Program-made: the position numbers and the translations under genes
Part shown: in pieces, positions 1 to 64,000 of the stretch
How positions within the stretch are numbered: the first letter of the stretch is position 1
Layout: every line of letters begins with the position of its first letter
Assembly: GCF_004010195.1 (NCBI RefSeq)
Contig: NC_057718.1
Span: forward strand, 78,978,676 to 79,042,675
From: Chiloscyllium plagiosum
Taxonomy: Eukaryota
Length of the DNA: 64,000 nt
Direction of reading: 5' to 3'
The notes under the pieces: generated by a model
What the model was told of the DNA's origin: nothing
What the model saw: only the letters and a program-made list of their open reading frames with translations
Database searches by the model: none

Positions 1-329
1 AGTTGGTTGGAAGTGGTCACAGGTGGGTAGGGGAGAAATGCAATCTGGTAGTAAACAAGATCCAGTCTCGCTAGTTGCCTCAGCTAGTGCAGGGGCATTT
101 GGAAATGCTGAAATTAGTTAACTGACTCATTGTTTAGATTGCAGTAGACAATTCCATTCCAGACCTCATTACACCCTTGAAGATGAGCAAAGCTGAATTG
201 CAGAAATGAGGTAATGCTAATATTGTTTCAAGCCAGTCAGTAAGGCCGCATCTACATCACCTTCTTTTGTGGATAATGTTACAGCTAATTCTACCTCTTT
301 AGTGTCACAGGTGCTCCCTGAATTTTTGT

Positions 330-438
330 TAATCAACTTGCTTAGACATGCTATGACACGTTTCTGGATTGGGTGAGACTTCAACCTAAGCCTTCTGGCC
401 CAGTGGTAGGGACACTGACACTGCACCACAAGAACCCT
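330..438 (-). mobile_element. Short tRNA-derived SINE (same family as 21511 and 59311)
   Basis: Reverse complement has a tRNA-like A/B-box head and a body similar to the 21511 and 59311 copies. Confidence 0.6.
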
Positions 439-629
439 AAAATGTTTTAATTAACTTATTTGGAAATGCTAAGCACACCTCTGGGACAGGTGTGACTTGA
501 ATCCTTGATGTCGTCTTTCCAACATTTCTTTCACACTAGTGAAATCAGTTCTCAATCTTGTGTCTCAAGCTCAATTATCGAATGAACATTATCCTAAAGA
601 GAAATGTTTATCTATATTACCTATATGAT

Positions 630-928
630 GGGCGGCACAGTGGCAAGTGGTTAGCACTGCTGCCCCACAGCGCCAGAGACCCTGGTTCAATTCCCGCCTC
701 AGGCAACTGTCTGTGTGGAGTTTGCACACACTCCCAGTGCCTGCATGGGTTTCCTCCGGGTGCTCCGATTTCCTCCCACAGTCCAAAGAAAAATGTGCAG
801 GTTAGGTGATTTGGCCATGCTAAAATTGCACGTAGTGTTAGGTGAAGGGGTAAATGTAGAGGAATGAGTCTGTGGGTGGGTTGCTCTTCGGAGGGTCGGT
901 GTGGATGTGTTGGGCCGAAGCCCCTGTT
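630..928 (+). mobile_element. HE1-type V-SINE, copy 1 of tandem pair
   Basis: gggcggcacagtggc...ggttcaattccc tRNA head, then V-domain tgtgtggagtttgcac...ttcctcccacagtccaaag. Confidence 0.9.
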
Positions 929-935
929 AAAAACT

Positions 936-1248
936 GGGCGGCCAGGTGGCACAGTGGTTAGCACTGTTGCCTTACAGTGCCAGAGACCCGGGTTCAATTC
1001 CCGCCTCAGGCAACTGTCTGTGTGGAGTTTGCACATTCTCCCCGTGTTTGCGTGGGTTACCTCCGGGTGCTCTGGTTTCCTCCCACAGTCCAAAGATGTG
1101 CAGGTTAGGTGAATTGGCCATGCTAAATTGCCAGTAGTGTTAGGTGACGGGGTAAATACAGGGGAATGGGTCTGGGTGGGTTGCTCTTTTGGAGGGTCAG
1201 TGTGGACTTGTTGGGCCGAAGGGCCTGTTTCCACATTGTAAGTAATCA
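936..1248 (+). mobile_element. HE1-type V-SINE, copy 2 of tandem pair
   Basis: Same head and V-domain, with complete tail gggccgaagggcctgtttccac...aagtaatc. Confidence 0.9.
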
Positions 1249-1530
1249 ATTATATTTTATGGGCAGTGTTTTCTTCGAATGGCCCTTTATAATTGATTTG
1301 TCAGAATGTTAGATGAACAGACTCTTCTAGCTCCTACTCGAGCCAGTGTTTCTTCACCTGACATGTTTTTAACAACACATTGGCTTGGGAAGCCAAGAAA
1401 ATCCAGTGAATAATCATTCTTGATCTCTTCCACCAAGAATATGATTCGGAGATGCCGGTGTTGGACTGGGGTGTACAAAGTTTAAAAATCACATCACCAG
1501 GTTATAGTCCAACAGGTTTAATTGGAAACA

Positions 1531-1565
1531 CACTAGCTTTCGGCGCGACGCTCCTTCATCAGTGA
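1531..1565 (-). ncRNA. Minimal hammerhead ribozyme motif (family A)
   Basis: Minus strand reads CTGATGA aggagcgtcgcgcc GAAA gcta gtg; core intact, one stem II mismatch. Confidence 0.6.
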
Positions 1566-1758
1566 TTGTGGAGGGCTCAATCGTAACACAGAATTTATAG
1601 CAAAAATTTGCAGTGTGATGTAACTGAAATTATACATTGAATTCTCCTCTGTGGTCCAGGACATTCAGCCTCAGACCTTCGGGTGACCATCCTCCAAGGT
1701 GGACTTCGGGACAGGCAGCAGAGGAAAGTGGCCGAGCAGAGGCTGATAGCTAAGTTCG

Positions 1759-2673
1759 NNNNNNNNNNNNNNNNNNNNNNNNNNNNNNNNNNNNNNNNNN
1801 NNNNNNNNNNNNNNNNNNNNNNNNNNNNNNNNNNNNNNNNNNNNNNNNNNNNNNNNNNNNNNNNNNNNNNNNNNNNNNNNNNNNNNNNNNNNNNNNNNNN
1901 NNNNNNNNNNNNNNNNNNNNNNNNNNNNNNNNNNNNNNNNNNNNNNNNNNNNNNNNNNNNNNNNNNNNNNNNNNNNNNNNNNNNNNNNNNNNNNNNNNNN
2001 NNNNNNNNNNNNNNNNNNNNNNNNNNNNNNNNNNNNNNNNNNNNNNNNNNNNNNNNNNNNNNNNNNNNNNNNNNNNNNNNNNNNNNNNNNNNNNNNNNNN
2101 NNNNNNNNNNNNNNNNNNNNNNNNNNNNNNNNNNNNNNNNNNNNNNNNNNNNNNNNNNNNNNNNNNNNNNNNNNNNNNNNNNNNNNNNNNNNNNNNNNNN
2201 NNNNNNNNNNNNNNNNNNNNNNNNNNNNNNNNNNNNNNNNNNNNNNNNNNNNNNNNNNNNNNNNNNNNNNNNNNNNNNNNNNNNNNNNNNNNNNNNNNNN
2301 NNNNNNNNNNNNNNNNNNNNNNNNNNNNNNNNNNNNNNNNNNNNNNNNNNNNNNNNNNNNNNNNNNNNNNNNNNNNNNNNNNNNNNNNNNNNNNNNNNNN
2401 NNNNNNNNNNNNNNNNNNNNNNNNNNNNNNNNNNNNNNNNNNNNNNNNNNNNNNNNNNNNNNNNNNNNNNNNNNNNNNNNNNNNNNNNNNNNNNNNNNNN
2501 NNNNNNNNNNNNNNNNNNNNNNNNNNNNNNNNNNNNNNNNNNNNNNNNNNNNNNNNNNNNNNNNNNNNNNNNNNNNNNNNNNNNNNNNNNNNNNNNNNNN
2601 NNNNNNNNNNNNNNNNNNNNNNNNNNNNNNNNNNNNNNNNNNNNNNNNNNNNNNNNNNNNNNNNNNNNNNNNN
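1759..2673. other. Assembly gap (N run)
   Basis: Run of N. Confidence 1.
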
Positions 2674-4503
2674 AACAGCTAACCCAATAATGCAACTTTA
2701 AAAAAAAGGATTTTGTGATTTACACATGAAAGAAGTGAAACTATCACTGTATTCTAACAGATGAAAGGCTGAACAGACAATCAATTCTTCAATGTATAAT
2801 TTCAGTTACATCACACTGCAAATTTTTGCTATAAATTCTGTGTTACGATCGAGCCCTCCACTATCACCTGATGAAGGAGCGTCGCTCCAAAATCTAGTGT
2901 TTCCAATTAAACCTGGTGTTGTGATTTTTAACCAAGAATATGGTTAGCACAGCAAGTATTGCAGATGCATTTCACAGGTTAGCATGTGAAGTATTATTAC
3001 GAATGACTAACTTCTTTCTGGATCACCTAAAATTGGAAGCGTGTGTGTGCATTCTTTTGAATTTATGATTGTTTTTATTTTGTCTGAATTTCCTCATCAA
3101 CTGTAATAAATTTTTAAGATGGTACTTTGTTCCGATATATCATAACTAACTTTGAGTCTACTCCAGGTGCACAACTGGCCAGTCAAAAGTCTTAATTCGT
3201 CTGTTTCTACCTTGCTGATGCAGCATTCACTTTCTGAGAGGACCTGGCCCTATTTATAAGAATGTGACTGATCTGTTCTGAGTAATATGGTCAATCCATG
3301 GTCACTGCAGATTTGCATGCTTGTTATCTGATGCTACATATTTAAATGCTTGACTACCAATCTTAACCATGTTACCTGTCACACTACCCAAGTTCTGAAG
3401 AACCACCCTATAGAAAATCAGTGATGTCAGTTATAAAGATGCCTGCCAGTTTCTCACTTTCATGCCAGTAAATCATTGTTCGATGTAGTGATCTGCAACC
3501 TACTTTCAGTAAGAGGGATATAACTGGGAAACACCATCCTGGGCCATTTTGGAAGTTCAAAGATTCAGCTTTTAAACCACTAAAGTAGTCTCATTTTTTG
3601 CTTTGTATTGCCATGCATGATGAGTAAGTCGATCAAACTGGATGAACCGAATAGTTTTGATAAGAACTCATTAACTTGTAATAATCTTGAGGCAAAAGTG
3701 AGAATTGGAAAAGGTGTGAGGAACAGCTCAAAATAGATGCTGTAAGTATAACAGATACAGTAATGAATCCAATGAACAATTCAAGAGATATCTTTGCTAA
3801 AAACTGTGGGATCAATATAAACTTCAATTGTATGATAGTAAATAGCATAGTTACGTTTAAAGGAAAACAGATTAAAATACATGAAGGAGAAAGGAGTAGA
3901 AGAATATAACTGGGTGAGTTAGATGAAATTTAGTGTGAAGATGTTCATTGCTATAGATTAGCTTGGTCTAATAGCCTTCTGTACTCTAAATTCTATATTT
4001 TACAAATATTCTTTTCAGAACCGCATACTTGTCTACTGGAAACTTGTCTGTCTTAGTTTCTGTTTTGTGGTATGTTGAATGTACGCTTGTAGCAATGTGG
4101 AAAATCTACTTGCCTTGCATTCCTCCCCTAAATGGTTTGTACATTATTACAACAGTAGGGAGTGACCATCGTCTTCATTACGTAGAGCAGAATTTAATTA
4201 AAGAAAATAATGCTTATCCACTCTAACCTAAACCATCAAGCTGTAGGGGGGGGGGCATGCATTTTAAAACAAAAGTCAGTTAAGTTAATAGGTTTTGCTA
4301 ACTAGTAAGTAAGGACTGATAGTGTTGTATTTGCAGTAAACCTAGTGAGTAAATTTAATTTGCACATGTCTGTAAAGCTAGATTTGAGAAACCTAAACAG
4401 TAATTATCCTGATCTTTGAAGATGTCTAGACGAAAAGTGTGTTTGGTTGCATTTAGGAGTTTGAGGCCATGTTTACTCCTAGCTACCATTTTAAATTAGT
4501 GAA

Positions 4504-4674
4504 ATTCTGGATTAGTGGTGCTGGAAGAGCACAGCAGTGCAGGCAGCATCCGAGGAGCAGTAAAATCGACGTCTATTTTACTGCTCCTCGGATGCTGCCT
4601 GCACTGCTGTGCTCTTCCAGCACCACTAATCCAGAATCTGGTTTCCAGCATCTGCAGTCATTGTTTTTACCTAT
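4504..4674 (+). mobile_element. Penelope pLTR-derived fold-back mini-element (family B) containing a 134-bp near-perfect palindrome
   Basis: 4504-4637 is palindromic about 4570/4571 with one mismatch. 12-bp TSD attagtgaaatt at 4495-4506 and 4675-4686. Confidence 0.85.
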
Positions 4675-6104
4675 ATTAGTGAAATTGTTTAGAATTTTCA
4701 AATAATCTGACAAGGCAATGAAGTTTGTTGTGTCAGGCTTTACATGTGTTGAATTGAGCTTATGATATGTAAACATTCTATTTTAGATGAAAAAGACGAA
4801 TTAACTTATTTGGTGATGGCTGGCTATAACTTGACATACACGTAGCAAACTAGCCAAGATTGTGCTGGCTTTGGTGCAGTGATACCGCTTTTTTGCCCAA
4901 GTTAAAGGGTTGTGAGTTGAAGTCCTAATCCAGAACTTGAGCACATTGTCCCAAATTGTCACATCAGTATGGGAAACCACATTACTTCCCAATCAATTTC
5001 TCACTATGATTCCATTTCAAGGCTTGAAAATTGTTGTAAACCCTCTAAACTGAAAGTGTGGGGACTTGTTGGAGAGGAGGGACAGCTGTTCTTAATGTCC
5101 GAGATTCCACTATGGTCATTGCTGCCTCAGCTTGCGACCCCATTTGGGGTTCTGATTGCTGAGTTTGGGAAGTTCTGTATTACATTAACAGGAATGTCAA
5201 GGTTTGGAGGAGTTGAATCAACGCTCCACCTGTCCTTTTCGTTGTTTGTAAAGGATTCCATGGTAATCTTACAAGAGACCACATGCATTTGCTTTTGGAC
5301 TGTTGATCAAAGCTGAGGAAAATAGCTTTTAAAAGGGAGAATGTGCAAGGGGTTGTTTGCTTCACTTGCTTTCTCAAGTTGCAGTCTGATGTATATGCAT
5401 CAGTGTTGTGTTTTCAGGACATTGAGTCCAAATTGGCACCAGCTGGTGTGCGTTCAGGAGAACTCCGTCTAATGACAGCCCTCTGGTTCAACTGCAGACA
5501 TTGAGAGAGAAATGCAATTAAAAGCAAAGAGAATCCTACAGAAGTTGGCTGTCGCAAGTCTCTGTCTCCTCCTCTATAAAGTAATTCTTTCCAATTCTTT
5601 GTTGAAACAACAGGAAAACTCCTTTCTGAATAATTCTAAAACCTAAAGGAAAAGAGAAGACCCTGGGTCCAATCTGTTACTCAGTGAAGACTAGTCTTTG
5701 ATGTGGTGATAACATTGTATAAACATCAAAGAATTGAAAAGATTGTGGGGGAAATAAAAATCCAATATTGTGATTTGGATTGGTGATACAGAAAGATTTC
5801 TCTGACTTTTGTTTTTCCTTTCCTTCCATCTGTAATGTTTGTCTCTTTTACTGTTTCTCTTTGTGTGGAGAAGGGAATTTAAAAGGGTAAAATTTAAGTT
5901 GTACAATCATAAATTAGCAATTTTTTCTTGTGTTTTTTATCATTGGCTCAAGAAATCAGTTTGGTTGCAATAAATATTTATTTATTTTCTTAGTAATGCT
6001 AAAATCCAGTGCGTGTTTCTTTCAACCTGAATGAGTTGAGTGAATTGGGCATTTTGGTAGTATGACTGCATTTGCACATTTGTAGCAACTCTGAGAACAG
6101 TAAT

Positions 6105-6527
6105 GTATTAGAATTACCTTTTATTGTCATGTGTACTCCATTGAGTGCAGTGAAAAGTTTGCAATGTCACCATTTATGGTGCCATCTTAGGTACCAGATA
6201 CTTAAGTTCTTTTACGTAATTGGAAGAATTATGAATAGAAGTCCAACATAAGATTAAAAAGGACTCCAATCAGTTCTTTTCACTAGGTCTGTGCTAGCAC
6301 CGAGCCTGCAGCCCACACTGGACTTCAAACTTAAGGCCTTGTTTCCAATCCACAAGGGCTTTGCCTCCCCCGTGGCGGCTCTGGTCTGGGGTTCGCTTCC
6401 CCTATTCACTCCAGGCAAGTTGAAGTAGTTAAAAGTTTGAAAAATAAAACAGTAGAAAAGAGAAAAGAACAAGAATGGTGTAACAGAGTAGCTCCGGCTC
6501 GAGTGTCCTACTCTGCCGCCATCTTGC
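6105..6527 (-). mobile_element. Non-autonomous retroelement with CAAGATGGCGGC head and ...tgacaataaa tail
   Basis: Shares its 3' tail with 36024-36475 (-) and 15540-15612 (+). Confidence 0.5.
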
Positions 6528-6738
6528 ATGAGAATGAGTAATTGCTAGATAAGTGTATACATCTAAGTCTATATTACTTTCTGTTGTACTTGTCAGCTAC
6601 TTTCATTAAATTAACATGATTGCATTTTAACTGGAAATTTCTGTTAATGTCCAAAATAAAGGCCTTAATCACAAAAATGTTCATTTCACAATGATGTGAG
6701 TAAAGACCCCAAATTAAGAAACTTTGTATTGAATTTAA

Positions 6739-8122
6739 GCAGGAAATTATAGACCAGTTAGTCAGACCCCAGTGGTGGGAAAGATGCTGGAGTCTATTAT
6801 AAAGGATGAAATTACGACACATCTGGATAGTAGTAACAGGATAGGTCAGAGTCAGCATGGATTTATGAAGGGGAAGTCATGCTTGACTAATCTTCTGGAA
6901 TGTTTTGAGGATGTAACTCTGAAGATGGACGAGGTACCTGGACTTTCAGAAAGCTTTTGATAAAGTCCCACATAGGAGGTTAGTGAGCAAAATTGGGGCG
7001 CATGGTATTGGGGGCAAAGTACTAACTTGGATTGAAAGTTGGTTGGCTGACAGGAAACAAGGAGTAGTGATAAACGGCTCCATTTCGGAATGGCATGCAG
7101 TAACCAGTGGGGTACCGTAGGGATCAGCTGGGACCGCAGCTTTTTACAATATATATTAATGATATAGAAGATGGTATTAGTAATAACATTAGCAAATTTG
7201 CTGATGATACTAAGCTGGGTGGCAGGGTGAAATGTGAGGAGGATGTTAGGAGATTACAGGGTGACCTGGACAGGTTAGGTGAGTGGGCAGATGCAGTTTA
7301 ATGTGGATAAATGTATGGTTATCCACTTTGGTGGCAAGAACAGGAAGGCAGATTACTACCTCAATGGAATCAATTTGGGTATTGGGGCAGTACAAAGAGA
7401 TCTGGGTGTTCTTGTACACCTGTCAATGAAGGTAAGCATGCAGGTACAGGAGGTAGTAAAGAAGGCTAATAGCATGCTGGCCTTCATAACAAGGGGGATT
7501 AAGTATAGAAGCAAAGAGGTTCTTTTGCAGCTGTATAGGGCCCTGGTGAGACCACACCTGGAGTAGTGTGTGTAGTTCTGGTCTCCAAATTTGAGAAAAG
7601 ACATTCTGGCTATTGAGGGAGCGCAGCGTAGGTTCACGAGGTCAATTCCTGGAGTGGCGGGACTACCTTAGGTTGAAAAACTGAAGCGACTGGGCTTGTA
7701 TACCCTTGAGTTTAGAAGACTGAGAGGGGATCTGATTGAGACATATAAGATTATGAAAGGATTGGACACTCTGGAGGCAGGAAACATGTTTCCGCTGACT
7801 GGTGAATGCCGAGCCAGAGGGCACAGCTTAAAAATATGGGGTAGACCATTTAGGGTAGAGATGAGGAGAAACTTCTTCACCCAGAGAGTGGTGGCTGTGT
7901 GGAATGCTCTGCCCCAGAGGGCAGTGGATGCCCAGTCTCTGGATTCATTTAAGAAAGAGTTGGATAGAGCTCTCAAGGATAGTGGAATCGAGGGTTATGG
8001 AGATAAGGCAGGAACAGGATACTGATTAAGGATGATCAGCCATGATCATATTGAATTGTGGTGCAGGCTTGAAGGGCAGAATGGCCTACTCCTGCACCTA
8101 TTGTCTATTGTCTATATTGTCT
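6739..8122 (+). mobile_element. CR1-clade LINE, 5'-truncated ORF2 (RT) and 3' UTR
   Basis: Motifs QHGFMKGKSCLTNLLE, ISKFADDTKL, LYRALVRPHLE, RRLRGDLIETYKI; (tattgtc)n tail. Confidence 0.95.
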
Positions 8123-8749
8123 TATGTGTGGAGGCTTTGGCCCTTCCAAAAACCTGGGCTTAAATAATAATTTTGCTAGATAAGGATAAGTCCCAAATTT
8201 TAATGTGCTCTTTGTGGTACTTCTCAGCTAACATCAATGGCATTATGTTTGCCAAATGATGTAAAGCTTCTACTATCATTTCAAAATCAAAGAAATAAAC
8301 AATGGTAGATAAATTTGGAGAAGTGCAGAGGGAATAAATTTGGAAAGTTTTTATTTGCATCAAACCTCAACCAAAATCCGATCCCTTTGAGAGAAAAGTG
8401 ATTGTATTGATTGTTTACTTATACTTTGTATCTATAAACTTGAAGTGTCCTGAGACTGTCATGCGTATTTCTAATTTTATTTCATAATTCAACTTTACTT
8501 TGAAAAAATAAGTGGGAGGTTTTTAACTGCCTAACCTGTCTTTATCTAGCAGACAATAAAAGGATTCTAATTGAGAACATAAAATGTTGACGCTTTTGGC
8601 TGATTTCAGTTTGATTTTTTTTAAATGAGTGAAATGTATTTGAATTTCAATGGCAAACATGCCTTTGAGGGCAGTGGGTGAGGGGGGAGACCAATAAAGA
8701 AGAATTGGAATTGGCTGTGGCTGTGGTAACAACTGTTAGAAACAAAGTA

Positions 8750-8952
8750 CAAGTATCCCCCCCTGTCCGAAAGTAAGCTGAAATGGCGCAAAATGAAGAA
8801 GTGTTCATTTATACGGGCAAAGTTTTGCTTTTTCTCGTAAAAGTGAAAACTCTGTTCGGATTTCTTTCAGTTAACGAAAACAGGTACTAATGTTGCACTT
8901 TTGTAAAAGTGAAGTGGCGTAAAGCAAACTTTTGAAAAGTGGGGGATACCTG
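8750..8952. mobile_element. Tc1/mariner (Tigger-like) MITE
   Basis: TIRs caagtatcccc / gggggatacctg, with TA on both sides (8748-49, 8953-54). Confidence 0.8.
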
Positions 8953-8954
8953 TA

Positions 8955-11140
8955 TCCTTCTCTATCATGTCAAAATTGTTCATAATTTTGAACAGCTGAA
9001 TAAGGCAGCTACTTAATCTTCTGTGCTCCAATAAGCCCACTTTTCTGATCTTTACTTATGTCTGATAAAATTGTAGTAAATCTTCTTTGCACTCTCTCCA
9101 GGGCTTTAACATCCTTTAAAGAAGGTGCCCAGAACTGAACATAATACTTCAAATGCGGTCAACTAAATGATTTTGTAGGGCTGTAGAGTCACTTCCTTGC
9201 TTTTATACACAATCTCTATTTATAAACCCAAGGATCCTATAAGCTGCCTTAATAACTGTTCAGCTTGCCTTCCCACCTTCAGAGATTTATGCACGTGAAC
9301 TCCTTGGTCCCTCTGCTCTTGTACTCCTCTTGAAGTTGTACCATTGAGCCTCTATAGACTCTCCGTGTTACTTCTACCAAAATGCATTGCCCCAATTTCT
9401 CTGCATTTGAAATTCATCTGCCGGGTGTCTGCCCATTTGACCAACTTGTCAATATTCCTCTAAAGTCCTTCAGCGGCATCCTCTCAATTCACTATTCTCT
9501 CTAACTGAGAATCATCTGCAAATTTAGAGATTTTGCTTTCAGTATTCATCTCCAAATCATTTATTTGTAAATCAGAAAAAAACAATGATCCCAACACCTG
9601 AGGAACTCCACTTTCAACTTGTCCCTAGTCTGAGAAGTGCCCATCCATCTCTACCCTCTGTTTCCTATCTTTTAGCCAACTTCTAAACCATGCTGCCATG
9701 AACCCATCAATCCCAAACATTTCTAATTTGCTAACCGACTTGCCATATGGCACCATATCAATTCTTTCTGAAAGTCCAAATATATAACATCCACAGCACC
9801 GCTCTCATCTACTGCCCGTTTCACCTTGACAAAGCCATATTGACTGATTAGTATTAACTTATTTTCTCGAAGTGTATATTTATCTTATCTTGTATTGTGG
9901 TTTCTATCAGTCTTCCCAATATTGATGTCAAGCTGACAGCTCTGTCACTTCCTGGCTTATCCTTTACCACCACCTTAAACAGTGGCATCACATTTGCAAT
10001 CCTCCAGTCCCCTGGGACTAATTCTGTGTTCTGAGAGACCTGGAAAATTACTGTCAATGGCTGCACAATTGCTCCCTTACCTCTTTCAGCAATCTAGGAT
10101 GCAGTTCATCTAGGTCTGGCGACTTCACTGCCTGCAATGCTGCCAGCCTTTTTTTTGCATCTCCTCTTTCTGTATCACTATACTGCTCAGTTGCTCAACC
10201 TAGCTTACTGTCACCATTTTCCACTTTGGTGAAGACAGAATCAATGTATAATGTGTATAAGAACAGGAATAGCTGGAGTATCTCCGCAAGTATTGGCAGT
10301 AAGTGTGGAGAGAAATCAGGGTTGATGTTTCAGGTTCAGTGACTCTTCCTGAGAACTCATTTAGTATCTCTATCATGCCCTTTGCTTCAGTGAGGAGCTT
10401 ATCCTGTTTGTTCCTTACAGGCATCATTCTATCCTTCACACATTTTACTATTTGTCTCAGCGCAGCCTACCATCCTTTCTTTATGCTTCCTTTTAACGCT
10501 TCTTATTCCAACTTTAACCTCTCTCCTTCATTTGAGATTCTCCCTCATTTCTATTGCTATTATTATTTTGGTATATGTCATATACCTCCTTTTCTCTTCC
10601 TTCATCATATAGGGCACTCTAGCTTTGGATGCCTGTATTTATTTCTCATTGGTAGTTAGCTTGCACCCTTTTCATCTGTTTTGAAAGTCTCAATTTTTTT
10701 ATTCACTAAAATGCATTTCTAATCAACCTCTGTCAGTTCAACTTTTAGATCCCTAAATTCTGCCCTTTTCCAATCTGGGATGTTAATCCTTGACTTTTTT
10801 TTAAAAAAAAATCTTTTGACTTAATATCGAACCTTATTTTGATTGCTGTTTCATAAGTGCTTCTTCACTCTGATGTTCTCCCTTGGCCTGTCTCATTATC
10901 TAGGAGTAGAACAAGCACAGTTCCCTTACTGGTAGGACAGGAAATGTCCTCTTGCAGAAAGTTCTCCTGTCCACATGGAAGGAATTTCTTCCCTTCTATA
11001 TCTACACTCCTTTATTCTTAGGCTACCCTTTGTAGGGTAATTGAAATCATCAGCTATCGTAACCCTACTTGTCCCGCAGGTCTCCATAATCTGCCTACAA
11101 ATGCTGTCTTCAGCATCTCCCCACTATTTAACTATCCCTT
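8955..11140 (-). mobile_element. Old CR1 LINE ORF2 remnant
   Basis: Minus-strand VPGDWRIANVMPLFK...RAVSLTSILGRLIE and other degenerate CR1 motifs. Confidence 0.8.
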
Positions 11141-11208
11141 CCTTTTTCTCACCTCCAGCCATCGATCCTAACTCGGGGATTGTATCTTGTTCAATGACTA
11201 TGATATTA

Positions 11209-11413
11209 CAGGGCTTTGTGGTATAATGCGATGTTTGTGTTTCTCTGCAACCTCATCTTATAGAAAATTGTGCGATGGAAAACTGCTATAGAAGATCACT
11301 ATAGAAAATCGTTATACCTGTTCAGTAGAAAGTTTGTGTTATCCAAACAGTATCCACAATTGCATTATAGCCAATTCGCATTGATGAAACGTGTATTATA
11401 CCAGAATGACCTG
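11209..11413. mobile_element. Tigger-like MITE
   Basis: TA|cagg...tataa / ttata...cctg|TA termini; related copy at 56247. Confidence 0.65.
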
Positions 11414-11500
11414 TATCTTTGACCAAGACTGCTACACCACCTCCCATTTTACCCACACTTTCTCCTAAAAACCTTATAACCCAGGATATTACATGTCCAG

Positions 11501-11626
11501 GAGAAAGTGAGGGCTGCAGATGCTGGACAGTCAGAGTCAAAGTCTGGTGCTTGAAAAGCACAGCAGGTCAGGCAGCATACGGGGAGCCGGAGAGCTGATG
11601 TTTCAGGCATATGCCCTTCGTCAGGA
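11501..11626 (-). mobile_element. Penelope pLTR fragment (family B) beginning at a hammerhead core
   Basis: Minus strand cCTGACGA agggcatatgcct GAAA catc; similar to 19622-19750. Confidence 0.75.
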
Positions 11627-11629
11627 ATA

Positions 11630-14600
11630 TATGTGTCGATATAGTTCAAAAAGGGCTGCCATATTTTGTAGAATAATTCACCTTTTTTTTTGGTGCACCA
11701 TATTTGTGAGGAAGTCAAGGGGGGATATATTCCATGATTAACCTGTGCCTGTTCGAAAGTCCTGGAAGGCCTTCAGCTGCCCAATTCACTAAAATATTTT
11801 TCCTTGCACAAAAGGAGAAAATGGAAAATAGTTTCCTCCCATGCACGTCCAGGGAGGGAAAATCTGAAAAGCCCAAGAGCAGAGATGCTGGATCCAATCT
11901 AATCTCCGTTCCCAAGATCTCTGTCAAGGCATTCACTATTCTGTCCCAATACCTGCGGATCTTATGGCATGTCCATAGACAAAGCATGAGAGTGCCAACT
12001 ACTATTTTGCATTTAGGACACATTGGGGATGCTTCTACCTTAAATTTTGCGAGTCATTCAGGTGCTATATGAGCCCCGTGGAATATCTTTAATTGAATAG
12101 CTTGAGTTCTACTACAAATAGAGATCATTTTGGTGTTTCCCCTGATGTCCTCCCATGTTTCTGAAGAGATTTCTAACCCCAGTTCTTGGTTCCATGTTTT
12201 AAATAATCGTTCCATGTCTTTTCGATACCTCATTAAATAATGAATGATAAAGAGTACTGACCGAGGGCGGCTCCCTCGGCCATAGCACTCTTCTCTCCCT
12301 ATCTGATTTGTAGGGATTGCCTATTGGTGTGGTCTTATGTATATAATCTCGTATTTGAAAATACTGAAAAAGGTCCCTGTTAGGCAGTCCAAACTTCTGG
12401 TGCAACTGCTCAGAAGACATCATAACCTCCCCATCGAACAGGTCCCCCAAGCAGGAGATACCTCTGGACTTCCAAGTTTTAAATGTGGCATCCGTCAGCC
12501 CTGGCTGAAATCCCAATGCTTCCACGATAGGAGTATAAGGGGAGGTTTTTTGCAGGTTACCCTCATCTTGTCGCATTATCCTCCAGGCTTAAATTTTATT
12601 TAATACAATAGGGTTTTTGCAATAGTCCATAATAGCTCTCATCCTATCCATAAATAAAAGATTGATGGGGGGACACTTTGCTTGGGAGGTCTTAATATCT
12701 AACCAAATTGATTGGGTCTCTTGTGACCCACAGTCAGCTACATAAGATAATAAAGAGCTCAACTGATACCTCCTAAAGTCTGGAAAGTCCAGTCCTCCCC
12801 TTGCCTTTCTAATTTGATAAGGGGCCGTCTATGATTCAGATAAAGGAACCAAGCCAGCCGTGGAGCTTACAATGCCAGTCTCGGCAACATCAGAGGGAGC
12901 ATTCTCATAGGATATAGAAGACGAGGTAGAATATTCATTTTAACTAGGACTACTCTGCCTAACCAGGATATTGGGAGATCTCCCCAGCGTTTAAGGTACT
13001 ACCTTATTTTCTCTAATAGGTGCACAAAGTTGGCTTTATACAGCTGACCAAATACTGGGGTGATAAAAATACCCAAGTATAGGAAACCTTCCAGTGACCA
13101 CTGAAAGGGAAAGCAAGATCCGTCTGGTAAGTTGGATATACTGGCGAGACCACCCAATGGCATAGCCTCAGATTTCATAAAATTGATTTTATAGCCTGAG
13201 AACATACTAAATAGATTGACCACTTGAATTAGGTGGGGCATGGATATCAAAGTTGAAAAATGTGGTGCTGGAAAAACACAGCAGGCCAGGCAGCATCTGA
13301 GGAGCATAAGCCCTTCTTCATGGATATCAAAGGATCACTTAAGAAAAGGAGGACATCATCTGCATAGAGAGTAATTTTATATTTACCCGAACCAACCCTC
13401 GGAGCCGCTATGTTAGAGTCAGTTCGTATAGCTTTCACTAGTGGTTTGATTACTCGTGTGAATGATAATGGTGAGAGAGGACATCCCTACCTACACTGAA
13501 GCTATCCGAACCTAAACCATTGGTGACTGAAGCTGCTTTGGGGTCATTGTATAGTACTGAGACCCATTTGAAAAATACCTCTCCAACACCGAACCTTTCC
13601 AGTGCATAAAAAAAAATGGCCATTCTACCCGAACCAATGCCTTCTCTGCGTCCAAGGAGACAACTAACCCTGGTATTATTCCCTGATGACAGGCTTGTAT
13701 CATGTTTAAGACCCTTCTGATATTATTAGTTGATCTGCGGCCCTTAATAAACCCTGTCTGGTTCTCTTTTATGATGTATGGTAAGACCCTCTCCAAACTT
13801 AATGCTGACATTTTAGAAGGAATTTTAAAATCCACATTTAGCAAGGATATTGGCCTGTGCGATGAACAGTCTTCTGGAGCGTTTCCTTTTTTAAAAACGA
13901 GAGAGATATTTGCTTCCCTCAACGAAGGCTGAAGGTAGCTCTGACTATGTGAGTAATTATACATATTTATGAGTGGTCCAGCCAGGTCCCCTATAAATTT
14001 TTTATAAAACTCGACCTGGAATCCGTCTGATACAGGCGTTTTGCCACTCTGAAGCTGTCTAATTGCGTCGAGTACTTCCTGGGTTGTCAGGGGGGCATTC
14101 AAGATCGACACCTGCTCAGAGGTTAAGCCCGGAAAGGCCAAGTCTTTAAAGAAGGACTCCATCTTCTCAGTTCTATCCCCTCAGTCCTGCGATTTATACA
14201 GTTAAAAATAGAACTTTCTAAAGGCTGTATTGATCTTTTTACGATCACAGGTTAAAGTACCAGCACTTTCTCTAATGGATGTAATAGCTTGAGGAGCCTT
14301 TTTTATTCCCTAGCAAAGTATGCTAGGTATCTTAGACTTGTCACCATATTCATATAATCTCTGCTTTGCGAATAATATTTCCCTCTTTGCTCAAGGCTGC
14401 CCTAAGGGCTGTGATCCTTTATAGCTCAGTAATAGAGGGCCTATCAACATACGTTGTCTGAGCTGTCTTCAATCAAGCCTCGAGCCAGCACTTTTGTCTT
14501 TTCTGGGTCGCAGAATATGAGATGACCAAACCTCGCGTATAAGCCTTAATGGTCTCCCACATCGTCAACAGGTTACTGGCCGTACATGAGTTAATTTCCA

Positions 14601-15502
14601 AAAAGGTTTTGAATTCCTGAGAAAAATATTTTATAAATTTGCTATCCTTCAATAAGAAAGAATCCATACCCCAATGTTGGGGGGCCTGACCCATCGTCCC
14701 TAGTCTTGACTTCCATATATACTGTGTCATGATCAGAAATAGCTGTATTACCTATTTTACAAGATAATATGGAATTCAAAAGGGTCAAGGGAGCAAAGAA
14801 CATATCAATTCTGGCATGGCACTTGTGTGGGCTAGAGTAGAAAGTAAAGTCTCTACCCTGGGGGTGAAGGCACCCCCACACATCATCTAGCCATAGCTCC
14901 TTTTTCAGATCCGCCAGTTGTCTAGATCTAAGAGATATACCCATAGTGCTCTTAGGTGTTCTATCTGTCTCTGGGTCCATAACACAGTTAAAACCTCCTC
15001 CCATAATTGTATGGTGGACCCCAAAAGCCATCAACTTAGAGAACTCTTCCGTTACAAATTTAAACGGGTGCGCCCGTGGAGGGGGGGGGGGGGGTGCAAT
15101 AAAGATTCAAAATTCCATATTTCTCTCCATATATTAGGGCTTTGATCAGTATATACAGTCCAGACTCATCTTTTATCTGGCTCAACATTTGGAAAGGAAA
15201 ATTCTTCCGAATGAGAATGACTACTCCCCTACTTTTCGAACTGAAAGATGAGAAAAAAGCCTGATCAAATCTGCCCTGTTGTAGCTTTAAGTGCTCTTTG
15301 TCAAGTAGATGTGTCTCCTGTAAGAGATTAGTTAGTCATTTTAAACTGTCCAAGTTTGATGTAAAATGACTGACTACGCTAGGCAAAAGCTATCTTAAAT
15401 GATTTAAAGGGTGTGGTGAAGACGAGTGCCCCACTTTGCCTGAGTCTTAGGCAGAGCGCGACAGACTCAGACTTGCTGGATCGCTGCCATCTTGAAACCC
15501 CC
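11630..15502 (-). mobile_element. L1-clade LINE: decayed ORF2 (APE endonuclease, RT, Cys-rich end) with retained 5' end, ORF1 absent
   Basis: Motifs LQETHL, GGGFNCVMDP, ARIDMFF, ISDHD, RPISLLNVDFKI, SLDAEKA, LYADDVLLF, CPKC...LWTC. 5' end gggggtttcaagatggcagc. Confidence 0.9.
13253..13318 (-). mobile_element. 66-bp Penelope pLTR fragment (family B) inserted in L1 RT
   Basis: 14-bp direct repeat catggatatcaaag at 13239-13252 and 13319-13332. Confidence 0.8.
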
Positions 15503-15644
15503 TTATCTTAATTTTTAAGAATGTATTTCTGTTATTAATATCGACACTGGAGGATGGCAATTTCAATGCTTTTCACTATATTTTTTGAAAAAATGTGACA
15601 ATAAATTACTATTCTAGTCTAATTAGACCAGGCATTTTATTTTT

Positions 15645-16180
15645 TAGAGTTTAGAAGAATGAGAGGTGAACTCATTTAAACAATAACTTCTTAGAGTTTA
15701 ACAGGGTAGATGCAGGAAAGATGTTCCATCTGACTGAGTATTGAGTACAGGAGTTTGGAGGTCATGTTGCAGCTGTACAGCAATTGATTAGGCCACTTCT
15801 GGAATATTGTGTGCAATTCTGGTCTCCTATTGGAAGGATGTTGTGAAACTTGAAAGGGTTCAGAAAAGGTTTACAAGGATGTTGCCAGGGTTGGAGGATT
15901 TGAGCTATAAAGAGGTTGAATAGGCTGGGGCTGTTTTCACTAGAGTGTCAGAGGTTGAGGCGTGACCTTATAGGGGTTCACAAAATCATGAGGGGCATGG
16001 ATAAGGTAAATGGACAAAGTCTTTTCCCTGGGGTGGGGGAGTCCAGAATTAGAGGGCATAGGTTTAGGGTAAGGGAGCAAGAATAAAAAAGACCTAAGGG
16101 GCAACTCTTTCATGCAGAGTATGGTACATGTATGGAATGAGCTGCCAGAGGGAGTGATGGTGTCTAGTACAATTGCGGCA
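15645..16180 (+). mobile_element. CR1/HER1-like LINE 3' fragments
   Basis: LIRPLLEYCVQFWSP-like segment and typical CR1 ORF2 C-terminal DNA. Confidence 0.85.
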
Positions 16181-17165
16181 TTGTCTCTATGTCTGGGATT
16201 GGGGTTCTAGACTTGGTTTCCATTACTCCATCCTCTGTAAACTTCAGTTTATTTAAATCTGCTTATTGTGTTACACCCAAGACCATGTCATGCTCCTCAG
16301 TAACTACTTTTCCTGCTGATCTGGATTGGCTTTCAATTGTCCATACCTCAAATTTAAAATCCTCAATCCTCTCTTTAATGGATTTTTTCTCATCTTGCAG
16401 CAGCACAGAATTGCAGTGGATAAGCATCAATGAGTAAGGCCATTTGGCTGTATCACTGCACACCGGTGATTTGTGATCTCCAGAGCCTCTCCTTACACTC
16501 CCTAATCTAAGATGTTATCTGAATAATCTCCTATTCCTTCTACCTCATGAATTGAAGGGAAACCTTGGATGCTACGTAAACTGCAGTAAAAAGATTGAAT
16601 TTCCAAGACCAATTTTTTTCCTTATGGCAGAACTCATAGTTGACTTTAGTATGGATTTTGTGTCTAAGTGAAATTGTAGGAAAACAGTTGTGCTGGAATT
16701 AAATTAGAAAAAGCTAAATAATTCACTAATCGTTATATTACATGACCGCAGATACCATTATTATAATGCATGGAGTGCAATTTATGACGAAACATAGAAG
16801 ATAGGAACAGGAATAGGTCATTTGTCCCTTTGAACCTGCTCCATCATTGAAAATGATGTAGCTGATCATCTAACTCAGTAAGCTGTTCCTGCTTTCTCCC
16901 CATATTCTTTGATATCTTTAGCCCTAAGAACTATATCTGATTCCTTCTTGAAAAAATTCAATGTTTTTATCTCAGCAGCTTTCTGTGGAAGAGAATTCCA
17001 CAGGCTTACCATTCTCTGGGTGAACAAATTTCTCCTGATCTGTGTCTTGAATGGCCTACCCCATATCCTAAAACTGTGACACCTAATTGTGGACTCCCCA
17101 GTAATTGGAATAATCTACCCTGTATTTTCCCAGTCTTGTCCTGTTAGAATCCTTCCACTGATGAG

Positions 17166-17355
17166 ATTAAAAATCTCTCAACACCAGGATATAATCCAAC
17201 AGGTTTATTTGGAAGCTCTAGCTTTCGGAATACCTGATGAAGGAGCAGCGCTCTGAAAGCTAGTGCTTCCAAATAAATCTGTTGGACTATAACCTGGTGT
17301 TGTGAGATTCTTAACTTTGTACACCCCAGTCCAACACTGGCATCTCCAAATCATG
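17166..17355 (+). mobile_element. Penelope pLTR fold-back mini-element (family A)
   Basis: 17166-17229 is an inverted copy of ~17252-17313; flanked by tccactgat(g/a)ag duplication. Confidence 0.85.
17231..17265 (+). ncRNA. Minimal type I hammerhead ribozyme, apparently intact
   Basis: tac-CTGATGA-a-ggagc-agc-gctct-GAAA-gcta-gtg: stem I tac/gtg, stem II ggagc/gctct, palindromic AGCT stem III. Confidence 0.7.
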
Positions 17356-18959
17356 TCCACTGATAAGGAGCGCATCCAAATCAAAAGCTGCATCCGATAC
17401 TCCACTAGTCTCACCAAGGCCCCATACAGTTGCAGAAGGACATCCTTGCTCCTGTATTAGAATCTTCTCTCTGAGGGCAGGCATACCATTTGCCGCCTTC
17501 ACTGTCTGCTGCACCAAATGTTTACTTTATTTCTGGTGTAGGAGGGCATCTAGGTCAAGTTGCAACTCATACTTTCTTAATCTGTTGCCATTCAGATAGT
17601 CTGTCTCCTGTTTTTGCTACCAAAGTCGATAACTTCATATATTTCATCTACCATACATTTGCCCACTTAACTTGTCCAAATCACACTGAAGCATCTCTGC
17701 TCTTCCACGCAGCACATCTTCCAACCCATCTTTGTGTAATTTGCAAACTTGGGGGTATTACATTTAGCTCCCTAATCTGAATTATTTTGTATATCTTAGG
17801 AATAGCTGGGGTCCAAGTGCTGATCCCTGTGGTACCCCACTGGTCGCTGTCTGCCACTAGGAAAAAGACCCATTTATTCCAATTCTTTGTTTCCAGTTGC
17901 CAACCTGTTCTCTATCCATATTGGTAACTACCCCCAATTCTGTGCACTTTTATATGCAAATCTCGTGTGTGCGATCTTACTGAAAGCCTGTTGAAAGTTC
18001 AAGGAAAACGCACCAACTGGTTCTCCCTTGTCAGCTATCAAAAAATGTTGTAGATTTGTCAAGCATGATTTCACTTTCGCAAGTCTGTCCAATCCTGTCA
18101 CTGTTCCAAGTGTTTTGCTATTAAATCTCATCCTTTCTCGCATTTTCCCCACTGATGATGTTAGGCGAACTGGTCTGTAATTCACTGTTTTCTCTCTTAC
18201 TCCTTTTTTAAAATAGTGGAGTTTAATTAGCAACCTTCCAACCAGCAGGAACTCTTCCAGGGTCTATAGAATCATGAAAATGGCTGCCAATGTGTCCACT
18301 ATATCTAGGATACTTCTTTGAGTACTCTGGAATTTAGATAATTAGACCCAGGGATTTATTTGCTTTTAATCCCATAATTTCCTCAAGAGCATCTTCCTAT
18401 TAAAATTGATTTTCTTCAGTTCCTTCCTCTCACTGGACCTTGTATTCCCCAACATTTTGTGATGTTACTTGTGTCCTCCTTGAAGACAGAACCAAAGTAT
18501 GTATTTAATTGATTTGCTGTCTTCCCTTTATAACATCTCTATTTCTGACTAAGGAAGCTATCTATAGAAAGTTTTTTTGTAATCATTTGTACCCTGAAAG
18601 CTTTCTCTCATGCTCTATTTCTCCTCCTTTCTTAATCGCTTTGCCCTCCTTTGCTGAAATCTAAACTTCGCCCAATTGTCAGGTTAGCTACTTTCCTTTA
18701 CGCTAATATGTATGCTCCTTCCTTGTATCTAATACTGCACCTAATTTCTCATGTTAGCGATAGTCAGACCATCTTTTCTTTTTCTTTTATACTGGACAGG
18801 AGAGAACAATTTTTGTAGTCCATCCATGTGCTCTTTAAATGTTTACCATTGCCTAGCCACTTCATCTCTTGGCGTAATGTTCCCCAATTTATCGTAGCTC
18901 GCTCCTCATTGTTTAAACTCTTATGCTATGATTGGGTTGGCTTTGCAGACCAGCATGTG

Positions 18960-19298
18960 TTCTGTTAGCATTGTTTATCCATGTGGTTAATGTTGTGAAG
19001 AAGCCTAGGTAGCCTGTTTTTCTAATATTGCTTCAGGGATAGACACTAGCTGGAACACAGTTGCTCTTCATTGAGATAGTGTGTTGGGGATTTTTTCTAG
19101 AGGAATCGAAGTGAGCAGGTGGGGCCTCTTGTATTAACATTTCATCTGAAGGGCAGCACCTTTCACAGTGCAGTAATCTCTGTGCTCCATTGGGCTGTCA
19201 ATCTTGCTTTTAACTCACTTAAGCCCTGCAGCGGGACCTGTACCTGTGACCTTGTTTTCAAAAAGGCAAGAATGCTGCCACTGAGCCACAGCTGACAC
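18960..19298 (-). mobile_element. Deu-SINE (SacSINE1-like), degenerate
   Basis: Minus strand gtgtcagctgtggctcagtgg head and Deu-domain-like ctgcactgtgaaaggtgctgcccttcagatgaaatgttaa...gaggcccc. Confidence 0.7.
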
Positions 19299-19621
19299 AA
19301 ATTAGCCATAACAGTTCATTGTGAAATCCTTCAAAATCATATTGATCAGAATATGAATCACTGAACCATTCGCTCATGTATAACATTGAAGATGACAAGG
19401 AAAGTTGGTATACATCGTTTATTGGTAGTTTGGTATTGTTGTTCTGCAGATAATTGTCCTCTGTACCGTCAGACACATTTTAGATTATACTTTTGAAGAT
19501 ATGGAATCAAATTAGTTCCACATAAGACTGTCCATCTATTTCTTCCACAGTTGACCAAAAATAAAGCATTAGGTGTAACATTTGGATTTTCAGCATGTAT
19601 TTGATTAGGTACCACAAGTGG

Positions 19622-20208
19622 GAGAAGGTGAGGACTGCGGATGCTGGAAATCAGAGTTGAAGAGTGTGATGCTGGAAAAACACAGCCGGTCAGGCAGCAT
19701 CTGAGGCGCAGGAGAATCGATGTTTCGGGCATAAGCCCTTCATCAGGAATGAGGCTTGTGGCCCATGGAGGCTGAGAGGTAAATGGGGAGAGGGGTGCTG
19801 GGAATGTGATAGGTAGATGAAGTTGGGGGTGAAGGTGATAGGTCGGAGAAGAGGGTGGAGCAGATAGGTCAGATGGGAAGATGGGAAAGAAGATGGACAG
19901 GTCAAGAGGGCGGTGCTGAGTTGGAGGGTTGGATCTGGGATAAGATGGGAGAGGAAATGAGGAACCTGGTGAAATCCACATTGATCCCGTGTGGTTGGAG
20001 GGTCTCAAGGCGGAAGATAAAGCATTCTTTTTCTCTGTGTAGGGTGGTAAAGGTTTGGCAGTAGAGGAGGCCCAGAACTTGTATGTCCTTGGTGGAGTGG
20101 GAGGGGGAGTTGAAGTGTTCAGCCATGGGGAAGTGGGGTTGTTTCGTGCTTGTGTCCCGGAGATGTTCTCTGAAATGTTCTGCAAGTTGGTGTCCTGTCT
20201 CCCCAATG
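19622..20208 (-). mobile_element. Penelope-like element 3' part (family B): GIY-YIG-region C-terminus plus pLTR with hammerhead
   Basis: AEHFNSPSHS...IFRLETLQPHGINVDF; minus-strand CTGATGA agggcttatgccc GAAA catc at ~19718-19748. Confidence 0.85.
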
Positions 20209-20214
20209 TAACAG

Positions 20215-20440
20215 GTATGGGAGATGAGGAATTTCTTTATTTGAGGAGACTGGATCTGTGGATTTCTTTACTGCAGAGGACTGTCGAGATTGATTTATTA
20301 AGTAGATTCAAGTCAGAGATTTTTAATCAAGGGTATGGAAAAAAAGGCATAGGAGTAGGTGTGAAGGTGATCTGATCAACTATGATTTCATTTAATGGTG
20401 GAGCAGACTTTATGGGCTGAATAGCCTACTTCTATATCTT
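20215..20440 (+). mobile_element. CR1 3' end fragment
   Basis: Similar to the 7860-8100 3' region. Confidence 0.7.
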
Positions 20441-20559
20441 ATCCCCTACCTCTTCTGAGATGTGTAGTGGGGTGTCACTGGATTCCCTATAGTTACAACT
20501 ATAGGGAGTTGAGGGTGGGCTAACGATAGGAGAGCTCACTGATTCCTGTGGTTGAAGTG

Positions 20560-20775
20560 AATAGGGAAAAGACTTAAGGAAGAGTGGCTGAGTGTTTACG
20601 GTATGGGGAAGATGAGCTTTATCTAGTGTGTCATAGAGTCAAACTGGTGGTGTCACTATAAGTTCTGTGTCCTATGTTGCTGCCCCACTCGTTACCTGAT
20701 TAAGGAGCAGCGCTCTGAAAACTAGTACTTCCAACTAAACTTGTTGGGCTGTAGTCTGGTGGTGTGATTTTTAAC
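20560..20775 (+). mobile_element. Penelope pLTR fragment (family A), degenerate hammerhead
   Basis: cctgattaaggagcagcgctctgaaaactag...ggtgtgatttttaac. Confidence 0.7.
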
Positions 20776-20779
20776 TTAA

Positions 20780-21320
20780 GTCATACAGCATGGAAATGGA
20801 CCCTTCAATCCAACCAGTCCATGCCAACCATACCTGTAATCCCAAACTAAACTAGTTCCACCTGTCTGCTCCTGGTCCATATCCCTCCATACCTTTCCTA
20901 TTTATCTACTTATCTAAGTGTCTTTTAAATGTTGTAACTGTGCCTAGATACACCCCTTCCTCAGGATGCTCATTTCACACATGAACCATTCCCTTTGTAA
21001 AAAAAAATTATCCCCATATGTTTTTTAATTCTGTCTCTTCTCACCTTAAAAAATATCTCATAGTCTTTAAATCCCTGGTTCTAAGAAAAAGAAACTCACC
21101 ATTAGCCCTGTTTATATACCCTCTACATGGTCACCTTTCAATATCCTGCACTCCAGTGAAAAAAAGCCCCAGCCTATCCAGCCTTTCTTTGTAATTCAAA
21201 CCTTCCATACACAGTAACATCCTGGTAAATCTCTTCTGAACCCTCTCTAGCTTAATAATATCCTTCCTGTAATCTGGTGACTAGAACCGGACACTATTCC
21301 AGAAGAGGCCTCACCAATGG
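20780..21320 (-). mobile_element. HER1/CR1 3' fragment
   Basis: Similar to the 35245 and 41920 3' ends. Confidence 0.8.
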
Positions 21321-21379
21321 GTGTGTAATGATTGTGAAGAATATTTGTTTAGCTACTCTTAGTCTTTTTTTTTCCCCCA

Positions 21380-21785
21380 GGGTGGTATAGGTTTAAGGTG
21401 AGGAGGGAAAGATATAAAAAAGACCTGACGGGGGAACTTTTTCACGCAGAAGATGGTATGTGTGTAGAAGTAGTGGAAGCAGATACAGTTGCAACATTTA
21501 AAAGGAATCTGGGAGCCCTCTTGTTGCACCGTGATAGTGTCCCTATCCCTGGACCAAGAGACCTGGGTTCAAGACTCACCTACTCCAGAAGTGTGTAAAA
21601 ACATCTCTGAACAGGTTGGTTAGAAACAATAGGGTAAATATAAGGCATCTGAATGGGTATATCAATAGGAAGAGTTTAGAGGGATATGGGCCAAATGCTG
21701 GCAAATGGGCCGAGATTGGATTGGGGTGTCTGGTCAGTGTGGATGAGATGGACTGAAAGTTCGGTTTCCATGCTTATGACTTTGC
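21380..21785 (+). mobile_element. CR1 3' fragment interrupted by a short tRNA SINE (21511-21628)
   Basis: CR1 tail resumes after the SINE; aagg(a/c)atctg occurs on both sides. Confidence 0.75.
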
Positions 21786-22057
21786 CTCTAAAATGCTTCA
21801 GATTCGTTCCATTTGTGATTAGTTGTTGGAAACATCTTGTTGAATCTCGTCAGCTTTGAATTATTTAATGTCCACTCTATCAGTTCAGATTTTTCTGTGA
21901 TCCTATTATGGGCAATCCTATTTATCAGCAATCAACAAAATATTTTGTTCAAAGATTTAATCATTGTATACATATGTATAAAATATTGTTTGTGCTATCT
22001 TGTCTTTCTAAAGAAGAAAGTCCCAACTGTTATAATGGTTTGAAATTGAATGAAGTT

Positions 22058-23425
22058 CAATTTCACTCAGGAACAGGACATTGTTGTCGATGTGAATACT
22101 GAGTCACAATTAAGTAGAATGGATGGCTTTGAGGTATGTAGAGAAGAGGTGTTGGAAATTCTGGAAAGGGTGAAAATAGATAAGTCCCATGGGCCTGATG
22201 GCATTTATCCTAGGATTCTCTGGGAAGCAAGGGAGGAGATTGCAGAGCCATTGGCCTTGATTTTTATGTCCTCATTGTCTACCTACAGGAGTAGTGCCAG
22301 AAGATAGGAGGCTAGCAAATGTGGTTCCCTTGTTCAAGAAGGGGAGTAGGGATAACCCTAGTAACTATAGGCCGGTGAGTCTCACTTCTGTTGTGGGCAA
22401 AGTCTTAGAGAGAATTGTAAGGGATAGGATTTATGAACATCTGGATAGGAATAATGTGATCAAGGATAGTCAGCAAGGTTTTGTGAAGGGCANNNNNNNN
22501 NNNNNNNNNNNNNNNNNNNNNNNNNNNNNNNNNNNNNNNNNNNNNNNNNNNNNNNNNNNNNNNNNNNNNNNNNNNNNNNNNNNNNNNNNNNNNNNNNNNN
22601 NNNNNNNNNNNNNNNNNNNNNNNNNNNNNNNNNNNNNNNNNNNNNNNNNNNNNNNNNNNNNNNNNNNNNNNNNNNNNNNNNNNNNNNNNNNNNNNNNNNN
22701 NNNNNNNNNNNNNNNNNNNNNNNNNNNNNNNNNNNNNNNNNNNNNNNNNNNNNNNNNNNNNNNNNNNNNNNNNNNNNNNNNNNNNNNNNNNNNNNNNNNN
22801 NNNNNNNNNNNNNNNNNNNNNNNNNNNNNNNNNNNNNNNNNNNNNNNNNNNNNNNNNNNNNNNNNNNNNNNNNNNNNNNNNNNNNNNNNNNNNNNNNNNN
22901 NNNNNNNNNNNNNNNNNNNNNNNNNNNNNNNNNNNNNNNNNNNNNNNNNNNNNNNNNNNNNNNNNNNNNNNNNNNNNNNNNNNNNNNNNNNNNNNNNNNN
23001 NNNNNNNNNNNNNNNNNNNNNNNNNNNNNNNNNNNNNNNNNNNNNNNNNNNNNNNNNNNNNNNNNNNNNNNNNNNNNNNNNNNNNNNNNNNNNNNNNNNN
23101 NNNNNNNNNNNNNNNNNNNNNNNNNNNNNNNNNNNNNNNNNNNNNNNNNNNNNNNNNNNNNNNNNNNNNNNNNNNNNNNNNNNNNNNNNNNNNNNNNNNN
23201 NNNNNNNNNNNNNNNNNNNNNNNNNNNNNNNNNNNNNCTCAGCGAGTCGTGAGTTCATGGAATGCCCTGCCAGTAGCAGTGGTGGACTCTCCCTCATTAT
23301 GGGCATTTAAGCGGGCATTGGATAGGCATATGGAGGATAGTGGGGTAGTGTAGGTTAGGTGGGCTTGGATCGGCGCAACATCGAGGGCCAAAGGGCCTGT
23401 ACTGCGCTGTATTCTTCTATGTTCT
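22058..23425 (+). mobile_element. CR1 LINE, 5'-truncated, spanning a gap
   Basis: KSHGPDGIYPRIL and NYRPVSLTSVVGKVLE motifs; (ttctatg)n tail; 8-bp TSD atgaagtt at 22050-57 and 23426-33. Confidence 0.9.
22493..23237. other. Assembly gap (N run)
   Basis: Run of N. Confidence 1.
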
Positions 23426-25753
23426 ATGAAGTTGCTGTAGAGTTTCATGAAGGGTTTCTCACCTTGAAGTTAAGAACTTTATTGTGCCATTGTCCCAAAC
23501 ATATAGCATTGACCATGCACGAAGTGCTTCCTCTTCCAGTGCTCATCGTATTCTCCCACTCCCTGTAGGCTGATGTACTTGCAGGTGCTGGGACATACTG
23601 GGAGTCCTTAAGTCCCGCATTAAATTTAAAAGGCTTCTGCTCCTAGCAAAGTGCTGGCATTCCAAAATTGCCTTGTATATTTCATGACATTTACCCTAGA
23701 CCTGGCACTTGTGGGGAAATTGGCCTGCTTTTGGACAGGGGGCTAGAAGTCCTGGTGGATGGGATAATGTGAAGGGGGGCAATCACCTCAAGACTAGCAG
23801 AAGAGACCACAAAACCAGACCCTGCCAGACTGGTCTGAGGTTACTACCCAGGTCAGTGTTGTCTCAACTGTCAGGGGGAACACAGAATAGTGCTGTGCAA
23901 TGGTCACTGACTAGCTCTGCACAGATAGGTACCCATGGACTGTGTGAGAGGTATTGGTGCTGGGTATCTTCAGATGGTGGTTTAGAGAAGGATGCAGCAA
24001 GCTGGAGTCACCAGACAATCGCTCTGGCAGCAAGTCGAGGATTCTCCGTGTCCGGTTTATGTCCAGGCGGGTGGGGGCATGGAAAACTTCATATCAAAAA
24101 GGTGTTAAAGCATGCAAGTAGGCAATGGGACGACTTTATCTCAGTGTAGTGAAGCTCCTTGCTGGCCAGCTCACCTCATAATCCCAGTTTTCCCGCAATG
24201 ATTTAGGAGCCCATGAAAATGAAGAAGTAAACCTCAATATTTAAAAGAACCTTCGGGTGGAAAAGAAAAGCCACCTCATTACTATTCACAAGTTTTTTTG
24301 TGTCATAAGAATTCTGGATCTTTTCTTTTGTAGCAAAGTGACTGCTCTACCCATTCATCTTTGCACAGCTCATTAATTTTGCTGGTTTTGAAATACTAAT
24401 TTTACCACTGCAGACATTGTTCTCTGGACTTAAAGGCCACTACATTTCAATTTATTGTGGCTGATGTTTTCGTGCTGATTTCCCAATGGCAAACAGTTAT
24501 TGTAATCACTCTTCACCCAATGCTAGTAAATTTTGATTCAGTTTATACTGATTACTGGTAAAAATCCTATTTATAAACTTCTCAGTCAGTGAAGCTTCAG
24601 AGCACATTGATTCGTAAAATGATCCTGTACCATGTTCATTTATGACTAACATACATTGGTTTCAAATGCACGGAGAGCAATGGCATAGAACAACTATGTG
24701 GTAGTCTTAGCAATAACTTGATTTGTATCTCATTGCATTTTGCTCTTAACCAACAGTGTGTTAATCGGGCCACTGAGCTAATATATAGCTAATTTGTTAA
24801 ATGGCTCTGAAACAGTCTTGCAAATGATCTGTCAGCACATGAGCATCATCTTCTTTCTGTTAGATTTATTTGTTCTTGAAGGCTACATAGATTTGTTGAG
24901 TCCCTCTATCTGTTAAATTGCAAATACAACTGGTGGGTATTTTAAGTTTTCAGGTGTACATATAAAAAGGGTTTTGGTAAACAATGAGAACTTAAAGAAT
25001 GGGTGCTGATTGTGAGAGTTTAACTAGTAACCATTATAACAAGTTGGTTGCATTTTGTGTTTGCAATGAAACCATTTTGCCCTGTGCAAATTTATTCTCA
25101 GTCTGCAAACAATGTTTTATTTTAGCTATTCAATTTGAGCTCATTGCTATTTTGTCTTGTTTGAGCAAGACCAATTATGGCACACCTTTTATAGGTCATC
25201 TGGGGGTCAGGTTTGGGTTTCCAGTGTGGTGCACCTCAATTACCAGATAGGGATGTTCGCTTTGCATGACTGTTGGAGATTTGTTACTTGATTTTGCAAT
25301 AAGTCAAATGTACCAGTCTACTTATCATTAATGGTAAATTAAACTATACTTGTTTCTATATGCTCTTTGATATCTGGAACAGTTTCATTAAATTTGAAAA
25401 TTTTGCATTTGTTTGCAACTATACTTAAACATATTTTCCTTTTATACAAAGTAAATATTGCTTCTTGTGCATTTATTTTATTGCCATGACAATTTCATAC
25501 CATCAATTAATTTCTGAGTAATACGTCCATCTGGCATTGTATGAATCAAAATATTCTCTTAGCCTAAGTGAAATTTAGCAACACAGTGTGGTACATGTAA
25601 GTCTATTCCTTATTGTGTTTCATAATTTTAAATTTTAAGTTATCCTGATAACTGGAATGTCAAGACTAGAAAATGTTTACAGTCGAGGCATACTGCTAAA
25701 AGTCTTGTGCTGTTATAGTCTTATCCAGTACACATTTAAAAACTAAAATATGG

Positions 25754-26466
25754 TGTTCAGAATTTTAGGTTCTTTTCCCAAGGTTCCACACATGAGATGC
25801 AATTCGCACATACCAACTTCTGCAAACAGTTAAAGTTTATTAAAGCCTGTACAAGTTAGGCTTTACAGGCCTGACTTTGATACTCTTCGCAGGTGTGCAA
25901 AGTCAAGTCAAAAGAGGCCCCGAACAAAGGAAACATATCCCCTTTTTTACAGGTCAGTTGGTAATGCTCACAGGTACTCAGGCCGCCCCCACCCCCCACC
26001 AAATAACCACGTTACCATAGGTACACTAATAGGATGAGATAATGTGAATGTATATGCAGTAATCCTGGGGAATCATTATGCAGACGACTTCTGACCCTGT
26101 GATTCCCCAAGACAATGTAGGTGTGATACATCCTAGCTTCAGGGCGGCCCTGCAAATAACTTCTGGCTCCGCTACTTCCCTGGACAATGTAAGTGTGATA
26201 GGCTTCAGCATTGGGAATGATCACACAAACAAATTTGATTGGCTAGGAGATGGCTATGAAAGCATTTCACAATAGAAGGGACTGAATGAGAGTTTAATTT
26301 GATAATAGCAGGAGAACAGTAGTAAATGGCTGCCCAAATGAAGTGTGAATTACAAGGGATCGTCATCCACATTCCGGCATGCTGTCTGTGAGACAGAATG
26401 TCGCCTCTACCCACTCCCAGATTGTCCACCTCTTTGAGAAAGACAGTACAGTTTAACCCTTTAACA
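25754..26466 (-). mobile_element. Probable ERV-type solo LTR
   Basis: tgtt...aaca ends. On the minus strand: CCAAT (~26237), ~71-bp imperfect tandem repeats, A-rich TATA-like box followed by ttgttcggggcc, AATAAA (~25836). No TSD confirmed. Confidence 0.55.
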
Positions 26467-27157
26467 TTTCATTAATGCCCTGAAAGATAGTGCAATTTAG
26501 TCTTTTAACATCACAAAAAGAACTAAAGACTAACCATAAAAATATCATGGTTTTATTGTTCAATCACATGGGAGATTAATTTATTACCTTTTATTAATAG
26601 GTAAAACTAAATTATGAATATGATTAGATCTTTGTTAAATAATTGCTTTCATATTATCCATGTATCAGTGTAGACATTTGTAAAAGCATCATTTAATTAT
26701 TTTTGACATTGTACTTGGAATTTAAAACTGACCTGTATTTCCCAAGTTTGATGTACTCAGAAGTTGTAATGATCTCTAGTTCTAATTTGATCAGATTTCA
26801 AGATTCTGGTACAGAACCAACTCTCTTGCTTATCTACTTTTTATTTCCTTTCATAGATTCATAGAATATTACAGCATAGCAGGAAGTCATTCAGTCCATT
26901 GTGCTGGCTCTTTGACAGAGCTTTTTAATTAATCCTAAATCAAGCATATTTTCCTTTCGATTATTTTCCCAGCCTTTTTTTGAAATTTCTGATTGAAACT
27001 GCTCCCACCACCCTCTTAGGCTGTATTCTCGGTTGCAATTCTTCTTCAAAAAAATTCACACCGCTTGTCTTTTATTTGCCAATTAATGCTTGGCAACTCC
27101 TTGTATTTAGGTAGCATCTTTTAACAAACTATTCCATGGTGCCGTATTATTAGTCAG

Positions 27158-27885
27158 GGGGTCAGTTAGCTCAGTTATCTGGACAGCAAGTATGGGTTCA
27201 TGTGGTGTAAAATTATGTCCCAATACATGTGTGAATCATAATGTAACACATGTATTGGGCCAAGCAGTGGAATGTGGTGAAACGGTTAAAAATTATGTCC
27301 CAATACATGTGTGAATCTAACCGGAATGGAGATGTTGCTTAGTCCCGTGTGAATCTTATTACACACCTCCCCGTGTGAATCTTCTTATCTGTATGTAACC
27401 AGAATGGAATGTGTTTTTTAGCCTTGCTCTGCTGTTCACATGAATGTTTATATCTGGAAAAGAGTATATCAGCTGGAAAAGTCTCCAGTTCGGTGAGTCT
27501 GCTCCGGGGTTACGTTTAACCGCCGAGCGTGGGTTGTTGGCAACCGCTCTACGAGAACTGACGGCTCCCAGTTCCGGTAACATGTAGAGTGAGTATAAGC
27601 CAGACCCGTTGTATGAGACCTGGTTGTGGCGACGCTGCGGGGAATAAAATGCCCATATTCTAGCAGACTCGCCTCTTGGTCATTTGTTCTGTGTCAGACT
27701 ACTCTCCTACGAACCTGACCTTGAGAATTTTTTAAAACAGTTCAGTTCCTGCACCAGCTGAAGTTAACCCTGAAGGACTTTGCTTCTCAATTTCTCTTCT
27801 CGCCTGAGATGTATTGAACCTCTGCTCGAACCACCACTAGTTGACTCTGTCAAGTGAGAGAGCAGCCCTATAATCCCATAGGACT
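27158..27885 (+). mobile_element. tRNA-derived SINE split by an LTR (other copies at ~34680-34780 (-) and ~55198-55395 (+))
   Basis: Head gggtcagttagctcagtt; body resumes at 27740 with cctgcaccagctgaagttaacc...gagagagcagcccta. Confidence 0.7.
27201..27739 (+). mobile_element. Solo LTR, 539 bp, relatively young
   Basis: TG...CA ends; 5-bp TSD GTTCA (27196-200, 27740-44); TATA-like at ~27464; AATAAA at ~27643; 4x gtgtgaatc; CpG-rich. Confidence 0.85.
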
Positions 27886-27889
27886 TACC

Positions 27890-28145
27890 AAACACCATTG
27901 AAACGGTTATGAGATAAAGCTTTGTCAAAAAGATGTACGTTAGTGTCTGTGTGGAAGGAGGAAATGAAGTAAAGATACAGAGAGGTTAGGAGACAGATTT
28001 CCAGAGCTTAGTCTTAGTAGCTGAAGGAATAAAATTGGGGTTAATTGAAGTCTCAGTTGCAGCGCACACATCTCAGGACTAAGTGGGTTTGGTGTAAATT
28101 ATGGAGATTGGAAGATATAACATGGAGGGATTTGAAAACAAAGGC
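27890..28145 (-). mobile_element. L2-type LINE 3' fragment
   Basis: Similar to 47870-48240. Confidence 0.55.
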
Positions 28146-28584
28146 GAAGAATCTCTGCCGTCAGTTAGCAATCCTTCTACTGGAATAGAGTTCTCCTTAT
28201 TCTTATCAAATCCTTCCTGCATAATTTTGAATACCTCTTATCACCTTTTCCTTGAATTTCTCTGACCTCTGAGGAAAACAACCCTTCTTTCTATAGTTTG
28301 TCATCTCTACAGCTATTCGCGTAAATCTCTGCACCTGTTCTAAAGCCTGAACATCCTTTTTGTGTGCTCACAATTAACCAAAGATTTTCAACTGAGGGCT
28401 AGCCAGTAATTTTTGAAGTTGAGCATAACTATGTACTCTCATATCTCTCTGTTCCCATATTGCCTTTAAGGAAGAGTTATTTTGCTTATATTGTCTTTGT
28501 TTTCCTACTGTATTTAACTACTTCATACTTGTCTATACTGAATTTTGATTTGCCATCAACGTATTCTTTAATTTGTTTTGTGCT

Positions 28585-28735
28585 GCAACATTTAAGTGGC
28601 ATTTAGACAAACACAAGAATAGGAAGGGAAAAGATGGACACTGAACAAGTCCAAGCAGTTGGGATTAGTTTAGAATGATGCCATGGTTGGCACAGATGAA
28701 GGGCCTGTTCCTGTGCTGTACTTTTCTATGTTCTG
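28585..28735 (+). mobile_element. CR1 3' tail fragment within older minus-strand CR1 debris (~28160-29200)
   Basis: gaagggcctgttcctgtgctgtac...ttctatgttct tail. Confidence 0.7.
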
Positions 28736-29639
28736 TTTTAAGGCTGATTCATTTAAATGTCTTTTAAATCATTGTGTCACTGTGCATGTGTGGTAACTTT
28801 TCAGAACCAGCTTGTGTGACATGTGTTTGGAAGCTTTAGGGCTGTTGTACAGTCTAGAGGAAGCACTGATCATTTTTCATACCTGTTGTGATCCCAATCA
28901 GTTTATGGCAATTTTGAGTTTTTATTCTGCAAGTTTATGCTGTGCTAACCTCCGTCTAAGGCATTAATATATCAAAATGAACTGTGGCCCTGTCACTCCC
29001 TACTGGACAATGAGTGCTCACTTTTTTCCAGTTTGGAAGAGCAGTTGTTCACCTCTGCCCACTACTTTCTGTCCCTCAGGTAATTTTCTATCTGCATAGC
29101 CACTGTCCCTTTCATCTCATAGGCATAAGCTTTTCCTACCAAGTATTTTTCTGAAATGCAATTGAAAGTCTATGTATACAACATTGACAACATTACACTC
29201 ATCCAACCACTTAAAGGTTCTTTGGTACATTAAGAAAGCGTAAACTTTGAAATTAGTTCTGAGCCCTCCATTATAAAATTGTTTTGCATTTTCTTTCTCC
29301 TTTACCTCTCCTAATAGTCATATTTTATTTTTCAATAGGTTTGAAAACCCTAAGTGGTCTTTCCTGAAGCACAAATTCCTGGACTGTTTCCACAGTATCG
29401 TGGATAAGTCCAATTTCGTGATCCCCTAGTGTCTACATCTGTTTACTAATGATGCCCAAAAGTATGCAATGAAAAATGGGGGTACATTCCTGGTATTGCA
29501 CTTCCAATTCTGTCATTACAGGGAGGAGCATCCAGAAAAGCAACATACGTATTGATTGGATGAGTGTGACAATCAGCGAGCATTAACAGTAAAGATCAAG
29601 CCATCTGCTGTTACACATGAATGTTTTTAACCTTAACTG

Positions 29640-30640
29640 GCTTCACATAATGGATAGTTCTCACCTTGTTAAACTGACCATACGTACTGAATGCTTCCAA
29701 TATTGATAAATAGCTCTACATAATGAATGCTTTTCCACCTTGTTAACCCATTACCCTTGCCTCCAGCACCCCATTGTTAACTGCAAGTTCTTATCTGATC
29801 TGGGCCATGCTCAGCTGAACCTCTTGTTCCACAAAACTCAAAACATAATTGTTTCCCTACCTGTTTATACCCTATACACTTTCTCATTATGAAAAGAATG
29901 ACTTTGATGGAAGGACCGTTAACCTCTTACCCTTTTCAGATGTCTTGTATGTAGACAATGCATTTGCTATGCTTTAATATGTAGTTGCATCTAAGACTTT
30001 TTGCATATTTTTAAATAGACTACATCATGCACTCATCTTTACATTTGAAATGAAGAAGGAAAGCCAGTTCCCTTTCTTGAGCATTCTGGTTGACATATCT
30101 GCCTTGTGTTTCTACTACTATCTATTGAGAGCTTTCGCTTAATGAAATTTCTACAGTCCCATGTGCTACAAGGTCATTCTTATCAGCAATCTCCTGATTA
30201 AGGCCCGAACCACTTAATCACTGCTTAAGCTTGATGCTCATATCCCGTATTAAAACTGACCTGCATGATAATGATTGCCCTAATCAAATCGATGTACAAT
30301 ACCCAGTCAGCAAACTCGTGAATGGGTTGAAGTTTGGCAATTTTTGGCCTTGAACAACAAGTGTAAGTAACCTGCTTTGTTATGATAAACATAAGTAATA
30401 TTCTCTACTAACATAATGTAGACATCAGCCAAAAAGACATTTTACTTGCTACATAAATTAGTACTGTGGTATTTGTTTCAGTGCTGCTTTAACATATGGA
30501 TGTTATTTCTGACAGTGATAGACTTTTTAAGCAACATATCCCTTTGGTTATCGGCATGCTTAACCTGTCTGTGCTTGCAGTATTCAGCATTAGATGTGAT
30601 TTGGCTATTGGATGACGTTTACTAAATAGCCCTGACTGTG
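29640..30640 (+). mobile_element. Ancient Penelope-like RT remnant
   Basis: Degenerate YVD(N)AFA (~29948) and FTFEMKKESQFPFLSILV (~30037) motifs. Confidence 0.55.
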
Positions 30641-31867
30641 CTATCATAGTCTTCTGTAGTTATATAAACTGTAAAGGAATGGTTAAAGGAGAAATAAGGA
30701 TGATCAGAGATCAGGAAAGACATACTTATCCTTATCCTTGCTGGACGTAGATGCATTGGTCCATAACATTATTAGGAGGAGTGACCACCATACAGTCCAT
30801 GGGGCAACAAAGTCTTACCGTCACACTGAGAATGTGCTCTATTGTATTGTGTGGCAGTATCACTGTGCTAAATGGGAGAAACTTTGAACAGATCAGCAAG
30901 TCAAGATATGAGTATCCTTAAGGCTGTGGATACTTCTCCAATTTGATGCTCTTGAACTAGAGATTCCGATGATTGACTCAATGAAGATATTGCAATTTTT
31001 TGAGGGATGCTTTGAAAACATCCTTGAATTGCTCTGCCATTTTGGTTCGATGTTAAGGGGTTAATATGATCTGCTGACCTGCAAGAAATTGGATGTCCTG
31101 GGGGTAGAGTGGTATGCTTCTCTGTCTTGCAGATAGAATGTTTAAAAAAAAATTATGTTGTCATCACCTACTATTCAGAGTAAGTTTACATTATCATCTA
31201 TTCAGAAGCAATAAAACATTGCAGTTAAAATTCTGACTACACCCTGCAGGTTTTTTAAAAAAAGTTTACACCAGATCTTGCCATTAAGGAATGATTGTTT
31301 CTGGAAACATTGTTTCTGGAAATGGTCAAGTCAGTACATTGTCTTGAGTGGCATGTGACAATGAGGGGAGTGGCTCGTGCTTGTCTTGTGGGCATTACTG
31401 ACTGTGATGTAAAATTTTGTATAAAGAAGAACCTGGTCCCTTTGTTCAGAGAGCCTTGCTTGACAAGCATTGCGAAGAGTGTTAAGTGATCCTCCAGAAC
31501 CTTGTTATTACGTTTAGGCTATTCACTGAAGTTGGCGCATTGCATTTGCTTCAAGTGTGTAAGAATCTCAAGAAAAAGAGCCTAACATTGATTTTAGGAG
31601 TCTTTATCAGACAAATAGCTGATATTGCCTGCGCAGCACAGACAATTGACAGTACATTAATGGTGGAGATATTGGTCTAGAAAAGGATACTAATATTAGA
31701 GTGGCTTTTTTGGATTTTGTGGAGGCATTATTGATTATGTTTCTGAAGGGATTTGAGGTGTTTGTTGTCCAATGTATGCATTTACAATTCTTACTGAAGA
31801 GTTACTAGTACTGTACTACTGTTGTTGAATGATGAACTTACAGAGCCAAGTTTGAAATCTTTTAGCA

Positions 31868-32180
31868 AGATTAGATTAGATTCCCTACAGTGTGGAACAG
31901 GCCCTTCAGCCCAACAAGTCCACACCGACCCTCCAAAGAGCAACCCACCGAGACCCATTCCCCTACATTTACCCCGACTAATTTACTTAACACAACGGGC
32001 AATTTAGCATGGCCAGTTCACCTAACCTGCACATCTTTGGACTGTGGGAGGAAACTAGAGCACCTGGAGGAAACCCACACAGACGGGGAGAATGTGCAAG
32101 CTCCACACAGACAGTTGCCCGAGGCGGGAATCGAACTCTGGTCTCTGGCGCTGTGAGGCAGCAGTGCAATTGCTGTGCTG
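31868..32180 (-). mobile_element. HE1-type V-SINE
   Basis: Reverse complement of the 936-1248 copy, with (agatt)n tail. Confidence 0.9.
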
Positions 32181-33749
32181 AGACGTCCGAAGGCTGTGCT
32201 GCCACACTAGGGGTGATGTTTTTAGTCTCATTGGAACTTTGTCTAACTGGAAAATGGTTCCTAAGTTTTGGTTGACTTCCCATGACTCATTGTGAATATT
32301 GGTAGGAATACAGTGTTGGATGGTGGGTGCAGGTTGGTAGAGAACTGTTGTATTCCAGATACTTAGTCAAGTCCCATTCTCTCATATATGGTTCTGTGGA
32401 TGCATTGATGATTTGCAGCTTAACACCTGAGCATTTGCATCTGCAGATGTCATTTTATATTTTGCTCTCCAATCAAGGTTGAGGTGTTCTTGGTTCTGGG
32501 CTAGAGGTGATGCAGGTTGAATTATTTCTCACTCATTCTTTAGAGTAACTCCACACCAATGATAACCTTCATGGATTAGGGTCTTGTGGCAAGGAAGAAG
32601 AGAAGGGCTTTGATATGACACTCTCTTGCTTGACCCTAATTTCCACTCATTGAGTATGTAGTGGGGATCGCGGCTAGTATGTTGTCGTAGAGGATGTTGA
32701 GGACTTTTAATAAATGGAATTTGGGAGGAGGTGAGCTTGAGGATACTTTTCAATGAAGGATAAGATAGATGCTCTTTTTTTACCACATTAGGTCTTGTTT
32801 CCAACTCTAGAAACAAAGGTTGAGGTCAAAAGAACAATTATTCTTCAGTCTTGATCAGTCTTCCAAAGGGAGACAAACAGATTTTTGTTAGCTTCAATGT
32901 CAGGTTTGGGAGGGCTGCAAACCACTGTAAAGGCATATTTGGCAAGAGTGGCATTGGATAAACAAAAGGCAATGGGCATTGTCCCCCAGATGAAATACCT
33001 CGGCTATGATCTTGTCATAAAAATGCCATATTTCATCAGAAATGCAAGACCTCATGGCAATACCCTAGCTCCAGACATTGGGACATGCTTGACTGTCAGT
33101 CAGTAAGTGACTACAAAGATGTCTCTGGTTGGAATACTTGCTTTATATCAGGAACTGACGCCCATTGCTGAAACTGTTCCATCTCTACTAGCATTACCCA
33201 AATACATCAGAGGTAGTACAAGTGCTGCTGCAAGAAATTCAATGTTGTTGATAAGGTTATATGAAGTGAGTTCCAAGGAAACCCATGTTGAATATAAATA
33301 CCAGTGTGGATGACTTGGCCCAAGTGACCTCTTTACAGTAATTCTGTGTGTAATGTTATCACATGGTGACAATGAATTTCCTTTGGTTAATTTGGGATTT
33401 ATTTTTTCAAAATTAATTACATCAACATTTTTAATGTAAACAATGTATTTATATTGTCTTACATTGAATTTATATTTTATGAAGTATTTTTTGGTTATTA
33501 GCTCAAGTTAACAAAATACTTATGTGATCACTGTCTACAAGAACATCATACTGGGGAAAAACACCTTTTTTAACATGCTTTTGATAAATGGTGCAAATAT
33601 GTGATTTTTGTTTTTCTAATGCTCCTACAATAGGAGAGCTTGTGTGGGTGATGCCCTTCATGGCTATTGCCCATCTCTTCCCGACTCTCCCCTTCCCACC
33701 CCCACTCTGTGGAACTCATGCCTTCATAGAGAAATGTGTGCTAATGATT

Positions 33750-34500
33750 TAGAGTCAGATGTTCAGCACAGAAACAGACCCTTCAGTCCAACCCGTCCAT
33801 GCCCCAGGGAAACGACTTTGTCTATTTATCCTTTCTATGCCCCTCATAATTTTGTAAACCTCTAGAAGGTCACCCCTCAGCCTCTGATGCTCCAAGGAAA
33901 ACAGCCCTAGCCTGTTCAGCCCTTCCCTTTAGCTCAAATCCTCCAACCCTGGCAACATCCTTGTAAATAATTTCTGAACCCTTTCAAATTTCACAACATC
34001 TTTCCAGTAGGAAGGAGACCAGAATTGCATGCAATATTCCAACAGTGGCCTAACCAAGGTCCTGTGCAGCCGCAACATGACCTCCCTGGGGGTTTATCCA
34101 CCTTTAACCGTTTCAAGACATCCAGCACTTCCTCCTCTGTAATCTGGACTTTTTGCAAGATGTCACCATCTATTTCCCTACAGTCTATATCTTCCATATC
34201 CTTTTCCACAGTAAATACTGATGCAAAATATTTATTTAATTTCTCACCCATTTTCTGTGGCTCCACACAAAGGCCGCCTTGCTGATCTTTGAGGCGCCCT
34301 ATTCTCTCCCTAGTTACCCTTTTGTCCTTAATATATTTGTAAAACCCCTTTGGATTCTCCTTAATTATATTTGCCAAAGCTATCTCATGTCCCCGTTTTG
34401 CCCTCCTGATTTCCCTCTTAAGTATACTCATACTTTCTTTATACTCTTCTAAGGATTCACTCATTCTATCCTGTCTGTACCTGACATATGCTTCCTTCTT
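33750..34500 (-). mobile_element. HER1/CR1 LINE with internal deletions
   Basis: KENPKGFYKYIK...YFASVFTVE joined directly to the 3' end. Confidence 0.85.
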
Positions 34501-35244
34501 TGCAAATTTTCTTTTCTGCAGGACACTGATTAGCCAGATGAATCTTTTACAAAAATCAGAAATGGTTTCACTGTGAGATTCTGAATTCCAGACTCTCTCT
34601 AATTGAATTAAAGTTCCACCATCTGGAGGAATTTGAACCAGGATCCCAGAAACTTTGAAATTGTGTCCCCGTGAGTGGACTAAAAGGAAAGTCCTTCATG
34701 GTAACTTCAGCTGGTGCAGGAACCGAACCCACGCCGTTGGCATCACACTGCATCACAAATCGCCTATTCAGCTATCTGAACACAATCCCCTGTTCAGATC
34801 AGTAGGAATGCATACTGAAGACTGCCAGCGACTTATTAAAAGTCATTGTAATATGAATAGGCAAGCAACAAATTCAAATTCACCTGCGCAGAATGTAAAT
34901 GCAGTTTTTCAAAGGCATGGTTGTGAAAATTGTGGTTTGAAATTTTCAGAAGAAACTTGATTCATACAATATTTAAACGTGATAAGATTGGGTTTCTTTG
35001 TTGCATAATGTGAAAGCAGCACATTAGTCTGTTGTTTGAAGTGATGTGTATGTGCCTGATGGTTGTTGCATTTCTGCAAAGGTTTGCTTCCCTTCATAAT
35101 CTTGCTGTGTTGGTGGTTTGAGTTTTTTTTAATAGTCATTTGCTTTATGCTTGGGGTAGTTATTGAGGGAGTTGCCACAACATCCCAAGTTAATTACAGA
35201 TTATTCAGATCATTTGCCACAACCTTGTGTGCCGACGTGCAGTA

Positions 35245-35677
35245 ATAGAGTCAAAAGAGATATACAGCATGGAAACAGACCCTTTGGTCCAACTCATCCA
35301 TGCTGACCAGATATCCCAACCCAATCTAGTTCCGCCTGCCAGCACCCGGCTCATATCCCTCCAAACCCTTCCTATTCATATACCTATCCAGCTGCCTTTT
35401 AAATGTTGTAATTGTACTAACCTCCACCACTTGCTCATTCCATACACGTACCACCCTCCTTGTGGAAAAAGTTGCCCTTTAGGTGTCTTTTATATCTTTC
35501 CCCTCCCCCTAAATCTATGCCGTCTAGTTCTGGACTCCTCCACTCCAGTGAAAAAAATTGGTCTATTTATCCTATTCATGCGCCTCATGATTTTATAAAC
35601 CTCTATAAGATCACCCCTAAGCCTCCAACGGTCCAGGGAAAACAGCCCCAGCCTATTCAACCTCCCCCAATAGCTCA
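35245..35677 (-). mobile_element. HER1/CR1 3' fragment
   Basis: Same 3' sequence as 41920-42360. Confidence 0.85.
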
Positions 35678-36023
35678 GTAGATCAGAGGATCAGTTCTAA
35701 TATCCCTCTGATTCCAAGATTTTAGCCTCCAGGATTTTCAGCCTATCTGGAGGTCTGCTCCATATTTCGTCTCTTTGTGTGAAGAACCTATCTGATATCA
35801 GATTTTAAGTACCAACTTGATCCTATGTAACCTAGTTCTCCTTTCAGTTAAATTGAAGGTGTTCTGAAAATTTTTTTCTCAATCCCTAAATTTGAATGCC
35901 TGTCAAATCTTTTTTTGGGTGACATTATTCTTAATTAGGTGAAAATAATTCTGTAGACTACTTAGAACTTTTTTGTATTGGACAAAGCATTAAATAAGTA
36001 ATTTTCAAATAGTGTAGACTATC

Positions 36024-36475
36024 CCTTATTGTCACATGTACTCCAGAATAGAAATACAGGAATACAATGAAAAGTTTTTACAATGGCTGCCTTTAATGGT
36101 GTCATCTTAAGTACAAGCACCTAGGTACAAATCTTAGAGTTTAAAAAAAAGTGTTGTTACAGAGTGAAAAAGGATATAGATTAGCATGAAACAGTGAAAA
36201 AATCTAGCATGATGATGTGACCATAAGCACTTAAGTTCCAGTGTGTGCCTGCAGGCCCAGAGCACGAGGCCACGTAGCGTCTACATGTTGGCCTCTGTCC
36301 TGCACTGCTATGGAATTCGTCCTGTGCTCACTCTGCCTGTGTTTGCTCTGCTTCTCGAATCTACTTTCCACTTAGGACAGAGGAAAGAGAAGTTATGAAG
36401 TGGAGGAAAAAGAAGGCAAAGGGACGAGCAAGGAGAGGAGCTCTGATCGAAATGTCCTGCCCTGCCGGGACCTTT
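36024..36475 (-). mobile_element. Second copy of the 6105-type non-autonomous element
   Basis: Shared ttattgtcacatgtactcc...gaaaagttt...catctta tail and degenerate head. Confidence 0.5.
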
Positions 36476-36957
36476 TAATTTGAGCATATAACAATGTAAT
36501 AGTAATAATGGGGACTCCAATCAATAGAAGGATTGGACAAATTAAGTTGATAAAGGTAACCTAGAAGATTGTTAAATAATTTTGGACCACTTTCTTTTTG
36601 GAACCAGTAGAAACCTGAGTATAGATGAGAAAAAAGATCTATTCGTTGAAATTTTTCATCCTACAATTGTCAGGACATTTTCAAGAATAACAGTGTAAAG
36701 AGGAACAATGTACCGTATGGGAAGAGAGTGCTGTTTCTTTGGTGAGTGGACTCTGGCAGCGGAATTGCCATGGAGAATGCACCAGTTAGATGACAAGTGC
36801 AAGTTGACCAGAATCAATCTGCTGGTTTAGAACAAAGGAGTCTTTGCAGTTAACTGGCAGTGATCATCTAGTACTGTACATTCACCATGACAATGATCTA
36901 CCAGTCAACAGACACACCTTAGTGTATAAAATATTCACCTTTACATTGGTATACTTT

Positions 36958-37047
36958 CCTGAAGAAGGGCTTATGCCCGAAATGTCGATTCTCCTGTTCC
37001 TTGGATGCTGCCTGACCTGCTGCGCTTTTCCAGCAACACGTTTTCAG
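36958..37047 (+). mobile_element. 90-bp Penelope pLTR insertion (family B) starting at the hammerhead core
   Basis: cCTGAAGA agggcttatgccc GAAA tgtc; 14-bp TSD cattggtatacttt at 36944-57 and 37048-61. Confidence 0.85.
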
Positions 37048-37067
37048 CATTGGTATACTTTTAGTGA

Positions 37068-39110
37068 GATTTGAGAAGATTTACAGCTCAGGTTGAGGTT
37101 CTGGATGTAAGTTTGCTCGCTGAGCTAGAAGGTTTGTTTTCAGACGTTTCATCAACATACTAGGTAACTTAATCAGTGAGCATTTGGTGAAGCACTGGTG
37201 ATATGGCCCGCTTTTTATTTACGTGTGTAGGTGTCTTTGGGTTGGTGATATCATTTCCTATGGTGATGTTATTTCCTGTTCTTTTTCTTGGGGGTGATAA
37301 ATGGGATTCAAGTCAATGTGTTTGTTGATAGAGGTCCGGTTGGAATGCCATGTTTCTAGGAATACTCATGCGTGCCTCTGTTTGGCTTGTCCTAGGATAG
37401 ATGTGTTGTCTCAATCAAAGTGACGTCCTTCCTCACCTGTATGTAAAGATACTAGTGAGAGTGGCTCATGTCTTTTTGTGGCTAGTTGATGTTCATGTAT
37501 CCTGGTGACTAGTTTTCTGCCTGTTTGTCCAGTGTAGTGTTTGTTACGGTTCGTGGAAGGTATTTTGTAAATGACATTAGTTTTGCTTGTTGTCTGTATA
37601 GGGTCTTTCCAGTCCATTAGCTGCTGTTTTAGTTTGTTGGTGGGTTTGTGCCAAGAAGTCTTGAAGTCTGGCAATCATTTCTGAGATGTCTTTGATGTAG
37701 GGGAGTGTGGTTAAGGTTTCTGGACTAGTTTTGTCTGTTTGTTCGTGTTTGTTGCTGAGAAATTGGTGGACTGTGTTCATTGGGTACCCGTTCTTTTTGA
37801 ATACATGGTATAGATGACTTTTCTCTGTTCTTTGTAGTTCCTCTGCTGCAGTATGTGCAGATATTGGAATGATTGCTTCTGTAGTTCAGTGTTTGGTCCG
37901 TATCTTTTGTTTTCCTCTAGATGCTGGTTTGAAGTTCTCCATGGCTGTTTGCTTTACTGCGACATCTAGGAATGGCAGTTTGTTGTTTTCCTCTTCTTTA
38001 GTGAATTTTATGCCAGTTGATGGTCTTGAACGTTTCCTCTAATTTGTTTCATTTAGTGATGATAGAGGTGTCATCCACGCAGCAGACCCAAAGTTTGGGT
38101 TGAATGGTTGGCAGAGCTGTTTGCTCAAGTTTCTGCATTACTGCCTCTGCTAAGAGCCCTGATATCGGAGATCCTTTAGGTGTTCAGTTGACTTGTCTGT
38201 AGGTTCTGTTGTTGAAAGTGAAGCGGGTGGTAAGGCATAGGTCCACTAGCTTGACGGTATTCTCCTTGCAGATGAAGTTGATGGTGATTGGTGTATGTGC
38301 CTTTGGTTCTTCTATTACTGTAGTCAGTGTTTCCTTGGTTAGGTTGATGTTGCTGGATGTGAATAGGGCTGTTACATCAAAGCAGACCATTATTTCATCC
38401 TCTTCTATCTTGGTGTCTTTGGTCTTCAGGAAAATCACCTATACAGTGTATTCAAAAAGAACGAGTACCCAATGAACAATCTGCCAATTTCTCAGCAACA
38501 AACACACAAAACTCACCCAGAAACCCTAGCCACTCTCCCCTACATCAAAGACATCTCGGAAATGATTGTCAGACTACTCAGACCGCTTGGCACAAACCCA
38601 CCAACAGCTAATGAACTTGAAAGACCCTATACAGACAACAAGCAAAATTAATGTCATTTACAAAATACCTTGCAAGAACCGTAACACAAACTACATTTGA
38701 CAAACAGGCAGAAAACTAGCCACCAGGATATATGAACATCAATTAGCCACAGAAAGGCATGATCCATTCTCACTAGTATCTTTACATACAGATGAGCAAG
38801 AACACCACTTTGACTGGGACAACACATCCATCCTAGGGAGACACGCACGAGAATTCCTAGAAGCATGGCATTCCAACCGGACCCCTCTCTGGAAACAAAT
38901 TGACTTGAATCCCATTTACTATCCCTGAGAAAAAGGACAGGAAATAACATCACCACAGGAAATGACATCACCAACCCAAGGAAACCTAAACACAATTATA
39001 AAAAGTGAGCCATAACATCAGTACTTTACCGGAGGCTCTCTGATGATACCTAGTATGGTGACGAAACGTTCGAAAGCAAACCTTCCACCTCAGTGAGCAA
39101 ATTTACATCT
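37068..39110. mobile_element. Penelope-like element (family C), large inverted structure: RT and GIY-YIG on minus (to ~38430), 3' part repeated on plus
   Basis: MVCFDVTALFTS, WV(C)(C)VDD, NVIYKIP...YTGQTGRKLVTRIHEH; hammerhead-like ends at ~37140-37178 (-) and 39040-39072 (+). Confidence 0.9.
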
Positions 39111-39229
39111 ATAGGTATTCTTGTGACGTTTGTAATGTCTTGTTAAATGCAAAATGAGCACCTTCGACATACGGTCTTTTGGCAGTGCCCAAGTGCAGTA
39201 CTACCAAACATCAATTAGGAACAGCGCAG

Positions 39230-40060
39230 TTTTGGATCAAATTTTGTGTAATGGGGAAGGTTAATTAGTAATGTCATGTCAATAAGTCCTTTTACAAAAG
39301 AGATCATTAATATATTTGAATTGCACAATAAGTTTCAGAGAGGCTAAGCCTGAGCAGTATATGTCAGTGGTTAATTATGGCTGTTCTTTATATAGATTTA
39401 GATTTATAAATGTAGATTGAAAGAGGCCTAGGATGTTGCAAAATAAGTCTGAGGGCAGTTTTAAAACTAAGTGTCATCAACGTTTTTTGACAAGAAAGAA
39501 AAAGACATTAAACAGGGATTTAAAGATATATTGTAAAAGTATGTGTGCAAAAAAACTAAAGTAAATGTTAGTCCCTTAGGGACAAAAAAAATTATTATGG
39601 GGATGGGGAAAAAGAATATTTTGTTTGACTTCACAGAAAACTCTCATTGCATGCCAAAAGTCAAGGGTAACCAAGAGCTAATGAGAGTGAACAGTTTAAG
39701 GTAATTAATATCAAAGAGAACTTATTGAAGCTTCGGAGATTAAAAGTCAGTAAATCCCCAGGATCTGATTATTAATTTTAGAATCCTAGGATGGAGGTCA
39801 TGGTCATGATTTTCTAAATTCTGATTGTGATGTTTTCAACAGATTGGAAATTAACAAATATAAGATGTATTTTCATAATTAAAAGGGAAGCAAACTGGGA
39901 ACTGCAGAAATCTTATTTTTAAGTGTATTCAAGGTCAGAAAACAAATTTATGATCTCTGAGAATGAAACGATATGATTGGTAGGAAAGTGAGTTGAGTCA
40001 GAAAGTCAACCTTGATCATACTGAATGGTGTAGAAAGTTCAAGGGACCCTGTGGTCCAAT
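39230..40060 (+). mobile_element. Old CR1 remnant
   Basis: taaatccccaggatctgat (KSPGSD), gattggaaattaacaaat, and a CR1-like tail. Confidence 0.55.
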
Positions 40061-41403
40061 TCTGTTTTTTGCACTAGGGATTGCCTCATTAGGATTTGAA
40101 TGCGTTGCATTCCTTTATCAGCGCTGGTCATTCATTCACCTAGAGGGAAGTCCTTGGCCTGCTGATACTACTTCCTGAACCATTTTTAGTGCTGATTTAC
40201 GATTGTTTTCTACCCCCAACGGCAGGGCAATGATGCAGGTCCCAAGTCTACTTCAGCTGGAATGGGAGTCAAATGCACACTTTTGGCATTTTTCTGAACC
40301 ACATGTTGATCATCTAACCACCTTAGCTAACCAATTAACTTATGATCATATATTCACGGTGCAATCTAGTGAACACTACATTTGATCATTATACTTTTCA
40401 CTTGCAGTGCCAAATTGTAGAATACCTGCAATACGCAAGACATGTGTTTGATCTACATTGCCTGCATATGTTTATTAGAATCTACTCGAATTCCTGGATC
40501 TCTTTTAGCTCCATTTTAGCTACAGTATATTGCAACACTAGACACCAAAGGCTACTTTTTTTTATTTTTAGGTGTATCACTATCTTGTCTGCATTAAATT
40601 ATATCTGCAGTTTTGTCCACTTAAATGTCTTGCCAATCTCATCCTTTAATCTCTTGCCTGCTTAGTTTGATTGCAATGCCAATCCAATTATAGTCTCCTT
40701 TGTAAATGTGATGACTTTACTTTAAGTTTTGATATTCACATACATTAAATTTATCTATTTTATCTTAAGACTGGTACTTTTCACGTCACTTGCTAATATA
40801 ATCTCACACACTCTTACTTTTCACTTTTCTAGTTCTGCTCTGTACAGTCTATATTCTGTTTTGTTTCTTGCGTGCATAAAGAACCTGACTTGAAACTTTT
40901 TCTCTGTTTCACTTTGGTCTTTATTGACAGCCATCTGGGAGTTTTAACCCTGGATGCCTTCCTGTATCCCTCATGGAATCTTCTCTTGGAAGCCCTTCCA
41001 CTGCCATTTTACAGTTTTATTGGTCAGTCTTTGATTCCGTTCCACCTGTATCCAGTTATTTTTTTAAAGTTTATCACTGTTAGATCTCCTCTTTCTGTCC
41101 CACCTTGTGTGTTTGTGCACTTGATTTATATGTTTTTCCAGAATAGTTCTAAAATTAGTGATGTTTTGATTCCTGTTCTGCAAAAGCTAACCTGCTGAAA
41201 CATATTGCACTTTCCCACTTCATTCCCCTGAACTAGGTCCAGCAATTGTGCCTTTAACCCAGAAACCTGTTGATCAAGAAAGTACACGTATCAGGTATTC
41301 TTTCTAATTACTTTTTATTATTTTCCAAATCTATATTATTTTCTACTCTGTACTCTGATAATTGAAGTCTTCTATTTATCACTATTTTAAGATTCTTGTA
41401 TCT

Positions 41404-41482
41404 TCCTGATGAAAGATTCAGACTTGAAATGTTGACTTCCCTGCTCCTCATGCTGCTTGATCTGTTGTGTTTTTTCCAGCTC
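41404..41482 (+). mobile_element. Penelope pLTR fragment starting at a hammerhead core
   Basis: cCTGATGA aagattcagactt GAAA tgttgac...tgctgcttgatctg. Confidence 0.65.
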
Positions 41483-41919
41483 AAGTCTAATTCTCCCATA
41501 AGTCTAACCAACACTCAAGTACATCATTCTTCTCCAGGGTTGTAACTACATCTTTGATTATATTACCACAGTTTTTTTTAAATTTCTTTATTCAAAACCA
41601 GCTATAGCTAGGAATATTAAGTTCCCAGTCCTCCCCTTCTTCGAGATGGGTCTCCTGTTATTGCTGCTGTCTCATCCTGTATAGCAAATTGTGTCTGCAC
41701 TCACCACGATTAGTTATACTAAATCCATATAGGTCTGCTTCTTAGCTGGACTCATATCTAATGTCTCATTTTTTCATTACACCCTTTTGTTTTTAAAAAT
41801 TATATTCTCTTTATTCTAATGTTTTTTGCTTCTATTAAATCTCCTGGAGTCGTTTCTCCTTTCTGATCCTCCTTACTGTGCTTTTTCCCTGCCAGATTAG
41901 TTTAAACCTTCCCCATGTT

Positions 41920-44900
41920 GAGTCATAGAGATGTATAGCACGGAAACAGAACTTTTGGTCCAACTCATCCATGCTGACCAGATATCCTAACCTAATCAAG
42001 TTCCTTTTGCCAGTCCATGGCAGTTACTTGGTCCATAACCCTCTAAACCCTTCCGATTCATATACCCTCCATCTGCCTTTTAAATGTTATAATTGTAGCA
42101 GTTTCCACCACTTCCTATGGCAGCTCATTGCATGCATGTATCACCCTCTGTGTGAAAACGTTGCCCCTTGGGTCCCTTCAAAATTTTTCCCTCCTCACCC
42201 TAAACTTTTGCCCTGTAGTTCTGGGCTCCCCCACCCCAGGGAAAAGACTTTGTCGATTTATTCTATCCATACCCCTCATGATTCTATAAACCTCTATAAG
42301 GTCAGCCCTCAGCGTCTGACGCTTTAGGGAAAACAGCCCCAGCTTATTCACCTCTCCTTTATTGAGCAATAATCTCACAACCCTGCCAACATCCTTGTAA
42401 ATCTTTTCTAAACCTTTTCAAGTTTCACAACATCCTTCCAATAGTAGGGAGACCAGACTTGCACGCAATATTCCAAAAGTGGCCTAACCAATGTCCTATA
42501 CACTGCAACATGACCTCCGAATTCCTTTACTCAATATTCTGACCAATAAAGGAAATTATACCAAATGTCGCCTTCACTATCCTATCTACCTGCAAATAGG
42601 AGCTATGAACTTGCACACCGAGGTCTCTTTGTTCAGCAACATTCCCCAGGACCTTACCATTCAGTGTATAAGTCCTGCTCTGATTTGCCTTTCCATAATG
42701 CAGCACCTCACATTTATCTAAGTTAAAATCCACCTGCCACATTTCAGCCCACTGGCCCATCTGATCAAGATCCTGTTGTAATCTGAGGAACCTTTGCTGT
42801 CCACTGCACCTCCAGTTTTTGTGTCATCTGTAAACTTACTAACTATTCCTCCAATGTTCACATCCAAATCACTTATATAAATGACAAAAAAGCAGTGGAC
42901 CCAGCACTCTGTGAGGCAGCAGTGCTAACCACTGTGCCACCATGCCGCCCATCTGTAAACTTACTAACTATTCCTCCAATGTTCACATCCAAATCACTTA
43001 TATAAATGACAAAAAAGCAGTGGACCCAGCACTGATCCTCGTGGCACTCTACTAGCCACTAGCTTCCAGTCTGAAAAGCAACCCTCCATCACCACCCTCT
43101 GTCTACTACCTTCGAGCCAGTTCTGTACCCAAATGGCTAGTTCTCCCTGTGCATTCCATGAGATCTAACCTTGCTAACCAGTCTACCATGAGGAATCTGG
43201 TTGAATGCCTTACTGAAGTCCATATAGATCATGTCCACCGCTATGCCCCCATCAATTCTTTGTTACTTCAAAAAACTCAAATCAAGTTTGTGAGACATGA
43301 TTTCCCATGTACAAATCCATGTTGATGATCTCTAATCAGTCCTTGCCTTTCTAAATACATGTAAATCCTGTCCCTCAGGATTCTCTCCAACAACTTGTCC
43401 ATCAGCAAAGTCAGGCTTACTGGTCTATAGTTCCCTGGCTTTTCGTAACCTCCTTTCTTTAACAGTGGTATCACGTTAGTCAACCTCCAGTCATCCGGCA
43501 CCTCTCCTGTGACTATTGATGATACAAATTTCTCAGCAAGGGGCCCAGCACACACTCCCCTAGCTCCCCACAGAGTTCTAGGGTACACCTGATTATGTCC
43601 TGGGGATTTATCCACGTTTGTGTTTTATGCTGTCCAGCAACACCACCTCTGTAATATGCACATTTTTCAAGATGTCAGCATCTATTTCCCCACATTCTAT
43701 ATCTTCCATGACCTTCTCCACTGTAAACACTGATACAAAGTACTTTTTTCATATCTCCTGAGGTTCCACACAGAGGCTGCTTTGCTGATCTTTGAGGGGA
43801 TCTATTCTCTCACTGGTTACCCTTTTGTCCTTAACGTAATTATAAAATCTCTTTGGATTCTCCTTAACCCTATTTGCCAAAGCTCTCTCCCTTTTTGCCC
43901 TCTTGATTTTCCTCTTAAGTACACTCCTACTGTCTTTATAGTCGTCTCAGCATTCACTCCCTCTCTGGTGTCCATACCTGACACATGCTTCCTTCTTTTT
44001 CTTAACCAAACCCTCAATTTCTTGAGTCACCCAACATGCCCGACACCCACCAGCCCTGCCTTTCTCCCTAACAGGAATATACTGTCTTTGGACTCTAGTT
44101 ATCTCATTTTTGAAGACTTTCCTTTTTCCAGCCATCCCTTTATCTGCAAACATCTGCCCCCAATCCACTTTTGAAAGTTCTTACCTAATACCGTCAAAGT
44201 TGGCCTTCCTCCAATTTAGAACTTCAACTTTTAAATCCAGTCTATCCTTTTTCATCACTATTTTAAAATTAATAGAATTATGGTCGATGGTCCCAAAGTA
44301 CATCCACATACTGAATCAGAAAAGTTTCTTGTGCATGGTTATCAAATTCATCTCGATCTAAACCCTTAACACAATGGTAGTCCCAGCCTATGGTTGGAAA
44401 GTTAAAATCCCCGACCATAACCGCCCTATTATTCTTGTAGATAACTGAAATCTCCTTACTAATTAATTTTTCTCAATTTCTCACTGACTATTGGGAGATC
44501 TATAACACAATCCCAATAAGGTGGTCATCCCTTTCTTATTTCTCAGTTCCTCCCAAATAACATCTCTGGATGTATTCCCAGGAATATCCTCCCGAAGTAC
44601 AGCTGTAATGCTATTCTTTATCAAAAACGATGCTTCACCTCCTCTTCTGCCACCACTCCTTCCTATAACATTTGTATCCTGGAACATTAAGCTGCCAGTC
44701 CTGTCCCTGAGTCACATCTTTGTAATTGCAATGATATCCCAGGCCTGTGTTCCTACCCATGCCCTGAGTTCATCTGCCTTCCTGATTCAGCCTCTTTTTC
44801 ATTGAAAATATTTGCAGTTTAACTTTTCAGTCCTACGTTGTTCTCTGCTTTCTTCCTGCCTACCCCGACTGTTTGACACACTCCTTTTCCCAACTGTACC

Positions 44901-46520
44901 AGTCTCCGATTGATCTCTTTCCTTACTATCTCCCTGGGTCCCAGCCCCCTTCTTTGCCAGTTCAAATCCTCCAGAGCAGCCCTGGCAAATCTCCCTGCCA
45001 GTATACTGGTTTCCTTCCAATTCGGGTGCAATCTGTCCTCCTTGTACAGGTCACTTCTCCTCTAGAAGAGATTCCAATGATCCAAAAATGTGAACCCTTC
45101 TCCCCTGCAGCAGTTCCTCAGTCACGCATTCATCTATCCTCCTCATTCCTACCCTCACTAGCTCATAGCACCAGGTGTAATCCAGATATTACAACCTTGA
45201 GGATCTCCTTTTTTTTTAAAAAAAATTCCAGCCTAACTTTCTACATTCTCCCTTCAGAATCTCATCCTTTTCCCTTGTGTCATTATTTCGAATGTGTACA
45301 ATGACCTCCTGCTGGTCCCTTTCCCCTTGAGAACATTCTGCACCCTCTCTGAGATATCCTTGATCCTGGCACCAGGGAGGCAACGCATCAATTCTTATTT
45401 CTTGTTGCTGGCGACTGAAACATCTGTCTGTGCTTCTGACTGGATAGTCCCCTATCGCAATCGATAGCTTGGAACCTGATGTACCCCTCATTAGGGCCAT
45501 TCTCAGTACCTGAAACTTGGCTGAGAGTCCATCTCCCTACATTTTCCAAAACAGCGTACTTGTTTGAAATGAGTATATTCACAGGAGACTCCTGCACCTC
45601 CTGCCGTCCTCTCCTACCTTCCCTGTAGTTAACCATCTACCTGACTGTATCTGCGGCTTTTCTCCCTTCCTATAACTGCCATCTATCACGTTCCCCAGCT
45701 CTTGTAAATTTCTCAATGTCTTTAACTGCCGCTTCAACCAATCTATGGTGGCATTTGCAACCAAACATACTTCCTGCAGACATAATCATCAGTAACATGG
45801 AAACTCTCCCTAATCTCCCACATCCAACAGGAAGAGCATTTCACTCTATTAAAGGCCATCTTTTGCTCCTTCACAATCTACAGACCCAGAAAATACCCCA
45901 GTCTTACAGCTCTAAAAACACTGCTCTAGGATAAGTTAGTACTAATGGTTTATATTTTTAAAGTTTAATCAAGAGACAGATCTCAATAAAGCATATACAG
46001 AGGAACCTTGATTATCTGGCATTCGATTATCAGAATATCAAATTATCCAGCAAAATTGCAAGGTCCTGATACTTGGCTAAACTGTGTTATCCAGCGTTCG
46101 ATTATCTGGAATTTGGTTAACTGAACGAAATACTCCCTACCCGTGTCCTTTGGATAATCGAGGTTCCTCTGTAATTAAGAAAGAACCCTCTCTACTCACT
46201 ATTGTAGATTTACAGCAGGATTACTCTTAAAACTATGCATTTATCTGCTCCTGTGCTGTGATCTCTACCACACAGGTTCCTCCAAGGACAGCTGTGAATT
46301 TCGCTGTTTGTTTATTTTTCCGAGACACATACCCATGTTCAGAAACAAGTGCCTTGTTTTGATCCTTTTCCCCTAAAGTTACAAAACAATGCAACAGCAT
46401 ATAAAATAGTAATTGCTGCTCCTGGAATTTGAGGCAATCACCTCCAATACCTAAAATACATCAAAAAGGAGCAGTTTTTACAATTTTTTTTCCCCATCCT
46501 CTCTCTTGGATTACCCAGAA
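41920..46520 (-). mobile_element. Near full-length decayed CR1/HER1 LINE: 5' UTR, esterase-type ORF1, ORF2 APE-RT, 3' end
   Basis: ORF1 IAIGDYPVRSTDR and HPNWKETSILAGRF; ORF2 GLCYRSPNS, NYRPVSLT, HQHGFVHGKSCLTNL, WQVDFNLDKCEVLH. Confidence 0.92.
45998..46171. mobile_element. Tigger-like MITE
   Basis: TIR cagaggaacct(t/c)gattatc at both ends, TA TSD, internal gattatc subrepeats. Confidence 0.9.
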
Positions 46521-47082
46521 TCCTTCTAAATTCTTTTCAAGGTCATTGATCCCAACCCTATTGATGCACAACTTGAGCCCTATGAACAATGCATTGCTAT
46601 ATCTCTCTCTGCCCTTGTTGCAGTAATTTGTCTTATAGTATTATGGATTTGCATTAGATTCCATTACCCAAGGTGTTGTCCTACTCATTTAATATTTAAA
46701 TACTGGTTTGAGTGCACCTCATTTGTGGAGGAATCCTACGTTTCTGATTTCTTCCTGCCAAGCCAGCTTGTCATCCACTGAAAGCTACTTACTAGTAAAT
46801 TTGAAGGGATTGTTTAATTAGGTTGTTGAGAAACCTGCAGTACCAATGAAATTTCTCATTACTTGGGAGACTTCTTTCTTTTCTCTCCCCAGTGGTTTTT
46901 GTCATTAATAAAACATGTATAGTGTGTAACCTATAAGTCTGTGTATGCACATTCATGTTCACTTGAGCCTGAGGGAATGCTGATATAGATAAACCAAGGT
47001 TCTCCCCACCCAAGCACACGTTGTGGTTGCCAACTGGTTGTAAGTTTTTAACTCCTAAGGTTTTGCCCTAAGCAACACTAGT

Positions 47083-47398
47083 GGGTGGCTCAGTGTTTGG
47101 CACTGGTTCAAATCCAGCCTCTGGGCAACTGTCTTTGTGGAGTTTGCACATTCTCCCCTTGTCTGGGTGTTTTTCCTCCGGGTGCTCTGGTTTCCTCCCA
47201 CAGTCAACCATGTGCAGGTTAGGTGGATTTGCTGTGCTAAATTGCCCAAAGTGTCCAGGGATGTCCAGGCTAGGTGGATTAGCCAGGGTAAATGCAGGGT
47301 TATAGGGGTGTGGAGGTGAGTCTGGGTAGAATGCTCTTTGGAGGTTTGGTGTGGACTCGATGGGCTGAATCGCCTGCTTCCATACTGTAGGGATTTTA
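47083..47398 (+). mobile_element. HE1-type V-SINE (older) just upstream of the MAP3K4 exon
   Basis: V-domain tgtggagtttgcacattctcccc...ttcctcccacagtc. Confidence 0.85.
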
Positions 47399-47464
47399 GT
47401 AGCTGCTTATATGTATCCAAAGCATTTGTGCAACAACTGGAGTAATTTGTTTTTCATTTCTCAG

Positions 47465-47649
47465 GGAAAACAAAAAATCAGGGGATGTAGCTTCTGAAGA
47501 TATTGAATCAGATGAATATTCTGATGAATCTAGCATTGAAGGTTTTTATGGAACTTCACCACCTAGTACCCAACGACAGATAAAACGCATGTCAACTAAA
47601 CATCACAGGAATAACGTTGGGAAAACAGACAGTCGCTCTGGTAATAAAG
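47465..47649 (+). CDS. MAP3K4: Internal coding exon (exon 2 equivalent) of mitogen-activated protein kinase kinase kinase 4 (MEKK4)
   Basis: Acceptor ttttcatttctcAG and donor AAG|GTTAGT; entry phase 2, exit phase 1. Translates ENKKSGDVASEDIESDEYSDESSIEGFYGTSPPSTQRQIKRMSTKHHRNNVGKTDSRSGNK, matching the recalled vertebrate MAP3K4 segment YGTSPPSTPRQMKRMSTKHQRNNVG. Confidence 0.93.
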
Positions 47650-47869
47650 GTTAGTATGATTCAAAAGTTTGCTTTGCTTTCCTTTTCATTAGTATCTTGT
47701 AATGAAAGAGTGCACTACTATTAAATAATCCCAGTTTTGAAATTATGATTGTTTACAGCAGTGGTTGCTGTCTAGGATGGGTACTGACTTTGCCTGATAC
47801 AAGGATACTTCAATTCATTTTTTAAACTAGCATTGGTCAAGTTGAGCTATTTTCCATTTTGCACCAACT

Positions 47870-48240
47870 TTATATACTGCATGTAATGTTACTATAAATG
47901 TAATAAAACATTTCAAGGCACATCTTTTATTGTGAAATGCATTTACAACATGGAGTCACAGAGGACAATTTGTTCAGGTGACCTAAAGTTTAGTCAAGGT
48001 ATGTTTGCAGTATTTCAGTTGCTTAACCAACATTTTGTACAGTTCCAGCTTAACCTCCATACTCTTGTCTTTATTGGTTGGAGTCAAGGAGGTAGATTTT
48101 AAGGAGTGTGTTAAGGGAGGGAAGCTAAGTCAACAGGTAGAGTGTTTTCGTGAGGTTGTTCCAGAGTTTGGAGCCTGAGTTGCTGAAAGCTCAGCCACCA
48201 GTGCTGAAACAATTAAAATTGGAGATAAATAAGGCTTACA
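47870..48240 (-). mobile_element. L2-type LINE 3' part (appears to continue at ~49560-49860 and ~51560-52000)
   Basis: gaggtagattttaaggagtgt...ttccagagtttggagcctg is typical of an L2 3' region. Confidence 0.55.
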
Positions 48241-48249
48241 AACTCGTTC

Positions 48250-49560
48250 ATAGATGTTTACAGCACAGAAGGATATTTGGCACATTGTAAATCTGTTGAC
48301 AATGATCTGACTAGATGAATTCTATTTTCCATTGCTTGGCCTAGAGTACTGAAAACTGTGGCAAGGCAAGTGAATATCTAAATACTGCCTAAATGTTATG
48401 AGTGTCTGATTCTAACACCCTTTTTTAGGTGTTGAGTTCAGACTCCCACCACCCTCTGGGTGAAACATTTCTCCCAAAACTCCCTTCTTAGACTGCTATC
48501 TGTTGCCATCAAACTGTCCCTTGATTATTGATCCTTCTACTAACAGAAAAAGTGCTTTCCTATCCACCTTGTCTATGCCCTCATAATCTTGTACACCTCT
48601 ATCAGGTCCCCTTTCAACCTTTGGTGCTTAAAGAGAAACAGCCTATCCAGTCTTTGCTCACAGCTCAGATCCTCCAGCCCAGGCAGCATCTCTTCTGCAT
48701 CTTCTGTAATGCAGTTACATCCTTCTTATAACTTGGTGACCAAAATTTCATGCAGTACTTCACTTATGGCTTAACTAGCATTTTATACAGTTCCAGCTTA
48801 ATGTCCATATTCTTGTCTTTATTGGCTGAGGCGAAGAATACAGGTATTCCAAGTATTACCTTAGCCACCTTATCTGAGAGTCAATAGATACCTATTAGCT
48901 AGAATTGCTCTTTTACCTTCAGGGATCTGTGGTTATGCACACTAAGGTCTGTCTGATGCTCGGTAATTTTCAGGGTTTTGCCATTCATAATCTAATTCCT
49001 TGCCTTGTTAGCTGTCCCCAACTCAATTAACTTGAGTATTTCTGGATTAAATTCCATTTTCTGTTTACATTTCCATTTGACCAATTTATTGATATCTTCC
49101 TGCTAGAAGATAGTAAATGGCTATCTTCTTAATTATTTCTTACTACAGCCACTGTTGTCATAGATTTGCATCCCCTATGTTTAGGTCAAAATCATTAATG
49201 TGCAGTAAAACAGCCAAGTTCCTTGCATCAAATCTCATTCTACTGGAACCTGTCTTTCCAGTCACAGAAATATCCCTCTACTAACACCACCACCTTCCTG
49301 CCTCTCTGGCAATTTTGGACCCAACATGGCAGTTTCATTTGGATCCTATAGGCTCTTACTTCCTTGACCAGTCTGCCATGAAGGACCTTTATCAAAGCCT
49401 TGCTAAGATTCATGTAAACCACTTCAATGTATTATCCTCATCATCACCCCTAGTTACTTGCACAATATTCCCTTAAGTCCAAGGTAAATATTCCTAATTA
49501 ACCTGTCTCTCCCAGTGGAGATATATTGTGTCCTTCAGAATTCTTTCCAATAACTTTAAT
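48250..49560 (-). mobile_element. CR1 LINE remnant nested in L2
   Basis: VYMNLSKALIKVLHGRLV (from VYMDFSKAFDKVPHGRL). Confidence 0.8.
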
Positions 49561-50289
49561 AACAAGAAGGCATGGTTAGAGGAGTGGAGAAGTCTTGAAG
49601 TTTGGGAGAGTTTACAGAGGTGGAGTGGAGTGAAGCTATTGCTTCTGAGAGCTTTTCAAAATAAATACGAGAATTTTCAAATCAAGACTTCTTCGGATGG
49701 TGCACAACAGGAAGCAGAGGAGCGAAAGGGCAAAGGGGAGCCTGAACTCAGACCATTTCCAAGGTAACTGAGGAACAGAGTTTGAGGCAGGGTCAAAAAC
49801 AATGGCTTCAGTCTCCCTAATATTTAATTAGAGGATATTTCACACATGCAATGCTGGATGATGCAACTGATTTCTCCCACACCAGTCTTCAGCCACGCAT
49901 TGAGCGCTCTCCCCTTGTTTACCCTATACCAATTTGTATGTAGCTCAGTTGCTAATCTTTGAGGTTTTTCTGCATCTTGATTTAGTACCTAGCTCCTCTT
50001 ATTGACTATGCAGATCCTCTTTCCTGCTTCTACCTATGCCACTGGTGCCAACAGGGCTACAAGAACTGGATCCTCCCCTTCCCATTGCAAATTCTGCTCC
50101 AGCCTATAGCCAATATCCTGAACCCTTGCACTGGGCAGACAACAGAACTGTGTGGACTTGTGCAGTTTGCTGCAGAGCTGTTAGTACCTCTGATTATGCT
50201 GTCCTATGCTGCTGCTACTACATTCTTTCTGGTTCTTCCCTACCCCTCCCCCCAAAAGTTTTTTTCTTTGCAAACTTTTCCATGAAGGG

Positions 50290-51430
50290 ACAAGTGGTGC
50301 AGAGCAATCCAACTACTTAGAGCATTCCAGGGCACTGAGGCCAGACCTGAGCTTTGCAACACTGAGGACTGATGGAACTTCAGCATGTAGTGATACTTTG
50401 TGTTGAGTATGGAGGGTCTACACAGCTTGATGCAGTCACACACAAAGGTGGCCAGCTTTGAGTATGTCCTGTTCTCTTATCCCCACGCACGTAGAGGCAG
50501 GACCATACGATCCAGAGTTTTGAATGGTGTCCTTGCAGACACGGTCCATCTTTGACCTTCAGATGAAGTGGAGGATGACTCAGCTGAATGAATTGGCACA
50601 GGCTTAGGGAATGGACCAGATCTACATAGCACGTAAACTAAGAGTACCTCCCATCTGGTGACCAGGTTTTTTTTAAAACTGTAATCGAAAGGGAGCGGAC
50701 ATCCCATCTGCTAGTTTCTGCCTCACCTTGGCACTGTGCTGCTCCCAAATTTTGCTGCCACACCCTGGCCCCTCCAAACAATATGCCCAGCATCATCAGA
50801 TAATCTGACGAGTTCCCAAAGAAATGGCCTCACTCTTGCTTTGATTTTTACCTTGAACTGGTCACAGGTGCTCATGAGTCTGCACACTTAGAGCAGATTC
50901 GAGCAGAAAACATGTAAGTCCATGTACAGGGAGGGTTTGACCTGCAGGCCTTTGCTGCCTGGAATAGTGACCTTTCTCAGGTTCACATTCTTCCTGGTGC
51001 AAAAAATTGTATGCAACACACAAACAAGGCAGAAGAGAATGGGCAGCTCTGTCCGACTCTAGATCTTATTGGGAAACGGATTCCCATCAATTGATTGAGA
51101 CTGCACTACTGATATTGTTGTGGAGTAGTCAGATCTAATTATGGATTCTGTCCCCAAAGTCCATTTCGGAGAGCATGTCCCTCATGTAGGTGTGCAGTAT
51201 CCTGTCCAAGGCATCCTTCTGAGGCAGGCGTCCACCCTCCTGTCCTGCATTCGTATCCTTGAGAGCGAGGCTCTTTCAAATCTTCCTGCTTTGTATAGCG
51301 CATGTTTGGTTGGGGTGAATCATCCCAAAACAGTCTTGACCAGGTTGGCGATGGTCTCAGATAGGATTTTATAATCTGTATTCAACAGTGAAATTGGTCT
51401 CCAGTTTCTAATTTCCTCCCACTCTTACTT
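50290..51430 (-). mobile_element. L1/Tx1-type LINE RT remnant
   Basis: Minus strand NWRPISLLNTDYKIL (~51365-51408) and ALDRILHTYMRDMLSEMDFG. Confidence 0.75.
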
Positions 51431-54400
51431 CTGCTTCTGATGCCACTCTTTGTTTTTCCCCAATGAGACCTGACTGCAGGTCCCTCTTCCCAACCTGCCT
51501 TGCTGTGATGGTGACTGCAGGCCCTACAGTTTGTTGAAGGAAGCAAAATGAGGTAAGTAATGCTTAGAGATGAAAGTGGAAAGACTTAGTGAGGATATGG
51601 AATCAGCACCTGGTTGGTGGTTAAATAGGGCATTGAGATTATGAAGATCCTGATCTGCTTGAGAAAATGACCAGCGAGGCAGTGGAATTAGTGGCAACTG
51701 TACAGAATCTAGCAGGGATTTAAGAGGATATGATTTAGTTTTGATCTACTAAGCTAAAATGAAACTGCATTGATCTAAGATTGGATTTCTGTGAAGCACC
51801 CTGAGCATATATAGGCAGTGAATTGATTGAGAGGGGTGGTGAGAACATAAGTCTGATTGTTGTTTGTATACATGCAAAATTTGATCTAGCGTGTTGAAGA
51901 TATGCTGAGCATGGACCCTTGGGCACTTGGTAACGGAACGAAATTCAAAAGATCAGCCATTGTTGTGGATGCACTGCTTATAATATAATGGGTAATTGTG
52001 AAACCACCAAAACTAGACCACTTGAGATGGCTAAATGTCCTTGTAATCTGAATAATTTGTTTTGTACATTGAATTAAGATTTACTAGCTTCTGTTTTATC
52101 ATCTGAAGTCATACCATTCTTATCCACATGAATTAACTGTCAAAAGATCTTAAAACCCTTTCTCCATTCTAGACTCTCCATTTTGTCCAATATTACTCTT
52201 CCACACTACCTTAAATAGATAAATGCACGTTGAACCACACAACATATACATAAATTGCTGTTGATGTACAATATTGAAATATTGTGTTTGAAAAGCACAT
52301 TAGCACTTGCGTCTCAGTTGTGTTGTTGTGGAAATTGTTTTAGGCCATTGATTTTGACGTGAAGCAATGTTGAGGAAGCCACTGATACTCCAGAAAGTAT
52401 TTCTGTTAATCCTACACTGCAGAAAAGATTCCTTAATCTGATTCTGTTCTAATGTGTTTCTGGTAAACCCCTTTTATTGTAGAAACTCAAACCTTACTAT
52501 CAGAATTCTAGTGTGACCAGCGCTGTATTTGACATCGGCAGTGAGAAACCGTAAGATGCTCTGACAGACAGCAATTCTATAAAATAAGAGCATTTTGTGC
52601 TCTGGTTCAAAGATTTTGCTAATTATAACCTGCATAATCCAACAATTCATTACATGCAATGTGTAATTCCTTTACAATTTTGAAAAAAAACAGCATAAAT
52701 GTTAATGGGGATTTTTACACATCAAATGAGACCCAGCATGGTCTGTAAATCTAATACAAGATACTTAGTGTGAAATTGCAATTTAAAGTATCTAAGTGGA
52801 GTTATTAATATATAATTAGAATGAAAAGGATGTGTTAAACCCTGTGGCCTTTTACATAGTACTGTGAATGGTTTCACATACTGCCAGTGCATTCCTTTTA
52901 AAGCAATTAAATATTTAGTATTACAAAAGCTTCATTTCCCTTTGCATTCTGAATAAATTAGTTATTAAATTTATTTTTACTCTGTTTGTCCACTAGAATA
53001 ACTCCAGATAATGTGGGAATAATACAATATGCAGCTGTCATCACACTGGGTAGGCTCACAGATGGACTTTAATGACATTTGAAGCTCGTATGAGAGCCCA
53101 TCTTTTTTTGGGTAAGGGTCCTAAGTTCAATTCAGTTCCTAACCAGGGTAAAAGTTAAATGCATTTAGATTTTTTATATATATATATGTTGCTGCTTAAC
53201 ATTGCAATATCCATTTAATGACAATTGTGGCTATCTTTGGGTACATAACTACTTTCTCTTGAGAAATAAATTGAAAAGACCTCTACCTGTAGGATTGATC
53301 AAACTTGGGGCCATTCCAGCATGATTTGTGAAAATCCATTTTAGATCACAGCTAAGAGTCAACGTTCTCTCATGGTTTTATATGTAGAGTTGTATCTCCT
53401 AAGTTACAGAAATTGATCCGATTTATCAATTCTTAATTATTCATTCGGCTTCAGTAGCAGTTTGAGGTAGAGGTTACCAATTCCAGTGCCATTAGAAATG
53501 GTTCTTTTCAGGCAAAAGTTCAGTATATGCGTGTTGGTCTGACTTGGGTAGCCATAATCTTAAATTGAGCTGTTTTTCATGTTGCACTTAACAGAATAAG
53601 TGACCACTGTCATAGTCAGTTGGTTTAAAGATTATCTGGACTTTCTCTGGAAGGTTGAAACCTGGACAACGACATCTTGTCAGTTACCTAGCTTACCCTA
53701 AGAGGTAGGGCTGTTGCTATTTTGTAGTTTGGTGTGTATGCCAGTGGGACTTTGAGACAAGTACATGGTTTTATTATATGCTCCATTATACTTTGTTAGC
53801 TATCCACTATTGAATGTATTTGTGGAGGGTGATTTCCCTGTGGACAGCAGCAGGTGAGTATGTATTAGTGAAGGAAACCGCTTGAGCTGTGTTGATCTCA
53901 TTTGTTAAGTTTCTTTTATATGTTGTTGGCTGTTGACTGGAATCGTCAGTAACTTCGCTTTTAAGAAATAAATTGTCACCTACCAACCTATTGAAACATT
54001 TGGACACTTAAACACTTGCCTCAATATGGTAGCTACTGTTGTGAAAAAGGTTAATATGTTCATCCCTTGTTAACCCCATAATCTGCAGGTATTCCTTTTG
54101 ATGCTTCAGCGGACATCAGAAAAATTATCAAAGGGTCAAGTTGCAAAAACCTTCATGAATAGTGTAAATATGCTTGGCGTTGATCCTGACTGGATCATTT
54201 GGGCCCATATTTTAGATTGCCATGTAGAATCTATGGAAAACCTACTTGTTAAATCTTAAAATTTTCCCTCTCCTTCCTTTCTGTATAATCAGGAAGACGA
54301 AAGGAAATTCTAGAAGTTTCCTATGGAGCATAGAGGCTAGTGTAGGCCACTCAGCCTCTAAAGCTTGTTCTGCCATGGGTGAAATGTATGTGTGCTCTCT

Positions 54401-54431
54401 TATCTTTCACTCCATATCTTTTTATGCCATT

Positions 54432-54616
54432 ATAAAAGAAAAGTACTGCAAATGCTGGAGATTTGAAGAAAGAACAGTGCTGGAAGATCTCTGCAGATAT
54501 AGTTGAGTTCACATGTCAAGTCTAATATGACTCTTCTGTGGACTCAATGTTAACTTAGTTTCACTCTCCACTGATGCTGCGAGACTTGCTGAGTTTCTCT
54601 AGCATTGCTGTTTCTA
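54432..54616. mobile_element. Degenerate Penelope pLTR fold-back inside a CR1 3' fragment
   Basis: tactgcaaatgctggaga...gtgctggaagatctc and the inverted ...gctgagtttctctagcattgctgtt. Confidence 0.5.
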
Positions 54617-56246
54617 GCCCTTCATTTCATTGCCTAATAAAAATCTATCAATCCATCTTAAAGGTAAATTGCTCAGCATCCATAACCTTTTGAAAAAATA
54701 CAGATTTCAACTGTTGCATGAACACCAGATAATTAATGCCTAATTGCATTTTGTGAAAAATCATACAGTTTTGACCTTTGTGGAATACTGTGGGAGCTCA
54801 ACTAATGTGGCTGCTGTTGCTTGTACAATGGAGGTATTATATGTTCTTACAGTACTGTTCCATTGCGCCTGATTATGGGAGCACTGGCTGAAGAACAGAA
54901 TTATAAAGTATTTCTGTAACAGAAGTAGTATTGGCTTTGACTGTGTGTTGCGTGCTGAAGTTTTTAAATATTTCCAGCATCAGATAAAACCTTTCCATGA
55001 CAGAATCAGATAAATTAATACTTTGCAACATTTTATTTTGTACCAAACTTATATTTCATCAGGCTGACAGTAAACTGAAGGCAATTGTGTAGATTGTAAT
55101 GGCAGGAGAGCAGTTGAAAAGACTAGACTAGCCCGAAGGAGGAGAGATCAGGCAGAAGATTGTGGTAGTTGAGCAGGGTATAAGCTGTGGGACTGTATAG
55201 TTAGTTCGTGTTTTCTTTTGAAACTAAGTGCTTGTTTTGATGTGTATGGGCCAGCACCTCACAGGCTGACGTTACCATGAAAGTTCCGCCTTCTCAATGT
55301 CACCGCTTGCCTGAGGTGTGGCCCTCCTGTTAAACTCACCACAGTTGTCTCTCTCAGCCGAGTCATATGGTCCTGTTGGGGCTATGATAACTTTATCTAT
55401 GCTCCAGGTAGTTGTCGGGTCACACTAGGAGTTTTGAAATAGTAAAAGGAAAATGTAGCAAGATGATTTGTTCTGTTGCATTTTATTCTAAATGGTCATT
55501 TTTCAGTGAGTTATCATATTGTCAGTTCATCTCTGGGACCTCTCTTTAAGCCTAACACAAGACTGAGGTACATAAAAATTGCCTGTCCTCTGAACAAGAA
55601 AGGGGCGGTAGAAATTGAAGATTTGTTTTATAAACAAAGCCTGGGATCTGTTGCTGAATATAGATATATCGATATACTCGGCCTTTGAGATGTTTTACTC
55701 GGAATTGCAAATAAGACAGTTTTCAACAATTGATTCTGGCTCTAACTCTGTACTATAACTATATAGTAGTTATTTCCTATGTTATGGAGATGTTGCTGTT
55801 TTCTTATTATGGGATGTTTGTGAAGATATTTTATTGAGATTTACCCACTTTCTGATAATCCTTGGGATAGAAAATTCATGCTTATCAGTTTTATCATATC
55901 TTCCTCTGAAGTCACCTAAAGGTAATAAGTTGGTTTTTGACAAAATGTGGATTGATCAGGCTTTGGATATAATGATATCACTCTTCAAATTAATTGTAAT
56001 AGTGTTGAGTTGTTTACCTATCATGTCACTTCATTTTATTTTCTCCTTACTGTATTTTGTTTAGTTGTACAAGGAGTAATCAGGTCTGGTATGAACTGAA
56101 AATTGGAACTTTTATTTTCCATTGCTCTCTGTTAAGAGTTGGCCAGTTTGACAATTGAACCTGTCTGTGGTAAAGTATTTAACAAAGAATGGCAATAATG
56201 CTCACTTCTTCCGGAAGATGATTAACTTGTATGCAGTTATAAGTTA

Positions 56247-56426
56247 CAGGTTTTTCTTCTATAATGTGATGGGTACACTCTTGAGCAATCCTGTGCTATA
56301 TAGAGAAACAGCGCTTAGTGTAATTGTGTTACAGCCAACACCCATTTTAAAAGTTCGCACTTGGAAACAGTGACCCTAGTTTGTCAATCGCATTATAGTG
56401 AATTTGCATGATAGCCGAACGACTTA
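56247..56426. mobile_element. Tigger-like MITE (related to 11209)
   Basis: TA|caggtt...tataatg start and cgcattatag...atagccgaacgact end. Confidence 0.5.
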
Positions 56427-56739
56427 TTATAGGCTAGAGTCCAGACCAGATTTATTACAGTTCAAAGGTTTCCAGAAGATGCAGAAGAGTCATTAGTAAT
56501 TCTTCAATGTGCAACTGAGCGAATGTTTTGTTCATAATCCAATGTTTTCCTTAAATTGAAAATAGCAGCAATATGCGTCAGACCACTCATTAAATGGAGT
56601 GAAAAATCAGCTGACATTTGAGTGTCCCCATTAGAACTTGAGGCTGTCTGCTTAGTACAGAGACCCCTCACTGATGGGATATATTTTAAACATTTGCAAG
56701 CCCTGTTGCATAGAAGAGCAATAGCAGTAGATAGGGAAT

Positions 56740-57389
56740 TTTAGAGAAGAATTAGAGCTCAGGTTGTGGATCAAGTTGTCAGTTTGTTCGCTGAACTGGT
56801 GGGTTTATTTTCAGATGTTTCATCACTATACTAAGTAACATCTAGTGATCCAAGCTTCTAGTGAAGCATTAGTGTTCGGTCCTGCTTTTGCTGTGTCTTA
56901 GTTTGTTGTGGTGTGTGATATAATTTCTGGTTCTGTTCCTCAGAAGTTGGTAAATGCAGTCCAAATCTGTGTGTGTTAATGAGTTGCGGTTTCTATGCCA
57001 CACATTTAAGAATTCCTGCGCATGTCTTTGTTTGGCCCGCCTCGGGGTGGATGCATTCTCCTGGTCGAACTGGTGACCATCTTCACAGACAAAGAGGGAC
57101 ACCAGTTCGACTGGGACAGGCCAAACAAAGACATGCGAGGGAATTCCTAGAGGCCTGGCATTCAAACTGGAACTCCATTAACAAGCACACAGATTTGAAC
57201 GGCATTTGCCAACTTATGAGAAACAACTGGAAATTACATCTCGCACCACAACAGACCAAGACACACACACAGCAAGCGGGACTGAACACCAACGCTTCAC
57301 CGGAGGCTCACTGATGATGTTGTTACCTAGCATAGTGATGAAATATCTGAAAACAAACCCACCAGCTGAACGAGCAAACTCCCAACCTG
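56740..57389. mobile_element. Penelope (family C) fold-back with ~300-bp arms
   Basis: AKQRHA(Q/R)EFLxxWH encoded on both strands; hammerhead-like CTGATGA...GAAA at 57311-57343; pivot near 57083. Confidence 0.85.
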
Positions 57390-59310
57390 TTAGAAGAGAA
57401 TTTGTGGGATGTGGTGCTCCCATGTAAATTGCATGCCAACTGATTTGGAGCTAGAACTGTCAGCTGCATCAAAATCTTAGGTGTGTTTCTAATAGCTCTG
57501 CGAGTGTACACATGCCATGTGGCCTCTGGCTCACTGCCACCTAAATCAAGGGCAATAAATTCTGGCCTTGCTCATCCCAAGCGCAGACTTTGAAGAAACA
57601 AAATCTTTTAGTTGTTTTAAGTTTATGACATGTTCAGTTTTATGCTTTTTATTACCCAGAATCAGAGGACAGAGCTGATGCATGACATTTTTTAATGCAG
57701 TTACGTTATGATTTGGAATACATTGTCTGAAAGTGGGATGGAAGCAGATTGAGTGGTAACTTTGGAGAAGGGGCAGAGGAATTAAATTGGGTATTATTCC
57801 AAAGAGCCAGCAAAGTTCCAATGCACTGAATGGCTTTCCATATACTATGATTCCATGATGTCCTTTATAGCTGCTTATTGCAAACTCTTGATCTCTATAG
57901 TAGTAATAAGTAAATGGCTCATTGTAGAGGTATGTATGACTCCACCTTGGTAAGATAAACAGAGCTAACATATGGCAGCAGACTTGATATTTTTGCGTTG
58001 GATCCATTTGTCCAGTTTCTTTTTGGGCAGTAATGTTCCGTTAGGATTGCAAATACATAGTTGTCCAAGTTAGTCCTTTTAAAAAAAATCAAGTAGGACT
58101 TTTGTAAAACCAGTGCCATAAGACACACTAGTTTGTCTAAAATTAATGGTTATTGAATTTATAGTTAAAACGCTCTGTCCCCTCAAGTGAAGGTAACCTT
58201 TACCATAGCTAATTCATAAATTAATCGTGCCTATTTCTGTTGTATGGTTAGCCATTTTAAACTTTGTGAAAGAGTTTTTGCCTTGGATTTCATATTTTTA
58301 TATTTTATTGCTTGCACTTTTAAATGACGTGAAAGCAAAGACGAAATAGCAAAACAATTTGAGCTTTGTTGCAGTTTGTGTTATCAAAACTTGTACTGGT
58401 TTTAGATGGATGAAAACTCAGCTGCAACTTTCTTGGCCCTTCCCTTATTTAAAATCTACCCTGATGAATAGCAGGAATTGTGCTCTGATGGTTCAATAAT
58501 TTCTTTTTGTAGCAGTTTCAGTTGACTTGTTGGCTATAGTGTTGTAGTAATTCTGCGCTCTCAATGAAATTAATTATTCAAGTTCATGCCGCAGGCTGAT
58601 TAAGTATTTTCCACTGTTGGTTTTATAATTAAGTAACATATCATCAAAGCTTTTACGTTAATGTGATTCAGCCTTATTTGAAGGTGAGTTGAGTGCAAAT
58701 TTCTGTTTTATGATGCTACCCAATACTCATTCCATAGACTGTCAGCCTTTGGCTCTGGTGACCAAAGGAAAACATATTTTGTTATGGGAACTGAATTAAA
58801 AAATGAAATATGTTTATTTCTTGCATGATTGCTGTTCTTTTTATAGTTTAGTGATGTGGTTAATTATGGCTTCAACATTAACCAATTATTAAAGTTAAGC
58901 AAATATTTTATATTGCTTCTATTAATTTGATATTTATTGATATTGTTAGAACTAATCAGGTTGCGTATTTTACTATTGACAGTTTCAGGTCTGACTAAAT
59001 ATATCCCTGCTTTAGCATTCCAAATGTGCCCATTTGCCTCTACTTACAATTTAAAGTTTTCATTTTGATATATAATATATAGCTATTAAATATTATAATC
59101 CCAGTTTGGAAAATATTGGGCAAACCTGATATTTTTAAAAATCTGGTTGTTAGACCATAAACCACGTCAAGAATACAAAGTGTGGAATATTCCTAGAGTA
59201 CTGACCTTTGACAATGTTGGAAATGAAGTCCCTTTAAAAATTGACCAGAGCGCACACTAGAGATAATGGAGAGCCGTTGATGCTCATTGGAACATACATT
59301 TAGGGGCTGG

Positions 59311-59425
59311 TGGGCTCCTGTGGCACAATGGTGGTATCCCTATCTCTGGACTAGAAGGCCCAGGTTTAAATTCCACGTGCTCCAATCATATGTGATAACA
59401 TCTCTGAACAGGTTGATTAGGAAAT
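59311..59425 (+). mobile_element. Short tRNA-derived SINE
   Basis: Similar to 21511-21628, including aacatctctgaacaggttg. Confidence 0.7.
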
Positions 59426-61062
59426 TTAGAAAAGGCTGTTTTCTTCATTAGGGTGGTTGGTTCAAAAAGAGATAACCTATTGGAGCTTGTATTGAACTAT
59501 GAAATGCAAATAACAGTTGTAGAAAGCTGACTTCTGTTTTCTGCTTTGGTAAATGGGCGCTCAGCAATACAATGTGACAGTAGAGGATTAATTTTGATCC
59601 GTTCACATAGGAAGATAATTTTTTATCTGACAAAAGTATTGCTTCCAGGACTTCCTGATGCAAAACAACCTGAGTCATGTTTTCGGTGGTCTAACTATGA
59701 TCACCCGCTTATTTTTTTGGAATTTGAATCGTGGAAACAATGGAGGAATGAAATGTAAATCTGAACTCTATTTCCGTATCCAAGAGGAAATGAGGAATGG
59801 ATTTGGATTTGTCTTTAACTGGAAAAAGTAAAGTGTTTTCAGAACTGAATGAAAGCTACTTTGATGCTGAAGATTTACAAGAGAGCTAATTTGTCGGATG
59901 TCTACGAGAAGTGGTCGACTTCCGATAATTTAAGGTGACGGCCAATCAGCCCGTGGAACGATAAATCATGAATTTTGATTACTTTTCAGTCTTTAATCTA
60001 ACATCAGAATACTGGAGTCTGTGCTTTAAAATTATTTTACACTTATTAAACATTTGGATAGATATTTGATTTTGACTGGTCTACGTTCTGTGGTAATGAT
60101 TCTCTTCTCTTTTAAAACAAATGGCTGCTGCCCTAAACCAATTCAATTCCAGCTACCTTTTTGTCACAAATTAGAGATTCTGCAGTGGTACAGAGAATGG
60201 AGGACTCCATGGTTTTTGACTTTCAAGATCATTGGAGCCTTGCCATAGACACTTGTCAGCAACATCCTCTTGATACAAGTATTCTGAGATCGTTTGTACT
60301 TTTATTGGATGGTGTGGATCAGGACAATGCATGAGATTTGGATTGCCACCAAAAACAATGGAATCCTAACAATACACAAGGAGTGATCAATAGGCATTTT
60401 CACTGTAAGTCAAGGTATGCAAGGAATTGTCCTAAAACCAGGAACAGGAATTCACTTCAAATATATTAAACAGGTGGTTCTGTTGATGCTCATTGCGGCA
60501 TACATTTAAGGGCTGTGGTGGGCTTTTGTGGCACAATGATGGTATCTCTACCTCTGGACTAGGAGAAAAAAAGATCCACAAATATTGTATCAGTTGTTCA
60601 GAATTGAAATTGAGCCGTGAATATCTTTGTCTGCAGTTTATTCAATTATGCTTTATTGGATGATGGATGTACCTCAGTGTAGCATTAATTGGAAAACTCT
60701 TAGTTCAAAAGCTTTGACTAAGCAAATTAATGTACAGTTAAAGAATACAAAAGCACCACCTGCTTTATTTTGAGGGGTGATAGGAGGACCATTCCAATAT
60801 TAATGTACTATGAGATCTAAATGGAAAAAGCTGAATTCCAGAGATCAGGTTAGAGTGATTACTTTTGACATCAATGAGCTGTAGCGATACTGGAATCAAT
60901 GGAGAAAAGCTCTGCTGTTGGAGTCATTCCTGGCCCATTAGAAGATGGTTGTGGTTTTTGGAGGCCAATCATCTCAGTTCATGACATCGTTGCAGGATTT
61001 GCTAATGATAGTGACCTAGGTCCAGCTACCTTCAGCTGCTTCATCTGTGACTGTTCCCCATT

Positions 61063-61236
61063 TAGAAGAACCTCGATTATGCGAAGGACACAGGCAGGGA
61101 ATATTTCATTCAGTTAGTCGAAATTCAGATAATCGAATGCTGGATAACATAATTTAACCGAGCATCGGGATCTTGTGATTTTGCCAGATAATCTGATATT
61201 CAGATAATCGAATGCCAGATAATCGAGGTTCCTCTG
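61063..61236. mobile_element. Tigger-like MITE, inverted sibling of 45998
   Basis: Termini agaacctcgattat / gataatcgaggttcctctg|TA. Confidence 0.85.
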
Positions 61237-61494
61237 TATAAGGTCAGAGTTGGAGATGTCTGCTAATGTTCAGCACCATTCGTGCTGCTGCATGTATTGA
61301 AGCAGTCCATGTCCAAATGCAGCAAGGCGTGGACAATAGCTAAGCTTGGGCTAAAAAATCAAAAGTAATATTGCTGCCACAAATGCCAGGCAATGATCAT
61401 CTCCAAAACGATAATCTAGCCATTGCCTCTTTACATTCAATGGCATAACCATCACTGAGCCCCCGACTATCAACATTCTAGCAGGAAAGGGTGT

Positions 61495-61645
61495 TGGTGA
61501 GGACTGCAGATGCTGGAGAGTCATAGTTGATAAAGTGTGGCACTTGAAAAGGCACAGCAGGTCAAGCAGCATCCGAGGGGCAAGAAAGTTGACATTTTGG
61601 GCATAACCCTTCATCAGGACTGGGGAGGGGGAAGGGGGCTGACAA
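61495..61645 (-). mobile_element. Penelope pLTR fragment (family B)
   Basis: gtgaggactgcagatgctgg...gggcataacccttcatcagg. Confidence 0.75.
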
Positions 61646-62356
61646 GAGTAGAGGATATTTAATACAGATATGAGAACATCACCATCTGCAAATGATCCCT
61701 TCCAAGCCACTCACCGACCTGATTTGGAAATATATTACTGTTTCTTCACTGTCACTGAGTCAAAATTCTGGAATTGCCTCCCTAATGACATGGTGAACCA
61801 ACCTAGGGTGCATGTACTTCTATCAGCACCAATGTGGTCCTGAATGACTTAGCATTATTGCTTGAACATCTTTGAGAAGAGCAAAGATGAAGTTCACTGA
61901 ATAAGGATGTTGTTCTATTCAGTTGAAGAATCAGTGTCTCTCACTTAGAAAATTGGCCCCTGGAAATGAGTCTGACCAGCAAGAGGATGATCCAAATGTT
62001 GCATAGATGGTTTTCCCACCCATCATCACAAAATTAAAAGCAGCTGCTACCGGATGCTGGAGGTGCAGTTAAAGAAGTTGAATCCCTTGTTCAACAAATC
62101 AATATATCCTTTTTTGGAAGACCCCACCATACCAAGTTGTAAATGTCCCATTAGCCCAGGAATTTAATGAAACGCTGTTTATGAACCTGAATGTATGGGG
62201 CATAGGATTAAAATATTTGTTACATTTTGTAGATATGGCTATTAGATTCAGCGTTATCTACTGTAATAAGCAACAAAGAGAAATAGACAATAATGGATTT
62301 TTTATGGATAAGTGAGTTGGCATAACTCCAGAGTGCCAACAAGATTTATGACAATT

Positions 62357-62515
62357 ACAACATTTAAAAGGTATTTGGATGGGTATATGAATAGGAACGA
62401 TTTAGAGGGATATGTGTCAAGTACTGGCAAATGGGCTAGATTAGTTTAGGATATCTGGTCAGCGAGGACAAGTTGAACCTAAGGGTCTGTTTCCATGCTT
62501 TACATCTCTGACTCT
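62357..62515 (+). mobile_element. HER1/CR1 3' tail inserted in the copia integrase
   Basis: acaacatttaaaaggtatttggatggg...gggtctgtttccatgct...tgactcta. Confidence 0.8.
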
Positions 62516-63574
62516 AACACATGAGAATATGCAAAAGATTTTTCTTTGGACATGTGCAAATACTTAAATATAGTAATGCCAATGAACATTGCAGAAAGTC
62601 CATTTGACAATGGTTTGGGTAAAAGAAATCATGCAGTAGCTGATGACATGTAATCCAAGATGAATTGAATTATCAGCTTCATTTTCTCTACCCACTTAAA
62701 TGTGCTATACGATGGCAAGACAGAGTTTATCAAAGTTGCAAGCATGAGAAAAAATTCAGAGAACATTACACTTCATTCAGCCATTTTGGGGAACTTCTGT
62801 TTTCATGACCGGGTTTACAACTAGTGGACTTAAGGAATGGAAAAGTCTGTGAAAAAAATTAGAGGATGTGATGGGAAGGCTCTTAACAGTATAACATGGG
62901 AAACAGACCATAAAAGCACATTCCCGACAAGTAGTAAAGGTGCATTATGCATTTTCACGAAGATGATAATAAAATGGCACATTGGGTGTTTCTTGTGATG
63001 TGGAATACAGAGGGGGGAGATTTGGAATTTCAAATGTTTGGCACAGATGCATGTGCTAATCGTGGCGAGTGAGATTGTCTGCCTGAAGTGGGTTCAGGTG
63101 TGGTGTGCCAGCCAGAAGGATCAGAATATTGGAGAAAGGCCCTGCATTGAGCTGGTAGGTCTATGGGCAAATACAAAAATTGCTTAATTATCCAAAAGGA
63201 AGCTAGAGAGATATGAGGGCATTGGAGTGGAGTCATAATTTGAGAGATATGCATCACTAAGAGAAAGAGAGTGATTTATAGCCAATCTTGACAGGAATAG
63301 TCTACAGAGACCTCAATAAATCAGGTGACAAGCCAAAGAAAATGCACAGAACCACAAATCCCAGTGATTGAGAGGCATTTGTAACTGCCACTAGATTAGA
63401 AGACCGTATTTGGTGAACTAAACAACACATCTTAGAGAAAAAAGATAGCAATTGTTTTAGCCAAGGTTTTTGCCAAAGTAGGGTTCCAAAGCATGTCCGA
63501 TTTGGAGGAAAATGGAAGCAGGCAAACAATCCACGTATTTTTAAGTGCAGAGTCAGCATAGATGTACGCCACAG

Positions 63575-64000
63575 GCACAAATTCCAATGTGAGTTGTACA
63601 AGAAAATTTTCTGATTCAGTATGTGGATGTACCTACTAGAGAAGGTGCAAAGCTTCATTTACCTTTGTGAAATAAGGCAGGGCAAGTGACTGAGGTGTCA
63701 GTGAGGGAGCACTTTGGGGCCAGTGACCATAATTATATTGGTTTAAAAATAGTGATGGAAAAGGATTGACTGGATCTAAAAGTTGAAGCTCTGAATTGGA
63801 GGAAGGCCAATTTTGACGATACTAGGCAAGAACTTTTAAAAGTTGATTGGGGGCAGATTTGCAGGTAAAGGGACAGTTGGGAAGTGGGAAGCCTGCAAAA
63901 ATGAGATCATGAGAGTCCAGAGACAGTATAATCCTGTCGGGGTGAAAGGCAAGGCTGGGAGATGTAGGGAATACTGGATGACTAGAGAAATTGAGAATTT
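63575..64000 (+). mobile_element. CR1 ORF2 endonuclease region, runs off the window
   Basis: EHFGASDHN motif; reverse-complement similarity to 43950-44340. Confidence 0.85.

Follow-up and report, generated by a model that had tools for sequence, protein, structure and literature searches.

The hammerhead-like motifs in a 64,000-nucleotide stretch of the Chiloscyllium plagiosum genome (contig NC_057718.1, 78,978,676 to 79,042,675; here called the window) are best read as minimal hammerheads that have decayed and that sit within the 3' ends of truncated copies belonging to three Penelope-like element (PLE) families, A and B likely Neptune-type and C likely Poseidon-type, which likely inserted long ago and are now decaying without function. 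We put the probability of this reading at close to nine in ten. Decay without function is argued from the small number of intact motifs (two of 13), from their orientation to the host gene MAP3K4 (seven sense, six antisense), and from the insertions at 19621 (family B) and 20640 (family A), which are shared with two other organisms. For the latter, the 5' junction of the family A copy (20640-20777) is spanned by orthologous contigs in both organisms. At their present sites the motifs likely do nothing. PLE coding remnants are joined to copies of each family, which bears out the proposal of the earlier note that a shark carries several lineages of PLE pseudo-LTRs with minimal type I hammerheads.

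Hammerhead motifs in the window

All 13 positions listed in the earlier note hold a hammerhead-like motif of the family (A, B or C) stated there. No strand had been given; six of the motifs (1531, 11596, 19718, 37140, 56818 and 61596) lie on the minus strand, the listed values being their low-coordinate edges, with C3 at 1562, 11624, 19746, 37176, ~56849 and 61617. Four further pieces were absent from that list: a half motif at 17164-17230 (minus strand), an internally deleted family B copy at 13253-13318 (minus strand), and the two coreless arms of a family B palindrome at 4507-4674. The family patterns have an extra base after A9, the G10.1-C11.1 pair, and a palindrome at 15.2-16.2 (AGCT in A, ACGT in B and C) without a helix III loop.

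That the motifs are chance matches inside repeats is a reading to which we give almost no weight, and we consider it refuted. It could draw on the failure of most copies to pass the strict descriptor and on the Rfam search of the window, in which none of the six matches at E<=1 was a hammerhead; the miRNA matches among them, at 4481-4657, fell short of their gathering scores and are due to the palindrome of family B. Against this, a minimal type I descriptor gave 2, 5 and 9 matches in the window at zero, one and two mismatches, compared with averages of 0, 0.05 and 0.9 over 20 dinucleotide-shuffled sequences; the nine include 46342, outside all families, and 57314, a repeat of 57311. Moreover, one core is accompanied in the three families by helices that differ in sequence yet still pair.

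Decay is evident in most of the motifs. All core bases (CUGANGA, and GAAA-NN-UH around helix II) are kept in eight of the 13 (1562, 17234, 11624, 19746, 36959, 41406, 39040 and 57311), core plus Watson-Crick palindrome in four (1562, 17234, 39040 and 57311; no family B copy), and core, palindrome and helices I and II in two (17234 and 57311). The 3-bp stem I and palindromic stem III that had been ascribed to each motif therefore describe the families and not the single copies, and for family B the stem length was wrong, helix I there being 2 bp. Family B cores are less diverged than the sequence downstream (1/61 versus 62/502, p=0.008); the difference was not significant when the families were pooled (10/152 versus 92/843, p=0.11), nor was there any excess in family C. 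The low divergence of family B cores fits selection in active masters, and some selection after insertion would also be compatible with it.

Anatomy and identity of the insertions

Twelve insertions cover 5.8 kb, or 8-9% of the window, so the statement that they saturate the intron was overstated. The intronic setting itself is likely, with two MAP3K4 introns in place of the single one proposed: a 185-nt exon of MAP3K4 (MEKK4), bounded by AG and GT, lies at 47465-47649 on the plus strand, and a Pfam MEKK4_N match was found among the open frames of the window. Going by the structure of the human gene, the exon is likely exon 2. No CpG island was seen in the window by 2-kb bins, and exon 1 was therefore not located. 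The Pfam set comprised 260 open frames, 259 of at least 62 aa (from 560 of at least 45 aa) and the 39-aa family A remnant, a size range in which shorter exons may be missed; apart from MEKK4_N it yielded LINE-type RT/endonuclease pieces, one weak GIY-YIG and one weak KA1 (a LINE remnant). Among the RNA data entries listed, none covered 17100-21000 of the window.

Five of the insertions are inverted, with two arms joined head-to-head, and in all five one arm is 31-38 nt longer than the other. In all three families there are two 3' ends, also 31-38 nt apart. Short palindromes lie at or beside the arm junction in at least three of the five, and a clear target-site duplication (at least nine exact bases) was found in five of the 12 insertions.

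Family A accounts for three insertions. At 1441-2930 a Neptune-type head-to-head insertion, flanked by a 12-15 bp duplication (1432-1446 and 2931-2945), has a tailed minus arm (1441-1641) and a plus arm (1641-2930) with a C-terminal endonuclease remnant (1641-1757) and a 915-N assembly gap; its minus-strand motif (1528-1565) keeps core and palindrome with helix I broken, and its plus-strand motif (2865-2899) has lost G12. A smaller head-to-head insertion at 17163-17355, with a 9-12 bp duplication, carries a half motif on the minus arm and a whole motif plus tail on the plus arm. The latter motif (17231-17265, plus strand) is the best-kept of the family, with core, palindrome and helices I and II, and is sense to MAP3K4. 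The third is the solo plus-strand copy at 20640-20777, with G8 lost and a short 3' end.

Family C is represented by two head-to-head insertions. The Poseidon-type insertion at 37062-39112 has endonuclease remnants on both arms; the minus arm holds broken RT and GIY-YIG remnants, a hammerhead (37176) that has lost G8, and the tail, and the plus arm an endonuclease remnant and the hammerhead at 39040, with core kept and helices damaged. At 56730-57390, remnants of the endonuclease end accompany a destroyed minus-arm motif (~56849, tailed) and the plus-arm motif at 57311. This last motif (57308-57350, plus strand) formally passes the descriptor, with the palindrome ATAT, likely a product of CpG decay on both strands, and a 3-nt duplication before helix II. 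The copies at 39040 and 57311 have an ATG at the core/helix II and a frame in common; a protein search with the 45-aa family C N-terminal frame found no protein (0 of 2 candidates).

Seven insertions belong to family B. The palindromic one at 4507-4674 is coreless, its arms meeting at the helix III ACGT palindrome (~4570), with the tail on the right arm and a 12-15 bp duplication. Four are short copies: a tailed minus-strand copy from the hammerhead 5' edge (11500-11630), with core kept, helices I and III broken and no target-site duplication found; a minus-strand copy inside a LINE remnant (13253-13318), with an internal deletion through the hammerhead and a perfect 14-bp duplication; a 90-bp plus-strand insert (36958-37047) that starts one base before C3 between perfect 14-bp duplications (36944-36957 and 37048-37061); and an old plus-strand copy from the hammerhead 5' edge (41403-41482), with core kept and helix II mostly lost. 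The remaining two, on the minus strand, are longer upstream of the motif: a Neptune-type 5'-truncated copy at 19621-20215, with a GIY-YIG remnant (19962-20210), a C-rich 3' UTR, a hammerhead (C3 at 19746) whose palindrome is broken, and a tail, and a truncated copy at 61497-61640, which retains some 20 nt of upstream C-rich UTR, has lost G12 and is tailed. The exact 25-nt family B motif was found at no locus in metagenome contigs and at none in viral contigs.

In each family at least one insertion is joined to a PLE coding remnant upstream on the same strand: in A at 1641-1757 (across the assembly gap), in B at 19962-20210, and in C with RT then GIY-YIG remnants in order at 38432-37369. In the window A and B retain endonuclease remnants only, RT being present in their relatives. 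The best-matching named proteins come from Chiloscyllium, Hemiscyllium and Stegostoma. Identity to Chiloscyllium P0001, a protein with a CxxxxCxxC linker, is 65% for the B remnant; the A remnant shows 92% to Chiloscyllium P0012 and 62% to the full-length P0028, which likewise has the linker. The C remnants are 56-84% identical to Stegostoma P0005, in which the linker is missing and whose match to the window extends from RT to endonuclease; among solved structures none was found to match this protein. A CX2-5CxxC linker between RT and endonuclease was found in P0001 and P0003 (B relatives) and in P0028 and P0029 (A relatives), and was read in these relatives since the A and B remnants of the window end short of that region. 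According to excerpts of PMC8557442 a Cys linker marks Neptune/Nematis. From the relatives of short remnants (34 aligned residues in A) and this one linker motif, A and B would likely be Neptune-type and C Poseidon-type.

In the mechanism we propose, a PLE protein would have nicked AT-rich DNA, a step modelled on portions of PMC11167929 and PMC4209133. Reverse transcription would have begun inside the element RNA, downstream of the hammerhead, at either of two sites separated by 30-40 nt, as portions of the literature suggest, and these two internal priming sites would explain the short and the tailed 3' ends. Copying would have passed through an uncleaved hammerhead and then stopped early; in favour of an uncleaved template, the cut site (19718/19719) is absent from the six best loose ends per run, those at 19749-19751 leading in all three DNA sets. 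Extension of both target strands would have joined two copies head-to-head at a short palindrome. In the active ancestors, on the same partial sources, cleavage by the hammerhead would require a dimer or the aid of a protein. RNA reads (one run, about 2% read, from a poly(A) single-cell library that makes a weak cleavage test) showed no pile-up of starts or ends.

Family B copies that start at the hammerhead

Read evidence came from contigs of three shark DNA sets over one 1.2-kb stretch, matched by about 90,000 contigs per DNA run, and covers the best 24 of the 3448 rows on loose ends. In these sets many copies of family B start at the ribozyme 5' edge, and so do three of the five copies in the window with a whole 5' core, 1-4 nt before C3. 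Depth over the hammerhead bin was 18-24x that of the next upstream bin and 4-5x that of the best endonuclease bin in the three sets. Loose ends at 19750 (653, 578 and 714 contigs) enter AT-rich sequence with an agreement of 0.30, as expected of unique flanks, and those at 19751 (731, 643 and 742) enter G-rich sequence, which is the ordinary C-rich UTR. At this edge family B ends pile up more sharply than would be expected from plain random truncation.

We lean towards explaining the copies of 90-130 bp whose start coincides with the hammerhead as short products of the autonomous families' own internal priming and not as a separate system. A separate non-autonomous family, in which a 90-130 nt RNA, beginning at the hammerhead and transcribed from its own master copies, is mobilised by the Neptune protein, seems unlikely to us, although it would accommodate the three starts 1-4 nt before C3 (one with a perfect 14-bp duplication), the depth excess, the passage of the 19750 loose ends into AT-rich flanks, and the A at N7 that both copies with 14-bp duplications have in common. 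No tRNA gene or B box accompanies these copies, identical 3' ends occur on the long copy with endonuclease coding sequence (19621-20215), and a similar number of loose ends (19751) enter the ordinary C-rich UTR. Alignments would also halt at this point if the reference copy is atypical just upstream, as it may be, and the ATT before the core offers microhomology to AT-rich targets, the Anolis enzyme preferring ATT in the portions of PMC11167929 consulted. Copy 61617 has a pyrimidine tract and AG ahead of the core, as in D. virilis (excerpts of PMC4209133); a splice acceptor as the cause of short copies was ranked low, the 36958 insert abutting its duplication without a leader.

A bolder idea, which we regard as doubtful, is that sharks carry very abundant discrete 90-130 bp Neptune-derived inserts starting exactly at the hammerhead 5' edge, which would mark the true 5' end of the element RNA. 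They might be "strong-stop"-like internal-priming products on the upstream pseudo-LTR, some self-amplifying as a promoter-less mini-element. If true, and taken with the poly(A) site that closely follows the family A hammerhead downstream, such inserts would point to an LTR-like template jump in PLE replication.

Relation to known systems

A retrozyme-like or SINE-like nature, which had also been suggested, found no support. Non-LTR retrozymes, tandem hammerhead repeats giving circular RNAs, do derive from PLE pseudo-LTRs and are reported from one chondrichthyan (excerpts of a 2026 preprint, bioRxiv 10.64898/2026.07.22.740005), and a few contigs have head-to-tail joints from 19750 back to 19661 (2, 0 and 4 contigs). 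The motifs resemble them (PMC7229834 and the same preprint, in part) in being hammerhead-bearing, non-coding, PLE pseudo-LTR-related, dispersed monomers. Unlike retrozymes, however, the window holds no tandem units with a hammerhead (none in its five tandem arrays), the motifs are minimal and not canonical type I, and paired motifs lie on opposite strands, so that a single transcript cannot release a circle; we consider this origin very improbable. As for SINEs, there are no tRNA genes in the window, Rfam gave no tRNA, 5S or 7SL match there, and none of the eight short inserts has a B box; loose A-box matches occur in four of them, three antisense.

As remote as a retrozyme origin, in our judgement, is co-option of the intact copies 17234 and/or 57311 to cut or terminate the MAP3K4 pre-mRNA. 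Both, in sense orientation to the gene, satisfy the strict descriptor, and 17234 keeps an AATAAA; 125 RNA reads of family A have poly(A) ends immediately downstream of the corresponding site. Yet both belong to inverted repeats, and pairing with the antisense arms there is likely, the predicted active dimers (-7.9 kcal/mol for 17234, -1.2 for 57311) are weak beside the best co-folds (-18.5 and -15.5), there is no strand bias (7:6), and the published minimal hammerheads, as far as excerpts of these sources go, lacked monomer cleavage (PMC4209133) or were protein-dependent (PMC11167929).

The reading as PLE remnants agrees with what is described elsewhere. Minimal hammerheads were reported in metazoan PLE pseudo-LTRs, including Xena, Poseidon and Neptune of fishes, by Cervera and De la Pena 2014 (PMC4209133). 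In the excerpts of that paper they share with ours the CUGANGA/GAAA core, the extra base after A9, G10.1-C11.1, the palindromic 15.2-16.2 and the lack of a helix III loop, as well as the presence of several families per genome, mostly as single motifs from truncated PLEs, with opposite-strand pairs 100-700 bp apart; ours differ in their host, a shark, which those excerpts do not name, and in that helix I has 2-3 bp and helix II 4-6 bp, both below the lengths given there for Schistosoma. The Anolis carolinensis Poseidon PAc (Frangieh et al. 2024, PMC11167929, in part) has an ORF that starts at hammerhead helix II; family C is similar in lacking the linker and in the ATG at core/helix II in two copies, and all three families in their two 3' ends 31-38 nt apart. 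In contrast to PAc, no intact ORF remains in the window copies, and its biochemistry concerns a Poseidon and not the likely Neptune type of A and B. The PLE anatomy in portions of PMC8557442 and PMC3846280 (an inverted 5'-truncated copy, a 30-40 bp one-sided tail, junction palindromes) fits all five inverted insertions, except that arms here often comprise the pseudo-LTR end only and one junction lies in the helix III palindrome itself.

The suggestion that such a system is poorly described in chondrichthyans holds in part: the literature searched gave no shark-specific description, and shark families may be listed in the supplements to PMC4209133, PMC8455134 and the 2026 preprint, but elements of this kind are known. 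PMC8455134 lists Penelope for the whale shark, and the preprint, in the portions consulted, places non-LTR retrozymes in one chondrichthyan. The finding extends the 2014 observation (PMC4209133) to shark repeats and adds little new biology, the copies being fossils. Shark genomes nevertheless preserve traces of a very large number of PLE insertions (about 90,000 contigs matching 1.2 kb in each DNA run), which are raw material; should the 5' pile-up at that edge of the hammerhead prove real, it would have a bearing on how PLEs are copied from an internal start and on the purpose of the ribozyme.

Thirteen hammerhead motifs in three families

A hammerhead-like motif of the expected family was found at all 13 positions listed in the earlier note (7 of them plus-strand and 6 minus-strand), and feature by feature these motifs match the minimal hammerhead of metazoan Penelope-like elements (PLEs) as described in PMC4209133, which upholds their reading as PLE ribozymes. 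In the window a minimal type I descriptor gave 2, 5 and 9 matches at 0, 1 and 2 mismatches, versus 0, 0.05 and 0.9 in 20 dinucleotide shuffles. An Rfam search of the window did not find the hammerhead, and profile searches added four further family pieces beyond the 13 motifs. Helix II is GGAGC/GCTCC in family A, GGGC/GCCC in family B and GTTACC/GGTGAC-like in family C, so that the helix sequences vary across families with pairing nonetheless preserved, while the 4-nt palindrome is AGCT or ACGT. These family-specific helix pairs agree with the stem and palindrome pattern proposed before, but the palindrome accompanies a whole core in just 4 of the 13 copies; read copy by copy, all core bases are retained in 8, and core, palindrome and helices I and II together in two (17234 and 57311, named by window position). 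Much of the damage appears to resemble CpG decay. The thirteen motifs are real and ordinary. Many solo motifs from truncated PLEs, as well as opposite-strand pairs, have already been noted in metazoans (PMC4209133). At 54445-54607 two family-B-like ends form an inverted pair that is weak and old (profile search E 0.00015 and 0.009), has no recognisable core and is perhaps a fourth family.

Conservation of the core beyond its flank was seen in family B (1/61 core versus 62/502 downstream cells differing, p=0.008) but not in family A (2/49 versus 16/211, p=0.54), family C (7/42 versus 14/130, p=0.42) or the pooled families (10/152 versus 92/843, p=0.11). These counts ignore gaps, and the core contains no CpG, which biases the comparison toward core conservation. 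The family B difference is consistent with selection in active masters. In each of three copies tested, the predicted active dimer fold (-7.9, -7.4 and -1.2 kcal/mol) is much less stable than the best co-fold (-18.5, -19.0 and -15.5 kcal/mol, respectively).

The suggested retrozyme-like or SINE-like system did not hold up, since none of the five tandem arrays of the window carries a hammerhead, and SINE membership was rejected because Rfam and tRNA-gene tests of the window and Pol III promoter-box tests of its short inserts came out against it. As for such elements being poorly described in chondrichthyans, the article texts searched yielded no shark-specific description, yet Penelope is already on record in the whale shark (PMC8455134), as are retrozymes in one chondrichthyan (bioRxiv 10.64898/2026.07.22.740005).

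Coding remnants, host gene and neighbouring repeats

Among relatives of the element remnants, those with a name are from Chiloscyllium, Hemiscyllium and Stegostoma, consistent with a carpet shark. A family B insertion (19621-20215, minus strand) holds a GIY-YIG remnant that is 65% identical to the Chiloscyllium protein P0001, an RT-endonuclease with a CxxxxCxxC linker. The family A endonuclease C-terminus (1641-1757, plus strand), separated from its hammerhead by an assembly gap, is 92% identical to P0012 from Chiloscyllium and 62% to the full-length P0028, in which the linker is present. In the family C insertion (37062-39112) the RT and endonuclease survive as broken remnants, which share 56-84% identity with P0005 from Stegostoma, a protein without the linker. 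Since the linker is a mark of Neptune and Nematis (PMC8557442), a Neptune type is likely for families A and B and a Poseidon type for family C, as judged from protein relatives and the linker. P0012 and P0014 are Chiloscyllium gene models fusing a receptor-like membrane protein with a family A endonuclease piece, and are probably either chimeras created by annotation or PLE sequence that became exonised.

A single open frame matching Pfam MEKK4_N (E 2.7e-15) identifies an AG- and GT-bounded MAP3K4/MEKK4 exon at 47465-47649 (plus strand), which, judging from human gene structure, is probably exon 2. The motifs are therefore likely distributed over two introns rather than one, and the 12 insertions occupy 8-9% of the window, for which the earlier word 'saturate' is too strong. 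No further host exons were found among window frames of 62 aa or more. Other repeats include a long LINE remnant that retains pieces of endonuclease and RT (11715-15106, minus strand), broken by a family B insert at 13253-13318, and a number of LINE-type RT remnants and 3' ends that are related to one another and presumably CR1-like (6739-8022, 17408-18263, 22261-22491, 33761-35677, 41916-43998 and 62351-64000). A ~300-bp repeat, probably a shark SINE or LINE tail, occurs at 629-1247 (tandem at 629-1229), 31879-32167 and, just upstream of the exon, 47103-47393. Two identical 84-bp direct copies lie 125 bp apart at 42825-43033 and may be an assembly artefact.

Ends of family A and B copies in shark reads

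We compared window positions 19590-20789, at 80% likeness, with one RNA run and three shark DNA contig sets (organisms A, B and C). Each DNA set gave 89,301-97,296 matching contigs, which are not copy numbers, and in all three the bin of the family B hammerhead was 18-24x as deep as the next bin upstream and 4-5x as deep as the best endonuclease bin. Among the 24 of 3448 loose ends listed, the leading ones fall at 19749-19751, which places them 3-5 nt upstream of C3, the first core base; about half enter AT-rich sequence with low agreement (0.30), as expected of unique flanks, and about half enter G-rich sequence, the element's own UTR. No loose end lies at the cut site (19718/19719) among the six best per run. 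Of the five family B copies in the window whose 5' core is whole, three begin 1-4 nt before C3. In organisms B and C, orthologous contigs span the 5' junction of each of the two insertions within 19590-20789, so both are old.

In the RNA run 3035 of 12,955,460 records match, 99% of them originating at other loci, with no pile-up of starts or ends listed across 19590-20789. For family A, 125 RNA reads, possibly from few source loci, run into poly(A) ~15 nt downstream of AATAAA/ATTAAA (window 20747), a signal retained in four of the five family A copies in the window. That of copy 17234 (17276-17281) is sense to MAP3K4 and is a possible intronic poly(A) site of this gene.

Short copies and the anatomy of insertion

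The ends beside C3 could mark a discrete class of inserts that start at the hammerhead and record the 5' end of the element RNA, to which we give roughly one chance in four. The peak is a lead, given that 24 of 3448 loose ends and 15 of 883 contig joints are listed and that the reference copy is possibly atypical upstream of the hammerhead, in which case the peak may be a reference artefact. Most simply, the short hammerhead-start copies are by-products. Their 5' end could arise where copying stops at the RNA end, or at a point where second-strand priming would be made possible by ATT microhomology with the target.

According to PMC11167929, AT-rich DNA is nicked on both strands by the Anolis Poseidon protein, two internal start sites of reverse transcription in the RNA set the tail, and the hammerhead, cleaved only with protein present and dispensable for insertion in vitro, leaves no RNA-seq ends at its cut site. 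Consistent with this account, the window shows two 3' ends in each family, inserts apparently templated by uncleaved RNA, and inverted inserts that pair a long arm with a short one. By analogy, the shark element protein would nick both strands at an AT-rich target, and reverse transcription would start internally at two sites, giving the tail.

All five head-to-head insertions, whose 3' ends face outward, have one arm longer by 31-38 nt, as in the PLE 'tail' described in PMC8557442 and PMC3846280. Clear target duplications (9-14 exact bases) flank 5 of the 12 insertions; two more have weak ones and five none. A 90-bp family B insert (36944-37061 with duplications) directly adjoins the family C insertion; the target that it duplicated is similar to the right flank of the latter (39114-39122), possibly reflecting two events at one AT-rich site. 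At least three of the five inverted junctions have a short palindrome at or next to them, and at 4507-4674 the two arms meet in the helix III palindrome itself. There the family B ends form a near-perfect 134-bp hairpin, a source of both double-stranded RNA and spurious miRNA matches.

Follow-up and report, generated by a model that had tools for sequence, protein, structure and literature searches.

Features of the locus

The window analysed here is the whole stretch of 64,000 nt from Chiloscyllium plagiosum (contig NC_057718.1), and it holds at 4504-4637 a spacerless palindrome of 134 bp. Two mirror arms of 67 nt each (4504-4570 and 4571-4637) adjoin with 0 nt between them and pair at 66 of 67 bases, the sole mismatch being C4567 against T4574. 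The centre reads GAC/GTC, with the axis between 4570 and 4571; the two 67-bp arms, the one mismatch and this centre had been described in an initial annotation and were reproduced here.

The left, inverted arm (4504-4570, minus strand) corresponds to the end of a Penelope-like element (PLE) pLTR lacking its tail, as placed by self-alignment and by flank-to-arm contigs in three sequencing runs (X3, X5 and X14). The right, direct arm (4571-4637, plus strand) corresponds to the pLTR from hammerhead stem III to its short end, as placed by self-alignment and family alignment. The word ACGT at 4569-4572 is common to both arms and represents a loopless palindromic stem III. The insert is asymmetric, in that the right arm extends 34-37 nt further as family sequence before the target-site duplication is reached; this one-sided tail occupies 4638-4671 on the plus strand (34 nt, or 37 nt when taken to 4674, where it meets the 12-bp duplication) and corresponds to the stretch of family sequence that separates the short 3' end from the long one. 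The insert is therefore built of pieces of 67 and about 101 nt, the whole being the spacerless 134-bp palindrome plus the tail.

Folding of the hairpin gave a z-score of -19.8, with 0 of 200 shuffled sequences equally stable, which rules out a chance palindrome. No other palindrome with arms longer than 13 nt and a loop of at most 4 nt was found in the 64-kb window; a smaller one, with 13-nt arms and a 2-nt loop, lies at 20482-20508, upstream of the related element copy at 19.6 kb. The palindrome is present once in the window, and a MITE-like repetition of the same centre would need many copies. An origin as a DNA transposon was rejected, because the inverted repeat ends 34 nt before one end of the insert and the sequence is that of a PLE end. 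The insertion contains neither a catalytic core nor a reading frame and retains stem III, C17 and the 3' strand of stem I; with only these parts kept, the palindrome cannot be a ribozyme, and the insertion product is probably a neutral remnant.

The insert is flanked by a target-site duplication. Its left copy (4495-4506, plus strand) matches 4675-4686 exactly, in agreement with the 12-bp duplication reported initially, and a 12-bp direct repeat pair was met by chance in 7 of 20,000 random 180-nt spans of the window. The left copy overlaps the inverted arm by ATT (4504-4506), a 3-nt microhomology. The right copy was placed at 4672-4686 (plus strand), of which 4675-4686 is exact within the window and 4672-4686 was compared with the left side in a second species (organism B, run X14); there, one contig carries 7 extra bases behind 4494, ending in TAT, a match to 4672-4674. 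Provided that the right copy of organism B matches that of the window, the duplication was probably 15 bp long originally and was followed by a 7-bp loss in the C. plagiosum lineage. The duplications of sister copies measure 14 and 14 bp.

Source family of the arms

The arms are the pLTR end of a very common, hammerhead-bearing Penelope-like family (family B), of which six other pieces lie in the window, at 11.5, 13.2, 19.6, 37.0, 41.4 and 61.5 kb. The reference among these sister copies (19620-20231, minus strand) comprises a C-terminal GIY-YIG frame, the 3' region, a minimal hammerhead with C3 at 19746, the pLTR end and the tail. For its frame (19950-20231) GIY-YIG clusters were obtained in Atlas at 0.95, and 65-67% identity was found to two Chiloscyllium punctatum proteins. 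The C. punctatum protein P0004 shows RVT_1 (E 0.008) and then GIY-YIG (E 0.00025), both below the Pfam cut-offs. Pfam gave no match to the window fragment 19950-20231 by itself, and a PDB sequence search with this frame returned nothing under E 0.1. The source family thus presents a reverse transcriptase and then a C-terminal GIY-YIG domain upstream of the pLTR, the order of an EN+ PLE.

Of the 86 bases aligned between the 19.6-kb copy and arm plus tail, 71 are identical; judged by sequence, the palindrome's element is a distinct subfamily relative to that copy. In the pLTR of the family-B copies of the window lies a minimal type I hammerhead (CTGAnGA, stem II, GAAAC-GTC type), a putative ribozyme recognised by its motif. 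Over the window, Rfam at the gathering threshold gave 0 hits and ARAGORN 0. A 20-nt family pattern had 0 matches in viral contigs, and its 6 matches in metagenome contigs were unrelated and due to chance. The GIY-YIG sister copy, together with loose contig ends that run into the hammerhead, bears out the earlier attribution of the arms to the family-B pLTR of a hammerhead-bearing Penelope element.

In the alignment, the outer end of the inverted arm coincides to about 4 columns with the ends of the two direct copies that lack a tail (at 13.2 and 37 kb), and the direct arm with its tail ends at 4671-4673, the family's long 3' end. The interval between these two family 3' ends, 30-40 nt apart, is the PLE tail. 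An inverted, 5'-truncated copy stands head to head with a direct copy, and a one-sided 30-40-bp tail and a target-site duplication complete the arrangement of a PLE complex insertion.

The 13.2-kb copy (13239-13332), a family-B stump that has a 14-bp duplication and has lost 21 nt internally, lies inside a decayed LINE (about 12200-15300) with reverse transcriptase and endonuclease Pfam matches at 13515-14180 and 14645-15106.

Independent contigs and reads

Four of 24 listed runs were compared, namely the three DNA runs and one single-cell polyA RNA run. The left junction, between unique flank and inverted arm, is spanned by contigs in X3 (4389-4527), X5 (4389-4523) and X14 (4411-4528), and the right junction, between tail and flank, by contigs in X3 (4650-4808) and X14 (4646-4808); loose ends leave for unique flanks behind 4671-4673 in all three DNA runs. 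Both outer junctions occur in X3 and X14, which shows that the inverted insertion is genuine and that it predates the separation of the two species. The initial annotation had proposed a check for the empty site in related sharks; it was sought in one relative (X14), and the insertion was present there. The unique flanks of the two species differ by 6 substitutions in 281 nt, roughly 2%, with which one arm difference in 67 nt is consistent (P = 0.58), so later homogenisation of the arms is not required.

No contig crossing the centre of the palindrome was found among the 24 pieces listed (63,449 further), so that the spacerless centre is supplied by the window's assembly. The inverted insertion might then be real and its spacerless centre an assembly collapse of a longer inverted repeat, in keeping with a gapped assembly (N runs at 1759-2673 and 22493-23237) and with best runs that contain 0.86-0.90 of the sampled words, not all. 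We regard such a collapse as most improbable, because a mismatch 3 nt from the axis is unexpected in a collapsed repeat and the outer junctions are confirmed in independent samples.

About 2% of the single-cell polyA run was sampled and yielded 1,160 family reads, all partial fits. In this sample RNA depth in the unique flanks was zero, except for 0.07 in the bin beside the left arm, and no reads were assignable to the palindrome locus in this one shallow RNA run. The initial annotation had suggested that a transcript would form a long hairpin and serve as an siRNA/miRNA or ADAR substrate; these reads speak neither for nor against such a role, and A-to-I edits in them are indistinguishable from differences among family copies. 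Of the 82 stop-to-stop frames of at least 90 aa, 50 were compared with Pfam; they contained no host exon, and matches were obtained in 3 of the 50, to LINE-type reverse transcriptase/endonuclease remnants only.

Position of the axis relative to the hammerhead

In all four runs, the loose ends of contigs or reads behind 4572 continue into the reverse complement of the CTGATGA...GAA hammerhead core, which places the axis in the stem III ACGT. We take ACGT 4569-4572 to be hammerhead positions 15.1, 15.2, 16.2 and 16.1, with the axis between 15.2 and 16.2. Relative to C3 of CUGA, ACGT lies at +23 to +26, the axis at +24/+25 and the predicted cut at +27/+28, and from this distance to C3 the cleavage bond between C17 and N1.1 is predicted at 4573/4574 (plus strand). 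Position 4574 is both the N1.1 side of the predicted cut and the lone arm mismatch, with T where the left arm implies G. The axis lies 3 nt upstream of the predicted cut (after 4573); the initial annotation had put it next to the cleavage triplet, which holds for its location in the stem III ACGT but not for a coincidence with the cut itself. Passages of PMC4209133 give positions 15.2-16.2 as palindromic in minimal hammerheads, and describe stem III as palindromic for dimerisation.

Both arms reach +23 through the common ACGT, and the GTC upstream of the cut is present in each. A cleaved RNA would start at 4574, yet GTC stands in both arms, which calls for an uncleaved template; the centre of the palindrome was probably not determined by RNA cutting. 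Sister copies start, relative to C3, at -4 (11.5 kb), -3 (37 kb), -3 (41.4 kb), -8 or slightly further (61.5 kb), about -480 (19.6 kb) and about +1 to +3 by eye (13.2 kb, where the aligner gave +36 owing to the internal deletion); 0 of 6 start at the cut, and the cleavage-defined boundary of a retrozyme-like element is not seen.

As a separate observation, truncations gather at the 5' edge of the core, some 30 nt upstream of the cut: five of the six sister copies (11628, 13319, 36956, 41403 and 61625) start about -8 to +3 of C3, and a family-A direct arm at 17232 starts at -2.

These positions bear on the proposal that ribozyme cleavage or a dimer interface sets an RNA end at which the cDNA folds back, so that ribozyme chemistry would set the pivots. 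An axis within stem III and 3 nt off the predicted cut is what such a process would favour, and a paired dimer helix could stall the enzyme there, but cleaved RNA would lack the GTC that both arms contain, and none of the six sister copies starts at the cut. No pile-up of molecule ends occurs in any of the four runs, contigs and 3'-biased reads being poorly suited to showing such ends. In the three DNA runs, depth at 4580 amounts to 3-6% of the sum of 4580 and its mirror 4561, which also speaks against pivots set by cleavage, as an upper bound on centre-crossing contigs in which depth is not copy number and with which an enrichment among fold-backs is still compatible; contigs past ACGT mostly run on into the hammerhead, and exact-centre copies are uncountable from these tables. 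Minimal hammerheads, moreover, cleave poorly in vitro according to passages of PMC4209133, and passages of PMC11167929 describe cleavage as dispensable for insertion. We consider it very unlikely that cleavage set the pivot. From the origin first suggested for the inversion, a fold-back or a joining during insertion is retained as likely, and the ribozyme-defined RNA end is given up in view of the GTC in both arms. The template switch at an RNA dimer interface, also suggested, was rejected, since reverse transcriptase switching between two RNAs has the wrong polarity and would be expected to give a direct, not an inverted, repeat.

Other inverted insertions and inter-arm joints

Four further inverted PLE insertions lie in the window, at 1.5-2.9, 17.2, 37-39 and 56.8 kb, none with an ACGT pivot. 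The arms of the 17.2-kb insertion reach +18 and -2, which puts its junction in the hammerhead but off stem III; the junction at 1.5-2.9 kb is at -80, and those at 37-39 and 56.8 kb are hundreds of bases upstream. Junctions inside the hammerhead are thus found in 2 of the 5 inverted PLE insertions of the window (4.5 and 17.2 kb), a point in favour of pivots set by cleavage.

As to their structure, the insertion at 1432-2945 belongs to family A and has a 15-bp duplication (one mismatch), a left-side tail and a 915-base N gap in the middle of the insert. Another of family A, at 17154-17367, has a short inverted arm, a direct arm with tail and a 12-bp duplication with one mismatch. Those at 37065-39110 and 56770-57390 represent a third hammerhead-bearing family, with arms of about 720 and 300 nt that are 82% and 72% alike, and the former directly adjoins the 37-kb family-B copy.

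Among the rows listed (13 of 15 rows, with 46 further, and 5 rows, with 35 further) there were 18 inter-arm joints, 17 of which are not ACGT-to-ACGT. In those 17, with 4571 as the origin of the count, the inverted arm can be aligned as far as +6 to +40 and the direct arm sets in at +18 to +80; some joints have inserted letters that extend an arm, once through the entire hammerhead, and some of those ending in the tail are possibly blurred by an internal repeat. In the remaining one of the 18 joints listed, a contig of organism A, both arms reach ACGT with 30 bases between them, and its direct arm, starting at ACGT, again favours a cleavage-set pivot. An exact ACGT pivot leaves no joint and pivots upstream fall mostly outside the reference, so the joint count is biased.

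Two joints, 4532-to-4599 and 4537-to-4612, are covered by contigs to depths of 1,050 and 1,518, where the single-copy flanks reach about 10-12. Each occurs in one run, and they are possibly multi-copy inverted forms or library artefacts.

The contig of organism A with 30 bases between its arms would also suit a later collapse, by which longer arms with the hammerhead core were reduced to a perfect palindrome through a slippage deletion between two ACGT words, which form direct repeats since the word is palindromic, and family copies do usually reach the 5' edge of the hammerhead. Deletions at palindrome centres, though, mostly break symmetry and seldom restore it, and no longer-centred allele at the locus was found among the listed pieces of the three DNA runs, none of which covers the centre. 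Even with microhomology-mediated deletions being common in PLE copies (passages of PMC3846280), we hold a later collapse to be quite improbable.

Proposed insertion mechanism

The reading we favour, with a probability of roughly 0.55, is a short head-to-head insertion that arose from priming on both strands with uncleaved RNA as template, the two cDNAs being annealed through the stem III ACGT. The enzyme of the element would cut both target strands 14-15 bases apart, and uncleaved element RNA would be copied from each cut. One strand would be primed at the distal start (the tail end, about 4671); priming of the other, aided by ATT/AAT, would take place at the proximal start (about 4634-4637). 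Both cDNAs would run towards the hammerhead, the common stop of family-B copies, where their 3' ends would pair at ACGT and then be filled in. The ribozyme would act via its sequence, stem III being palindromic for dimerisation, and not via cleavage.

The short 3' end of the inverted arm and the tail end of the direct arm argue for two start sites. Further support for two joined cDNAs comes from the 14- and 14-bp duplications of the sister copies, and from the four insertions of the same architecture with other junctions together with the 17 of 18 joints that are not ACGT-to-ACGT. From the 5' edge of the hammerhead to the short end, the self-complementary 4-mers are ACGT, the overlapping TCGA and a TGCA that derives from a rare base, the upstream part having been inspected by eye in the consensus of loose ends. 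Since annealing without a spacer requires a self-complementary word, stem III would be near-forced once both cDNAs stop there.

The rare base, C4602 with its counterpart G4539, is common to both arms and, with the unlisted fourth letter included, accounts for 0.5-1.9% of family depth. It points to one source for both arms, and with one source the copying of one arm from the other, by fold-back or later conversion, fits no less well than a pair of cDNAs from a single locus. Twin priming in L1 uses one RNA, and two fully overlapping cDNAs need two templates, either two RNAs or tandem pLTRs, which counts against the joining of two cDNAs.

The rare base in both arms therefore also favours a fold-back of a single cDNA, in which a tail-primed cDNA would stop at ACGT, snap back or switch to its own strand, copy 67 nt and join the left target via ATT/AAT, with no ribozyme cleavage needed. 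Palindromes at inverted PLE junctions have been read as signs of self-priming (passages of PMC3846280), and self-annealing of small hairpins with 2-bp homology is linked to inverted duplications at L1-made ends in part of 10.1101/2024.12.14.628481. A fold-back nevertheless leaves unexplained that the inverted arm stops at the family's short end, a position to which 3 of 3 short ends keep with a spread of about 4 nt, and it would demand a loop of at most 2 nt at ACGT, whereas the predicted DNA fold, computed with the present mismatch, opens the central 8 nt. We judge this course of events possible but rather unlikely.

For the joining of two cDNAs at ACGT, the pivot evidence is n = 1, with a centre that is seen in no independent contig. 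It is doubtful that the palindromic stem III, which metazoan PLE hammerheads keep for dimerisation, doubles as an annealing site for the two nascent cDNAs in general, with spacerless fold-backs of the various PLE families pivoting there far more often than on other self-complementary words.

Significance and comparison with known systems

The palindrome is a new instance of an already described PLE insertion type, and the link of the ribozyme to its pivot is real but indirect, through the palindromic sequence of stem III. As a single locus, one remnant among about seven family pieces in the 64-kb window, it is of little weight; it offers a tidy in vivo trace of priming from two start sites and on both strands, as reported for the anole element, and it speaks for a template that passed the ribozyme cut site uncleaved. 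A genome-wide preference for stem III would weigh more, as it would bear on what the minimal hammerhead does and on how Penelope's inverted insertions arise. Were stem III the preferred joint, a poorly cleaving minimal hammerhead would gain a structural role in finishing insertion. In a search mainly of open-access main text, no paper was found that places PLE inversion pivots on stem III, and in the literature examined, including passages of PMC11167929, a cDNA joining step is shown for no PLE.

The layout of inverted arm, direct arm, tail, duplication and palindromic junction is published for PLEs, in passages of PMC3846280, PMC8557442 and PMC11167929. An EN+ PLE insertion unit consists of a 5'-truncated copy, an adjoining inverted copy, a one-sided 30-40-bp tail and a duplication (passages of PMC3846280 and PMC8557442); an inverted pLTR with tail and duplication is given as typical in passages of PMC8557442, and in passages of PMC3846280 inverted junctions contain palindromes, for which self-priming was proposed. 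The present insertion resembles this unit in its head-to-head pLTR pieces, its tail on one side, its duplication and the palindrome at its junction, where those of Adineta measure 18 and 38 bp. It differs in that the pieces are cut to 67 and about 101 nt and that the junction lies on stem III, which is undiscussed in those passages.

According to passages of PMC11167929, the Poseidon protein of Anolis carolinensis, a predicted dimer that prefers ATT, cuts and extends both target strands in vitro and uses two reverse-transcription starts a 30-40-nt tail apart. For this PLE, the only one studied in vitro, the same passages report that ribozyme-dead mutants insert normally and that uncleaved RNA is the main substrate. 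The shark insertion shares with it two 3' ends a tail apart, an AT-rich target with ATT at the end of the duplication, and the retention of sequence upstream of the ribozyme cut, as would be expected of an uncleaved template. In contrast, passages of the in vitro paper contain neither inverted products nor cDNA joining, and the element here is of shark type.

The hammerhead of the family has the CUGAUGA core, the extra base before stem II, the GAAA and the palindromic 15.2-16.2 with no loop III that are known from minimal hammerheads, among which dual motifs on opposite strands 100-700 bp apart had already been noted. Unlike these, the palindrome is reduced to stem III with C17 and the stem I 3' strand.

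The insertion is also like the 5' inversion of L1 by twin priming, in which both strands prime, microhomology occurs at the second primer and at the join, and the duplication is kept. It is unlike L1 in that the two halves of an L1 inversion come from one RNA and overlap little, whereas here the overlap is full, poly(A) is absent and the enzyme combines a reverse transcriptase with GIY-YIG.
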